From Amoebophrya sp. A120 (taxonomy: Eukaryota > Protista > Dinoflagellata), in the NCBI GenBank assembly GCA_905178155.1, contig CAJINV010000016.1, positions 620,001 through 684,000 of the forward strand: a stretch of 64,000 bases of DNA, written 5' to 3'. The notes under the pieces are model-generated. The model worked only from the letters and a program-made list of their open reading frames with translations. It was not told the DNA's origin and made no database searches. This document shows, piece after piece, positions 1-64,000 of the stretch; the first letter of the stretch is position 1, and every line of letters begins with the position of its first letter. The position numbers and the translations under genes were made by a program.

Positions 1-3000
1 TCAGATCTGTTTAAGAACTGCTTGTGTTGGTCGAAAACCCGTCTCGCGTCGCTACGGAAAGCATTATACGTGTTGCTATTCACGTATTCACTCATCATTT
101 TATTGTTCACAAAACCGAGCTCGCTCGTCAACCCTAACCGCAGGAAAAACCACTCGGAATCGGGTAAGTGCGTTCCGTAGAGTTCCGGATCGGGGGACTC
201 ATCTAGCATAGAAATCAGCGCCTGCAAAAACTTCCCGAGCATGTCCCGAATCTGCACGGAATCCATTACACCGTCTTCCAGCTCGGGTTTGGGGAAAAAG
301 CAGTCTCTCTTGTGGCATTTCAGATCCGTTTCAATATCTTGAATCGGGTCCCGTTTGATCCCCGCCTGGTTCGCGAGATCCTCAATTTCCGGCGGTAACG
401 CGCCGGGCACAGCAGCCAACACCATCGGGTTGAGCTGAATCTTGTGCGCCGCGGTCCTCGCGGCGGGTGGTGACCGGGGGTGTGTCGTAGTCATTTTCGA
501 GGGCGTCGAACTGCTGTGGTACAGGCTCGCACCGGCAACTCCCCGGCGGTGCGCCGGATGCACGGCACCATTATGGGGTAGTGTGGATGAGGGTTGTATC
601 GTAAGGAAAAATCCTCCCTCCCCATATTGAAAAGGTATGTTTCCGGAAATTTGTGTTGCTGATTTGAGATCACAAATCACCTTCGTCGTGCAAGAAGACA
701 AGGGCAGAAGCTTCCGCCCCATTATGGAAGCGATTTGTCATGCTGTTGGGCCTAAAGGGGAGGCGTTTGCCATGCTGAACAACTAGACCCATACGCCCCT
801 ACCTAGCCTGGGGGCCTGGCCGCAGTGCCTCCCTGCAATACAAAGCTGATTTGTGTACACAAACCCAGCATCAGAAGTTCCGTTTTGATATGGGGAGGGG
901 GGATTTTTCCTTTCGATAGGTTGCTCGGGGGGCCCAGCTGCCCCAACTACAGCCCGCGAGGTAGTAGACCGCTGCTGCTGCCCTCGCTCTACTGCCGGCT
1001 GTTGTTCACCTGCAGGCCCGTGCCGCCGGTAGTAGAGTTGCTGCTCTAAAGGGAGGCGCTGCACCCTTTGCGGCATAAAGCTCCTTGGTGGCGCCGCGTG
1101 CGAGAAGATACCCTGGCCTGATTCCTCCTCGTCATCAAAGAGACTCGAAGTTGACCCCCTCTGATACGGCTCGTACGCACGACCTTGGGGACCGCCAGAA
1201 AAAGCTGCACCGCCCCGAGCGAAACCTGCTGAAGCTCCACCTCCCCCGTAGTTCATCGTGTTCACAACTGCTGCACCACCACCAGTTTTCGACCCGCCAA
1301 ACGTTGCTGTCATGACGCCGCCCTCCTGCTTTTTCTGCTTCAAAAAATCGGACTCCATCTTCCGCTTCATGCGTCCCATCATGCGGTTTTTCAACGTGGA
1401 AAAATCCTTGTAGAAGTTCTCCATATCAACTGCAAATATGTCTGGGTCTGGAAGATTGCCAAGCTTGTCATGCATATTCGGCATGGCCCATGGTGCCTGT
1501 AATGCGTGCCCTAGCATCACTGATTTTTAGAGGACTTCCTGATGCCTTTTCCGCATCACAAATGCTCTCTCCACGTAGCACAAAATCGACTCCTCTTGCT
1601 GCTCATGCAATACAGATTTTTTTCCAAATGCAAACACCGCATCACAAGTTGCAACCTTCCAGACCCAGACACTTTTGCAATGCATACTCCACCCCGGTCG
1701 ACGATTCGATCGCGGACCGGATGGAGTCCAGAGTCCCCACAATCACGTATGAAATGCAAATATGTCTGGGTCTGGTAGGATCCGAACTTGTGATGCGTGT
1801 TTCGGATCCTACAAAGATCTGCGATGCATAACGTGCAAAAGGTGCCCACTTCTGGCCATGCTGAGAGGGCACTTCTCATGCAGAATACGCATCACCAAGG
1901 AGCTGCAGAGCCTGTGATGCTAGGCCCTGCATTCCAGACGTGGGGGAGCTTGGAAAAACTGCATGACAAATCTCGGAATCTCCCAGACCCAGACATTTTA
2001 GCATTTGATATCACGTACGATTTGACGAAACTTGGCTCCACTAAAGCGTGAAACACCGGTTTATCGTCGTCGTCCTCGTCCGAATCGAGATCATCGTCCG
2101 TCTCTAACTCCGTGTCGAGTAGGTCGTCTTCGTTCTCCTGGTTATTGTTCCTTGTACCATCGGGAGTGTGACGACCACCACCACTACCTCCTCCGCCATT
2201 AGAACTCAACGCAGACTGACTGGTCGCGGGCGACTGAATTTTTTTCAGATTCGTACTCCCCCCGATCGGAATTTGCAGGCCGAGAACCACAGAGGAGGTG
2301 TGCGTCTCCGTTGGTGTTAAGACGGAACCTCCTTCTTTCAACATACTTTCCCCCGCCGTACTCCCCTTCGGCGTCGTTCTGGGTGTGGTGTTCTTGGAAG
2401 ATTTTTTACTACCTTTTTTACCGCTCTTGTTACCTGTCCAGCCGGAAACCGTGGACTTACTCGACATCAAGTCTTGGTCTTCAGCGTGAGAAAAACCGTT
2501 ACCATCTTCGTCTCCACCAGCGGAGTCGTCTCGGTCGTCTCGCTTCGACGATCTCCGACTGTGAAAAGCCTGTCGCGGCTTCCCGCTGAAGAACGCATCT
2601 GAACCGCCGCGCCAGCAGGCGACGCGGAACTGATAAGAGACAGCTTTGTGGTCGCCGGGGACCCCGGAGGATTGTTCTCTGCGCTTGTAGTTCGGGGTCT
2701 TGGCTTTGATAGCTGACTTTTTCGGAGGTGGAGGTGGGACGGTGGAAGTAGTACCTGCTGCGGTCGCGGCGGGAGTTGTCTTCGCCGTGCTGGCTGCAGC
2801 AGGTTTATGTCCTTCTGGACCACCGTGCTTCGCTTGTCCTGCACTTTTGTTCCCTGCAGCGAAAACCGTTGGGAAGCTTCGTGAAATTTTTGTCGGAGCT
2901 GCTTTACTACCTGTAGCCTGCGGGGGCTTCACGACCGACGCAGCAGTAGTGCCAACACCACCTCGTCCTCCCACAGGCCTGTTCTGCTGCTTGTTAACCT

Positions 3001-6000
3001 CCTGCTCCGCACCCGTGAAAGAAGAACTCTCGTCAATGAACCTCTCCACAGTCGACCAGGTAATCGCGTCAAAAATGTTGCACCGGACCCGTTCGAAGTC
3101 CACCAACCGCACCGCCAACGGCTCGCCTGAAAACTGGTGATTATTACTGTTCGATGTCGTAATCCCGCCGTTTAACAGCAAATGCATCTCCTGCTGATCG
3201 TGCTGCGTGCTTCGATATAGTGGGTTCTTCAAGCCGTTCGCAAAGAACTCGTTGCTGTTCGTCACTGTGGTAGCCCCGGCCAAACTCGCTCGATGTTGCA
3301 AAGCGGTGGAGGAGACGTCAGTCTGGTGGAACAAAGATTCCTGACTCTTATCCACCGCCGTTACAGAGCTCGCGGCAAGCGTATCGGCGGAAGCAAATCT
3401 CGCCGGCATCACCGCGGGGGCGGACCGCTCCAGGATAGTGTTTGCAACCACCGGGTTGTTCCCGAATTTATTGGTTCCACTAAAACTCGGGCGGTACGTC
3501 GTCGTGCTCCCTTGCATCGTGTTGCCGAAGCTCGTCCGCGCCATGGGACTATTCAGCATTTGCTGCAGATCCGAACTATCCACCGTCCCGCCGCGACTTG
3601 GCCTCATTCCCGCGACGAGATTCTCCATGCTCACCCGCGGGTTGTCGAGCAGAGCGGTTAAATCTTCGGAGTTCACCGTGTTGAGCAGGTCATCATTGCT
3701 CACTTTAGTGTTCATATGCCTGGCACGATCCCCGAAAAGCCCGCTGCTGAAGTCCGAACTTGGTAGCTGGACCTGCTGCTCGGGTGGTGGTGGCCCGTTT
3801 GTGACAATCCGGAACACGGTTTCCTTACTGGACTCCAAATCTGCGTAATAAACCCTCGTCTGGCTCACATCCTCGCCAGGCGTCGGGTCTCCGCACATCG
3901 CACGGTCTAAGCTGACGAAGCCCCGGTCGGACTCGTCGAATAGCCGAAGGTACACTTTTCGCACTTTCACCTGATACGTGAATGCTCTGGCTGCGCAACT
4001 CCCATAAGACCCGTACTGCGGAGGTTTGTTTCTGTAACCATGCAGTCCGCCTCCGCCGTGGTGATTTGGTTCCGAGGAAATTTGCGTGGGCGGATACTTG
4101 TGGTGCCCCTTGTCGCTCACAGACGTGCCCGTTTCCGCTTTCCTCTCTAACCGCATTCTCTCCTGCTCCGTTGGGGTTGGTGGCCGGCCGGAGTGAAGTT
4201 TGAAATTTTTTTCGAAGTTCTTGTAGTCCGCCATCTCCTTCGTCATATCCACACTGGTGCAGGGGAGCTCGTTCGCGATCTGCGACCAGAGGGAGGCGGT
4301 TCGGTGGGAAAGGCAGTCCCGCCAGAGCGAAATGAATTTCACTTTGTACCGCAACACCAGAATGTACGGGCCGCGCTCGTCATAGCACACGTGGAAATCT
4401 TCCTCAAGTTTGTAGACTTCCTTACTGGTAAAGTGCTGAAACTGCCGGTCGACGTGGTTCACTCTCGGAATCAGCTCGTTGTGCGACCGGGCAGGCACGT
4501 AGAAAATTTTCTGCTGCGCCATCATCGAAGGTTTCAGCGAAACTGCGACAAATTGGTGTGAAAACAAAGCGCCGGATTTCTTCGCCGCTTGTTCAAACTG
4601 CCCGGACAAAAACGACGAATACAGCAGGTAATTCAACGGGACCCGGAGCAAAATTTCCGTGTTCGAGCCGGGGAACTTATTTGCGCCTCCTTTTTGCCCG
4701 TTTGAAGACAGCGTCGGGCTCAAAGGCGGACTAGAAGTACTACCCGCGGCTTTATTTGCAGCGGCGGCCGCAGCTCTCTGCGCCAGGATGTGTTTCTCCA
4801 CAGCGCCGCGTGTAGTGCCCCCGAGCCACCATTCATGACCCAGGTGAAGATTCGCACCAACACCCCCTAGAAATCCGTTCTTTTCGTTTTTCACGCCGTA
4901 TTTCCAAAAATCGGGGTGGATGTAAAACGCGTAGCGGTGCTCATAGTCTTCCACGGAGGTGGATAAAGAGTTGACGACGAGCCTGATCCTCCCATCGTCT
5001 TCCTTCAGATAGCGGGAAACCGCTTTTGTGTCGACCTGCTTTCGGGAAAATAAATCCAAATCTAGACTGTCGAAAAACGGCTTCGGGTCTTTCAAAAACA
5101 CCGTGTGGTGCAACGATTTCAACTTCTCCGACTCTTGGAGAACAATCGTCTTCGCCTTGTCCTGGAGTTTCGTGTCCATCGTCTGCACCGTGTCGTGCAA
5201 AAACTTGTCAAACCGGTATCGCAGCAACCCGCGGTAGTGCAGCGCTTTCAAGTGTTTCTGCAAGTCTTCGTGCAGAACCCGACCCACTCCAGTGACAAAA
5301 ACCCCGTTCTGGCTTCGTCTGTAAAACGAGCCGAGGAATTCATCCATTCCGAAAAAATCTGTGCACTGGTCGCACTTGTTGTTGAATTTTTCGTTCAATA
5401 ATTTCGCAAAAAAGTCCGCTTTTGGATTATTCTCCCCGGTGAAAAGCCGGTCGGCGATTTGCACGCTGTTTTCCTTCGCAGAATAGCAATACACTTTATT
5501 CGCATAGGACCGCGACCACTTTTTCGTAGAAGTGTCGCGGTTCACGCAGACGGCATCCCCTTCGGGGATATCTTGGAACCCGTTCTGGGGGTAGAGTTGG
5601 CGGAGTTCGTAGCATCGGTATTTGTGCTTCCGCCGCCGGAAGCTGTTAAAAATTTCAAGGAGGAAGTCATTCTCGTAATTGCGATTTAATTTTTCGAGCT
5701 CCGGTTGTATAATCGACTGCGGATTTTGACCAACTTCATGGCGAAGTTCATCTGCTGGGCCAGTTGGACCTTGTTCGTTGTTCGCGTGATCCTGTACCTT
5801 GTCCCTATTTTTCAACCACGTCGGCACGAGCAGCAATTCAGCGAGAATCCACTCATGTTGTTCCAACAATAGCCGCGTCCGCGGAGGTAGTGAGGTCATG
5901 GCGGTCTTTTTGTCTTCGCGCCAAAAAGGACGCAGCTTCTCTGCCCACTATACCATCGCGAGTAATCTTATGCACGACGGCACGGCGGTCGCTAAAAATC

Positions 6001-9000
6001 TCACTCCAGAGCTGGCCTCCATTTGGTTTCGAATCGAAAAACCTTCCCCGCATGCTATGGCCCCGCCAGGGCCCGCGCCAGGGACGGACCCTTGGGAGCC
6101 CCAAATCGGGCCCATAGCATGCGGGTTGGCTTTTTGCTTTCGGCGGACTTTGTTTCTTTGTTTTTTTTTTGGCAAAATGCCGCATCTTCTGGCCTTCAGT
6201 CCGCCTCTGAAGTGGCGGACTTTGGTCGCGTCTTTTGCGAGGCCTGGATGTGGGCCAAAATGAGGCCCATACTATGCGGATTCGCTGTCTTTTTCGGAGT
6301 GCTGCTTTTTGGGCGTCCCTTTTTGGGCGCCCCAAATCGACGGAAACAGATGCGGCGGGCGCCTCAGAAGGGCGCCCCTTTTGCCGGCTCCGCTGCGTCG
6401 TTTTATCAAGCGCGAATCGATAGAATTGGCTCGGGCTTTTTTGACAACAAAGCCCCGGCCGCTTGATAAGTGGGAATCTTTTATGCTCAAAAACACCTCC
6501 GGCCACTTGAAAACTGCCAGTCGTTTTGGATAAGACATGTCAAAAAGATCGCTAGATTAGAACGTTCGTGACCTCACTACATATTACAACCTTCTCCCTG
6601 TTTTTCAACCACGTCGGCACGAGCAGCAATTCAGCGAGAATCCACTCCAGTGCCGTTAGCCAAGGGAGTCAAGTTCAAAAAGCGCGCAAAGTTAGTTCAT
6701 TCAACCAAGACACAGAGCACCAAGCTGTGGCAGGCCGTAGAACCAAAAAAATTTCGCGCGCGCTGCGCGCGCGCATTCACTCACCCCATACGCAGCCAAT
6801 GGCGTTGCATCGATTCGAAGGCAAACGAGCACCACCGCAAGCCCGTTGACTCATCGAAGAAAATTTGAAGTGGCCACTTAAGCCTTCCCTCATCGAAGGA
6901 AAATCGAAGTAACCACTTCAACTCTCCCCCATCGAAGGAAATTTGAGATGGCCACTTCAACTTTCCCTCATCGAAGGAAAACTGACACGACCCCTGCAAC
7001 TTTCCCTCATCGACGGGGAATTGAAATAACCACTTCGACTTTCCCTCATCGAAGGAAATTTGGAGTGGCCATTTCAACTTTCCCGCATCGAAGGAAAATT
7101 GAAACGACCGCTTCAACTCTCCCCCATCGAAGGAAATTTGAAATGCCCACTGTAACTTTCCCCCATCGAAGGAAACTTGAAGCGCCCACTTTAACTTTCC
7201 CTCATCGAAGGAAATTCGAAGTGGCCGCTTCAACTTTCCCTCATCGAAGGAAAATTGAAATGACCATCTCAACTTTCCTTCATCGAAGGAAATTCGAAGT
7301 GCCCACTTGAACCCTCCCTCATCGAGGGAAAATTGAAAAGCCCGCGTGGGGGACACGCATGCAGGAATTTTTAGCCCCCTAGATGCCACCTGTCGGTGGC
7401 CCCCACAACCCTCGGAGCCCTCACCCTCTTCAACATGCCGAGCCTTCCGGCAGCCCTGGCCCAAAAGGAAAAAAAGTGGGGCCGCGCCGGAGGGGGGGGG
7501 GAGCAGGTTCCAAAACGGCCACCCAGAAACGCGGCCATAGCGTGCATTTTGCATGTAATTTTAGAAGGGGCAAAATGAAGGAAAATTATCTTACTCCCTT
7601 CACTTCCTTGGCTCCCTTTCAAGTTTGACTCCCTTGTTTATAAAATGTCCTATTATTCCCTTCTCCCTGTTTTTCAACCACGTCGGCACGAGCAGCAATT
7701 CAGCGAGAATCCACTCATGTTGTGCCAACAATAGCCGCGTCCGCGGAGGTAGTGAGGTCATGGCGGTCTTTTTGTCTTCGCGCCAAAAAGGACGCAGCTT
7801 CTCTGCCCACTATACCATCGCGAGTAATCTTATGCACGACGGCACGGCGGTCGCTAAAAATCTCACTCCAGAGCTGGCCTCCATTTGGTTTCGAATCGAA
7901 AAACCTTCCCCGCATGCTATGGCCCCGCCAGGGCCCGCGCCAGGGACGGACCCTTGGGAGCCCCAAATCGGGCCCATAGCATGCGGGTTGGCTTTTTGCT
8001 TTCGGCGGACTTTGTTTCTTTGTTTTTTTTTTGGCAAAATGCCGCATCTTCTGGCCTTCAGTCCGCCTCTGAAGTGGCGGACTTTGGTCGCGTCTTTTGC
8101 GAGGCCTGGATGTGGGCCAAAATGAGGCCCATACTATGCGGATTCGCTGTCTTTTTCGGAGTGCTGCTTTTTGGGCGTCCCTTTTTGGGCGCCCCAAATC
8201 GACGGAAACAGATGCGGCGGGCGCCTCAGAAGGGCGCCCCTTTTGCCGGCTCCGCTGCGTCGTTTTATCAAGCGCGAATCGATAGAATTGGCTCGGGCTT
8301 TTTTGACAACAAAGCCCCGGCCGCTTGATAAGTGGGAATCTTTTATGCTCAAAAACACCTCCGGCCACTTGAAAACTGCCAGTCGTTTTGGATAAGACAT
8401 GTCAAAAAGATCGCTAGATTAGAACGTTCGTGACCTCACTACATATTACAACCTTTTCCCTGTTTTTCAACCACGTCGGCACGAGCAGCAATTCAGCGAG
8501 AATCCACTCCAGCGCTGTATAACCTGCTCAGCTGTTACAATCTCAAACGTTACAACAGAGTGTGGAAATCTGTGATGCAAGAGTGCATGTTCTAGCCAAT
8601 TCTGATAAGATTGTGCATGACAAGTTCCGGAGTCCCAAACCGCACTACAATCTGGCGAAATTTGTATTGCAGAAAGTGGAACCCTCTGCGAGTCTGTCGT
8701 GCTCATCATGCAGCACAAGTCTCAAATTCTATTGTAACGTTTGAGATTGTAACAGCTGAGCGGGCTATACGCCGTTTCTTCGTTGCTTTCCTTCCTCGGG
8801 AAGTTGAAAACGGAGAAGGTAAGTGTGTTGAAAAGAAAGGTTGAGAACGTGTCGAAAATGGCCGGTTTTTTTCCGGGTTTTGCCGTCGTGGTATCAACAC
8901 TTATTCCTGTTTGTACTTGCGCGGCTTGATGTTCTGTGGCCGTCGCGCCTGGTGTAGTAGTCCCATCTTCTCCTGCAGGCTCTCGTTCTACTTCTGCAAG

Positions 9001-12000
9001 AACCGTTGCATGATCTTCAGCTTGTCCTTCGTCTTCATCCGCGACGATGTTGTCCTCGTGAAGCCCATCAGCTTGCTCCCTTCCCCCGGACGAGGAAAAT
9101 TCCCAACTAGCGGCGTTCGCGATCTGCAACCGCTCTTGCTTGGAAACCCACTGCAATTTTGTCCCGACAAAGTCTCTCGCATTTTGCCACTTGATCAGCG
9201 TGAAAACAAGTTCTAGGAACTCCGCAAGAACCTCCAGTTCGCCTGTCAGTAGGTCCCAAGCAGCGTCAAGGTTTACGCCCCCGGAGGGCAGAGGGGATGG
9301 AGTTGGACTAGCATGTTGCTCCCCCTGTGCAGCTTTGTTCTGCTCGCCATCGTTGCCATCCTCATCTTTCCTCGACACCTCTGTCGCTGCCTCCTGACTT
9401 TGTTCTTCGCCTTTTGTTTTCTGCGCAACTGTGATTTTCGTTTTCAGCTTCGTCCGCGCAGCCTTTATTTTCGCGCTTGCCACCGCGCACTTCCGCAAAT
9501 TTTCGTCTTGAAAGACCTGGGCCTTTGCGTTGGAAATAATCCCAGAGACCCGGGCCCGAAGGTCGGATTGCTCGATTGTGGTGCTGTATTGCAGGGTACC
9601 ACTGTCGGTGGTGGAGAAAAGTTTCGGATAGGCCTTCTCGAGAACTCTAATTGCCTGAGTCAATGGGGAAGGAACGGTCTTTGTACTATGTTCTTGTTCA
9701 GTTTGCTCCGTGACAAGCTTGCGACGCGCCGGCGGCTGCTGCACTCCTTCTCCAGTGCCTGCTGGGTTGACTTTGACATCACTACCTGGCTTTTTACCAG
9801 TTCTCACTACTTCTACCACTCTGGCAGACTTCCTGGCCGCCTCTAGCACGTCTTCCACCTGTTCGATTCTAACCTTCCGGGCGGAATTATAACTGTGGCC
9901 AAGTCCACGTCTTGCACTGCTAGTATAATACGCCCGCCCTGGGAAAATCTTCAAATCCTGCGAGAAAAACCACGGGTCGCGGAGGCCGTGCGAAGACGGG
10001 TTTATTTCGTTTTCCTCGCTTGCAACATCAAACAGCTTCCATTTCTTCCAGTTCTTCTGGAGAAACTGTGCGTCGTCGGACTGGCACAGGAAAAGCAGCA
10101 TTTTTCGGATGTGAAAAATGATGTTTTGCGTGAATTCGTCTAACTCTTTCTCCAACCCCCTTTCGTGCTCGACCCGAAGCATTTGCCTGCCTCCGATGCT
10201 GTTTGACAATCTTTCTGTTCTTTCAACGGTTCTTGTTCCCCCACCTGCTTGCGCTCCTTGTCCTCGTTGCATGATCTTTACTTTCTGCGCCGCCAATAAA
10301 GCTTGTTCCCGTTTCTTCTTCGCTTGCGCTTTCGCGGCTTTACTTTTTGCCTTCACTTGTTTCGCGGACTTCTGCTGGCTTTTTTTCTTCTTCGCCGTAT
10401 TCTGTTCTTTAATCGTACTCGCGATGTCGACAGTTTCTTGCATGTACTGCTGCAATTTTCGAAATCCCGTCAAGTACTCCTTCAGGGCTTCCACCCGCGG
10501 CACCGCGATTCGCAAGAACTTGCTACTTCCAAGGTTTTTGGCGTCACGAAACGGAGCGAAATTATTGTCCACCCCAGCATCCCTGTCATGCAGTTCAGCA
10601 TGTGCAGCCGAAGTGGTCTCTTCATCAACAACATAAATTCCACCCAACCTCTCCGACACCTGCACCAATTCCCCGATCGACTTTCTTGGTAAGTGAAACT
10701 TCAAGAAGTGCAACTCGTCCAAAAAGTTCCGCTGCTCGCGCTGCAGGTACGCCAGCAAGGCGTATAGCGGAATCAGCAGTAGAAATACCATCAAGCTGAC
10801 TCCTATAACCCCGGGCCGCGCCTCCATCACGAGCTGCTTTCTAGTAACTTTTAGTACCTCCTTTGGACGATCATCTGCCTTCTTCGAAGAGCCTCGGAGT
10901 AGGTCGGACGCCCGAGCGCCTCGCTCTTGTTCCCGTGAGGCGTTCTTGTTGCCAAGATTTTCCAGGTCGTCGGGATCTTCGGGGCCGTGGCCGTTTTGAT
11001 AACTATCGTGCAACACACCGAGAAGGTAGTCCGAGTCGAGAATGCGATTCAGCTCCCACTGCAGAAGAGCCGCAGAGTTGCTGGGGTCCTCGGTATTGTC
11101 TATTTCTCCATTGTCCTCAGGAGGGGCAGAGGTGTAGTTGTGGCTTTGGAGATAAGTTTTGTCGTCGCTATTGTTCTTCCCTTCTGCTGCTCCCGCGAGA
11201 AAGTTCTTCCGGCCACGTCTCAACTCCTTCGAGGGGCCCCAAAAATTTTCGCCTGGATCATAGCTACCGTACTCCAAGTCGCCTAAAGACCCGTTATTTG
11301 GTATTTTTGCCAGCGCGGCCGCGGAAGAAAAATCTGCATCCGACAAATCTTCGCTTGGGGTCGGCTGCAATTGCCTGTTCATTGCTGCCAAGCAAAAATG
11401 CTGCTCCACAGCATCATGATTACCCCTTCTAAAGGGGTTATTTGCCGTGAGAAACTCGATTCCCTTCTCATCTTCCGGTTGCAGGAGTGGCTGATTTTTA
11501 GTTGTACTACCAAGACCCCATTTGTCTTGCATACCTGGCTCTGCACGGCCTTCTTGTTCTTCTTCACATGGCACGTCGATCAGTACGTGGTCCGGCTTGC
11601 TTTGTTCCTCGTCCTCAAACTCTGTCTTATCCGAACCCTCCGTGCTGGAGCTGGAGTCTGAATCCATTTCTGCGTCTGGAATTTTGATAAAATCATCTGG
11701 AGCGCAGTTTTGATTTTCATAGTCGGAGGACATGCGTCCTCTCGGTCCGCTCCTATGTAGTTCGCTTACTTTCCGATGACATTTTTCAGCCTTCTCCGAG
11801 AAATTATCTGGCGGGAGTAGCAGCTCCTTCTTGTTTGATGCACTTACGTTGCTCAACACATCTGCTGATCCTTCTGCCGGAAGGGGGGACGTCGAGCCAG
11901 ACGCGCGAGACGAGCCTTTGTTAAGTCTTTCATCCGCTGGAGCCACTAGTTCTTCACCATGCTCAACAACATCATCTCCCGGCTGCTGCTTCATCTCTGC

Positions 12001-14905
12001 AGCTTCCTCTGGAAACACGAGCGCGGCTTTGACGCTTTCCAGCTCGCTGTCATGCAGCGGTGCATACGCGATCGCCGTCTCCCGTCGAAACTGGTTTGGG
12101 GAATAGCTGCTTGGCGGTACAACTATGCGGTCCAGCAGCTCGGCTCCTTCCCCGCCGCACCCGAGATAATGAGCGCTGCTGTCCCTCGGATCATATTGAT
12201 GAGCATAATTCAAAGCGGTGGGTGTCGTGGTGTGGACATTTTCATAACCCCCCCCGCCCGCGCCCCCGAGAAGCCCAGCGTCTGCTGCATCGTTGTGCTG
12301 GAGACTTGTCACTTGTGTGCTGCCGTCGGAGAAGATTATACCGTGGTCAACATGTTGATAACCTTCTCGACAAACCGTGGCTCCGCCTTCATCCCTTGTC
12401 GCACCATAATGTTGATGCTGCTGTTCCTTGTTACTATTCAACAATTTTTCTTGCTCCACCAACAGGTTCGCGGCACTGCAGGCCTGCGCCAGGTCGTGGA
12501 ACGGCTGGCGCTGTTTGTCCTCGTCCTTCAGCTTCGAGGTCTTTTTCGGTTTTGTGGTTTTCTCCTTGTAATAAGTCCCGCTTTTCTTCTCTTTCTCCAT
12601 TTCTTTCGCAATCCACGCGTCGGAAACTTCCTTCAGAAATTGGCTCATAATCCCCTTCCGGCACACCTTGAAGCTCATCAGAAACGCGACCAGCATCGGG
12701 AAAGCTAATTCCCAGAAGATTTCGAAGCCGAAGACCTTTGTGAAATACAGCGCCCAGTCGTCGTCGAACTCGTACTGGTTTTGCGAAACCAGGATGAAGT
12801 TGACAAACACCAACTGCGAAAACGCCGGCAGGAAAAAGACCCCGGCAAGGACACCCGCCGCTTGGAAGGAGGCGAGGGCGACGAGCAGACGGAGGTAAAT
12901 ATTCTTGTCGTACTTTTCTTTGCAGTTAGAAACGGCTGATGATGTTGCACTAGGTCTCTTCTTGTTCTTCTTGACCCACTTCCGGTTATACGGCGGAAAG
13001 AGTCGGCGCTTTATTTCCGGACGGTGCAGATCGGGGAAGAGAGCATGTCCCGCGCCGGCAGGGGATTCACGAACAATACCACGACCGCCTGCTGATCCTC
13101 CCGGGGGAGAGGTACAAGGAGCAGGGAGGTTATTGCTGTCGTTCTCAGCATGGTTTTTTCGGTTTGAAGCCGTATCCTCTGCGGGCATGTTGATATCTTT
13201 TTCCAGCCCAGCAACACGATCATCTGCCGCTCCTCCTTCCGGACCGTCTTCTTCACCCCCCGCCCAAAAAGCCCACCACAGCGGATCCCCTTTCACTTCC
13301 ATGTCGCCTGTGGGCGCCACATTTTTTGTCGTCGCGCCACTGTTTGCAAGTATCCTGTTGCGAGTAGTACAGCCGTCCTTTAATATTTCCTCGCCAGTGG
13401 TACAGCGTCCACTTTGCAGCTGCGCGCTAGAATTATACAGCCCGGAAGTAGAACTGTACTGCTTCCGCGCCCTCCATTCCACCATCTCCAAATGCTCTTC
13501 CACCAGCTTCGCCGCCAAGGCTTCGACTTTGGATTCGAACAGCCACCTGCGCCGGAGCCTTTCCTTCCGTTTGGCAATTTCCATGGGGTGTCTGAAGTCA
13601 AACAACAGCCTCGCGAGGCTGCGGTGCTTCGACATCATCGCATCGGAAAAATCGCGGTCGCGCCAGCTCGCGGCCTCCGTCTCCGCCAGTTTACTCAGCG
13701 CTTCCAACTGCGGCAGAAGGCTTTCGATATCCTGTGTAAAAACGTCCCAAGAGCCCCACAGTCATAAGCTGAGAGCTGAGCAACACAGATCCAGAAAATA
13801 AGCATGGCTGTTGCAGCGCTTGAAGACAAATTTCTTGGGCTCGCAATGTAATTATCCTATGTAGCAGCTAGTGCAGCCGCATGGACAATCGATACGACCC
13901 TTATGTCCTGATTCTAGCATGACCACAAACTCCCATACAGCATTGGAATGAAATACCTGCAATGCTCATGATGTGGCAGCACATGAGAAATAACTACTTA
14001 GGCATGCAGATTTTCCGGACAACTCTGGGATCATGGTGACCACGTTTTTACACTGCATATTCGGCGAGAATTCGTTGTCGAAAATTTTCTTCCGCAACGG
14101 AGAGTGAGGAAGAGCTGGACGAGGCCCGCGTCCATTGTGACACAGTCCTCATTCCCGCGTTGTCATACAAAAGCTTTTGCTGCTCCAAAGTCAACCCCTC
14201 CCGGCCATAGTCGATGGCTCCGGGGACATCCAGGAAAGGCCCGCCGGGGGACGCTGTTGCATACCAAGCCTTTCTGTAGTTGTTCCCATGCTGGTGGACC
14301 GCCGGAAAAAGCGCGGGGCTGTCTGCCTGGTGATGGTCAATCGTGGAGAGAGGCAGTGCAGCGGAGGATGATGATGGTTCTTGCACAGCTAGTACGGCGG
14401 GATCATCTTCCTGCTGAATTCTTGACATCCATGCAGGCTTTAATATTTTCCGCCCGAACCACGAGGCGAGCGCATGCATCTTTTCCTGCGCAGAATCCTG
14501 GGTCGTGTGTCTCGCCCCCTGCAGTGCCGCGGAACCGACCAAAAAGGGCTTTTGCGGTGGCACAGTACAAACCAAGCTCGGGTCTCGGGTGTAGTACTCC
14601 TCTGCGGTCGTGTAGTAATTTTCCCCAGTTCCTCTCGCAGTCATGGTGGTCTGCGTCGTGCGGTTTTTCTTGACAGCGTTGTTTGGCATTGGCACAGGCC
14701 CCCCGTCCTTGCAGCTAGTACGGACGGGGAACAAGTTTTGCGTGCAGGACCGAAGAACAGCCACTTTATCCGCTTCGTCTCCGGGCCACGCTGGGGTTCG
14801 CCCCCGCACGACCAAATCGCTCAGCCGGGTTGGTACGCGATTAACATTGGCCGAATCCAACAATAGCGGCACCGGCGGCGCGTCGGGTTTTCTGCCGCCG
14901 GCGTC
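1..14905 (-). CDS. Giant hypothetical protein (~3600 aa or more, central hydrophobic/TM segments); 3' end runs off the window, 5' end uncertain
   Basis: ORFs 14048-14872, 8722-13707, 1892-5899, 1642-1872, 783-1520 and an open frame 591 to 1 join in frame after removing IR elements at 13728, 8518, 1748, 1424, 597 (+5 nt each) and the 5855-8509 insert. Junctions read ILAE|SLLPQ, EETA|LEWIL, SYV|IVGT, TGVE|NFYK, EQP|SSTL. Confidence 0.8.
597..918. mobile_element. IR-intron/introner, family F (TIR core AAAAATCCYCCCTCCCCATA)
   Basis: TAT...ATA ends, DR ggttg/ggttg, homologous to 59108. Confidence 0.9.
1424..1686. mobile_element. IR-intron family A (TIR core ATGTCTGGGTCTGGAA)
   Basis: DR ctcca/ctcca; removal restores frame. 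Confidence 0.92.
1748..2010. mobile_element. IR-intron family A
   Basis: DR tcacg/tcacg; removal restores frame. Confidence 0.92.
5855..6583 (-). mobile_element. Non-autonomous element E, copy 1, with asymmetric TIRs and terminal hairpin (Helentron/Helitron2-like)
   Basis: gtagtgaggtca 5887-5898 and tgacctcactac 6569-6580; hairpin ccgcg-tc-cgcgg 5873-5884; copies at 7717 and 30357. Confidence 0.7.
6657..7658. mobile_element. Non-autonomous TIR element M carrying a minisatellite
   Basis: 12-bp IR caagggagtcaa 6661-6672 / ttgactcccttg 7625-7636. Confidence 0.55.
6850..7340. repeat. 39-bp tandem repeat, ~13 copies
   Basis: catcgaagg recurs at 6852, 6891, 6930, 6969...; consensus ctttccctcatcgaaggaaa(a)ttgaagtggccacttcaa. 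Confidence 0.92.
7717..8445 (-). mobile_element. Element E, copy 2
   Basis: Nearly identical to 5855-6583 (offset 1862). Confidence 0.7.
8518..8769. mobile_element. IR-intron family G (long TIR tataacctgctcagctgttacaatctcaaacgttacaa)
   Basis: ~38-bp TIR, DR cgctg/cgccg. Confidence 0.9.
13728..14059. mobile_element. IR-intron family B (TIR core AAAAACGTCCC)
   Basis: DR ttcga/ttcgg; joins two ORFs in frame. Confidence 0.85.
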
Positions 14906-15161
14906 TGGAGAAGCGAGAGGGGAACTAGGAGCGTATTGTGGTGGAAATCACGATCAGTAGCGTTGGGTCTAATGAGATTGTCGTAAATCAGAAACATGCC
15001 TAACCACGACATCCCCCACCAGACACTTTCAACACATGAAATAATTACTGATATCTGGCGTCAGTTCGATTTCTGTTGAAGACCGTAGTCTGTCCTCGCA
15101 TGTTCAATTATATCTCAGGAGACATATAACGAAGTCAGCACCATATTTTTCACCATCAGAC

Positions 15162-17388
15162 CTAACTTTTGACCAGTGTGTCATGACACGCGCATAAAAA
15201 TACAAGCTCTCCTCGCCGCGAATTCAACAGTCTTGTTGTTCCCGCGCCTGCCGCGTTGCTCTTCCTAGCGCGGCGCTTCGTGGGAGCACCGCTGGAAGTA
15301 TCTTTGAGAGGCACGTGGTACTTTTTCATTTCGCGCCTCTTTGACTTCTTTATTCTTGGTGCTCCGGGCTTTTTTTGGGGCGTCCTTCCGTCGAATATGA
15401 CCGGATCCCGAGGCACCGCATCATGCCCTACCTCGTCACGACCACAAGCACTGGGACCCAGACCGACCGCTCCTTCGTTCTCCGTGCGGCAAACAACGGG
15501 TCGGTTAGTATCGCCACTGGAAGAACGGCGCGGGACATCAGGAGCAGGTGCTGCACCACTACAACCGGGCACGGGGACGTCGATTGGAGGTGTGCTACCT
15601 TTCTGGCTCGCGACCTTCTCCGACACTTGCGTGGAGCTTTGACCGGTTTTGCTGCTACTAGTAAAAGTCGTGCTGGGCGGTAGTTTATGCCGATTCCGAT
15701 AAAACTCGATCTCTAGGTCCTCTGCTGGGAGGATGCATTTATACACTTGTGATCATGCTCACTCACTACGAGTCAGACAAAATTCTTCTTTACATGCGTA
15801 AGAGTGTCATGCTGGGCGGCCTTGCATAATTCCAGACATGGCCAGGTACTAGATTCAACAGACTGCATGACAATAACAACCATCTGCGGTCTACTTCCAG
15901 CTGAACCTGGTATCATCATTTTTGCAATTACATACAGCTGGCCGACGGGAAACGGCGTCATTCGTTTTTCGGTCCGAGGCGGGAAACAGGCCGGCCCGTA
16001 GTTCTGCCCCCGGCGCGAAAACGAAAACGCGGACTCAAATGTGTTTGCCGGATCGGTGTTGAAAATTGCGAAAGCCGACCCACCAAAAGAGTTGTTTTCC
16101 ATGTACAACGAATTGCGAGATTCAGCGCGCTGCAAATTGGAGTTACCGCTGCCGCTCCGACTGGACGAGATAATATTTCCTGCCGGGCCAGCTGCGAACG
16201 AAACATTCGGGTTGGACGCTTGGGAAACCGCGGGAGGTGGAAGAAAAAACTCGGGGGCCCCTGTAGTTGTACTACCCCGTTCATCTTGCACAACCCCAAC
16301 TGCATGTGGTGGAGCGCGGGTGTTGCTATATTCCACTGCGCGGCTGGAGGAGCTCGAGCAACTTGAGCTACTAGAACTTGATGAACTATGGTTATTTCCA
16401 CTAAAAACGCTAGACCTCCGGGCTGTGTCGTTCGCTTTTGGTTTTGTCGCTCCTCTGTTCCTTACCACATTAAACGGCACAACAACCTCCGGCAGCCACA
16501 GACCGCGGGATGAAGTCTGGGGCGGAGGAACTACAACTTCCGCGTTAGCTGTGTTTGCTGTCGTCCCGCATGATGGAGGTGGACTAGCTGCGGGAGCAGC
16601 GTGGTTGGGTACCGGCTGCGCTTGGTCGTTCTGCTCGTAATTAACATTTCTGTCGTCTCTGCGACAGCTCGACGAGCTGCTACTGCTGCAGCCGGTGTTT
16701 GTCCCGCCGCCAAAGGGCGGTTGTAGTGGCAGCTCCTTCTTGTTGCCACTACTCATGCTGGGCTCTACTATGTACTTGCCGACGAAGCTACTTCGGTATC
16801 GATAGAAGCAGCCCCGGTGTGGTGCCAGATTTTCTCCGGCTGCTCGACAAAAGGAGAGATGGGTACTACTATTCCACCTCACTCCCTAAAACCGCGCGTG
16901 GACGGGGTGAGTATCAAAAAGTGCGCAAGTTGACAACGATCGATCCCCTCCTCGTGAGGAAGAAATTATCATACTCATCTCCAGCGGTGCCGTTTCCAGC
17001 GATATTGTCGTTTTTCAGCGCCCCCTGAGGTCGGTGTCCTTCTCGGCATGGCTACACTGACGTACCGGTTTTAGAAGTGCGACCCATGTCTGATATTGAC
17101 CCGTGGGGTGCTGGCGTTCTCAACTATCTGCTCCGCCCGTATCTTACAGGTGCGGCTTTTGCCGCGGCGAGACGGATATATATCCGTGGTGAACGGCATC
17201 GCAACAACCGCAAGCGTACCCGTGTCTCCATATGCCCCGAAGTTGTGCCGTGTGATTCCTCGAGGTTTTGAATTCAGTGCTTCGTCTTTGCACATGTTCT
17301 TTATCGAAAAGGCATCTAGCGTACTACTGGATCGAAGGAAAAGAGGGGAACTTTGCCCCAATCTTAATTCAGTACTGCATTCAATCAT
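15162..17388 (-). CDS. Probable coding exons of a Ser-rich hypothetical protein; may be the 5' part of the giant gene or a separate gene
   Basis: Consecutive minus-strand ORFs (194, 369, 105 aa) with composition like neighbouring genes; exon junctions not resolved. Confidence 0.45.
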
Positions 17389-18187
17389 GGAACTACATGA
17401 ATGCTATGAGCACCAAGGGTACAACTACGCGACACTCTAGAAGCGGCTACTTCGTTTAAAATCCACCTTCACCGCACAAAAAAACGCTTGGCCAGCGTCC
17501 CTCACTTCAGAACCATTCACGTGTCTAAAAACGATTGCCAAAACGTGGCCGCGAATAAAAATTTCTCTTGGCACAAAAATGCCGCCGCGCCCTCCTCTCT
17601 TTCGCCGACGTCGATTATTCAGAACCAAAAAAAAAAGGAAACGCCGCGCGTAAGGCAACGACATGAAACATCAACATGCTCGCGTTTCGCGTCAGAAGGT
17701 GATCGTGGATCCATCTTGGGTTTATCAAAAACCGCTACTCAAGTCACTGATCCCGATCTGCTTCGCTTGATCTTGAAAAGTTGTCGCAGTGACCTTTCAC
17801 GAGAACAAACTCACGGCATCATGCACTACGTCAACTGCATCGACGCGCACATGTAAACGGCAACTTATTTCTCCCTGCGTTCTGCTGGGAGAACTTTTCT
17901 TTTGTTTATTTGGTACTTTTAGCTTCATCTCCTCAACTCAAATAACATCGTACAAGTGGTTTATTGTCCAACAGATGTCAGAGAGCTCATTCCCAGTTCA
18001 TAGAGCTTTCTGCTGTTAGCAGGAGCTCCTTTAGTAGAGAAGAGTCAAACAAATTCGTATTGTACAAACGTTTAACAACAAAGTCCAGAAGCCGATAGTA
18101 AAAATCCCAAACTAACTAAGCGCCGCTCTACTAGCGCTTCATGCATTTTACAGATTCTGTTTCCTCTCGTCGTGGTCCCCGCTTTTC

Positions 18188-19298
18188 TTAATACCCCTCG
18201 CGGTATTCGCTCGCGTTGAAATTGAGCACGCGCCCTTTCTGGTCCATTTTCGGAATTGGGACGATCGGGACTTCTCTTGCAGGCCGAAATGGCTTATCAA
18301 ATGTAAAAATGTCTGGGTCTGGAACAAAGCAATCTGTCATGCTTAACAGACTGCGCGACAAAGCAATCTGTCATGCTAAATCTCAATCATATAAAAATCT
18401 GTGTTGCATGATTCCCAAAAGCTGTTCGCTTTTGACCTATATCGAGAGGCAGTTTCTCATGCAGGATAGGCATGATAGAACGCTCACAGAATCTGTCATG
18501 CTATGTCCTGCATACCAGACCTCATGGGTCATGCAAAATATGCATGACAAACGCGGCACTCTTCCAGACCCAGACATTTTTGCATTTCATATGGCTCGGG
18601 CGGGTACATTTTCTGTTGTATAATTGCATATCGATTCCTACGATTTTTTCGTATTGCATAACAGCCAGAAATACCTTAATTTCTCATGCACCGGTCCAAG
18701 CACTATGTATTTCATGCAATCGCCTTCAACCACAAAAGTTGAAAAATACGTTGGTGACAATATCATGTCGTTTCACGCGTTCCGGATTCTCCGCAACTTC
18801 CAATTTCCAATACTGATCCTTGTAACCCACCAAATTTGCCATGTTGGTATCCGAAAATTGTTGCGTTGTGACGCCCGCGGGTCTGTGATTTTTTGGAAGA
18901 TCATGTGTGTTCGCATCAAGAACAAAGTTCTCTGGAGGGAACGAGAGAAACTACATTCGAATCGAAACTCTTGCAGTGTGAAATCCAAATTCATCCTGTC
19001 TCACACAACAACGACGACCAAAAGGTTGCTGTAGAGGAGCAGCCAAAGGCACATCTACACGACCGTGCTTCAAATACCTTTGGTCGATGGTGTTCTCCAC
19101 CGTCGGTCCCTTCAGTTTGTGTGGTTCCTTGGGGAGAAAGAACAAATTTTTTCTCGTCTGGTAGCGCCCGGAGCCGCGCAGGGTGGTCTCCGCGCCCGGT
19201 GGGTACCGGTGGTCCGCGAGCGGGTACAGTTCCGGAAATCCGTCCGCTGGGAAGGCGGTCGGTGGCTTGCTCGCGGAAGACGAGGGCGCTGCGGCCAT
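18188..19298 (-). CDS. Small hypothetical protein (two GT-AG introns plus one IR intron)
   Basis: MAAAPSSS...; exon ENFVLDANTHDLPK...DIVTN; KMYPPEP|FRPAREV...YREGY* after removing 18295-18591. Confidence 0.65.
18295..18591. mobile_element. IR-intron family A with internal duplication
   Basis: DR tggct/tggct; aaagcaatctgtcatgct appears twice. Confidence 0.92.
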
Positions 19299-21936
19299 TG
19301 TGACGATGTGGTGATGAGTTTCTAGTGAGGCGGGGGGAAACAGGCGAAGGTGGGATCTAATTGCTGAAATTAGAAGTTTGTGTTGGTTGAGGCACTTATC
19401 TCTTGCATTTGTTCCGATACTGTTGCTGTACAAGTGCTGCAGAAGCATGAATCGAAGCCTGCATCGAGTAGGCATAGACGGTCTCTCACTCTCACTGTCG
19501 TTAGGTATGTAGTGCGTGCGTGCCTCTCAGAACCGGTTGCGCGAACACCGCACGAGTCGACCGAAGATGAGGAGGCCCGACACGCCAAGGTAAAAGCAGC
19601 CTCCGGCAACTACCTCGAATGGCGGCGCCAAAAGCTGGCGGTAGAAAAAAATCGCTACCCTCGCAAAGCGGAAGTTGCTATAGGGCACCAACGCGGCAGC
19701 GCGGTGCCGGGCAGCCAATCCAGCGGGCCGGCCGGGGCGCCGGTTCGCCCCGGCGCCTCCCCCTTCCGGAGCCGGACGGGGCCGCAACCAGAGGGCGCCT
19801 TGGGCCAGAAAAACCTGCGGGCCGCTGGCCTGGCGCGGCCGCCCTCCTTGGCGGGCCGGCGGCCACTCGCGCCCCCTGTACTGGGGCCCGCCGGTGCGAT
19901 GTCGCGGGCCCTTCCCTTGGGAAGGGAAAAGGCGGCGGGCTGCGCTCCCCGCGGGGGCGGGCCGCGGCGCGGCGCCTGGTCGGCAAGCGCGCGCCGCGCT
20001 GGCCCGCTGATTGCGCGCCGGCGGCTGGGTTCGCCGCGGCCAGGGACGTCGCCCGCGCGCCTTAGCGGCGCCCCGCCTTGCTTTTATTTTGCACACAAGG
20101 GCGCCCGCCCATCCCGTGTCGTTCTCCGCGTTGCCGCCTGGCGAATGCCCCGGCGCCGGCAGCAGGCCTGCAGAAGGCTTCCCCCTTTGCGCTCCGAGCC
20201 CCCTGCTAGTTGGCCGCCTCCATTACGTGCCGCGGCGAATACGTTCGCCGTAGCCCCCTGGCCATCCGTAGCCCACTACCCGCCACCGCGTCGCCCCGCA
20301 AACATCTGCGCGACCGCCATCCCCGTGGTCTGGATCTGGCAGCAGGGCCATCTCGGTAGTGGTGTGCTTGGAGGGATGCCGCAGCCGCACGGCAAGCACT
20401 TACAGGCGTCGCCAAAGCAGTAGACCACACCGGCCGACCAACCTGGGCCAGGCGGGAGGCGCATGTCTGCGCAGTGGGTCCCCAGTGATCCAATCGGTCT
20501 CGAATGTCTAGCCATGTGGCCACAAGTCGGGGAGCGCCGCGAATGAAGCCCAGGGAAGAAATCGAAAGAGCACCGCGGCCAATCGCCCGCCGTCTCCAGG
20601 CGGGCCGCCATTTTTGGCGGGCCTTTCTCGCCGGCGGCGATGGCGCGGGCTTTTCCGCAGCTCCGCCGCTTCTTTGCTCTCCTTTTTCTCCGGGGGAAAC
20701 TTTTGCGAAGGTCCTCGGAGGGGAGGCCTTTCTCTTCCGATTTTCCCGCGGCCTGTGTCGGCGCCTTGTTGTTGCTCTCGCTTTTCAAATTATTCAAAAT
20801 GTTAAATTAAGCGCGTCCTAAGTGTGTGAACTCGAAGGGAACACAAAAACTCTAGCTAAAGCCTAAAGCTTTAGCCCTCTAAGCGCAGGGCTCGAGAAGA
20901 TCTCAATCTTCGACCTAGAACACGTAGGTGTGTAAACAATCAAGCACAATCTAATATCCGAGCGACCCGTACTGAAAAGTGGCCCGCGACGCTGCGGCGC
21001 TTTCTTTCTCCTTCGCTTGATATCCTTTCATGTTACTACACTTTTAAGCCGTCTGCTGTCATGACATTTGTCGAGTTTTCCGAAACCTGTACCAAAATCC
21101 TCAACCTCCGCGCGAAGCCATCGAGGAATGAATTCACGATTTGATGCAGAGGCTATTGCCTGAAAGTTACGGCTGCACCAGATGCACCATGAAACGACTA
21201 CATCCAATGCATTTACAAGAAACAGTAAACTCGGGCAATCTATCCTACAACAGAAGCAGAAGTTACTTCTTGTTCTTTCTCGCAAATCATCATTTTCAAA
21301 GCTCTACAACTTGCCCCTTAACCACCCTAAAGCAGCAGGGCCCGAAATCAAATACCGTCGAAACAGAAACAAACTTCGCGAGTAGTTGTGCTAATATTAA
21401 ACTCCAATCATCAATTTCGCAGCTGCTGTTCCTCGTGACCATTGGCGAGCCGAGTAACATTACGCCAAGCAATCGCGAGCAACAGTTCACTTGCGCTAAT
21501 ACAATTCTATCAGGTGAGTGTGTGTCGAAAAATGAGAATCAGTAAAAAATTTCCTCGTAATAGTACTTCCACGTGCGCCCCCGTAGTACAGAAAAAATCG
21601 CATTGTTCCCTATTGAATTTCGCCGATTATTGTTGTTGAATTCGCATTACCGTCGATAAAATCTTTATACAAGAAATAGCTGTGGCCGCAACGCACCACA
21701 ATGGCTGAGCATTTTCCAGAGGCATTAGCAGTGTAGCAGTTCTGCGTAAAATGAAAACATTTTGAGGATGTTATAGTAAAAAAGGAAAATTAGCAGCGAA
21801 GTGGAGCCTCCTCCTCTCCCGGAGAAAAAATCCATCCACACTCCAACTCGCATAAATCTGGCCCACCTTCAACGTCTCGGCAAACAAAACTCCGCAGCAT
21901 TTTTCCAAATCGCGCCAGCCTTCCACGGCTGTCTAC

Positions 21937-24900
21937 TCAAATCTTCGCCGCGTTCAAAATGATGTTGTTTTGCAAGAGAAAGTCCAGTTTCAGTTGCTCC
22001 TGCAGCTTCCGCGACTTCAGAATCTTCTCCCCGCCGCACAGGTAAAAAACCGCCAGGATTCGGTTGGAAATCCGAGGCGTCGGAAAGAATTCCGAGAACT
22101 GCAGCGCGACCTCTTTGGACCGGGGGAAAAGCGTCTCAAATGCAAAAATATCTGGGTCTGGAAAAGTGTAGACCTGTCATGCAGATTTTCCATGACCCAT
22201 GAGGTCTGGAATGCGGCTCTCAGCATGACAGACTCTGCGAGGTCTCTGCCATGCCTATCCTGCATGAGAAACTCCCTTCCAACTTGGTCAAAAGTGGACA
22301 GCTTTTGGCACTCATGCAACACAGATTTTCGCATGCTTCAGATTCACCATGACAAGTTGCAACCTTCCAGACCCAGACATTTTTACAATCCATAAAGCGG
22401 TTCCAGGTCCGAACTGCGGTAGGTTTCGTCCACGTGCTCTAGGTATCAAATGCAAATATGTCTGGGTCTGGAAGAATGCAAACTTCTCATGCATATCTTC
22501 CATGCCCCATGAGGTTTGGAATGCAGGACCTAGCGTGACAGGTTCTGCGACGTTCCTATGATGCCTATCCTGCATGACAAACTGCCTTTAAACTTGTTCA
22601 AAACTGCACAGCTTGTGGTAGTCATGCAACACAAATTTTTGTATGATCCAGACAGAGCATGACAAGTTCGCATCCTCCCAGAGGACCCAGACAAATTTGC
22701 AATGCATACTAGGATCAGCCGCCACTCCGGCTCCTGGAACTGTTGCAGGAAGGGTATACTGAGCAAAAACGTCCCAACCCCAGAGTTGTCATGCAGATTT
22801 GCAATCGCAGGAAAACTTGTAATGCGCTTCCCCATGACAGGTATTTTCAATTCTGTATATTGAACTTGTGATGCGGTAAACAGGATACCAGGATGGCGCT
22901 GTGATGCGGCCGTCCTTGCTAGCCCGCATTACAGTACAGAGAAAAGTTTGTCATGCGTGACTCCCAAAACTTCTGGATCTGCGTTGCAGAATTGCCATCT
23001 TGACTCTGGGATGGGGACGTTTTTACACAGGATAAAGGGCGTAAAATTCGGTCCCTTCTCGTGGAGCTGACCAAGGAGGAGATTCGTCAGCCCTTGGCCC
23101 AGCTTCTTCGGTTTTCCGCCGTCGTGCTTGCTGTGGGACGCGGTGTTGCCGCTAGAGTTGTCGGAGGACGTCGCTATGGCGAGCTTTCTGCTGGTCCGAT
23201 TTTTCGCCGCGTGCTTGCGCTCCTTCTGGATCTGCTCGCTGTCGAAAGGGCGGAGACCTGTGATACGGTTTTTGATTACTTAATTGCCAGCAAAAACTTA
23301 CCATGCATAATCTCCTCTACAAACAAGAACAAACATATCCCATTTATTTCGCAAAACACAAACTAAGTAAAAGTCACAATTTGTATACCGATCAGCGTCA
23401 GCGTGTCTGCTAACAGCATGGTCTTTATTCTCCGATCTAATGGCGAACTCGATGACAACGACGGCGACACGTTTACTTCCAGCAGCCACGGCCTCCTGTT
23501 CGCGTCTAGCAAAACGTCGAAGCCGTAGATCTCGAAGCACGGACTTGTGTTGCTCTGGTCCCCCACTGTCGAACCAGAACTTCCGTCCTTGTTCCCTGAA
23601 CTATTACCATTACCCCCTCCGCTGTTCGCCACCACATCGTCCAGATTCGTACTCCTGTGCAGCGTGGAAACAATAATCGGCTCGACCGCGATGGCCGCTT
23701 TCACGACTAAAGCCTTGACCTCCGAGAAACACTTTTCGTAATCCCAGTATGCATTGCAAAACAATCGCAGTCGTACTAGTATGAATTGCATGACAAACTT
23801 TCGCAAAACCAAATATGAACTCCGTCATGCTGATTTTTCTTTGCAAATCGGATTTTGTCATGCCAGACTGCGAAAAATACCTTTACAATGCATACCCACC
23901 CCTGCTGGTTGAAGTACTCTTCTAGCTGCGACAGGGACCACTTCGATTCCGGGCCTTCGTTTTCCAAATCTTCTTCCTTATGCATTGCAAACATGTCTGA
24001 GCCTGGAAACTTGTAATGCTGGGGTGGGAATACTAGTGAATGCTCTGTTAAATGCACAGCCAAGCATGAGAAGTAGTGCGCGCTGCTTGGTGTTGCAGTT
24101 TCCGCATGACAAGCTGCGTTTTTGCATGACAAGCAAAAGGATCTCTTCTTGGACACGCATCACACGTTCATCAGTCATGCCAGACAAGCATGACAAACCT
24201 CGCATCCTGCCAGGCCCAGACGTATTTGCAGTTGATATTCCTCCCCGCAAAACGATTCGTTTTCGGAGTCCTGGTCTTCGATATCTACATCCTCCTGGTC
24301 GCCGGGCTCTTCCGGCGGTTCCGTTGGGTCGTTCTCGTCTTCGTTCTCCGAGCCCAGCGTAATGTCTTCGTCCTGGTCTTGCGGTTCTTGGCCTCTTGTT
24401 GTACCAGCGGTAATTATGGTGCCACTAGGCGTGGACGCGCGCGTCTGCTTTTGCGGGGAAGTGGCGGTCGATGTGGAGCTGGTGCGGGGGGCGGCTGATA
24501 GAAGTGCAGTAGATTTTTGTAATGCTTTCAAGGGAAAAAAATGAAAACTTCACGTAATTTCTTAGCACCCTTTATTGCCATGAGATGAAATAAACGATGA
24601 AACACTGCAACACGACATCGAAATCCGTATCAATACCTCCATCCATGTTCTTTTTGTAATTTGTCGCGTTTTTGTTCACGGAGTAGTTTGTCAGATGCAC
24701 CTTTCTGGACCGCAAATCTGATTTCCTTTCTGCCGAGTACTTTTCCGTCGCGAACCGCACCAATCCCTCCCGGAACAAGTAGATCTTCAAGGGGTCGAAG
24801 CTGGTGATCACCACGTAAATCCGCAAATCAAACTTGTAGCCCTTGATCAGCAGCGGCGGATTCACGTACTTCTGCACCACTCTGTACTGCTTCGCCATCT

Positions 24901-27740
24901 TCTCCAGCCCGTTGCTGTTATGCACTGCAAAAGCATCGTACTAGTGGTAATCGCATTACAAATTCGCTCAGCATGACGACTGGAATTTGTGATGCTGTTT
25001 TACCTCGGGATGAAAATTTGTAATGCATGACTGCGATTACTAAGAGTGGATACTTTTGCAATGCATAGCTGTGCGACCCGATCAATTTGATCCCTTTTCC
25101 GCAGGAGGAGTTCACCGGCTTCGAGATCCAGAGGTCGGACTTGATTTTCGCGTTGCTGGAGGACGAGCTGTTCTTGTTAGGATTTCCTCCTTTCATATGC
25201 AAGAAAAGAACTGTGTAAGTGTAAATCTGTGATGCAGAAAATGCAAAACAGTTACACTTGTCATGCTCAACATGCATGATCGGGTTGCTTCCTGTGTGTT
25301 TTCCCTTCCTATCTGCGCATAACAAGTTTTTCCTGTCATGGCAGACCAACTTGTGATGCTGTTTTCCCATCAAAAGACTTACACTAAAACATTTTTTTTC
25401 TTGGATATTTCAACACTTCCAAAAACTTCTTCCCGTCCTCTGGAAGGATAAACGTCTCCGGTGTGATGTCAAACTCGTTGATATACTGCCGCTTCATCCT
25501 CATGATGTTCCGGCACATCAAGTCTTTCCGACCCAAATACCAGGAGTAGGGGAAGTGGTTGGTCCGTTGCAGGCTGTTATGCACTGCAAAAGCATCGCAC
25601 TCAGTATTTCAATCGCAACTATGCATGACAGATCTGCGTTCCTACCAAACTCCGCATGAGAAATTGCAGCTTTTTTCCTGAAGAGATTTGTCATGCGATT
25701 TACACTTCTGCGATTCTTTTGCATTGCATAGCTGTGCATCTGCCGCAGCTTCTCCGGCTTGAAGTGGCCGTTCCAAATTAACGAGTACCGGGGGTGAGTC
25801 GACTCAATTTTGCTGTCGTAGTACTGCAAACCCCCTTTCTTCATGGAATTCAAAACACAATTGTACACGTGTACCTTGTATGGAATGCAAACATGTCTGG
25901 GTCTGGAAGGATGCAAGGTCTGTCTTGCTTGTCCGGCATGTATGCGTGTCCAAGAAGAAACCCTTTTGCTTGTCATGCAAAACGGAGCTTGTCATGCGGA
26001 AATCGCAACACTAAGCAGCGCGCATATTATTTCTCATGCTTGGCTGTGCATTAAAGAGAGTTCTCTATTCACAAGTCAGCATTACAACTTTCCAGACCCA
26101 GACATTTTTGCAATCCATACCTTGTTCGTGTGCAGCCAGTACATGGTCGGGATTTTCGTCCCGTTAAGATTTTTATCAAATGCAAATATCCCTGGATGTC
26201 TGGAAACTTGTGATGCTGGGTGGCGTATCATGAGGCGGCCACAAGTGCTGGCTCAGCATGACAAATTTCTGAGCTTCTAGGTGCTAGCTATGCCTATTCT
26301 ACTGCATGACAAACCGCTTTTCTGCATGACAGAAAAGTGGGGCTCTTGGGTAACGCGCATGACAGACTTTGGGGTCATGCTGGCAGAGCATGACAGACCT
26401 CCCATTCTTCCAGACCCAGACATTTTTACAATCCATAATTTTTGAAAATCCTCGCGTTCTTCGCCTTCTCCGCTAGTCTATCCGCCGTTATGCAAGAAAA
26501 AAACTGTGTAAGTGTAAATTTGTGTTGCAGAACATGCAACAGAGTTGCGCCTGTCATGCCAGACAGCCATGGAGTCCTCTTTTCATGTGTGTTTTCCCTT
26601 ACAAGCCACGCATGACAGGTGTTCTCTGTCATGTAGAGCAAATTTGTGATGCTGTTTCCCAAAGAAAGTTACACTTACACACTTTTTTCCTGTGATAGCC
26701 GTGTTGAACCGATTACTATTTTGCTGCTGATGTTGATGTTCTTGTTCCGTCAAGCTTGAAGATGTCAAAACCGCGGAAGATTTCACCATGACTCGTGGAT
26801 ATTGCATCTGGTTCGGGTATTCAAAGTACACCGTGGGGCCGAGGAACTGGGGAAAGGCGGACTCGAGCAAGGAAACCGTGTCCGACTGCGGGTGCCGGTT
26901 CGCCATGATCCTGCCCTTCTTCGTCTTTTTGTTCAGCGTTGCAATCCCAGCAGCGGTGGTCGTCGGCCCGCCGTTGGACTTTCGAACTTGGTGATAGTTG
27001 CTCACAACTTGTTCACCCGCGGCAGGAACAACAGCGCCAGCATTCGTCGTTGTCGTCGTGTTAGAAACGGAGCTGGTTCTGCTGTCCGGGCGGGAATTGG
27101 AGGCTCCGCCACCCGGGTTTAATATTTGTTCCTGCTGTTCCAAATTCTCATCACCTCCGTCCGTCACGATTCCCATTTGCTTCCGCAACTGTGCTTCCTT
27201 CATCAGCTGCCTGGCGAGCAATCCCCGGGGCGTCGTGTTGTTTTTCGTGAAGTCTTGCTCTTCGAATTGCTCTTCTGTATCGGTGAAAACCTCGGTCTTG
27301 AATAAACCATTCGATGCAGCTGCTGCTGCATTTTCGCCCGTTTTACTACTATTTGATGCTCCCCATTTCATCTGCGATAGGTAATCACAAAACCTTTTCC
27401 GCCTCTTCCGCTCCTGCTCTGCAGCGTATTTGGCTCTCACTTTCCTTACCGCTGGATCTGTCGGCTTGATGTTGAAATCGAGCTTGTGTTGGTCAGAAGT
27501 GCTATCATTCACCGGCGTAGCGACGTTCGAGGAAGAAAAAAACCGCGGCCGGACTAAGCTCTCCGCCGCGTCGTCCGAAACCTTAAACGCCTTCACGTAG
27601 TCGATTTGTCCCGAGGCGGTCCGGCCGCCCCGCGTCCCTTGGGCAGTAGTGGACTCTCGGTTTAAGTTATGCTCCTGTCGGCTCTTCAAAAAGCGGGAAT
27701 GGGACGGGTCGGCGGCCTCTGCTGCTGTGCCGACGCGCAT
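21937..27740 (-). CDS. Tubulin-tyrosine ligase-like tubulin glutamylase (TTLL4/TTLL5-type); 11 IR introns plus 2 GT-AG introns
   Basis: TTL motifs NHFPYSWYLGRKD, WISKPVNSSCGKGI, VVQKYVNPPLLIKGYKFDLRIYV, HLTNYSVNK, FEIYGFDVLLD...PWLLEVNVSPSL. Confidence 0.92.
22134..22394. mobile_element. IR-intron family A (left end TCT)
   Basis: DR aagcg/aagcg. Confidence 0.9.
22444..22708. mobile_element. IR-intron family A
   Basis: DR ctagg/ctagg. Confidence 0.9.
22755..23034. mobile_element. IR-intron family B
   Basis: DR aaggg/aaggg. Confidence 0.9.
23748..23894. mobile_element. IR-intron family C (short, TIR TATGCAYTGCAAA)
   Basis: DR cccag/cccac. Confidence 0.85.
23979..24237. mobile_element. IR-intron family A
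   Basis: DR ttcct/ttcct. Confidence 0.9.
24919..25067. mobile_element. IR-intron family C
   Basis: DR gctgt/gctgt. Confidence 0.88.
25196..25407. mobile_element. IR-intron family D (TATGCAAGAAAA..CTGTGTAAGTGTAA)
   Basis: DR tttca/tttca; homologous to 26489. Confidence 0.88.
25578..25730. mobile_element. IR-intron family C
   Basis: DR gctgt/gctgt. Confidence 0.88.
25879..26119. mobile_element. IR-intron family A
   Basis: DR ccttg/ccttg. Confidence 0.9.
26174..26437. mobile_element. IR-intron family A
   Basis: DR atttt/atttt. Confidence 0.9.
26489..26697. mobile_element. IR-intron family D
   Basis: DR gccgt/gccgt. Confidence 0.88.
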
Positions 27741-27879
27741 CGGGTAGTGCCGTGCGGCGCTCGTCGGGCGAGAAAGACGGTGGGGGAGCTGTTGGTGTTT
27801 TAGGGTTTTGGAGTTTCATCGGGAAAAGAACTTGTTTTCGTGGAATCAACCTAAGCCGCGCGTGAAACCAGGGCAAAGT

Positions 27880-28482
27880 CTTGACTTAAGTAGTGCGCGA
27901 AGCACTTTGGCCAAAAGTGATACACGCACTACTGATGCCCTAAGTCGTACTTAGCCTAAGTCGTTCGCGAAGCACTTGGCCTTAACTCGTTCGCGAAGCA
28001 CTTAACCTTAAGTCGTTCGCGAAGCATTTTAGCTCTTAAGTCGTTCGCGAAGCACTTAAGCTCTTAAGTCGTTCGCGAAGCACTTAAGCCCTTAAGTCGT
28101 TCGCGAAGCACTTAAGCTCTTAAGTCGTTCGCGAAGCACTTAGGCTTAAGTCGTTCGCGAAGCACTTACGCTTAAGTCGTTCGCGAAGCACTTTAGCTCT
28201 TAAGTCGTTCGCGAAGCACTTAAGCTCTTAAGTCGTTCGCGAAGCACTTAGGCTTACGTCGTTCGCGAAGCTGCACTTCTGAGCATTTAAGTCGTTCGCG
28301 AAGCACTTAAGAGCCCTAAAACCTTTCGCGAAGCACTTGTTCCGAGCTCTTAAGTCGTTCGCGAAGCACTTAAGAAGTCTTAAGTCGTTCGCGAAGCACT
28401 TAAAGGAAGCCTCAAGTCGTTCGCGAATCACTTCAAGCTAACTACTTCGCGCAGCACCGCCGCTTAGGTCACTCGCGAAGCG
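27880..28482. repeat. Palindromic minisatellite, ~27-30 bp unit, ~20 copies
   Basis: Core ttaagtcgttcgcgaagcacttaa with 3-10 nt variable linkers. Confidence 0.92.
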
Positions 28483-31400
28483 CATCTTCCAGATCCTCCA
28501 TTCCGTCAATCGCGGTGTACTACACGACGCACTTTCATCATACATTTCTATCTACTTTTTTCATCGACATGCTGAATTCATCTTATCCAAGTCAAAAGCT
28601 ATACCTCCTGCACCGCCGACGCAGCTGCAGTCGACGCCGTGTCCGAGGCGTCATTCACATTCCCCGAGCCCGCATCCACATTCCCCGGACCGAGCGTCGT
28701 GGCCCCGTAGGTTTTCCGGTGCGGAATGGTCCGCAACCGCTCCGCCACAACGGACGACCGAGAATTGTACTGGGCTTGCTGCTGCTGCTGTGATGTTGCG
28801 CCGCTGTTCCTTTCCGCCAACAGTTTTTCCACAGCGGTATTCAAAAGCGAATTTGATTTTTGCAGGGAGATGCTCGTACTGCTGGAATGGGAGCTTTTCG
28901 TAATCGCCGTCTCATGCCGAAGTTTCAGAGCCGCATTTTCGCTGGTGAGGTTTGAGGCGTGACTCGCGTGCTGGTTCATTTGCTGCTGTTGTTGATGACC
29001 TCGTGGTGTCGGACCGAGTAGGGGCACCACCTGCTGTCGAGTGATCATGTTTTTCACGTTTTGCTGTCCTCCGCCGATCCTGTTGTAATCCCTTCTGGAA
29101 CTAGAGCTCGCACTGTTTCCCGTGCCAACCAACACCGCGTCGGGTTCTCGGTCTTCTGTATTGAACAGAAATTGTTGCCCGTACCCCACGTTATTCTGGC
29201 TATTGCCCCGGATGAAATCGTCACTGTGCATGACCAACGGCGACAACCGCATCTGCTTTTTGCTCACCTCGTTTGATGCGTCTCTGTCCCCACCGAAACT
29301 CGCAAATTTCTGTCCGACCGTCGTGTTGTCCCTTTCCACTTTCAACGGGGAACCGGGATTAACCAGCTGTTGGCTCGCGAGACTGCTGTTCGTCCCCCCA
29401 CTGCTGGGAAACATTTGCATGGGGCGCACCGGTGACGCTGCGGCGGACAGAACCACCATGTCGTTCTCCGTGGATATCGGTAAAGGAGACATCCCCGCGG
29501 GGAGCGGGGACATGGCGAGCGTGGTACCGGGAGATTGCTGTGGATTCATTTTCGGTTGCAGAAATTTCGTCTGGCTCGAATTCATCTCCTTCACGGTGTC
29601 TTTCGTGATCAGCATCTTTTGCTGCTCGGGCGTGGCGCTGGATCCAGGTCGCGTTGCAGAATTACCAGTTGCGGATGGCAAGAAATCGCTTGACATCCTC
29701 GCAGCAGCTCCCGCCGTGGTTGAGCCGCCATTTGCTCCTTCTACGTGGTCGAGCCCGATGGGCAAACTCGCTCCACCAGGGGAGTGCAGGAAGTTGTCCC
29801 TTTTTAAAATCACGAGGTTCGCATTTGGGTTCAGCTGGGTCGGAAGGAAATCGCGGGAGGCGGAATTTTGGGGCGGCTCTACCGAACCTGCTGCAGTTGC
29901 GCTGGAGTTATTTGGCGGTGACTTTGGCAGATTGGCAACATTTTGCTGATTGCTACCACCAGGGCCGGCAAGCCCCGCACTAATATTGCCAGCCCCCGCG
30001 TGATTTTTAGTACTGCTTCCACTACCAGACGAAGAAGATACCGCTGCACCCATTCCCGCAACCAGCGCCGCCACACTGTTCGGCCTTCGCAGGTGACTCG
30101 ACCGACTCGGATATGGTGAGCAAAAACGTCCCCACCCCAGAGTCAAGATGGCAAATGTGCTACACAAATCCACCAGCTTCGGCTGTTGCGCGTGACAAAT
30201 TTGGATTCGCAATGTAGGAGTGTTTAGCTAGTGAAGCAGCATCACAGATCTCGCATACCATGCGGATGTGCGCATCACAAATTGCAAAAAACCAATACAG
30301 ACCACTTCTCATGGGTCTCCGCATGAGAAACATTCTCAGCATGGAGATTTGCATTACCAAATATAGCCGCCGGGGCGGAGGTAGTGAGGTCGTGGGCGTT
30401 TTCTTGCCGGGCGTCGCCTTGGCCGCGGCTTTGCTGTTTCTGGGGCCGCCATACCGCCGTGAGTAACGTTAGGCAGCACGGTATGGCGGCCGCTCCATAA
30501 ACGTCGCAAATTTTGGCAAATCTCCGAAATTCCTTCCCGAAAGCCAGCCCCCATGCTATGGAGCCGATCCGGGCGCCACGGGGGGCGCCCAAAAAGCGAA
30601 GGAAAATCGGGCCCATAGCATGCGGATTGGCTTTGCGCGTCCGGGGCGCTTTTTCTTTTTCGCGTTTCTATTTTTCACGCCGGCGCTTTTTGTAAAGCTT
30701 CCCAGGCTCTGAAACCGGCGAAAAGGCTGCCGCTTTCGCGGCCGCCCAAAATGCTCCGAAATCGCGGCCGTGCCATGCTGTTTCGCTGTTTTGATTTTGG
30801 GCGCGTTTTTTTCGCGCTGCTTTTTGGGCGCCCCAAACCGCCAGAAACCAAGGCGGTGGGCGCCTCAGAAGGGCGCCCCTTTTGCCGGCTCCCCTGCGTC
30901 GTTTTACCCAGCGGCGATCGATAGAATCCGCTGGCGATTCGGTGCCGACACAGCCAGAGCCGCTTGATAATTAAAAACTTTTTATGTCAAAAAACACTTC
31001 CGCCCGCTTGAAAACTGACGGCCGTTTTGCTGTCTGGCTGGCAAAAAAACTCCCCGGTTAGAACCGTTCGGTGGCCTCACTACATACAACTCTGGGGTGG
31101 GGACGTTTTTACAAATGATATCGGACTGCCGGGCATCGGGCCCGCGGAAAACGGCGGGTCGATCGGCGAAACGGATTTGCTGTTCTCCGCCGTGTTGATA
31201 TTACCGATCGCAAGCTGCGGGTTCGGTGCAACCTTTTTGCTTAAGTGTTGCGCAGCTGCAGTTCCTCCGGGGTTGACCTGCAGCTGCAGCTCCCCCTGCA
31301 GAAATTGCCCGCTATCGCCGGCGACACTCGGAGGACCACTTGCCGCAGTTGCCATACTCGTCTTCCCGCTGATAATCCGAACGTAACTACTCGTCGCCGC

Positions 31401-32688
31401 AGAAGGTGTCGTGGTCGTGCCAGTAGTGCCAGCACTTGTTGTAACTGCTCCACTTGGCGATGACAAACTTTTCATTTTCAACCCGCTGTCATGCGCACAA
31501 CTAAACGAACTGCTCGAGCTGCTACTCGCACTGTTCCCGCTCATTGAACACACCACCGCCCCGCCACCCATTGGCGGATTCATGAGCTGGCTCTGGCTGG
31601 GCGGGTTGTTACTGCTGTTGTGGTTCCTGCGCAACGACCGGGGCTTCGGCGACCGGGGGAGCGGCATCAGAAGAATGTTGTTCGGGGAAGTGTTCATCTT
31701 GTTTGCCCCTTGTCCTCTTGCCGATGTTGTACTTGGTGCTCCACTTGTCAGCATGTCATGGTCAGCATTTATTCCACCGTCTTGTTTCCCCGGTGAATTC
31801 GAATTTGATGCGAGTTGTTTTTCCGGCGAGTTGTCTACCGAAGTGACGTCTACCGGGCTCCAGCCAAACGGCGCCTGGTGCGGTCCGGGGGGTATGGGGG
31901 TGAAAAGATTTTCATCAATCAAGGTGAAATACAGGTTTCAACGAGAAGTAGTAAAGTTCGAAACATCTTATGGGACAGCGAACTTTTTGCTGCGTGCACA
32001 ACCGTCGACTTTGCATAAACAAAACACGATCGAATTTTATTCCACCCCTTGAGTGTTTAAAAGTCTTTCATCCCGTATCGCTTGGCGGTGATGCCGAGAG
32101 CAAGTTGTGCAACAGATTGTGACTCGGTGAAGACGTAGAGTTACAATTGCTGCTTCCAGCTGCACCTCCTATCATCGCCACATGTTGCGCCGCGGTTGCC
32201 CCCTGGCTGAACAGTTCCCCGTTCCCGCTGGATCCTCCGCGAAGCAGCTGTTTCCGCATGCTGGAACTTATCCCGAGGGAAGAGGAGGAAGAATTGGTCG
32301 AGTTTTGCGCATGAGCAGGGTGTAGTCCGTTACTAACACCGTTGCGCAGGTTCGGCGCGCCGCCGAAGGGTCTTTGCTCCTTCCGGTGCATGAGCTCCAC
32401 GCCGTTGACGATAGGGTCGGCGCCGTGGGTCAGATGCGTTGATGCTCCACCAGCACCGGCGGAGAACACTTCGCCGCGGATGCTAGCTTTCCTTCTGGAG
32501 GAGCGCGACTGCGGGTGTTGCTGCATCAGCTTCTGGGCGGCCGTGCGCGGCACGTGCAACTGCGCGGACAACCGGCTGATTTTACCGCCGTAGAGATTCA
32601 GGTCGAGGACGTCGCCGCCCGGGTCGTGGTGGTCCGCCATTGTTTTGGAAGAAGTGCTGGAGTGATGCAGGAGCACCAGGGGCTGCAC
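28469..32688 (-). CDS. Low-complexity (Ser/Gln/Asn/Gly-rich) hypothetical protein
   Basis: ORFs 32068-32688, 31080-31922, 28599-30212; PGSP|SRSSH in frame after removing 30112-31120; probable last exon YTAIDGMEDLEDALRE* after a GT-AG intron. Confidence 0.7.
30112..31120. mobile_element. IR-intron family B expanded to 1.0 kb by nested element E
   Basis: DR tcgga/tcgga. Confidence 0.9.
30357..31086 (-). mobile_element. Element E, copy 3 (diverged), nested in an IR intron
   Basis: gtagtgaggtc / ggcctcactac IR; internal matches to copy 1 (e.g. gggcgcctcagaagggcgccccttttgccggctcc); splits the host motif gcatta|caact. Confidence 0.75.
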
Positions 32689-35600
32689 AGAAAACTTTTC
32701 ACGTGTTCTTGGGGGCCGGTTTGTCTAGTAGTCTTCAGCTTCGATGGCTAAAGCTAGTGAAAAAACGAGCAGGAGTGCAAGCTCGGACGAAGATGGCAAG
32801 AACTGCGGCACCGGTGGCCCGGTGGCTGTGCGGGCAAAAAATCTTTACGTAATTGGTTCTCCCACATCAACACTTTGTGAGCGCGTCGCACAACAACGCG
32901 CGGGAAAGGGCCCGGCGGTGCAGCGCTGCTCGAGTTATTGAGTTTCGGCTTTAGCTTGAAAAAAAATATGCACCGCCGGCGGTGGCTCCTAAAAACATGA
33001 GAAACGACGAGAAATAGTAAAGATGTTGCGAAGCGTGTTGCGGCGACACTGATGCGACCAAGCACGTTCTTGCAGTACTTCTACATTTCGAAATAACCTG
33101 AGATCATCTCGCACACGCTCCTCTTGTCTCTCTCGAAAGATGCACGCACTAAGTCTTACTCTTAGTGCGAAGAATTTGCGTTATCACGAAGTAGAGGCCT
33201 GGCGAGTGCGCCGCGAGCAACCAACGGACGTCGGGTCGACCACGGCCGAGCCGCCCGCGGATGAAAGCGCGAGAACGATAATAGCACGGGCAGCGCGCCG
33301 CAGTCGCGCCAATTCCCCCTGCGGGGCGCTTTGCGCGCGAAGGCACAAAATGCTTGTGGCGGCCGACTTCGACGGCAGGGTAGGATGTGCGAGGCATCGC
33401 GGAGACGCCGCGCGCATCCGCCGAGTGTGATTGGGGGTGCAGAAATAAGAGGTGCCGGCCCGGCGCCTGCGGATGCGACTGTGCAGCAGCCCGTGGAAAA
33501 AATCTTTCCCAATCCGGAAGAGTGCGTCAAGTGCAGACGGCAGTAAACAGTACCTCGGTCCGGGCGATGATAGGACTGCGTGACGCAATTGGGGGGGCGG
33601 ATCGCGTTTCCGCTTCGCTATCCGCACGGCGAGCAGAAATGCCGCCGTCCCGGGAAACGGAATGCGGAATGATCGCCCCTGAGAAGCTGCGAAACTTTGG
33701 CTTCCATCCCGGGTCGCGGCGCTGCTCTGCGTGAGCCTCGGAGGGGGAAGCGCGACTGCGTCAATGAAGCACGAAGCCGCTGTGTCCGGCAGGCCGGGTC
33801 GCGGGCAGCACCGAATTAAGACGGGCGCCGACCGCGGGGGCTCTTTGGCTCAGAAGTAGTAGCAGCCCTGATCGGTCGCGCGTCGCGGCGCAGGACGTGA
33901 CGGGGGTAGTGGAGTGGAGACCGCCCGCCCGTAAAGGCGACCGGCGCTCCGTAGGCCCGGTGGGCAGCGCCAAAGCTTTGCGCTTTTTTTCGTAAACATC
34001 GCGGGACCCGCGGCGCTGGATTTCACAACTTTCCGGCGGCGGGAACGCGGTGCAGGGCCCTATATAGGGCACCTCCTTGCTGGTACTTTCTACCGGATTC
34101 CGGACCCTGGGCACCCCACCTGGAGGGGGGCGGAGACGCGGAATTTTTCAGATTTTTCAAGAAACATAGGAGATCTTCCAGGGTGGATGTGATCTGTTCT
34201 GGTCGTTCGAAAGACGAGGGAAAACAATAAGGACACCAGAAAGAGCTAACCTCGTTGGTCCATGTCTCAAGGCTGGACACCAGGAAGCCCGTTAATTTGA
34301 ATTTTTCCAATTTCGAGAATTTTTGAGCATAGGCATACACGTCAGCAAATCGACTTCTTTTGAGCAATGAGGTACATGCAACGTCGTACCGCATGCCTTT
34401 CTGGTAACTTTCTCACTCAACTACGCACCCACTTTACCCCTATGGAGGAAAAATGGACGGCCTGGCATTTTTTAATTTCTTAAAATATGCAAAAAATCAC
34501 CAATGTTGCTTATAGTTGATGGATGTTTGGACACCATATGGGCACAATCTAATAAAGTAACCAGATACAGTCTCCATTTGGGTGATTTTACCACATTATT
34601 TAACGCACTCAAAAAAAAAACATTTTTTTTTTATTTTCCGATCCTCCAAAAAAAATATTTCCAAACAGTGTAAGAAGGCCTATAAAATCACAAAGATCGC
34701 ATTGCTCCAGCTCATACTTATTGTCTGGGTGCATCATGTACGCAAATTGTAGACCTGCGCACACTTTTAACCTATGTCACTTTTTTCAGATTTTTGATGT
34801 GTCAAAAAATAACGGCAAAAAACCCCAAGCATTAATGTGATGCACATGGGGAGAGCGCAACACATTGCACCTGTTTCGTTAGAGTTATCAAAATTAGTTA
34901 ATTTTATGGATTTTCCATGACTCTTAACAACTTCAAAAAATTTGAATTTTTTGAATTTTTCAAAAATATTGGAAATTTAAGCGCTTTCAGTTCCGTCCGT
35001 CCTAGTATATAAAAAGAGGGCACAAAAACATTAAGGCACTTGCTTTCCGCCTCTGTTTCTGCTCGGTTTTGACGACCACGCACAAGACGCCTTATCTCCT
35101 GGCTGTCCATTTTTTCAGATTTTTCTTGGGAAAGGAAGGCTTTACCTTTACAAAGGTCTTTGGCTCCGGCCAATGGATAAAGAACGCACCATCCTAGCCA
35201 AATGCGCCCGGTGCAAGAGCTTGTCCACCCTGTAGGCCACCGCGGCAGGCCCCTCCGCTTTTTCAGCAATGGCCTGGATGCCGCCAGGCCTGGCATGCGT
35301 ACCCCCCCCCCCTGCCTCGGCCGAGGGGAGCCGACGCGTTTCTATTCTTCACCGGGTTGCGGGGGCACACTACGATGGGCACTCTCGCTGGCCCGGGACG
35401 GTTTTGCACAGCGGGGGCCCTGCGCCAGACGGTGCGCGCCCCGGCGTACTCAATCGGGCCCCGCGCCTTAGAGAGGGTCGCGACATCACAAGCAGGGGGG
35501 CCGGCACGACTATTTTCCGCCGGAGGCCCAGCATTAGCAACCCGCGCAAGTTTAGGCTATTGCGGGAATTGCAAAACCAAGCGCCCTACATTCCGGGTCG

Positions 35601-35944
35601 GCCAAATCGGGCGCCGCGAGTTGAAAGAAGTGGTAGCGGCGGCGCCGCAATATCCAACCCCGTGCAGCGCTTGGAAGCTGCAGCGCAAGCGGAAGCGCTT
35701 TAGAAAATCTCATACACGGCTTCTCTCTTCAGAAAGCATGCGAACCGGCCGAGATCGCGAAATAAATAGCCAAGCGCAGAGAGCTACCCGAAGATCACAC
35801 TTTTGGCGTTCTTCTTTCGTTTGTTTTTGTGGGTGGACTTTGACTGTCCGAAAACGAAATTAATACGTAAAAGATCTTCTACCATGTGAAGAAAATCGAC
35901 GACAAAGAGATCTCGGACATCAATCTACCTTGTTCTTCAACCTC

Positions 35945-38900
35945 ATGGTGCGTTATTTTCGTCGTTCACTCCTCGTCCTCGCAGTGTGCTATCCGACGTC
36001 CGTGGTTTCCGCTGCGAAAACAGCAGCAGACGAGGATGATTCGCCTTCTCCGGCACCGTCCGTCTATCCCAACCCAGACCCGCCGCTGTTCCTCAACTTC
36101 GACTGCTCCCGGCTCCGGAACGGCACGGCGACCAGCATGGAGGGCCTGGGGTCCCTCTTCCGGGAGGTCCGCGGTACCCGGGTGTTCGCGAATCTACTTG
36201 GGCTAGAACCGCTGGAAACCGTACCCGCGGCGGGCCACGGCGGGGACTGGGAAGCGAGCCGGGCCTACTTTGGGAGTCTGATCAAGAAAGAGAACAAGGA
36301 ACTGCTGAAAGACGCGCTGCGGAATTCGACTTCTCTCCACATCTACGACGATTTGCGCAGAATCTTCGCGCAGCTCCGAACCAGTGGGTATAAGGCGCAG
36401 AAAACGGTGGGGAAATTCACGATTTTCTCCAACGCAATCCGGCCGGACGAAGTAGAGCAACTGATTGAATGGCTCGGCGGCAGCACGTACGGACAAGCGC
36501 ACAACAAATTTCTGCCGCAGTGCTCGACGAAGGAACTACCCACAACGCCAAAGAAGAAAAAATCATCAGCTGATCATGCGAAAGCTCCAGAAACAAAGCA
36601 CCCGTCGGAACTGTGTCGTGAAAAGGTTCTCCGCGCGTCCCGCATGGAGCGGTTGCTTCCCCGGATCCAAGAACTCCGTATCAAATGTAAAAATGTCTGG
36701 GTCTGGAAACTTGTGATGCTGGGTGGCGCATCATGATGAGGCTCCAAATGCTGGCTCAGCATGACAAGTTTCTGAGCTCCTCGGTGTTGCCTATTCCGCA
36801 TGACAAACTGCGCTTCTGCATCACAGAAAAACGAAGCTCTTGGGAAACGTGCATGACAGATTTAACAGTCATGCCAGACAAGCATGACAAACATGAATTC
36901 TTCCCGACCCAGACATTTTTACATTTGATACTCCGCGAAGCGGCGCGAAAATCCGGCAACGTCGGCATTCTCAACCTCGTCAGCGACCGGTGCCCGGCGC
37001 TCATGTGGAACGGCGCGGCGCCGCCGGAAGTGGACGAAGAGTTGCGGGTAGCGGTGCACCGCGCGCGGAAGAAGGAGAAGAAAATCATCGAGGCAAAGTC
37101 TTCGATCAAACGGGGCAAACTCCGCTTCTCCATCGCGATTCACATCCGGATGGGCGATTTGCTGCAGAATGTGCTGTCCTGGACGGGGAAGAAACAACGC
37201 GAAGCGGTGACTGTGGTATGCAATTTGCAAGAGTATCGTGCTACGACGTAGGGATTGCATGACAATGAATTTTCTTTTCAGAATCCAGAATGGAATGAGT
37301 CGTGCGGAATCAGGACAGCGAAAGCACATCTGTCATGCGTGGCCGCAGTTCGTACGCCTAGTACGATGCTCTTTTGCACTGCATACGCAAGTACGGATAA
37401 CAAGAGTAAGCCACTGACCGTGACGACGGAGGACGTTTTCGAGACGCTGGAACGAAGCAAAATGATCTATCCACACCAAATTTATTTCTTCCGAACACAC
37501 AAATGCGGACCAAGCATGACAAAGGTTCATTCTCGATGCTATTCAGCATGACAAATGCTCGAGTTTGGGATAATCCTTTTTATGCATTGTTGCACGTGCT
37601 GTAAGTAGGAGGGAACAACAAGTTTGTATTGCATATCCTCGACGAGGACACCATGACTCGCATGAAGAAGACGCACTTCCTATCCTATTTAAAAACGTCC
37701 CCACCCCATAGTTGTAATGCAAATCTGCATGCTGAAAATGTTTCTCATGCGGAGCCCCATGATCTGGTAACCAAATGCGTGCGCGCGCGCGCGCAGAGCG
37801 CGCGCCGGCCCACGAAGCCGGCGCGCGCGCTCTGCGCGCCTGCGATATTGCTTTAGCAAACGCAGCGCGAAGGCAGTTGCCGTTACCATATAGGGCAACC
37901 GCCGGGAGGCGTGAAGGTCAGGGAAATGGCCAGAAATGAAGCGGGAGAAAGGAAAAAAAGCGGACCAGATGGGAAAATGGCCAGGAGGTCAAAAATGTCG
38001 CAATAACGGCAGAAACCAAGCGGGAGAAGGTGAAAAAAGAGCACTTTTGCGGTCTGGCCCACTTCGTATCTGAAAAAGAGACGGACTATTTTTTGCTCCG
38101 CCCGCTGGCCAGCTGCGTTGGAGAAGCAGGCCCGCGACCTGTTCGGAAGCCTTGGGTCGCTTCGTAACTGGAAAAAGTTGGAAAAAAATGGCAAAAAATT
38201 GCTTCATAACGTGGGTGGAAGCAATCGTCGGACTTTGTGCAAATCACCCGGGCCACTTGGAAAATGGGAAAAGATGAAAAATTGCGCAAAAGCGCAATCC
38301 CTTCGCAGGCTTCAAAACTGCCACCCAGGTGCGGGCGGCGAAAATGTCCAGGCCGCCCGGGCCACTTGGAAACCAGAAAAAGATGAAAAATTGCGCGAAA
38401 GCGCAATCCCTCCGCAGGCTTCAAAACTGCCAGTCAGCTGCGGTCGGTGAAAATGTCCAGGTCGCCCGGGCCACTTGAAAACCAGAAAAAGAAAAAAAAA
38501 TGCGCAAAAACGCAATCCCTCCGCAGGCTTCAAAACTGCGAGGCAGCTGCGGTCGGTGAAAATGTCCGGAGCCCTTCGGCCACATAGAAACTTGAAAAAA
38601 AAGGAAAAATTGGCAAAAGTTGAGAACCCCCGGCAGGCTTACAAACTGGCCACCAAGGGCGGTCCGGCGGGCGCGCGCTTGCGCCATACCATCGCGATTG
38701 GGGAAAAAAAAATGCATTAGAAGCGGGCGGAGGCATGTCCCAAAATCCACGCTTGCTCTGGGTTGTGGGCACCAATTCGGGACCTCCGCCGCGTCTGAAA
38801 TGCCCGACTTTGGTGGCCCAGCAGGGTCCGCGGGTTTGTGGTTTCGCACATACCTTCCTGGCCAGGGGGCCAGTTTGTCATGCAGGGGGCTAGAAAGGAT

Positions 38901-40643
38901 GCCCCGCTGCGAAATAGCAGACCGGATCTCGCCTGCAATGCTTATCGCAGGAGCCTGCGGGCCGCCGCGGGCTCCACCACTTCCCCGCGGCCCTTCTGGC
39001 CAGGGGGCCAGTTTCTCACGCAGGGGGCTTGGAGAAGAAGTAGTGGGACTGTAATCAAAAACAAATAGCGCCAAAGCGCGGCCCGCAGGGCCGCGTTTTC
39101 GCCGCGCGGCTGGTTAGGCTTTCGCGCTGGTTAGATTTTCGCGCACGCATTTGGTTACCAATATCGCCCTCCGGGCGCGACCTTCATTAGCATTTTCTAA
39201 TCGTGTTTTGCAATTTGTCATGCTCCAATCAGCATGGTATGCTAGATCTGTGATGCTGCTGAGCTAGCTCAAACAGCACTACACTACGAATGCAAATTTG
39301 TCATGTAAAACAGCCAAAACTTGTGGATTTGTCTAGCCGATTCCCCATCTTGACTATGGTGTGGGGACGTTTTTACTCAGGATACTTCCTCGACAAGTGT
39401 GCCATCCGGCACATCCTAGTCGCGTCGCACGGACGGGAAAGCGAGAAGTGCCAGAAGAAGGCGGCGGAGCGGCGGCACGCCCCGTTTCTCAAATACCCGG
39501 TCGCGTATTTTCAAAAAGTGTTGAAAAGTCTGTTCCAAGACGTCCCGGTGCTGTCGATTGGGCTGATGGAGAAGACCGTCGACATTCACATTTTCTCGGA
39601 CGCGCCCGAAGAGTGGTTCCAGTCGTTCAAAGCGGCGTACTATCAAATGCAAAAATGTCTGGGTCTGGAAGAATAACTTGTGATGCGCATTTCAGAACAT
39701 AGAAAAATCTCTAATGCATAGGCAGCAAAAATTGCCCACTTTCTGTCACCAAAGTGGGGGGCTTGTCATGCGGATTCGGCATTGCGGAAGCTTCTCGAAA
39801 CCTGTGATGGTAGAGCTTCCATGCCAGATCTTCTGCGTCATGCAAAAACAGCATGAGTCTTCCAGACCCAGACACTTTCACATTTGATACGTACGGCGCG
39901 GAGGTGGTTACTGTGCACGGGGACGGAGACGGGAAGTCGTTGTTGATCGGAGAGGAAGTAGCGGTTGACGGGGAAAATGAGGGTGATCAGGACGAGAGCA
40001 CGAAGATCCAAAAAACGAAAACTCTCCCGGCGGACTTGGACCATTTAATTTTTTCCGACATTCTGATTTACGGTGAGGGCAACCTCGGCCGGCTCGCCGC
40101 GTTTCTGAACCCGGACGGGATCAAGTTGCAGGCACCGTGCGGGCGGACCGGAAACGTGGAGGGGGATATGGTGGTGAACGTGCAAAAGAACGGGGAAATT
40201 CCCGAGGGGGAAAAAATCAACGACAAGTTCTCGGTCATGCTGAAGAACAAGATGGGCAGTAGCGGTGTCACGATGAATCAGCGAGGTAAGGTATCCTGTG
40301 CGAAAACGTCCCCACCCCATAGTTGTAATGCAAATCTGCATGCTCAAAATGTTTCTCATGCCGAGCCCCATCATGACATACATTTTCTAGTCGTGTTTCG
40401 AGATTTGTGATGCTCCAACTAGTATGCTATGCTAGATCTGTGATGCTTCTGAACTAGCTAGACAGGATTACCGTACGAGGCCAAACTTGTCATGCGCAAC
40501 ACCCAAAGCTTGTCGATTTGTCTAGCAGATTTCCCATCTTGACTAAGGGGTGGGGACGTTTTTGCTCAGGATATAAGGGACAGGTGCCCCGCCGGGGAAA
40601 GGAGACGATTATGCGCCCGGAGAAGATCAAAACGGAGTTGTGA
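35945..40643 (+). CDS. Fucosyltransferase-like (GT-B; GT11/GT23/POFUT-type) protein with signal peptide and C-terminal KTEL; 6 IR introns
   Basis: N-terminal hydrophobic MVRYFRRSLLVLAVCYPTSVVSA; motifs IAIHIRMGD, IHIFSDAPEEW, DLDHLIFSDILIYGEGNLGRLAAFL; spliced end ...EKIKTEL*. Confidence 0.7.
36679..36930. mobile_element. IR-intron family A
   Basis: DR ctccg/ctccg. Confidence 0.92.
37217..37385. mobile_element. IR-intron family C with decayed DR
   Basis: TAT...ATA; flanks tgtgg/cgcaa; element+5 nt removal keeps frame. Confidence 0.7.
37468..37635. mobile_element. Degenerate IR intron
   Basis: TAT...ATA; flanks tgatc/tcctc; frame restored. Confidence 0.65.
37681..39384. mobile_element. IR-intron family B expanded to 1.7 kb by a nested element
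   Basis: DR cttcc/cttcc; HF|LDKC in frame. Confidence 0.9.
37763..39182 (+). mobile_element. Nested non-autonomous element with 21-bp asymmetric TIR, 3' hairpin and internal 109-bp tandem repeats (Helentron/HINE-like)
   Basis: tggtaaccaaatgcgtgcgcg 37765-37785 / cgcgcacgcatttggttacca 39140-39160; hairpin cgccc-tcc-gggcg 39165-39177; repeat starts 38247, 38356, 38465. Confidence 0.7.
39641..39889. mobile_element. IR-intron family A
   Basis: DR cgtac/cgtac. Confidence 0.92.
40292..40573. mobile_element. IR-intron family B
   Basis: DR taagg/taagg (can also be read as GT...AG 40291-40577). Confidence 0.92.
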
Positions 40644-42110
40644 AGAGGGGAAAGAAGGAAGAAATAATGTTCATTTCGGAATTTCAGGCGAAGATAACGG
40701 CGCTCGGAAGTTTATCTGAGCTATCGCCATTATGGAAACTAGCAGAAACCGAGGTGCGCTGCGCTTGCACTTTCATACCAGGAAAAAAAGCGCAGGCGAA
40801 GTACAATTTTCAGAACTTTGTACATGATTTTGCAGGGGGGTAAAATTCCTAGAATGAATTCTGAGTTTCTACGAAAAGCGGAGCTTTGACAGCACAGCTG
40901 AAGCTTGACTGTACTATGGCTCCTCTCTCTGCTGTTGCTTCTTGACTGGAATTTGTATTAAGACAAAGCAATCGTCAGCTTCGTACTTCATTGTCGTCGT
41001 GTCGCCACACGAGAGCGAGTCTTCGGAGGGTGAGAGCGTCGTCTTGGTCTAGTCATTTTGATCTGCCACCGCGTGATATTTTGGTCGAATTGATTTGTGT
41101 AGCCAACGAGAGCTCGGAGGAAGGGATTGTTCGTTCATTTCGTTCAGGGACGGAAAGAATCAATATCCCCTCTACATGCTTTGAATTTTCAACTCGCTAC
41201 TTTGTCTTTGTCTGTCACGCTTCCTTTCATCACAGTTGCGGTTTCAAAATTTCAGATCGACAACAAGCTCGATCTTGCTAAATACAAAAATGAACCCGAT
41301 AAAATTCGAGAACTTCTGATAGTTTAATCAGAGATATCATCACCGCTCGCTCCTACCTCCGCGAGCAGCACCGACGAGACTTGAATACCAGTGCAGCACA
41401 AAAATTTTTGTACGCTGCTAAAGAGAACTCCAACCGGCTTCAGCGGTACCGGTGCTCCTTCTGTAGTAGCTCAACGGGCTTGAGCAGATTGTTACTACGC
41501 TGCGCGACTCATTTTCCAGCAGACCAGACGACAGGCGACAGTGTGTGTTGACGCGATTACGTTGAGGGCGGTATCTTGAAGCGATTACGTCCGCTATCCC
41601 CCTTCAAGTTCAACTACATCGTGCGACGGCCAACTGTTTCGGAACTACGCTAGCAGAAGGGAGGCACAGCCGCAGAAAATAGAACTTCGGCGGAAAGCAA
41701 AGCGTCGGTTTTCCTACAACTATCGAGAAGCTGTACTGCAGGCGGGACCCGGCTGCCGCTGTGTGTTGATCAAACACGACAAAAACTGTCCGTTCTTGTG
41801 GCAAGACCAAGAAGGACCTGCATTTCCTACTCGCAACCAGTGCACTTTCGGTGGATCATCATCCAGGTGTAAAGTTCTCGTGGTCTAACATCAAACTGTG
41901 ATCAATAACGAGCAGATGGAAGGAACAAGAACACGGGAAAATAAGCAACACCAACAACATCCGGATAGACGTAGAATCTTCTCGAGGTAAGAAGATAAAA
42001 ACTAGAAAAGATACAGGAGCAACCACTTCTCGACAACTGCGTGGAACAGAACAGAATCAAAAGCAGCTTTCATCTACTTCCACAACCAGCGCTACAAGCA
42101 CTGCCACAAG

Positions 42111-45100
42111 ATGCACAAGTACAAGCTGCTTTCGAAGAAGGGTGAGGGTACCTTTTCCGAGGTGCTGAAATCCCAGTCAATAAAAACCGGACGGTACGTA
42201 TCCTTAGTGAAAACGTCCTCACCCCAGAGTTGTCGTGCAAGTTTCGATGCCCACAACGTTTTTGTAGTGCGCAGCAACATGAGAGGTTTTTTCCCATGGT
42301 GTTTTGCAATTTGTCATGCTATTATCAGGATCAGGTAAGTAGTAGTTTTCTGATGCGGCTGCACCAGCTAAGCTGCACTGCACTACAGAGAGAAACTTCT
42401 CATGCGCGACTCCCAAAGCTTCTGGTTTTCTGTTGCACATTCCCCATCTTCACTACAGGGTGGGGACGTTTTTACTCAGGATAGTGCGTGGCCATAAAAT
42501 GCATGAAGAACCGGTTCGAGTCCATCGATCAGGTCAACAACCTGAGGGAAATCCAGGCGTTGAGGAGGTTACAGGGCCACGCAAATATTATCCACAGTGA
42601 AGATTTTTTTCCGTACACGAACTTCCTTGCACATGCGATGATGATGATGATGATGAAAAACAAAGCTGTGTTTGTTTACCAACCAGATTTGACATGATTG
42701 TACCGGTTGGCAAAAATTTGTGATGCATTTTGCAAGAGTGCGGCAAATTTCTACTGCATAAATATCATCACACTCCACGAAGTGCTGTATGACGAACCAA
42801 CGGGGCGACTAGCACTGGTCTTTGAGTTGATGGACATGAACCTCTACGAGCTGATCAGGGGGAGAAGGTAATTTGTGTTGCAAGAAATGCGACCTGTAAC
42901 CCGATTTGTCTTGCATTAATGGAGAACTACTGAAGATAAAACACTAACTTACTATCTATCAGGCACTACGTTCCGGAAGAGAAAGTGAGAACGTTCATGC
43001 GATCACTACTACGCGCTCTGGATCACATGCACCGAAACGGGATTTTCCATCGAGACGTGAAGCCAGAAAACTTGCTGCTGCAGGAAGACACCCTGAAATT
43101 AGCAGACTTAGGGAGTTGTCGAGGTGAAAAGTAGTTTTATTTTTTGCGATCATGATGTTCTTGCATAGGTGCAGAGCGCATGACAAAAATCCATAGAATT
43201 TGTCTTGCATTTATTGTACTATGATGCAAATATTATTTAACTCGCAGGTATATATTCCCGACCACCCTACACGGAATACATCAGTACAAGGTGGTATCGT
43301 GCACCCGAGTGTCTTATGCATTGCAAAAATGTCTGGGTCTGGAAGGATGCAACTTGTCATGCTAAGTCTGGATAGTACAAAAATTTGTGTTGCATGATTA
43401 CCAAAAGGTGTCCACGTTTGAACAAGATTAGCGGCAGTTTGTCATGCAGGACAGACATGATAGAGACTTCGCAGAACCTCTCATGCTAGGTGCTGCATTG
43501 CAGACCTCGGGGGGCATGAAAAACATGCATGGCAAGTTTGCATTCTTCCAGACCCAGACATTTTTACATTTGATATGTCTGCTTACAGACGGATTCTACT
43601 CCTACAAAATGGACCTCTTCGCGGCGGGGTGTGTGTGGTTCGAGGTATGATTTAAAGTACATTTTTCTTCGGTAAAAATATAATTTTTGTATACCGCAAC
43701 AAACATTTTGATCCGCTTGAAATGAAATTCCTTCTCGCAGCATGATGCACCAACATGAGATTTGTTTTCGGTTAAAAAGAAAAAACCTGCTCCCCCACAG
43801 GTTATGGCTCTGTTCCCGCTGTTCCCCGGGCAAAATGAGATGGATCAGCTGCAGAAAATACACGGCATTCTCGGCACGCCGAACGAGGAGGTGCTGCGAA
43901 AATTCAAGCTCAATTCCGATGTGGCCTTTCCGGAAAAGAAGGGCACGGGGATCGACCACTTGATACCCCACGCGAGTTTGGACGTGTTATCCGTGCTGAA
44001 AAAGTTACTGCGATACGACCCGGAGGAAAGAATAACAGCGAGGCACGGGTATAAGTATGGATGAATTTTGTCATGCAGAGCGTGCAGTAGAAAACTTCGT
44101 GGTGGACGGATTCAAACAGTATTCAAAATTTATCATGCGCAAAATCTGGGAATGATGGAATGCTTGTTTATGCACCGAATTAATATACCAACACACATGA
44201 TCACCCAGGTTGCTTTCCCCCTACTTCGAAGAGGTCCCAGAGCGCACGGTGCCACTGCACACGAACAGCATCGAGCAAGCACCGACGAGCACATTCTGTA
44301 TTCATAAACTCTTATTTGCTCTATGTATGTTGTATGCATCAGAAGTGATGTCTGTCATGCGGGAGCGACAGTCCTATACGACAATCCTATATTTGAAAAC
44401 AAACCATCAGATCGCACGGGCGGTAACCAGTCCACGGTGTCAGACAACCACGATACAGACCGACACCACGAAAGCACACACCATGCTATCACCGGGATAG
44501 TTTTTGAAAATTTGTAAATGCATAATCGGTTTTAATATTGCATGATGGCATTATTGTTAATTGAGGAAACCACAAGGACAACCAGGATAATTCCATGGAA
44601 AGTACTCATCATTTTATGCATTATGCATTACAGAAAAACTGTCCAAATTTTCATATCCACAAAGGACCAGGCGCAGGCGAAAACAAATCTCCCACCAATC
44701 CATGCCAAGAACTACGAAAGAGAAGAATCTGACACTCGGAGTCAATTGTAGGTACTAGGCCTCTCTGCCAAAAAGGTTTGTAGTCCTCTCCATTGATGCA
44801 CGAAAGGATGAAACACATCGCAAAAATTGACTCCAATCCGAGTTTCTGTTGCATACTTGCCAAACCAAGCACATGAAGCCGTTTAAGTTCAAACCGAAGA
44901 ACTTCGGGTTGCACAGTACCATGAGCGGGTTCGGGGGGAACTACGGGATATCCAGTGTAAAAGTATCGAAGTCGCTCGTACTACACTAGTTGCAATTTCA
45001 TTCGTGACAGAAGTGTGTTGCGGTTTCTGAATTATCCGCATGTCAATTTTCATTTTTCGTTTTGGAAAATGAATTTCTCCAATTCGTATGAATGCAATTG

Positions 45101-45223
45101 ATTGTACTGCAAGTGCGATACTTTTGCAATGCATACGGGAACACCGGTGGCAATGCGTACCTGTCCGGAATGAACGCAACGATGCACAAATCCAAGTTCT
45201 TCAAGAAGAGCAGCATGCGATAA
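42111..45223 (+). CDS. MOK: MOK/RAGE (LF4-like) CMGC Ser/Thr protein kinase; mixed GT-AG and IR introns
   Basis: [97 protein letters not shown]; GT-AG introns 42868-42962, 43124-43247, 43645-43800, 44049-44208; C-terminal exons less certain. Confidence 0.93.
42199..42483. mobile_element. IR-intron family B
   Basis: DR gtacg/gtgcg; GRY|VAIK. Confidence 0.92.
42589..42760. mobile_element. Degenerate IR intron
   Basis: DR aatat/aatat; HANI|ITLHEV. Confidence 0.85.
43315..43575. mobile_element. IR-intron family A
   Basis: DR tgtct/tgtct; splits APECL|LTDG. Confidence 0.95.
44949..45135. mobile_element. IR-intron family C
   Basis: DR cggga/cggga. Confidence 0.85.
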
Positions 45224-47431
45224 TTGTCCGGGGGCTTTTGCATCACAGATTTGGAGGACACTGTCTTGCTTGTTCGTCTAAAACGCTAGTCGTGTCACAG
45301 TACTACGTAATGTGATGAACAGAGTGATTTTATTCACGATTTTATCAAGCAAAAACCTGTACTTACGATGGAGAATAGTCAGTCTCGCACGACACTGCTC
45401 ATGACACGTGCTTTGGAAGCGTCGAACATCAATCGTCGAGACTCGAACTCCTCAATGCTATCTCAGAAACGCAAGAAAATTCCGTGTGAAAACCTATAAC
45501 ACCAATATAGTCTTCTGACAATCGTATTCGTCAATATTATGGAAAAATCAATCGAATTTGCAATGCCAAACTCAGAAACGCTTTTAATTAATCCACAAGA
45601 TGTTAACGCGACCTATACCTCTAGTACGGACATATCAAAACCTGAAACTTTATTCTGACACTTCACCAAGAGGAAACAAGTAATAGCCTAAAAGCTTAAA
45701 CTCTTATAGCTCACGCTTTGTAACCTATGATCTTCTTCGCCACGGCCGTGGGGTCTTAGCCGTAGCAAGATAAAAACCTATGCAATAAATCACGCTTGTT
45801 CTAAAGCCTGGCACGCTGTTGTAGTACTTGTACTTACTTCTACCCAAGAAGATATCTATACCACTCGAGTTCAGCATCAAAGTGCAAGTGGTAGGAAAGT
45901 TTTTGCTAGCAGCAACAGGAGTGTCGGAGTGCTTGCTTCTAGAACTTCGATCAAATAATGGACACTTGGATCATGAAAACGCAGAAACGTATACAACTCG
46001 CGACAGAGGAGAAGGCGTAAGATATGGCACTTCAACTCGAGGACATTAGGTGTGACGTCCGGTCGCTGAGCTGTCGGAAAAAAAGAACTTCTTCACGAAG
46101 ACTAATGATCCAAACACTTCTTCTAATGCGCGGCGATTTAATATCGAAAAGGAGGAAAGAAATAACGCGAGGTGACCACGAACTGCTTCTGCTGCTGTGA
46201 TGTAGTTGTTGTGTATACAAGAGTTTTGGAAAGTTAGAAATCTCAGGGCCTGGAGTTCTGTACAGATCTGCCTGCAACAACCCTGCGGCAGAAGTTGCAA
46301 GGCTTTCTGGATACAGGCGCGCAACTACCTGGTGAACACGATGCGAGTCAGCTGGTTGTTTCGTGCGGGTTTATCAAAAATCTTGTGTTCGTCTTCCCCG
46401 ATGTGTGGTCCTCACGTTGATGTCTAACTGGTTTTAATGTTCTCGTTGTTTGAAAAGGAATTGCTGTTCTTGATGCTGCTCGCAAAATATGATCCTAGCC
46501 GACCTGCGTTTCGTGCGGAAGGTAACATCAAGCTTGTTGAACTTTGAAATCGCTCGTCCTGGTCAACGAAACAAGAAGACGATCCCAAGGTGGTTGTAAA
46601 CGCTGGTTAAGAATTGCGCGGTTCTGTACGAACAATCAAAATTTCTACCATTGTAAAGAAGGCTACGGCGCAACAAGGCAAATGAGAATTGCACTGCTCT
46701 AGACTTTTGCGAGGAATGCAGTTCTTTCACTGCAAAAAAAATGACCACCTCGTCCAGAGAAGGGGAAAAGCAGATCCAGCCAGTTGGGGTGGGTCGCGTG
46801 GCCGTCCTCGGTTCTTGCGCGGCACGAACAAAAATGCGCTTCTCCCAAAAGAACCGCGGCCCAAGTATCCGGGGGAGGACCGGGGAAAGGCAGACGAAAC
46901 CGCTCAGAGCTAGATCAAGTGGTGACGTAATGTTCACTGCATTACGACGGTAAAAAGAGGAAAGCAGAGTTGTACAAAGACCACCGCCGGCGGAGCATAA
47001 TGATGAGCGGAAATAAGACCACCAGCACCGCCAAGGACCGTAGTCTGCTGTGGTCGCTCCGCGGTGCGGCGGTTATTTCTGCGTGTCACAAAAGGTGGAG
47101 AAGGAGATCATCATCGTGGGCACAAAAAAAGCGGCTCCTTTTGGGGCGGTGCGACAGGGAGGTATTCTTTCACGTTGGTGTCGAGACAACCGGGGATCCA
47201 GACAAAAAATATTCAGCGGCGCAAATAAGCCGCGATGCACCGGCGGAGCTTTCGCCGCAGTCACCAAGTGAGCCACGAATTATACGAAAGACAAGAAGAA
47301 GCAGAAGTCGCATCAGGGATAAACTGGTTCGTTTTCCTGGTTCTCTTCGATTATACACGCTTGTAGCTGCACCGGGCAGGAGGGTCAAAGAGCATCAAGG
47401 ACGACGAGAGCTACCACCCGCAGCGACCACC

Positions 47432-50400
47432 ATGGGGACGCTGCAAGAGCACGTGCGAAATTGTACTGGCGGAGGTCAACACCACCACCACCACCATCGC
47501 AAAAGGCAGCTACGAGGGAAGGTCGGCTCTTTGTTACCAGGGAGAGCTAGTACCAGCGACGTCTTGGTCTACTCGAGGACGAAATTAGCTCTACTACTAG
47601 TCGCGGCCTTTGCAGCTGCGGCGCTTGTGCTACTGCGAGGCAGCTTTTCTTTGTTCGCGTTTCTCGGCTTCGGACCGCCCCCTCCACAATATCCGCGAAA
47701 AAACGCCTCGTCGACCTTCTTCTTCGCCGACGCCAAGCGGCTTCGGCTCGGGCGGCGGGCACGGGGTTCAACATACTATTCAAAACCGGGAAAGACAGGT
47801 GGACCTGACCCCTTTTTCAACTTTCTGGCGGACGCACAGATGCGCACCCTGCTGGAGGAGGACGGCAAATTACCTCCGCGCCGTATCCTGGGTGTAAAAT
47901 AAACGTAGCTGCCGTTTCCCCAGTCTTGATGTCATGCAAATCTGCATTAGTATGGTATCCAGAAGGTGTCTCATACGCAGTCCCATGACCACAAGCATTT
48001 TCTAATGCTGTTTGCCTTTATTTGTCTTTGTCATTCTCTAATCAGGATTTAATTCGTATTGCGGCCACGCTGGCCAAGCCCCACTCTAGTGCTCGGGAAA
48101 GCCGAACTTTGTCATGCCAAAGCCCTAAAGCTGCTTCATTTGTGTCCTGCAGATTGTTTTGTACCTCGTAAGAGTACTTCTTTATTACACAGGATACGCG
48201 CGTCACCAAGTGGGTGCGTCGAGCAGACCAGCGATGCGCGTTTGAAGAAGATGCTAGATGAGAAGGACAAGTGGCGCAACAGTATGCCTGAGGGCTTCTG
48301 GACGGTCGACGCGCGGCAGGTGGACGGCATCAAGATCGGATATGGATGTGTCAGAGTTGAAATCGACAAAGTTGAAATAATTTGTCATGCATAAAACGGA
48401 TACCAGTTATGCCTACAGTTTGTAGTCGATGCATGACAAATCTTCCCGGTCCTGGAAGCGTGTCTGTCATGCGGTTTAGGGCAAAAGACCTGCCTTCTGT
48501 CATGCTAGTCAGAAGTCCAACTTTTGACCCTTACCAGGACCATAATCTGCCTCCCGTGCGTCCTCTCCAATAGAGTCACTTTTTGTGTCGCATTTTATGC
48601 ATGACAAATCATTTCAACTTTGACGATTTCAATCCTGACAGTTCCACATCGGACTGGAAGCGGAGGTCCGCGCGACCACAAAGTCGCGCAAGCTGAAGCT
48701 GAGTTCGGTGACCATTCCCACCTGCGCGTTTGCCACCCCCACGAAGCTGTACTGCCTGGCGCAGGTGGATGTGAAGCGCTCGACCAACTACGCCAAGAAT
48801 GTGGATTTCGTGCGGTCTTTGTATCTGATCGAGTACAACGACCGGTGTGGGCCTTTTTTGACCGGTAATCCTAGGGATGCCGCGAAGGGCAGGCCGGGTG
48901 ATAAACCGCTCACTTCTTTCACGAGCGGCGACGAGAAAGTGCAGCATTTTGGGCGCAACGCGCCGCTGGGGCGGAGCGGGAAAATCCTTGGGGGGTCCGA
49001 CACTTCGGAGGATCCTCTTTCGCGCGGTGGAGAAAACCCGGACTCGCTGGGCCCGACCGGTGCGGCCGGTCCGGACGGCGCCAAGTGGATTTTTGACTGC
49101 GCAAAGATGACCGAGTTCCGCTTTTCCTCCATCCAGCGGAGCCCCGGGGAGCCTATGCACAGGAAACAAATAGGTTTTTGTGTCTGGAAAGGTGTTGTTG
49201 TCATGCTAAATCCTAAACCCCAAACAGATTTTACAGTAGTTAGCAGTGCATGAACAGTTTTTGGAAAGGGAATCCTGTGTTTTGCATGGGACGGAGCGCA
49301 TTTTTGTAAGAAGTACATACAAGCGACACGACCCTTTCGCCACATGCATCCCAACCCTCTACGGCCGTGTCAACAGCAGGCAGGCACTACAAAATCTCGA
49401 ATCCTCCAGATGAACACCAGACCACATACTTGCAAATTTCATATCCCCGGAGGGTGTGCGCTTCGAAAACAAGGGTTCCTTCCGGTGCGAATCGTGGGGC
49501 GAGGTGATCCGGGCGTGCGCCCACTGCAACACACTGTTTCGCCGGATGACCTTCCGCACCGCGAACATGCCGACTTTTACGGGCAGCTTGATTACCGGAT
49601 TGCATTACAACACGCTTCCGCGCTTGGCCCCCGCGCGGTCGGAGGACGGCCGGTTTTTGCTCGCGTGGCTCCCCCGCGAGCGGTCCCTGATCGGGTGGCA
49701 GTCCACCCGCGGGTGGAAACTGATCTGGAAAACGCGGCCGATATCCCGTGTAAAAACGTGTTTATCCCAGAGTTGTCATGCAGATTTGCAATGACAAAAA
49801 CATTTGTGATGCGCGTCCCCATGACAGGCATTTTTATTTCCAATCGTGTCTTGGAATTTGTAATGCTGTAAACAGGATAGGCAGCTGGATTTGTAATGCT
49901 GGCGTCCTTGCTAACCTGCACTACGCTACGGACTGCAACTTGTCATGCGTGACTCCCAAAACTTCTAGGTTTGTGGTGCAAAATCCCCACTATCTTGCCT
50001 CGGGGGTGGGGACGTTTTTGCTCAGGATAGCCGAGTGAGAAGATTCAGATCGTGCGCATGAGTCTGGTCGGTTCCAAAAAGGAGATGGTGTGGCTTGTGT
50101 CTTTGTACATCAACAATTCTCCGCACATTCTCCACTTCGAACCCTACGTGTGGCTGACGGAACATTGGGACCGGTTTTTGGACCTGGAGTGCATCAACTT
50201 TCCCTCGGAGTACCTGCAGCAGAGCCAGGGCGCCGCCGCTGCCTCGGGAGGTGGTGGTGCAGGTGGTAACGCCGCGGGAATAAACGGCGGTAGTAGCAGT
50301 GGCTACAGGCTGAGCGGGAGCAAGTATTGGGAGCGTTTTGGCGAGTATTACGAGTGCGCGAAGAGCTCGCACGCGGTCACGGACTTCAAGGATTTCCTGC

Positions 50401-53400
50401 GACAGCAGTCTGTATGGATTGCAAAAATGTCTGGGTCTGGAAGGATGCGAACTTGTCATGCGTGTTGCGGATCATACAAAAATCTGTGTTGCATGACTTG
50501 CAAAAGGTCGCCATTTCTGGCCATGCTGAGAGGGCATTTCTCATGCAGAAAAGGCATCACCAAGGGGCTGCAGAACCTGTGATGCTATCCCCTGCATTCC
50601 AGCCTTGGTGGAGCTTGGAAAAACTGCATGACAAATCTCGGAATCTTCCCGACCCAGACATATTTGCATTCCATAGTCTGCGTTTGCTAACAAGCGCCGC
50701 ATCGAGGCGCACAACTTCAAGCGTATGTAGTGCAAAACTAGTACAACTATCGTACTCATTGCATGACGACCGATCATCTGGTTTTTCTAAATGCTATTAC
50801 GAACGACACACAAGAAGGTCCATTCTTCCTCTCGGAAAAAAAATGTGAATAACTTTATGCCACGTACATCTAGTAGTACGAAAGCTTTTGGTTTTTTCAG
50901 ATGCATAAGGCCCGTGTTGCTGCAGAACGCGTGCCAGCAGCTGCAGCGGGCGTACGACTGCCAGTTGGAGCGGCCGTGCAGTTTCTTCAAGGATCCGAGG
51001 CTGCTGAAGGCCCCCCCGAAAGTGATGGACCCCGAGTTTCGGTTTGCGGAGTCTATGCCGTCTATGTCCATTCTGAAGCCGAAAGAGGAACTGGCAAGCC
51101 CGCGACGAGGCGGTGGAGCTCGTGCCCGAACCACGACGGCGATGTTGCCCCCCCAGATGACGGGAGCGCAGACCGGAATAAGTGGAGGACCACCTCCACC
51201 TGCAGCGCAAATAGAAACACCACCTGCAGCGCAACAGGAAAATAATGGGGCGAACGTCAACGGCGCTGTGGACGCGTCTCTTCCCGACGCGGGAGATGCT
51301 GGTGACCTATCAATTACAAATATGTCTGGGTCTGGAAAGCTGCAAGATTTGTCATGCATCTCGGGGACCACGACGCACATGGTGTGCAATGCACACGAAA
51401 GCATCAGAGATTGTGCGAGACCTACCCCATGCCTATCCCGTATGAGAAATCCGCGTTTTGTCCAGCAAGAAGTGTGCAACTTTTGGTCTTTATGCTATAC
51501 AGATTTCTTTGTGCTTGAGACTTTATATTTGCAATGCATACGACCAGCAGACGAGCGAGCTACAGATGGAACAGGAAGGCTTCGAGGAAGCGAATGAAGT
51601 GGGGAAAAAGTCGTGGTCACAAAAGGAAGTCAATCGCGCGACGGAAGGGGCCGCGCCTGATAAAGTAGGTGCAAACGTCGAAAATGATCGTGCCCCGTCG
51701 ATAGCAGGAGAAGCTTCGGGTGGTCCAACTGTTACACCGTCTGCTATACACGACAATGAAGACGAGGAATTTGTGGAAGAGCTGACGGATTTGCTGAGGG
51801 AGTTTGAGAAACACCAGCGTCCTCCGGTCGTAGGGAACACGAACGGTGAGCAGGGTCGTACAGAAGCTGCAGCTGGCTCTTCATTTATCCAAGACAGCTA
51901 CTTCGCTGCGCCCGACGAGCTGCCCCAATCGACTTCCGCCGCGGCGCATATGGAAGCGTCAGGACCGAAATCAACAAAATCGAAATAACTTGTGATGCAA
52001 ACAATCGATACCAGTCGGAGCCTGAGTTTCGAAGTGGTGCATGACAAATTTCGGGATCACCATAATCCAGTCTGTCATGCTGTTTGGGCAAAGAAGACCA
52101 CTCCTGTCATGCTACTCGGGCAGCGCATCACTTTCCCCTAAACAGGCTCACAATCGGCCTCATTTGCCTGCTCCCCAACACAGGCCATACGTGCCCTACA
52201 TTTTATGCATTACAAGTTTTTCGATTCTGTCGATCTCGATCCTGACATTCCCATAGCGCAGTTTCGTGAGTGCATGGAGGCCTCGCAGGAGCTGCACTGC
52301 AACTTCCAGTATCAAATGCAAAAATGTCTGGGTCTGGAAGATTGGAACACTTGTCATGCACATTTTGCATGAACGATTATGACTGTACTGCATGACCTAG
52401 CATCAGAGATTTTACGAGGGCTTCCTGATGCCTATACCGCATGAGGAATACCCCCTCGGCGTAGCATAAACTGGACTCCTCTTGCGCCCTCAGCAATACA
52501 AATTTTTTTTGAGTCCAAAGACAGCATGACAAGTTCCATCCTCCCAGACTCAGACACTTTTGCATTTGATATCCAGTCCTTGCTGCCCAACATTCAAATC
52601 CGCGACGTGGAATTGCTCCGCCCGAAGAGCCACAACCGCTATCTGGAGCACAAAAAGGACTTCTTCAAGAAGTACCAAATGCGGAAGCTGCAGGTGCAAA
52701 CCTCTGCCGGTCCGAACAAAGGAGCTTCATCCAGTGGGGCGGATGACTTCGAGCACGGCCACGGCCGCAGGGACGCGGACGGTGCGGAACTCGATGATCC
52801 GACGGAAGATAGCCGCAATAAGGAAACCGACATCCGTCAGGCCTCCGTGCATCCGTCCCGGATCGATACGAGCTGTACGTTATCAAATGCAAATATGTAT
52901 GGGTCTGGAAAGATGCGCGGTTTGTCATGCTTGGCTAACATGGCGGGTATGGTGGGGGCGAGAGGCATGTATGAGTTTTGCGATGTATTGGCAGAAATAC
53001 ATCGCAAAACTCATACATCATACATGGAAGATTTGCGGAGAGCGCGACGGTTTCCGTGTACGATGTACAATGTATGAGGTGCAATACATCAATGTGCAAC
53101 CCAATCTCATACATCGTACATCATACATTGTACACGGTCCAGTGTATGATGTGCGATGTCTGATACATTGTGCATTGATGTATCATACATTGTACATCAA
53201 TGCACGATGTATGACATTGATGTATCGTACATCGTACATTGATGTATCGTACATCGTGCATTGATGTATCATACATCGTACATTGATGCACTGTACATGA
53301 TACACGGCACAAACATTGATGTACTGTACATGATACATGGTACATTGTACATTGTACACTGGCTGCAAGTCGGGGCCGCAGATGCGGCTCCGCTCGGACC

Positions 53401-56400
53401 AACCGGACTTTGCAACTGCAAGTCGGACCAGCAGATGCGGAGGCGCCGGGGCCCGGCGCCTCCGCGCGGACCATCAACTGGACTTATTTGCAGCTGCAAG
53501 TCGGACCGGCAGTTGGGGAGGCGCCGGGGCCCGGCGCCTCCGCTCGGACCAGCCGGGCCTTGCCGCTGCAAGTCGGGTCAGAGGATGGGAAGGCGCCGGG
53601 GCCCGGCGCCTCCGCTCGCACCAGCCAAGCTTTGCCGCTGCAAGTCGGGCCGGCAGATGGGGAGGCGCCGGGGCCCGGCGCCTCCGCTCGGACCAACCGG
53701 ACTTTGCAGCCGCAAGTCGGACCGGCAGATGGGGAGCGAGGCGCCGGGGCCCGGCGCCTCCGCTCAGACCAACCGCGCTCTGCAGCCGCAAATCGGACCG
53801 GCAGATGGGGAGGCGCCGGGGCCCGGCGCCTCCGCTCGGACCAACCGCGCTCTGCAGCTCCAAGTCGGGCCGGGAGATGCGCACCCGGCGCCTCCACTCG
53901 GACCAGCCGGGCTTTGCGGTTGCAAGTCGGAGCGGCAGATGGGAAGGCGCCGGGGCCCGGCGCCTCCGCTCGGACCGCCCGGGCTTTGCTGCTGCAAGTC
54001 GGGGCCGCAGATGCGGCTCCAACCGGACTTTGCAGCGGCATGTCGGACCCGCAGCTACGGAGGCGCCGGGGCCCGGCGCCTCCGCTCGGACCAACCGGAC
54101 TTATTTGCAGCTGCAAGTCGGACCGGCAGATGGGAGGCGCCGGGGCCCGGCGCCTCCGCTCGCACCAACCAAGCTTTGCAGCTGCAAGTCGGACCGGCAG
54201 ATGGGGAGCTCGGACCAGCCGGGCCTTGCAGCTGCAAGTCGGACCGGCAGATGGGGAGGCGCCGGCGCAGCTGCGCCGGCAGAGGAAGTGCCGGTGCTGG
54301 TGCTCTGAGTGGTGCCAGCAGATTCACCGGCCGGCGCAGCTGCGCTGGCAGGAAGATCAGCTGCTGAGCTCGGAGCTCCAGCATCAAACAGCTGCTTCGC
54401 TTGCCAACGCAGCTGCGCTGGCAGAGCAAGTGCTGGCGCTGGAGCTCTGAGTGGGGCCAGCAGATCCAGGGAAGTCAGCTGCTGAGCTCGGAACTCCATC
54501 CTCACACAGCTGTTTCGCCTGCCGGCGCAGCTGCGCCGGCAGACGAAGCACTGATGCCGGAGCTCTAAGTGGGGCTAGCTAGCAGATCCACCTGCCGGCG
54601 CAGCTGTGCCGGCAGGGAGGTCAGCTGCTGAGCTCGAAACTCCAGCATCAAACAGCTTTTTCGCCTGCCGGCGCAGCTGCGCCGGCAGAGGAAGTGCTGG
54701 TGCTGGAGCTCAGAGTGGTGCCTGGCGCAGCTGCGCTGGCAGGAAGATCAGCTGCGGAGCTCGGAGCTCCAGCATCAAACAGCTGCTTCGCCTGCCGGCG
54801 CAGCTGCGCCGGCAGAGAAAGGACTGGCGCTGACGCTCTAAGCGGGGCCCGCAAACCCACCTGCCGGCGCAGCTCGCTGCGCCAACAGGGAGACGAGTAG
54901 CTGCTGGGCTCGGAACTCCAGCCTCATTCAGCTGGCCATGTATGATGTGCCATGTATGATGTATCATGTATCATGTGCCATGCATGATGTGCCGTGTATG
55001 ATGTGCCATGTATGATGTGCCATGTATGATGTGCCATGTATGATGTACCATGTATGACGTACCATGTACCGCGCACCGGGTACGCTGTGCCATGTATGAT
55101 GTATGATGTATGATGTACGAGGTACATACATCGCAGAATTTGCGATGTATGATGTACAATGTATGATGTACAATGTATGATGTACAATGTATGATGTACA
55201 ATGTACAATGTATGATGTACAATGTATGATGTACAATGTATGATGTACAATGTATGATGCACAATGTATGATGCACAATGTATGATGTACAATGTATGAT
55301 GTGCAATGTATGATGTGCAATGTATGAGAGTGAGGTCGTTCTCCGCAAATCTTCCATGTATGATGTATGAGTTTTGCGATGTATTTCTGCCAATACATCG
55401 CAAAACTCATACATGCCTCTCGCCCCCACCATATTGAACATGGCTCTGGGGTCTGTCATGCACGTTGCCCAACAGCCCCAATGCTCTGTGATGCAGAAGC
55501 TCACTTTGTCATGCAGAATATACAACACTGAGGCAGCTCTAAAACTTGTCATGGTTGGCGGCCAATTGAGGCGTCCTCGTCCTCTTTCTCGACCAGCATC
55601 ACAAGTTTCCAGACATCCAGGAGGGATATTTGGCGCACTGCATAAACGTTTCTCAAGGGTGGCGAGCTCGTAAACGGGTACGACGACGCCGTCGAGAGCA
55701 AGGATACGAACAAGCGCCGGGCGGTGGTGCCCTGCGTGGGGGTGGGGCTCACGGCCCGGCTGGAGACCTTCTCCGAGGAAGATATGTTCCCCGACGGCTT
55801 GGTCAGGTTCGTGAAGGTATAATGGAAAATGAACATGTGCCTATCTATGTAGTAAAAAGATGAATATTAACAACAAAAAAATGTGGCCACGTTTCAGTTT
55901 GAATATGGGTTTGCATGTAGCTGCACGAAGACCAGCACATGAAAAAAAAGCTGCAAAATAAATGCTTTGTGCTTCTCGTGTGTGGAGGTCTGGGTTGCAA
56001 AAAACTTCCTGCTGATGTTGAAAAAGGTTGGCCTCTTCTTCGGCTGCGGGTGGATACTACAGTGAAAAATGCCCCCACCCCTGAACTTGCGAGCATTGGT
56101 ATTGCAAACCCTTCCAATGGAAACATTCCCCGTCTTGCATATATCAGCATCACAGATTTTCCATGCTGAATAGCTCAAATACAAATTTGTGGCGCAGAGG
56201 AGCCCAACAGCAGGCGGATCTGTTATGTGAGAGATACCTTGCGCGCTTAGATTCTGCATCAGAAAGGACTCGCAGTCCTTTCATGCAAGACAAAAAGCTT
56301 CCATTCGGAAACTTTGCATGAGAAATTCCGGGGTGGTGGCGTTTTTCATTGTAATAGTGGACGCCGTTTAACGACTTTTCCTACCCGCCACGGGTCGTCG

Positions 56401-59400
56401 AGTTTTATTCCAGCCGGGAACTGCCAAACTGGCCGCGGGCCGCGCACGGGCGCATTTGGCTGGCCCCGGAAACCCGCGTCGGCGGGCGGCTCAAGGCTCG
56501 ATTCCTAGCGGGCTACGCAGGCGGGCCGGGGGCGATGCGGCAGGGAATGACGGGCGCGTCTACGGTGCATCCTGTCACCATGCTGAAGAACCGGCAGAAT
56601 GACCAGAGCGTGGGACGGATCGTCGCTACGATTGAGACGGATGTGCAGAAAAGCGAACGCATGCTGTCCACGCTCCGGAGCCGCAACAGGGTCAACAGGG
56701 AGGGCGTATCAAATGCAAATATCTACTCCGGGTGGTCTGGAAACTTGTGATGGTAAAATGTGGATGATTGAAACACTTTCGAATGCAACCAAGCATGACA
56801 ACTTTCTACCGGCGCGCTCTCGTCTCATATGCAGCTCGCGTGAGAAGCTGCGGTTTTGTATGACGCACGAGCCTGCGTTTTGTGTTGGTCATGCAAAAAA
56901 GTACAGACTCCACAAGAAAAATGTAAGACCAGCATTAGCACAAGTTCAAGTTCGAACGTTCCAGATCCCTGCATTTTATTTTATGCAATGCATAGGTCGT
57001 GCGGGCCACGGAGGCCGTCATGGAGCTGAAGGAGGAGCACCAGTGCGACCCGTCCGCGGCGCTGCGGCGCATCGTCTTCGAGGTCAGCGCCGTATGACAG
57101 TGCACAACACAACTCGTCCCCTTCCACTTCCTCCTCATCTGTACTATGGCAAGAACTACAGCAACACAAGCAACGGCAGCTACGTGGCTTCCGCATGACA
57201 ATAAATCTGCGCTTGGGTCAGAGTACTGCTTGAGCTTGTTCCAAAAGTTGGCATGCAGACACTGCCTAAGAGCAGGATGTCGACTTGGTACTATTTTGCA
57301 TCACAAATGAGGGGAAGTAGGGGGGGTTGGGCACTCTGATGCGCCGGGACGTCTACGGAATCGGTCACGGACACGGCGACCGGGACCACCTACGATGGGA
57401 AGTGGCGGACCGTGATGCAGCTGCCGCACGTATCTTAAGTAAACAGGGCCGCATCGTCCCACGACATTCGTCAGGCAAATTTGCAGTTACAGAAAGAATT
57501 GTATATCCGCATCCCCATGAGTGGAATTTGTAATGCTGTAAACAGGACAAGCAGACGCCTTTGTGATGCTGCTGCACTTGCTCTATTGCATTAAAATACA
57601 GAGTGAAAGAACTTGTCATGCGTGACTCCCAAGAAATGTTCTTGCTTTGTAAAAATGAGGGACCCCGATCGCGATCTTGACTCTGGTAAGGTCGTGGGGA
57701 AGATGTTTTTACACAGGACAGCGCGCCGAGTCTTTCCAGGCGCCTTTCTCGATGTTTGGGTTTGTATCCTGTGCAAAAGTATCGTACTCGTATAAATGCA
57801 AGTCTTCCGTGACAAATATTTTTCTGAAGGTAAAACCGCACTACAAATTTTATTTCTCATGCTGGGAAAATTTGTAATGCATTTATACGAGTACGATAGT
57901 TTTGCAATTCATAGTTTGACCTGATCAACGACTTCGTCCTGTCGCGGTACGTATCAAATGTAAAAATGTCTGGGTCTGGAAGATTGCCAGGTTTGTCATG
58001 CACATTTTGCATGACTCCTGATGTCTGTGATGCATACCCTAGCAATACAGATTTTCTGGGGGCTTCTTGATGCCTATTCCGCATGACAAATTCCTTCTCA
58101 GCGTAGCAAAAATTGCATTCCGTTTGCTACTCATGCAATACAGATTTTTTTGGAATCTAGATACAGCATCACAAGTTGCATTCTTTCAGACCCAGACATT
58201 TTTACATTTGATACTCGGGGCAGACGAACCACGTCGGACGGCAGGTACTGTACACCGTGTCCACGGATTTGGGAATCATGACGCAAACCTATGCTGAGCA
58301 AAAATGACTCCACCCCATAGTCAAGTTGGTAAATCTGCAACACAAATCCCCAAGTCTTGGGAGTTGTGCATGACAAGTTTTCATCTGCAGTGTAGTGGTG
58401 GTTAGCAAGGGAAGCCGCATGACAAACCCACTTTTTCATTCTGTTTACAGCATGGCATCATGTGCCAAAACACGACTGGAAATGCCTCTCATGGAGATGC
58501 GCACTACAAACGTTTCGGTCATTGCGCATTTGCATGACAGCCCTGGGCGGCTGGGGACGTCTTTACATAGGATAAAACCGGCAGCGACCTGCGCGTGTGG
58601 GATCACCGGGTGTCTCTCTCGTCCCTGACCGCAGAGTTTATCTCGCCCACCGCGTTGTCCGTCCGTGCCTCGGCGTCGCACCCACGGCTGCGAATCGGCT
58701 GCGAATTTGATGGCAACGAGCAAACCTACCCCATGCTGTATCCTATGTAAAAACGTCCCCACGCCATAGTCAAGATGGGAAATCTGCAACACAAATCTCC
58801 AAGCTTTGGGAGTTCTGCATGACAAGTTTCCATCTGCAGTGTAGTGCTGGTTAGCAACGGAAGCCGCATGAAAAAGCCATTTGCTCATCCTGATTACAGC
58901 ATTACAAATTCCAAAACACAACTGGAAATGCCTCTCAAGGAGATGCGCATTACAAATGTTCCTGTCATTGCACATTTGCATGACAACTCTGGGGTGGGAA
59001 CGTTTTTACACAGGATATGCTGCTGGCCACGCCGGAGTGCCAGCTCGAGGCCGCGTGCCCCCAGGTGCTCACGTGGCAGACCCGCCGGTCGGAGCCGGGC
59101 GTGGTGATATCAAAGTGAAAAATCCCCCCTCCCCATATCAAAGCCGAAATCTGTGATGCGGGATTTGTGTACACAAATCTAGCAGTAGAGGACTGCAGGC
59201 AGATGCAGCGCCTGAGTAGGGGCGTTTTGCTGTAGGCACTTAGCAAGGCAGGCATATCCTCTGTAGGCGATACAGCATCACAAAGCCCTGCGAAACGCGG
59301 CCGATTCTCTGGCTTTGCCCTCTTGCAATACAGGGACGATTTGTGGTTACAAATCAGCATCGCAAACTTTCAGCAGTGCCCCTTTTTGGTACGGGGAGGG

Positions 59401-62400
59401 GGGATTTTTCATCACAATAGGCGGCCTGTGCGCTGCTGGGCGATCCACTGAATAAGGTAAGCACGATATCCCACAAAAAAACTGTTTCACTGTGATGATC
59501 TTGCAAGATCTGCGTCACAAGTTTGTTACACATGACACAGAAAATTTGCCATGCTCGCTTCCAAAGGGAAAACACCGCTAAAGAGTCGAGGTCTTGCAGG
59601 TGTGGCGAGACAAATAGCTCTGTGTTTCATTCTATGCATCACAAGTTTACAGTGAAACAGTTTTTTCTTGCGATACACGACTTACCGCGTCACCCGGGTG
59701 GAGTTCGTGAACACCGTATCAAATGTAAAAGTGTTTGGGTCTGGAAGATTGCAACTTGTCATGCTAAATCTGCAGCATGCAAAAATCTGTGTTGCGTGAT
59801 TACCAAAAGTCGTCCAGTTTTGACCAATATGGGAGGTAGTTTCTCATGCAGGATAGGCATTAGAAAGGTCTCGCAGAATCTGTCATGCTAGGTCCTGCAT
59901 TCCAGACCTCATGGGTCATGGAAAAGCAGCATGACAAATCGCGCATTCTTCCAGACCCAGACATTTTTGCAATCCATACACCGTGAGTGGCAACAATCTG
60001 CTGGTCCAGACCCGCCACACGGGCTTCTATGGATTGTAAAAATGTCTGGGTCTGGGAGGTTGGAACTTGTAATGCTAGCTTTCCATACCTAGAAAATCTG
60101 TATTGCATGACCAACAAAAGTCGCAGCCTCTTTTGTCATGCAAAAACGCAGCTTCTCATGCGGATTGCCTATGAGAAAGCGTTTTGGGAAGTTGTCATGC
60201 CGGACTGCATTCGGAAGTGTTTTCATCATGCACATTTTAGCATCACAAGTTTCCAGACCCAGACATTTTTACATTTGATAGCTTCGACCAGGTGTCGACG
60301 GCGCACGGAAAAATGATCTACGACCAAGTCTCTACCGTTTCCGCTCGCATCTACGGTTCCCTAGGCGTGGTCCGGGAGAAGAAGCGCCCGGTCAAGATCA
60401 CGGTTTCGCTCCGCGCCTTCTCCGGTACTGCAAGCTCGCGCGGGGCTGCGTCGACCCTGACATCCCCGGGCGCGGTGTCGTTTTCCGGGAACGCGGAAAG
60501 CGCGCGACTGCGGCAGTCGGCACTGCTGTTCACGGATCAGAAAATATCCGGCGACGCCGCCCTCGACCTGAATCTGGACGACGCGGACCTCGCGGTTCTG
60601 GTGCCCATGATCTGCGGCACCTACGAGCTCGCCCCCGTGCTGCGGAACGGGTTCCCGTGGTACCGGAAGAGGCTTTCCAGCTTGAAAATCGCGGACGTGT
60701 TTTTTAACACGACAAAACGCACGTGGCATATGAACGCGTCAGGATTCAAATCGTCAAAGTTGAAATAGTTTCTCATGCATAAAATGCAACCCACAGAATG
60801 CCTGTCTTGCAGAGTAGGCAAGTGAAGCAGATTGTAAGCCTGTTGAGGGGTAGAAACTGCGCTGCTACGACAAAAGACGTCTTCCTTACCCAAACAGCAT
60901 GACAAACTGGATCTCGGTTCTACCCAAATTTGTCATGCGCCACTTCGAAACTGGGCCACAACTTTCATCACTTTTATGCATTACAACTTTGTGGATTTCA
61001 ATCCTGACACATCCATATGGCAGCTGTGGCTGAAGACGCCGATGAGGGACGGCGCAACGACGGATGCGGCGTGGTACGAAACCATGGACGGGGGGAGAGG
61101 AATGCCAGTTAGTTCTACCAGCACAGGAGGCGCGACGAGGACTACTTCTCCAGGAGAACCCATACAACCAGTGCCAGTGGCTAGTACAATTGGTGCCGCG
61201 TTGGAATCGAGTTCGAACTACGAGTATGCCGACGTCGAAGACCTGTCCAGCAGTGGGGGCAACGAGGTCCAGGACGTGCTGCTCACGGAGTCGGAGGTAC
61301 TTACCGGCGCGCACAGCCAGCCAACAACGCCCGATCAGGCACAGTGGGACGTTTTGCAGGTGAAACTTACCGCGGACACGCGGATCCTGGAGCGAGCGCT
61401 TATCGAGTGCCGCATGTACAACCTGCCCCTGGAACCTTGCCACGAGGATGTAGTGCGGAACGCCGCGGACAGCGGCAGCTTCTGCTTTCTTTTCCAGGCT
61501 CCCGTCGGTTTTTTTCTCGCCGTATTCATTGCAAATATGTCTGGGTCTGGAAGGATGCAACTTGTGGTGCTACCTTTGGACTCTACATGAAATCTGTATT
61601 GCATGAGCAGCAAAAAAGGCGCAATTTGTGCTACAGATCGAGGGCATTTCTCATGCGGTATGAGCATCAGAAAGCCCTCGCAGAATCTTTGATGCCAGGG
61701 CGTGCATGACAGACCTCTTGGGTCATGCAAAATCAGCATGACAAACTCCTGCATTCTTCCAGATCCAGACATATTTGCATTTGATACGCCGACGGGTATC
61801 GGCACCGCGTGGTCTGCCGGGTCCGCGACGCCGAGTCGATGGTGCTGGGCCGCCCCAACGAGGTGGTGGGCGCGGTGGTGGTGGCGCGCCCGAAATTCCG
61901 CGTCACACCGGATTTGGTGGAGATGGGCACCGAAGTGGACGGGACGATGGACAAGCTGTACCGGTTTCAAGGCAGTACGCCGGGGCTTACCGTCGTCTTC
62001 CACTTGCTCAGCGAAGAGCAGTGGGACACCAGGCGGTGGTATGCAAAGAAAAACGTGTTACACTTAGTACTACACAAGTTGTGTTGCACGACGAGGTCAC
62101 AACAAGCAAGACAGACCTCTGCATAATTGCAAGTTTTGGTTTTCGTCGTCGTAGTACAGGGAAAAAACACAGCACATAGAGAGTTCGTGGCTCGCCTGAT
62201 AGTTTCCCTGCACTACCTCCAAACTATCAAAGAAGCTCGTGCAACTGCTCGCGTTGTGTTTTTGAAAAAGGTACAACGATTTGTGTGTAAGTGTAACATT
62301 TGAAGCGCGTTTTTCTTAGGATAGTTCGCTGGTGGGGCTGCCGCTGAAGCCGCGGACCATCTACGCCGACCTGGGCGGAGAGCGTGCTCCAGGTAGAAAT

Positions 62401-64000
62401 GCAGCGGGCGGGAGTATTTTTGACAAAAATGGAGCCGCGTCCGAAAGGAGCGATAGTGCTGGCACGTCGAAAGATTCTGCGGCAGCTCGTGAGTCGTCCA
62501 CCAGGAAAACGACGTGGACGCTGGCGGGGAATTTAGGCGTATCCGCCGCGAATCAGTTCCGGGGTAGTCCGGGCACGACCTACGTCTTTTCCGCCGTGCC
62601 GCATTCGGGGGATTCCGTCGGGAACCCCGTTCGGTTCGTGTTGTCTGTGCCCTTTTCGAATTCCCTGATTCTTCGTTACTACGGCCTTTTGGTCATTATC
62701 GTGCATAGCCTGCTGACGCTGTTTCTCATGGCCGGGCCCGTCTACGCGTTTTCCAGGGGGGCGAGTTTGCGGGTCAGCTTCAACCGGCTGCGACGGGTGA
62801 TCGGCGCCAGTGGGCAAATTGCGTTGACGGCAGTGGCGGTTTTGGGCAAGGGCGCGCTTTATATCCCAAAAAAAAGAGCACGCAGGGCATATTTGTAAAG
62901 CAAAAACAAATACACAGAAGAATCCGCATTGCGCATTTTCAACAGCATCCTATGCTGGGCTCCCTCATGATAGATTTGTCTGTTAATTTTTTCTGTCATT
63001 ACACTGCCTGCCCTTTTTCGTGGGATACTGTACGGGTGGGTCCTGCACATCTGGGCGACCGAGCAGAAGTCTCCCTACATCTTCGTGTTTCTTGGAATAG
63101 ACGTGACTGCCGTTTTATGCAAAAAATAAAAATGCTTGCAAAACAGTATCGACGCGGTAGTAAAGAAATTTTTGCATTTTACAAAAGTAAATTTTGTCAC
63201 ACGATGAAAAAATAGAATTTGTGATGCTGACTGAAAAACACCCAAGACAAGAGGTGGCAATTATGTACGGGAGATTTATTGTGATATGCATAAATTTCAA
63301 TCAAGTACTACCACGTCGGTACTATCAGATACAACTTTTGCGCAGCATGCGTTTGTCTCTTCCTCGCGCGACGGGTGGTAGTTCAAATGGCGCCGTCTAT
63401 CAAACGTAAAAATGTCTGGGTCTGGAAAAGTACAGACTTGTCATGCATATTTTCCATGACCCATGAGGGGTGGAATGCGGGACCTAGCATCACAGACTCT
63501 GCGAGGTCTCTGTCATGCCTGTCTTGCGTGGGAAACTCCCTCCCAACTTGGTCGAAAGTAGACAGCTTTTGGCGCTCGTGCAACACAAATTTTTGCATGC
63601 TTCGAATTTAGCATGACAAGTCTACACTTTTCCAGACCCAGACATATTTGCAATGCATACCGTCCTTTTTCTCGCAATCTGCCGCGGAGTCTAAGGTTGA
63701 ATCGGAGATCCGCCGCATTGTTGCAGTGGGAGCGCAGCAGGAGATTATGGAATGCACATATGTCTGGGTCTGGGAGACTGCAAGATTTGTCATGCTAATC
63801 TGGCATGACTCTGAACTCTGTATTGCGTGGCCGCAAAGAGCTCCGCCGGCCTGTCATGCAAAGGCGCAGGTTCTCATGCTGAGTACGCAACTCAGAACCA
63901 CGGCAAAACTTGTCATGCTGTGCAGCGCATTGCAGTTTTTTCACTATTCCTTTCCTTGCATCACAAGTTTCCAGACCCAGACACATTTGCATTTGATAGA
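47432..64000 (+). CDS. Very large hypothetical membrane protein with 29 IR introns and one GT-AG intron (~55818-56026); continues beyond window; start uncertain (could be ~47000)
   Basis: One continuous frame is recovered across all 29 elements when element+5 nt is removed; hydrophobic segments near 47590 and 62670-63390. Confidence 0.8.
47884..48196. mobile_element. IR-intron, divergent family B
   Basis: Flanks cgccg/cgcgc; frame restored. Confidence 0.8.
48341..48648. mobile_element. IR-intron family E (TATGGA..GTCAGGATTGAAATC); right end ACA
   Basis: DR tcgga/tcgga. Confidence 0.88.
49154..49443. mobile_element. Degenerate IR intron
   Basis: TAT...ATA; flanks gagcc/tcccc; frame restored. 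Confidence 0.6.
49742..50029. mobile_element. IR-intron family B
   Basis: DR gccga/gccga. Confidence 0.92.
50413..50675. mobile_element. IR-intron family A
   Basis: DR gtctg/gtctg; close relative of 1748-2010. Confidence 0.92.
50724..50907. mobile_element. IR-intron family C-like
   Basis: Flanks aagcg/aggcc; frame restored. Confidence 0.7.
51308..51540. mobile_element. IR-intron family A
   Basis: DR tgacc/cgacc. Confidence 0.85.
51949..52255. mobile_element. IR-intron family E
   Basis: DR gcgca/gcgca. Confidence 0.88.
52310..52571. mobile_element. IR-intron family A
   Basis: DR tccag/tccag. Confidence 0.92.
53360..54925. repeat. GC-rich minisatellites (72-bp unit, then a unit built on the palindrome gccggcgcagctgcgccggc)
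   Basis: gcaagtcgg at 53496, 53568, 53640, 53712; hairpin ggaggcgccgg-ggc-ccggcgcctcc in each unit. Confidence 0.9.
54935..55325. repeat. 14-bp tandem repeat atgtatgatgt(aca/gcc); degenerate counterpart at 53055-53360
   Basis: Directly visible periodicity. Confidence 0.92.
56055..56356. mobile_element. IR-intron family B-like (left end TAC)
   Basis: DR gtgga/gtgga. Confidence 0.85.
56707..56994. mobile_element. IR-intron family A (diverged)
   Basis: DR gggcg/ggtcg. Confidence 0.82.
57093..57341. mobile_element. Degenerate IR intron (right end ATG)
   Basis: DR cgccg/cgccg. Confidence 0.7.
57431..57720. mobile_element. IR-intron family B (right end ACA)
   Basis: DR gcacg/gcgcg. Confidence 0.8.
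57765..57913. mobile_element. IR-intron family C
   Basis: DR gtttg/gtttg. Confidence 0.88.
57952..58213. mobile_element. IR-intron family A with decayed DR
   Basis: Intact TIRs; flanks gtacg/ctcgg. Confidence 0.88.
58290..58574. mobile_element. IR-intron family B
   Basis: DR aaacc/aaacc. Confidence 0.9.
58739..59017. mobile_element. IR-intron family B
   Basis: DR tgctg/tgctg. Confidence 0.92.
59108..59419. mobile_element. IR-intron family F
   Basis: Flanks ggtga/ggcgg. Confidence 0.85.
59467..59675. mobile_element. IR-intron family D-like
   Basis: DR cacga/cacga. Confidence 0.85.
59717..59978. mobile_element. IR-intron family A
   Basis: DR caccg/caccg. Confidence 0.92.
60028..60280. mobile_element. 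IR-intron family A
   Basis: DR gcttc/gcttc. Confidence 0.92.
60729..61017. mobile_element. IR-intron family E
   Basis: DR tggca/tggca. Confidence 0.88.
61523..61786. mobile_element. IR-intron family A
   Basis: DR cgccg/cgccg. Confidence 0.92.
62040..62323. mobile_element. IR-intron family D-like
   Basis: Flanks ggtgg/gttcg; frame restored. Confidence 0.75.
62862..63027. mobile_element. Short IR intron (tatcccaaaaaa / tttttcgtgggata)
   Basis: DR cttta/ctgta. Confidence 0.75.
63116..63349. mobile_element. Degenerate IR intron (right end ATG)
   Basis: DR cgttt/cgttt. Confidence 0.7.
63398..63659. mobile_element. IR-intron family A
   Basis: DR ccgtc/ccgtc. Confidence 0.92.
63746..63998. mobile_element. 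IR-intron family A
   Basis: TIRs intact; DR gagat / ga.. (truncated by the window edge). Confidence 0.88.

What the first reader, a model, noticed from the sequence alone, without database searches (positions are those of the whole stretch)
597..63998. One removal rule (TAT...ATA element + exactly 5 nt) covers 57 non-GT-AG transposon-like introns from at least 7 unrelated families
Seen: 57 elements, all inside CDS. TIR sequences are family-specific, but the termini are shared (TAT...ATA, with a few single-base variants) and each has a 5-bp direct repeat. At every junction I translated, deleting element+5 nt restores the frame, including inside conserved kinase (APECL|LTDG, GRY|VAIK) and TTL sequence. 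Only two (sense DR taagg at 40292, caagg at 25879) can be slid to give GT...AG. Known: IR/DR non-canonical introns were reported in Amoebophrya (Farhat et al. 2021); to my knowledge their removal mechanism is unresolved. Inference: a dedicated machinery reads a terminal stem plus the TAT/ATA ends, at RNA level or by programmed DNA excision, and a shared transposase making 5-bp staggered cuts spreads them. Two copies end in ACA, which hints at an integrase-type (TGT...ACA, Ginger-like) mobiliser.
Basis: partly seen in the sequence, partly recalled or inferred. Interest (0 to 1): 0.92.

Follow-up and report, generated by a model that had tools for sequence, protein, structure and literature searches.

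The report
Fixed-spacer splicing code in Amoebophrya introns
These are the already-described transposon-like introns of the marine parasite Amoebophrya A120; wherever the cut can be placed, they leave the transcript one base before their TAT start and four bases after their ATA end, likely cut by a modified spliceosome, which would make their unsolved removal mechanism testable.

Summary
Real, but the elements are published. The window encodes Amoebophrya sp. A120 proteins (100% identical). Farhat 2021 already reports A120 introners with TAT-starting inverted repeats and 3-5 nt direct repeats (DRs), with the intron borders left unknown.

I recover 60 elements; 39 of 59 scorable ones have a perfect 5-bp DR. 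Removal of element + 5 nt is backed by RNA-type contigs at 32 elements and by a public protein at 13 more. One (57952) fails: its transcripts hold 315 nt more than the window gives.

What is new: at 12 junctions whose two DR copies differ, only one cut fits all, after DR base 4 in the transcript direction. The intron is N-TAT...ATA-NNNN. At 62040 an equal-length GT...AG option is ignored. There is no preference for G at +1 or AG at the 3' end, but U at +2 is invariant (281 of 281), and 7 of 9 canonical donors begin GTAT.

A DNA-type run keeps the elements, so DNA excision is unlikely. The geometry parallels the Euglena code N3-CDG...CHG-N5-6. Catalyst: modified spliceosome about 50%, separate machine about 35%. 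No transposase was found; Ginger membership is not met.

The parts
597..2010 (-). 3 elements in a long minus-strand ORF: 597-918, 1424-1686, 1748-2010 (perfect DRs)
   Evidence: ORF evidence only
8518..14059 (-). 2 elements in a 1979-codon ORF: 8518-8769 and 13728-14059 (one DR mismatch each)
   Evidence: ORF evidence only
18295..18591 (.). family A element with perfect DR; host reading frame not resolved
21937..32077 (-). tubulin-tyrosine-ligase-family gene (= P0001, 1971 aa; begins upstream of 32077) with 13 elements: 22134-22394 (3' end AGA), 22444-22708, 22755-23034, 23748-23894, 23979-24237, 24919-25067, 25196-25407, 25578-25730, 25879-26119, 26174-26437, 26489-26697, 30112-31120 (nested insert), 31893-32077; and GT-AG introns 23258-23388, 24495-24636, 27789-28604, all starting GTAT
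   Evidence: model identical to P0001 over 1027 and 757 residues
31893..32077 (-). degenerate TAC...ATA element, DR copies AGCGA/CCCCC; only a cut after DR base 4 gives the public protein (element recognised after seeing the junction)
25879..26119 (-). element with sense DR CAAGG; GT...AG at the base-4 cut
35945..40640 (+). gene = P0121 (614 aa) with 6 elements: 36679-36930, 37217-37385, 37468-37635, 37681-39384 (nested insert), 39641-39889, 40292-40573 (GT...AG at the base-4 cut)
   Evidence: (predicted 2100 nt = contig 2100 nt)
37217..37385 (+). element with DR copies TGTGG/CGCAA; contig piece ends at DR base 4 (cut 4); P0121 allows cut 3 or 4
37468..37635 (+). element with DR copies TGATC/TCCTC; P0121 allows cut 3-5
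42114..45225 (+). protein kinase gene with 6 elements (42199-42483, 42589-42760, 43315-43575, 44487-44661, 44713-44855, 44949-45135) and 5 GT-AG introns (42868-42962, 43124-43247, 43645-43800, 44049-44208, 44298-44410)
   Evidence: (predicted 2964 nt = 2964 aligned)
42199..42483 (+). DR copies GTACG/GTGCG; joint 42196->42487, cut 3-6
44487..44661 (+). TAT...ACA element; joint 44484->44665, cut 3-4; also readable as GC...AG (recognised after seeing the joint)
44713..44855 (+). TAC...ATA element; joint 44711->44860, cut 4-5 (recognised after seeing the joint)
46931..63998 (+). one long gene running out of the window, with 29 elements: 47884-48196, 48341-48648 (ACA), 49154-49443, 49742-50029, 50413-50675, 50724-50907, 51308-51540, 51949-52255, 52310-52571, 52881-55644, 56055-56356 (TAC), 56707-56994, 57093-57341 (ATG), 57431-57720 (ACA), 57765-57913, 57952-58213, 58290-58574, 58739-59017, 59108-59419, 59467-59675, 59717-59978, 60028-60280, 60729-61017, 61523-61786, 62040-62323, 62862-63027, 63116-63349 (ATG), 63398-63659, 63746-63998; and GT-AG intron 55817-56026
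   Evidence: one 9160-nt contig of X3 covers 55646-62859 and extends on both sides
52881..55644 (+). 2764-bp element holding a nested tandem-repeat insert; still removed as element+5, keeping left DR base 1
   Evidence: (loose end at 55646)
56707..57720 (+). 56707-56994 (cut 3-6) and 57431-57720 (cut 3-5)
57952..58213 (+). exception: probably two family A elements collapsed into one; transcripts hold 315 nt more than the element+5 model
   Evidence: 637 observed vs 322 predicted
62040..62323 (+). DR copies GGTGG/GTTCG; joint 62038->62328 (cut 4-5), although a cut at base 1 would give GT...AG with the same length
62862..63027 (+). DR copies CTTTA/CTGTA; joint 62859->63031, cut 3-5

Best explanation
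The elements are short inverted-repeat insertions with 5-bp target duplications, likely non-autonomous DNA transposons, that are absent from the transcripts; where the cut can be placed it lies one base before TAT and four bases after ATA, and it is most likely made on the pre-mRNA by a modified U2/U5/U6 spliceosome guided by the paired ends. Steps: (1) Insertion duplicates 5 bp (shown; the enzyme is inferred). (2) The arms pair in the transcript in either orientation (predicted). (3) The cuts sit at fixed distances, N|UAU...AUA-NNNN|, and 1+4 = 5 removes exactly one duplication, restoring the coding sequence (shown at 12 informative junctions, one of them on the minus strand). (4) The 5' site would be read like the host's own GUAU donors with +1 freed, and the 3' site by distance instead of AG (inferred). 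Odds: RNA-level removal at a fixed register about 0.9; spliceosomal catalyst about 0.55 of that.
For: Register: allowed cuts are {4} at 37217, {3-6} at 42199, {3,4} at 44487, {4,5} at 44713, >=1 at 51308, {1-6} at 52881, {3-6} at 56707, {3-5} at 57431, {4,5} at 62040 and {3-5} at 62862, {3-5} at 37468 and {4} at 31893. The only common value is 4, and 10 of 12 exclude the mirror-image cut.

RNA level: X1 and X4 have zero depth over 33001-35640 and 46201-46860 where X5 has 25-31. X1 and X4 also skip GT-AG introns. X5 pieces span 7 whole elements. Both orientations occur relative to the transcript (family A 13:9, family B 7:3). Arm positions 11-25 pair with mean p>0.5 in 39 of 55 folds.

Spliceosome-like: this register puts TAT at +2..+4, and 7 of 9 canonical introns found start GTAT. 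Both perfect-DR elements that can be GT...AG are so at this register. U at +2 never varies (60 of 60 here, 221 of 221 in the second assembly), while its pairing partner varies 6 times (sign test p about 0.03, by hand). U2, U4, U5 and U6 were reported in A120 and U1 was not detected (PMC7789003). A tunicate spliceosome handles mostly non-GT/AG introns (PMC13326754 passages).
Against: No G preference at +1 (21 of 57 vs 30% background, p=0.17) and no AG preference at the 3' end (4 of 57). The second assembly shows the same (G 70 of 221, AG 22 of 221).

Branch-like YTRAY is no commoner at 3' ends than at mirrored 5' ends (13 vs 12 of 59; 89 vs 95 of 221). The A at -7, invariant here, is G in 2 of 221 there, so my branch-A idea is not supported.

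At 62040 a GT...AG option is ignored.

The upper bound (cut <=4) rests on 3 junctions, two recognised after the fact and one of those also readable as GC-AG. The RNA data are contigs of one sample with kind guessed and no strand. The one raw-read RNA run laid (X9) gave 16 mostly partial reads. The public proteins may rest on the same transcripts. X5 also holds joined forms at three neighbouring kinase introns.
Confidence: 0.5

Rival explanations
1. Same fixed code, but a separate non-spliceosomal machine, as suggested for Euglena nonconventional introns: a protein binds the TAT/ATA stem base, an endonuclease cuts 1 and 4 nt outside it, and a ligase joins the exons, releasing circles or linear introns.
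For: Full freedom at +1, -1 and -2, and no branch signal. GT...AG ignored at 62040. Length from 143 to 2764 nt does not matter. The Euglena code 5'-N3CDG...CHG-N5-6|R has the same short-5'/long-3' spacer design, tested by knock-in, and circles are reported there (PMC12501133).
Against: It gives no reason why the register should match the host's GTAT donors (7 of 9) or why +2 U alone is invariant. No enzyme is identified. Euglena and Amoebophrya are distant, so it would be convergent.
Confidence: 0.35
2. Programmed excision from DNA (like ciliate IESs) in the transcribing stage.
For: TIR plus DR anatomy. X5 holds joined forms at 44484 and 44711. RNA and DNA runs come from different samples, so a stage-specific event is not excluded.
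Against: X5 spans 7 whole elements at flat depth and shows no joint at 42196. Its joined forms include the GT-AG intron at 44297, which points to an mRNA-derived copy. The register follows transcript direction on both strands, with elements in both orientations. Contigs of the RNA-type runs also cover element 57093 unspliced, though DNA in those runs could explain that.
Confidence: 0.05
3. An ordinary spliceosome uses nearby cryptic GT/GC/GA-AG sites, or the genes are silent pseudogenes.
For: 2 of 39 perfect-DR elements, plus 44487, have canonical-looking ends at the cut used.
Against: Joints remove exactly element+5, with non-canonical ends at most of the 20 directly seen sites. The models equal public proteins, and ortholog P0002 shows no indel at the well-aligned TTL junctions.
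Confidence: 0.03
4. Self-splicing or template-switch/editing-type removal driven by the element RNA.
For: Ends pair in 39 of 55 folds.
Against: Interiors of different families do not align, no Rfam match, and a 2.4-kb nested insert is tolerated. A reverse-transcriptase template switch needs the repeat, yet junctions with 1-2 of 5 DR matches are joined at the same register.
Confidence: 0.07

Closest known systems
Amoebophrya A120 introner elements / non-canonical introns (Farhat et al. 2021, PMC7789003)
   Same: Same organism and elements: IR motifs starting TAT, 7 variable bases, then AAA; DRs of 3-5 nt; RNA-supported; about 240 nt.
   Different: The paper calls the splice sites variable relative to the hairpin and the borders unknown. 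Here the duplication is uniformly 5 bp and the cut is fixed at N1/N4.
Euglena nonconventional introns, code 5'-N3CDG...CH'G-N5-6|R (Nomura et al. 2025, PMC12501133)
   Same: Paired terminal triplets, free spacers of fixed length (short 5', longer 3'), coexistence with GT-AG introns in one gene, MITE origin suspected, register found from non-slidable junctions.
   Different: Triplets TAT/ATA rather than CDG/CHG; spacers 1 and 4 rather than 3 and 5-6; no clear purine rule after the acceptor; excised form unknown here.
Fritillaria borealis non-GT/AG introns (Henriet 2019, seen only through PMC11282704 and PMC13326754)
   Same: Transposon-derived, non-canonical ends, coexist with older GT-AG introns; precedent for a relaxed U2-type spliceosome.
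   Different: Fritillaria keeps preferred dinucleotides (AG-AC, AG-AT) and U1; here the terminal dinucleotides are free apart from +2 U.
Ginger1 and Ginger2/TDD DNA transposons (Bao et al. 2010, PMC2836005)
   Same: TIR elements; TDD-4 and TDD-5 make 5-bp duplications.
   Different: Ginger ends are TGTNR, mostly with 4-bp TSDs and 40-270 bp TIRs; here TAT ends, arms of about 30 bp, and no transposase found.

Membership tests
Amoebophrya A120 introner elements | Host is Amoebophrya A120 | tested here: met
   P0001 and P0121, named Amoebophrya sp. A120, are 100% identical to window exons
Amoebophrya A120 introner elements | IR starts TAT, 7 variable nt, then >=3 A | tested here: met
   TAT in 57 of 60; A at arm positions 11-13 in 46, 49 and 55 of 57
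Amoebophrya A120 introner elements | 3-5 nt DR at the borders; repeated; removed from RNA | tested here: met
   39 of 59 perfect 5-bp DRs; 6 multi-copy families; 32 elements RNA-supported
U2-type spliceosomal introns | GT/GC...AG ends | tested here: not met
   G at +1 in 21 of 57, AG in 4 of 57; GT...AG ignored at 62040
U2-type spliceosomal introns | Branch-site consensus near the 3' end | tested here: inconclusive
   A at -7 in 60 of 60 here but 219 of 221 in the second assembly; YTRAY not sense-biased
U2-type spliceosomal introns | Lariat intermediate, snRNP dependence | not testable with these tools
   needs excised-RNA sequencing or inhibition
Euglena-type nonconventional introns | N3-CDG...CHG-N5-6|R signature | tested here: not met
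   signature here is N1-TAT...ATA-N4
Euglena-type nonconventional introns | Paired ends with fixed free spacers | tested here: met
Euglena-type nonconventional introns | Released as full-length circles | not testable with these tools
   no raw reads of this strain could be laid (X9: 16 reads)
Ginger transposons | TGTNR termini | tested here: not met
   sense 5' TGT in 0 of 60 here and 1 of 221 in the second assembly; 3' ACA in 3 of 60 and 2 of 221
Ginger transposons | TSD of 4 bp (5 bp in TDD-4/5) | tested here: inconclusive
   5 bp (208 of 278): fits TDD, not Ginger1 or metazoan Ginger2
Ginger transposons | Gypsy-integrase-like DDE transposase | tested here: inconclusive
   no Pfam hit in 3 ORFs from nested inserts or the duplicated block; no crude DDE motif in 156 loci, longest perfect-DR element 1031 bp; whole genome not available
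Programmed DNA elimination (IES-like) | Element absent from the expressed DNA | tested here: inconclusive
   present in DNA-type run X5; other life stages not sampled

The most novel reading that the evidence does not exclude
Amoebophrya A120 runs a second, non-spliceosomal mRNA splicing system that reads only a stem ending in UAU/AUA and cuts 1 and 4 nt outside it. It evolved independently of the Euglena system, and in both the two spacers add up to a transposon's target duplication (1+4 = 5 here; 3+5 = 8 in Euglena, my inference), so a whole transposon class is made silent in coding sequence.
Probability: 0.3. Interest if true: 0.9.

Novelty: new variant of a known kind. Interest (0 to 1): 0.56.

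Why it matters
More than 60% of A120's 66,565 RNA-supported introns are non-canonical, with borders called unknown and no known removal mechanism (PMC7789003). A single code, N1-TAT...ATA-N4, gives exact predicted intron ends. Lariat-versus-circle sequencing, inhibitor tests and reporter mutagenesis then become direct experiments, and annotation can be normalised. It would be a second fixed-spacer, stem-anchored splicing code after Euglena's, in a distant lineage. It also explains how transposons can fill coding sequence at no protein cost: the spacers sum to the target duplication. The elements themselves are not new.

Tried and rejected
- No whole genome is held, so no genome-wide transposase or snRNA search was possible.
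- No RNA holder was listed on record. Raw-read run X9 laid only 16 reads, 15 partial, so no strand, start or excised-intron data.
- Protein searches with exon 61018-61521 found no own protein (limited to 2000 aa, one weak hit), so junctions 47884, 50724 and 59108 stay unplaced.
- Branch-A-at-minus-7 idea: looked invariant in the window (Fisher p=0.036 on end variants) but was broken by 2 GTA ends in the second assembly; dropped as support.
- G enrichment at +1 in old elements (9 of 18 vs 12 of 39) was not tested further and is not claimed.
- My first end for 63116 (63292) and my reading of 57952 as one degenerate element were wrong; RNA corrected both. 57952 is left out of the register count.
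- Rfam: 0 matches. The family A arm pattern gave 0 matches in viral contigs.
- Earlier scan notes: none.
- In the second assembly, 57 of 278 elements were dropped (strand score under 5, or more than 2 DR mismatches) before counting end variants. One dropped row has a 5' AAT end.
Full report
OBSERVATION. An end-and-repeat search found 35 pairs with near-TAT...ATA ends, an exact 5-bp direct repeat and arm score >=8, against none in five shuffles. Arm profiles, relaxed searches, RNA joints and a public protein extended the list to 60 elements of 143-2764 bp. 51 have exact TAT...ATA. The variants, read in the sense direction, are 5' TAC (3) and 3' ACA (3), ATG (2) and AGA (1). 39 of 59 scorable elements have a perfect repeat. 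BLAST clustering of 59 gave six multi-copy families and 16 singletons, with the two large families in both orientations relative to the transcript (13:9 and 7:3). All share the TAT-N7-AAA arm. A TGTSWTGC motif occurs at 10.2 per kb in elements, 9.2 per kb in five kinase GT-AG introns and 0.26 per kb in exons (141 vs 5-10 in shuffles); three other GT-AG introns lack it. Removing element+5 opens long frames in every gene modelled. The host frame of 18295 was not resolved.

IDENTITY. TTL-family and unnamed-protein exons hit proteins named Amoebophrya sp. A120 at 100%. My spliced models equal P0121 (614 of 614 residues) and P0001 (1027 and 757 residues). These introns are therefore already in the public annotation. 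The ortholog P0002 (89% in the query exon) has no indel at the well-aligned TTL junctions; two or three junctions fall in gapped regions.

REMOVAL IS REAL AND AT RNA LEVEL. Runs X1-X4 (kind guessed as RNA; one sample) behave as RNA: X1 and X4 have zero depth at 33001-35640 and 46201-46860, where X5 has 25-31, and they also skip GT-AG introns. Element+5 is seen directly at 20 elements: 16 listed joints, 3 adjacent pieces and 1 loose end. Exact length sums cover 12 more: 2100 = 2100 and 2964 = 2964, 213 = 213, and 354 and 26 nt worked by hand from table 8. P0001 covers 13 minus-strand elements. That makes 45 of 60 supported; 13 rest on frames only, 1 is unresolved and 1 fails. The failure is 57952, where contigs hold 637 nt against 322 predicted: 315 nt, in frame, are missing from the window, most simply because two neighbouring family A copies were collapsed. 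X5 pieces span seven whole elements. Against a clean picture, X5 also holds short joined forms at 44297, 44484 and 44711. Because one of these is a GT-AG intron and 42196 is not joined, I read this as an mRNA-derived copy elsewhere (inference). X5 may be the assembly's own source and is not independent.

THE CUT CAN BE PLACED. Where the two repeat copies differ, the transcript shows which base it keeps. Counting the cut as 'after repeat base c' in the sense direction: 37217 {4}, 42199 {3-6}, 44487 {3,4}, 44713 {4,5}, 51308 >=1, 52881 {1-6}, 56707 {3-6}, 57431 {3-5}, 62040 {4,5}, 62862 {3-5}; 37468 {3-5}; 31893, on the minus strand, {4}. Only c=4 fits all 12, and 10 exclude the mirror register c=1. 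The intron is N-TAT...ATA-NNNN. Caveats: 44487, 44713 and 31893 were recognised after seeing the junction; 37217 relies on a piece end plus a length sum (P0121 allows 3 or 4); eight other degenerate elements, 57952 included, could not be placed. At 62040, c=1 would give GT...AG at the same length and is not used, so the cut follows the element ends, not the dinucleotides.

SECOND ASSEMBLY. A family A arm pattern hit 160 loci in metagenome contigs; all the listed ones are on JACKZZ01 contigs (organism not determined). The window's families recur there at up to 96% identity. Of 278 elements located from arm positions 4-30 only, 208 have an exact 5-bp repeat, none 4 bp and one 6 bp. A coding-strand model (50 of 51 correct on the window at the threshold used) oriented 221 of them: +2 U in 221 of 221, G at +1 in 70, AG at the 3' end in 22, YTRAY 89 vs 95 mirrored, and two GTA 3' ends. 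There are no RNA data for this assembly.

MECHANISM. Shown: the 5-bp duplication, absence from transcripts, and a fixed 1+4 register that restores the coding sequence whatever the element's family, orientation or length. Predicted: end pairing (39 of 55 folds); arm positions 4, 5 and 7 are often unpaired (17, 23 and 15 of 38) while positions 11-13 pair (34-37 of 38). Inferred: the catalyst. For a spliceosome: the register makes TAT positions +2..+4, the same as the GTAT start of 7 of 9 canonical introns; +2 U alone is invariant; U2, U4, U5 and U6 are reported in A120 while U1 was not detected, which leaves room for a stem-binding substitute. Against: freedom at +1, -2 and -1, no branch signal, and the ignored GT...AG. 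These fit a Euglena-like separate machine. I put the spliceosome at 0.5, a separate machine at 0.35 and DNA excision at 0.05. The mobiliser is unknown: no transposase was found in nested-insert ORFs or in 156 loci.

WHAT IS KNOWN. Farhat 2021 (PMC7789003; I saw the abstract, passages, sections 10, 11, 16 and 36, and supplement legends, not the figures) reports TAT-starting IRs, 3-5 nt DRs with a 5-bp example, 'variable' splice sites and unknown borders. Its unseen Figs 3 and S19-S25 may bear on how much of the register was visible. Gozashti 2025 (PMC12130899; passages, SI legends, 21 of 58 A120 rows of one dataset; files 13-14 not searched) lists 58 families with TSD calls of 2-5 or none and mixed splice-site models. 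It describes family 38 as reminiscent of Ginger but lacking its termini and TSDs. Nomura 2025 (PMC12501133; parts 1-2 of 6 and passages) defines the Euglena code and does not mention Amoebophrya. Also seen: PMC11282704 (section 6 and passages); passages of PMC2836005, PMC13326754, PMC12621601, PMC11453091, PMC12787238 and bioRxiv 2022.06.08.495308; PMC13149111 (term search, no mention). Henriet 2019 and Guminska 2021 were seen only as cited. Searches found no paper giving the N1/N4 register; the library lacks most subscription papers.

VERDICT. The elements are already known. The uniform 5-bp duplication and the fixed N1-TAT...ATA-N4 cut are, as far as these searches reach, new, and they turn an open question into specific experiments. 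New variant of a known kind; interest 0.56.

Noticed in passing
window 57952-58213: Transcript contigs hold 315 nt more than the element+5 model here; probably an exon lost by assembly collapse or deletion between two family A elements.
   Followed up: partly
window 5797-8518: Two 860-bp copies (99.3% identical) flank a 39-bp tandem array, and a 66-bp coding segment occurs four times. The long ORFs on either side overlap in that segment and may be one gene interrupted by a 2.6-kb block with long direct repeats; part of the block resembles the insert in element 30112.
   Followed up: no
window 44298-44859: DNA-type run X5 holds spliced forms of three neighbouring kinase introns at depth 52-61, about twice single-copy depth: possibly a partial retrocopy elsewhere.
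   Followed up: no
elements and kinase GT-AG introns: Motif TGTSWTGC in both orientations is about 40-fold enriched over exons in elements and in five kinase GT-AG introns, but absent from three other GT-AG introns: a transposase site or intron mark, or a sign that some canonical introns are old elements.
   Followed up: partly
family A arms, positions 4-10: The two arms of one element often carry different variants from a small shared set while positions 11-30 match, as if ends were mixed between copies.
   Followed up: partly
window 57093-57341: This element (3' end ATG) is covered unspliced by contigs in X2 and X3; weaker removal or DNA in the runs.
   Followed up: no
window 30112-31120, 37681-39384, 52881-55644: Other repeats are nested inside elements (the 37681 insert has X5 depth in the hundreds to thousands; the 52881 insert has about 410-bp inverted arms and tandem arrays) without blocking removal.
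   Followed up: partly
window 27789-28604: 816-bp GT-AG intron filled with a short tandem repeat.
   Followed up: no
L001-L076 (JACKZZ01 contigs): A second assembly carries the same element families at up to 96% identity, so the families are not confined to one assembly.
   Followed up: partly

Follow-up and report, generated by a model that had tools for sequence, protein, structure and literature searches.

Introner elements of the marine parasite Amoebophrya sp. A120 have been described as non-canonical introns of about 240 nt belonging to many families, with inverted repeats starting with TAT, a downstream A-run and direct repeats of 3-5 nt (5 bp in the legend of Fig. S19), according to the portions of the genome paper drawn on here (Farhat et al. 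2021, PMC7789003). In the same portions, non-canonical introns account for >60% of Amoebophrya introns and their boundaries are marked as unknown, T occupies +2 in 9/9 predominant A120 non-canonical motifs (Table S4), and the components detected in A120 include U2, U4, U5, U6 and most proteins of the spliceosome but not U1; an analysis of element orientation was not found in the passages of main text and supplement that were searched.

Introners inserted in either orientation, with GT/GC/GA donors, are known from Polarella glacialis and Aureococcus anophagefferens, as far as the excerpts used here extend (10.1101/2020.10.14.339549). They resemble the A120 elements in being transposon-derived and two-way and in building splice sites from an element end plus the target duplication (10.1101/2020.10.14.339549; Huff 2016 via PMC10228655), but they have GT/GC/GA donors, AG-type acceptors in the examples described and an orientation bias, whereas in the elements studied here neither +1 nor the last two bases are constrained and family A shows no bias. 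The nonconventional introns of Euglena share complementary triplets at a fixed distance from the cuts, junctional direct repeats and a proposed MITE origin (PMC12501133, PMC3935182); their triplets, however, are CAG/CTG rather than TAT/ATA, their spacers 3 and 5-6 rather than 1 and 4, and the purine they need as first base of the next exon is free here; the elements studied read N-TAT...ATA-N4|N and not N3CDG...CH'GN5-6|R. In Fritillaria and diplonemids, too, a U2 spliceosome is retained alongside introns that lack GT-AG and whose ends are paired or inverted, but in the parts of those reports considered here the ends are AG-AC/AG-AT and G/C-rich, respectively, unlike TAT/ATA (PMC11282704, PMC12621601).

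Neither the A120 elements nor introners that occur in either orientation are in themselves new. The elements of the 64,000-nt stretch of A120 DNA analysed here (the window) have in common with those of PMC7789003, as described in the portions cited, the TAT inverted repeats, the A-run and the direct repeats, and the public protein P0001, which matches one host gene, is labelled A120; they differ in that the splice position, variable or unknown in the Fig. 3 legend of that paper, is here fixed and polar.

Elements, host genes and orientation

The window holds 57 TAT…ATA elements with 5-nt direct repeats, exact at 37/57; TAT begins 55/57, and the A-run is conserved (44, 50 and 54 of the 57 have A at element positions 11, 12 and 13, respectively). 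Five families comprise 39 elements and the other 18 are singletons. Of the window elements, 31 combine an exact repeat with a length of 140-340 nt and arms matching at ≥12/20, a combination that none of 50 block shuffles produced; reading the flanks as a 4-nt repeat with a spacer was given up in favour of the 5-nt repeat. The copies at 1748 and 50413 both have exact repeats and TAT...ATA ends. With a direct repeat of 3-5 nt, a TAT-starting inverted repeat and repeated families all present, these are the introner elements of Farhat et al. (2021), and they probably derive from small cut-and-paste transposons. An Rfam search of the window gave 0 matches, family A had no match among viral contigs, and no orthologous locus, which could bear on an empty ancestral site, was found among 155 loci of a second assembly.

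Excising each element with 5 nt gave long open frames in every gene tested (Table 1). On the minus strand, removal of 597, 1424 and 1748 (+5 nt each) leaves 1664 stop-free codons (longest plus frame, 167), and 1748 left in place brings in 14 stops. On the plus strand, removal of 26 elements and one GT-AG intron from 46931-63100 leaves 2158 stop-free codons, and the frame is broken if any single one of the 26 is kept; a single RNA-type contig of 9160 nt starts at 46666 and extends past 62859, which agrees with one plus gene. The reads placed lie outside 1-35999; the minus-strand genes, including that of 1748, are supported by reading frame (one also by a Pfam TTL match), and so is element 63398, which lies past the listed pieces. 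A Pfam scan of four frames left 3/4 without a match, the host gene of 1748 had neither a Pfam match nor a detected relative, and relatives looked for with the 1895-5947 frame were not found. The protein kinase is one that we take to be MOK/MAK-like.

Table 1. Host genes, elements and introns of the window, in order of position
Feature	Positions	Strand	Observation
Host gene of 1748	1..16885	-	4099 stop-free codons once 7 elements and block 5855-8509 are removed
Family A element, same gene as 1748, other orientation, 61 nt away	1424..1686	-	Frame
Family A element, repeat TCACG	1748..2010	-	Predicted intron 1744-2011; opposite to 50413 relative to transcript; frame only
Tubulin-tyrosine-ligase-family gene	21935..27815	-	11 elements, family A facing both ways; 2 GT-AG introns; Pfam TTL match
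Family A element, opposite to 50413	36679..36930	+	Joint seen in X1 and X3
Intron with unrelated flanks	37216..37389	+	Exact cut GTAT...ATACGCA, fixes -1/+4 register
Protein kinase gene	42110..45225	+	403 codons; 5 elements, one GC-AG/ACA+4 intron, 5 GT-AG introns
Family A element, oriented as 50413	43315..43575	+	Joint seen in X1 and X3
Long host gene	46931..63745	+	At least 2158 codons; P0001 matches first 1392 residues from start Met
Family B intron	47883..48200	+	Exact -1/+4 cut (the second), by contig arithmetic
Family B element, repeat GCCGA	49742..50029	+	Exact sum over 8 introns
Family A element, repeat GTCTG	50413..50675	+	Predicted intron 50412-50679
Family A element, repeat TCCAG, opposite to 50413	52310..52571	+	
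Family A element, unmatched flanks GTACG/CTCGG	57952..58213	+	
Family B element, opposite to 49742	58290..58574	+	Pieces of X1 and X2 pick up again at 58575
Family B element, opposite to 49742	58739..59017	+	Pieces stop at 58732; exact sum over five introns
Family A element, oriented as 50413	59717..59978	+	
Family D element, in the reverse orientation of 48341 and 51949	60729..61017	+	Skipped in X1 and X2
Family A element, oriented as 50413	61523..61786	+	Skipped in X1 and X2
Intron with same-length GT..AG placement (62036-62324) available, unused	62039..62327	+	X1 and X2 contigs
Family A element, opposite to 50413	63398..63659	+	Frame only

The initial annotation had proposed that these introns are removable either way round, and this is borne out by the frames that open on excision and by RNA-type contigs that skip copies of both orientations. 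Orientations were called from interiors with the inverted ends trimmed, with 0/100 inconsistent edges in family A and 0/41 in family B. The copies at 1748 and 50413 have 231/263 nt in common on the + strand and 176/263 when sense strands are compared, and frame analysis places their hosts on opposite strands, as had been claimed; the trimmed interiors also reproduce the two family A groups within the plus gene (50413/59717/61523 vs 52310/57952/63398) and those of family B (49742 vs 58290/58739). A count relative to the host transcript, which the annotation had called for genome-wide, gives 12 vs 8 for family A, 8 vs 3 for family B and 2 vs 1 for family D in the window. In the second assembly, where 241 elements were found and 182 strand-called, family A shows no orientation bias (56 vs 48, p=0.49) in a sample of 155 loci that comes from one partial scan (16/64 parts) and is skewed to young copies of this family; the strand caller was right for 41 of the 57 window elements, wrong for 1 and silent for 15, with training overlap. 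The element at 57952 is not a clean example and lies outside the fit of the model: across 56704-58575 the RNA contig is 315 nt longer than the window predicts, P0001 departs from the frame at this element, and a collapse of two copies with loss of a 315-nt exon stretch is possible.

Register of the cut and terminal bases

The RNA nature of the contigs X1-X3 is a guess, and the register junctions come, as contigs, from one RNA sample; the raw-read run X7 contributed 2 reads. At 9/9 junctions whose repeat copies differ at positions 2-4, and which are thereby informative, the upstream copy was kept and the cut fits N|TAT…ATA-NNNN| in transcript direction (-1/+4; p=0.002 if the cut tracked element orientation); two of them are exact (37217, 47884) and two compatible with two positions, all nine lie in plus-strand genes, and no single family supplied discriminating cases in both orientations. 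P0001 retains the same upstream copy at 5/5 informative junctions. The cut is therefore asymmetric and follows the transcript, not the orientation of the element. The mRNA is restored exactly because the 1+4 nt of flank equal the 5-nt duplication. In the literature searched, the -1/+4 register was not found.

Ordinary signals fit these introns poorly. Across six registers a GT/GC..AG placement is possible in 5/57 elements, and at 62040 the X1 and X2 contigs bypass a GT..AG placement of the same length; the RNA joints impossible as GT/GC-AG match N-TA[TC]...A[TCG][AG]NNNN in 14/14 cases, with a chance of 1.3% each, under a rule formulated after the joints had been inspected. Several candidate cases were dropped: 50724, considered as a case of an ignored AG, since an equivalent register allows it to be read as GC..AG; 14934 and 15740, where other GY-AG placements also keep the frame; and 59108, where GT..AG is possible. 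In the last 60 nt, the motif yTRAy occurs on the sense strand in 23 of the 57 elements and on the antisense strand in 22, without sense-strand enrichment, so that the polar branch-point motif named beforehand as a counter-observation does not appear in conventional form. The view that ordinary U1/U2 definition is inadequate stands; the view that recognition must be symmetric does not: whichever way an element faces, its inverted ends offer identical 5' and 3' sequence, and the cut is asymmetric.

The bases +2T, +3A and -7A are each present in 57/57 window elements, and the bases preceding -7A vary between families. The mirror positions of +2U, +3A and -7A do vary, the six terminal deviations of the window being TAC (twice), ACA (twice), AGA and ATG. 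Among 139 strand-called copies of the second assembly the deviations are TAC (three), ATG (two), ACA and ATC, and 7/7 fall on the side predicted (p=0.008), three being on strands called minus. The two sets together give 13 deviations, a small number, from scans tolerating limited deviation. TAC and ACA break the stem and wobble-compatible mirror changes were never seen, which suggests that +3A and -7A are recognized by their sequence. The element signals are polar but self-complementary. A drift to G at +1 (5/6 in the window) was not replicated in the second assembly (2/5), where perfect-repeat copies show no preference for G at +1 (34/141). The 5' triplet of the elements recurs at +2..+4 in the GT-AG donor used locally; 6/8 GT-AG introns of the window begin with GTAT.

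Proposed removal by a modified spliceosome and other explanations

At a probability of roughly one half, our results suggest that the elements are small TIR transposons that a modified spliceosome removes from the RNA with a fixed cut, restoring the mRNA exactly. TAT...ATA transposons would insert into exons, either way round, with a 5-nt target duplication; the modified spliceosome would read U-A at intron +2/+3 as donor and A at -7 as the predicted branch point, and would join the exon 7 nt beyond the branch A with no requirement for AG. Both signals would be on the transcript in each orientation, because TAT and ATA are reverse complements and each copy thus shows both either way. A short code reading alike on both strands is likely, and the putative spliceosomal chemistry would most likely involve branching at -7A. 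More tentatively, at somewhat less than even odds, the A120 spliceosome may work without U1 or AG recognition, reading a code that is its own complement, N|UA(U)...A(UA)NNNN|, with the branch at a fixed A that lies seven bases from the 3' end and a counted acceptor. If so, any TAT-ended transposon with a 5-nt duplication would become a traceless intron in either orientation, and such a code would account for tens of thousands of intron gains. The fixed, transcript-polar register and the three invariant bases offer a testable handle on splicing and a rule for correcting gene models, and the tolerance of two-way insertion could be explained without symmetric or DNA-level recognition.

A non-spliceosomal RNA pathway that recognizes the stem end, placing its cuts 1 nt ahead of it and 4 nt beyond it in the manner proposed for the Euglena introns, has perhaps a minority chance. 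It would suit the predicted folds, in which the ends of both the 50413 and the 1748 copy are paired (z -7.3 and -7.9) and terminal pairing exceeds 0.3 in 46/54 elements, the Euglena code of a fixed spacer with complementary triplets (PMC12501133), the lack of +1 G and AG, an undetected U1, and the seeming rarity of hybrid ends, 44485-44665 excepted. Nevertheless, the observed terminal changes break pairs, sense-strand G.U is not preferred in arm mismatches (47 vs 43), the 5' triplet is identical to that of the local GT-AG donor, and the 8/54 elements with predicted terminal pairing ≤0.3 include 42589, 44713 and 58290, which are skipped in RNA. A strict requirement for a long stem is improbable, and the terminal stem may have a helper role. 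This pathway is the rival nearest to the stem idea of the initial annotation.

It is improbable that an ordinary spliceosome relies on polar signals of the conventional kind concealed within the element on both strands, such as the repeated TTGTCATGC/GCATGACAA motif as a branch site, with loose ends. This motif does occur on both strands at 7.9 per kb here, against 6.1 in GT-AG introns and 0.4 in exons, and two-way introners with ordinary ends exist, in the excerpts used (10.1101/2020.10.14.339549), but 52/57 ends are not GT-AG, the available GT..AG at 62040 is unused, and several skipped elements have no motif copy on the relevant strand. Excision from DNA before transcription, as for ciliate internal eliminated sequences, would fit the transposon anatomy and the exactly restored target site but is very improbable and is not supported: X5 contigs (depth 43-47) run through whole elements and flanks (56271-57788 and 61759-63425), some RNA-type contigs retain an element (57074-57327), and the register tracks the transcript.

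A bulge-helix-bulge (tRNA-type) intron has a 4-bp exon-intron helix between two 3-nt bulges; this type was rejected, the 4 nt on either side of the elements being direct repeats and not complements, with 0 matches in Rfam. At a stray acceptor in an X2 contig (56989), A stands at -7 as well.

Orientation of the elements and their removal

The window, which is eukaryotic, contains 57 elements of 143-2764 nt that start with TAT, end with ATA and are flanked by 5-nt direct repeats (exact in 37/57), a set obtained by scanning for inverted ends and direct repeats and then adding by hand decayed copies needed for open frames; the family A copy at 18295, whose host gene was not rebuilt, and 63746, which reaches the window end, were left out. 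The strict form of the pattern occurred 31 times, compared with 0 in 50 shuffles. The elements themselves have already been described, and their anatomy agrees with that of the A120 introner elements in the consulted sections of Farhat et al. (2021, PMC7789003).

Orientation was called from interiors with the inverted ends trimmed away, which align in a single direction only. Every element orientation given in the initial annotation proved correct, including the same-facing position on the + strand of the closely related family A copies 1748-2010 and 50413-50675 (231/263 nt in common). Relative to the transcript, the two directions were represented by 12 vs 8 copies in family A, 8 vs 3 in family B and 2 vs 1 in family D; a family of 3 copies and another of 2 each faced one way only, and 18 further copies had no family. 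In a second assembly (155 loci from a scan of 16 of 64 parts, biased to young family A copies), family A gave 56 vs 48 among 104 strand-called copies (p=0.49). Intron formation in either orientation has been reported for Polarella and Aureococcus (10.1101/2020.10.14.339549, in the part consulted) and by Huff 2016, as cited in an excerpt of PMC10228655. Among papers open without subscription, the accessed portions of PMC9860276, PMC12130899, PMC11453091, PMC12005148, PMC3935182, PMC13326754, PMC12621601 and PMC11282704 contained neither a count of orientations nor a register of the cut for A120; Figs 3, S19 and S23 of Farhat et al. and the PMC12130899 datasets could contain part of this.

Both orientations occur and both are removed, as the initial annotation had observed. 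The putative RNA contig sets X1-X3, all from one sample, gave 15 listed and 11 further unlisted joints across 36000-52870 and contiguous pieces across 55400-64000.

Elements of families A, B and D with direct joints or piece ends, by start coordinate
Family	One orientation	Other orientation	Contig sets examined
A	43315, 61523	36679, 51308, 56707	X1-X3
B	37681, 42199	58290, 58739	X1-X3
D	48341, 51949	60729	X1-X3

In one 9160-nt contig the predicted length was removed exactly in 7/8 intervals, among them 4631 nt across 8 introns including 49742, 50413 and 52310, and 1340 nt across 5 introns including 58739 and 59717. The exception lies at 57952: across 56704-58575 the contig exceeds the window prediction by 315 nt, P0001 (a public protein matching the long plus-strand gene) drops out of frame with its public gene model shortened there, and the flanks of 57952-58213 do not match each other. 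Possibly, two copies were collapsed in the assembly and an in-frame exon stretch was lost, which would account for all three anomalies.

Deletion of each element with 5 nt yielded 1664 stop-free codons on the minus strand (1-5857) and 2158 on the plus strand (46931-63100), and retention of any single element breaks the frame concerned; the outcome was the same for a TTL-family gene, a kinase gene and two other genes. For 1748 and 63398, it is the reading frame that argues for removal. Over 1392 residues and 16 junctions the reconstructed product equals P0001, which is labelled Amoebophrya sp. A120 and is 100% identical to the long plus-gene product; P0001 is a gene model that may derive from related RNA and hence is not an independent check.

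A fixed cut that follows the transcript

At junctions with unequal repeat copies, the surviving copy can be read from the contig. Upstream repeat positions 1-3 or 1-4 were retained in 9/9 junctions separating the two mirror registers, all in plus-strand genes (p=0.002 under a register tied to element orientation), and 37217 and 47884 place the exact cut 1 nt ahead of TAT and 4 nt beyond ATA in the transcript direction (-1/+4). Among 20 joints, 5 could be read as GT-AG only and 1 either way, and the remaining 14/14 fit this rule, which was formulated after the joints had been seen. In this register +2T, +3A and -7A are invariant in 57/57 elements, while the first dinucleotides vary (GT 24, AT 14, CT 13, TT 6) and the last are scattered, with AG in 4. 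The consulted part of Table S4 of Farhat et al. (PMC7789003) agrees, with T second in 9/9 predominant A120 motifs. Terminal deviations were confined to +4, -6 and -5, with 6 in the window and again 7/7 in the second assembly, where 139 copies with a called strand were compared.

The initial annotation had proposed symmetric recognition, by stem or at the DNA level, instead of ordinary splice-site definition. This was partly supported: a GT..AG placement of the same length at 62040 is present and unused, which favors non-ordinary recognition, whereas the cut is polar and removal at the DNA level is unlikely.

Candidate mechanisms

A modified spliceosome is our main reading, with a probability of about 0.5. 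It is favored by the 5' triplet of the elements, which is identical to positions +2..+4 of the GTAT donor seen in 6/8 local GT-AG introns. The signals would be short and polar, each by coincidence the reverse complement of the other, and because of this the inverted ends could supply them in either orientation, the invariant A near the 3' end being a suitable predicted branch point. Some protists and group II introns have a short, fixed spacing between branch point and acceptor; a literature search on this gave no match. The finding that A120 keeps U2, U4, U5 and U6, with U1 not found (Farhat et al., PMC7789003, in the sections consulted), was also counted toward a modified spliceosome. Sense-strand excess was seen neither for yTRAy (23 vs 22 of 57 elements), a polar branch-point motif being what the initial annotation had named as contrary evidence, nor for G.U pairing between the arms (47 vs 43); predicted terminal pairing was alike on both strands (p=0.54), and G at +1 was not preferred in the second assembly.

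The main rival, a possible one, is a non-spliceosomal pathway that measures the stem, as proposed for Euglena (PMC12501133, in part). Both 1748 and 50413 are predicted to fold with their ends paired; the predicted terminal stem is missing in 8/54 elements, the deviations TAC and ACA disrupt it, and mirror changes able to keep a G.U pair were not seen among the terminal deviations of the window and the second assembly. Removal at the DNA level is unlikely, as X5 contigs (depth 43-47, library type not on record) run continuously across whole elements with flanks and some putative RNA contigs retain an element, though X5 joints were assessed among those listed and a rare joined DNA form may exist.

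Other features of the window

The motif T[TC][GC]T[CGA][AT]TGC (TTGTCATGC type), counted on both strands, reaches 7.9 per kb in element introns and 6.1 in GT-AG introns, compared with 0.4 in exons and 0.7 elsewhere; it often lies 31-43 nt from the ends in unrelated families and could represent either a site for the transposase or a mark of introns. The elements 30112-31120, 37681-39384 and 52881-55644 have grown to 1.0-2.8 kb through nested insertions and tandem repeats and are still taken out whole (37681 by observed joint, 52881 by length sum). Related inserts of ~740 nt with sub-terminal inverted repeats occur at 5858-6590, 7720-8450 and 30350-31090, one copy being nested within element 30112, and the short region 18140-19330 holds more intron-like stretches besides the family A copy 18295.

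At 56706-56989, a single X2 contig is joined at an acceptor that lies 9 nt further upstream, 4 nt past an ATG, and this creates a stop. Around the kinase frame, putative RNA contigs reach ~0.9-1 kb further on either side (41220-42110, 45225-46241, 46666-47000) as long untranslated regions without elements. The 2655-nt block at 5809-8509, in which a 46-nt exon piece is repeated four times with an 850-nt internal duplication, is not of the TAT/ATA type and may be a spliced stretch or an assembly effect; removing 5855-8509 fuses two minus frames into 4099 codons. At 27880-28480, an array of 26-28-nt repeats separates two minus-strand genes.
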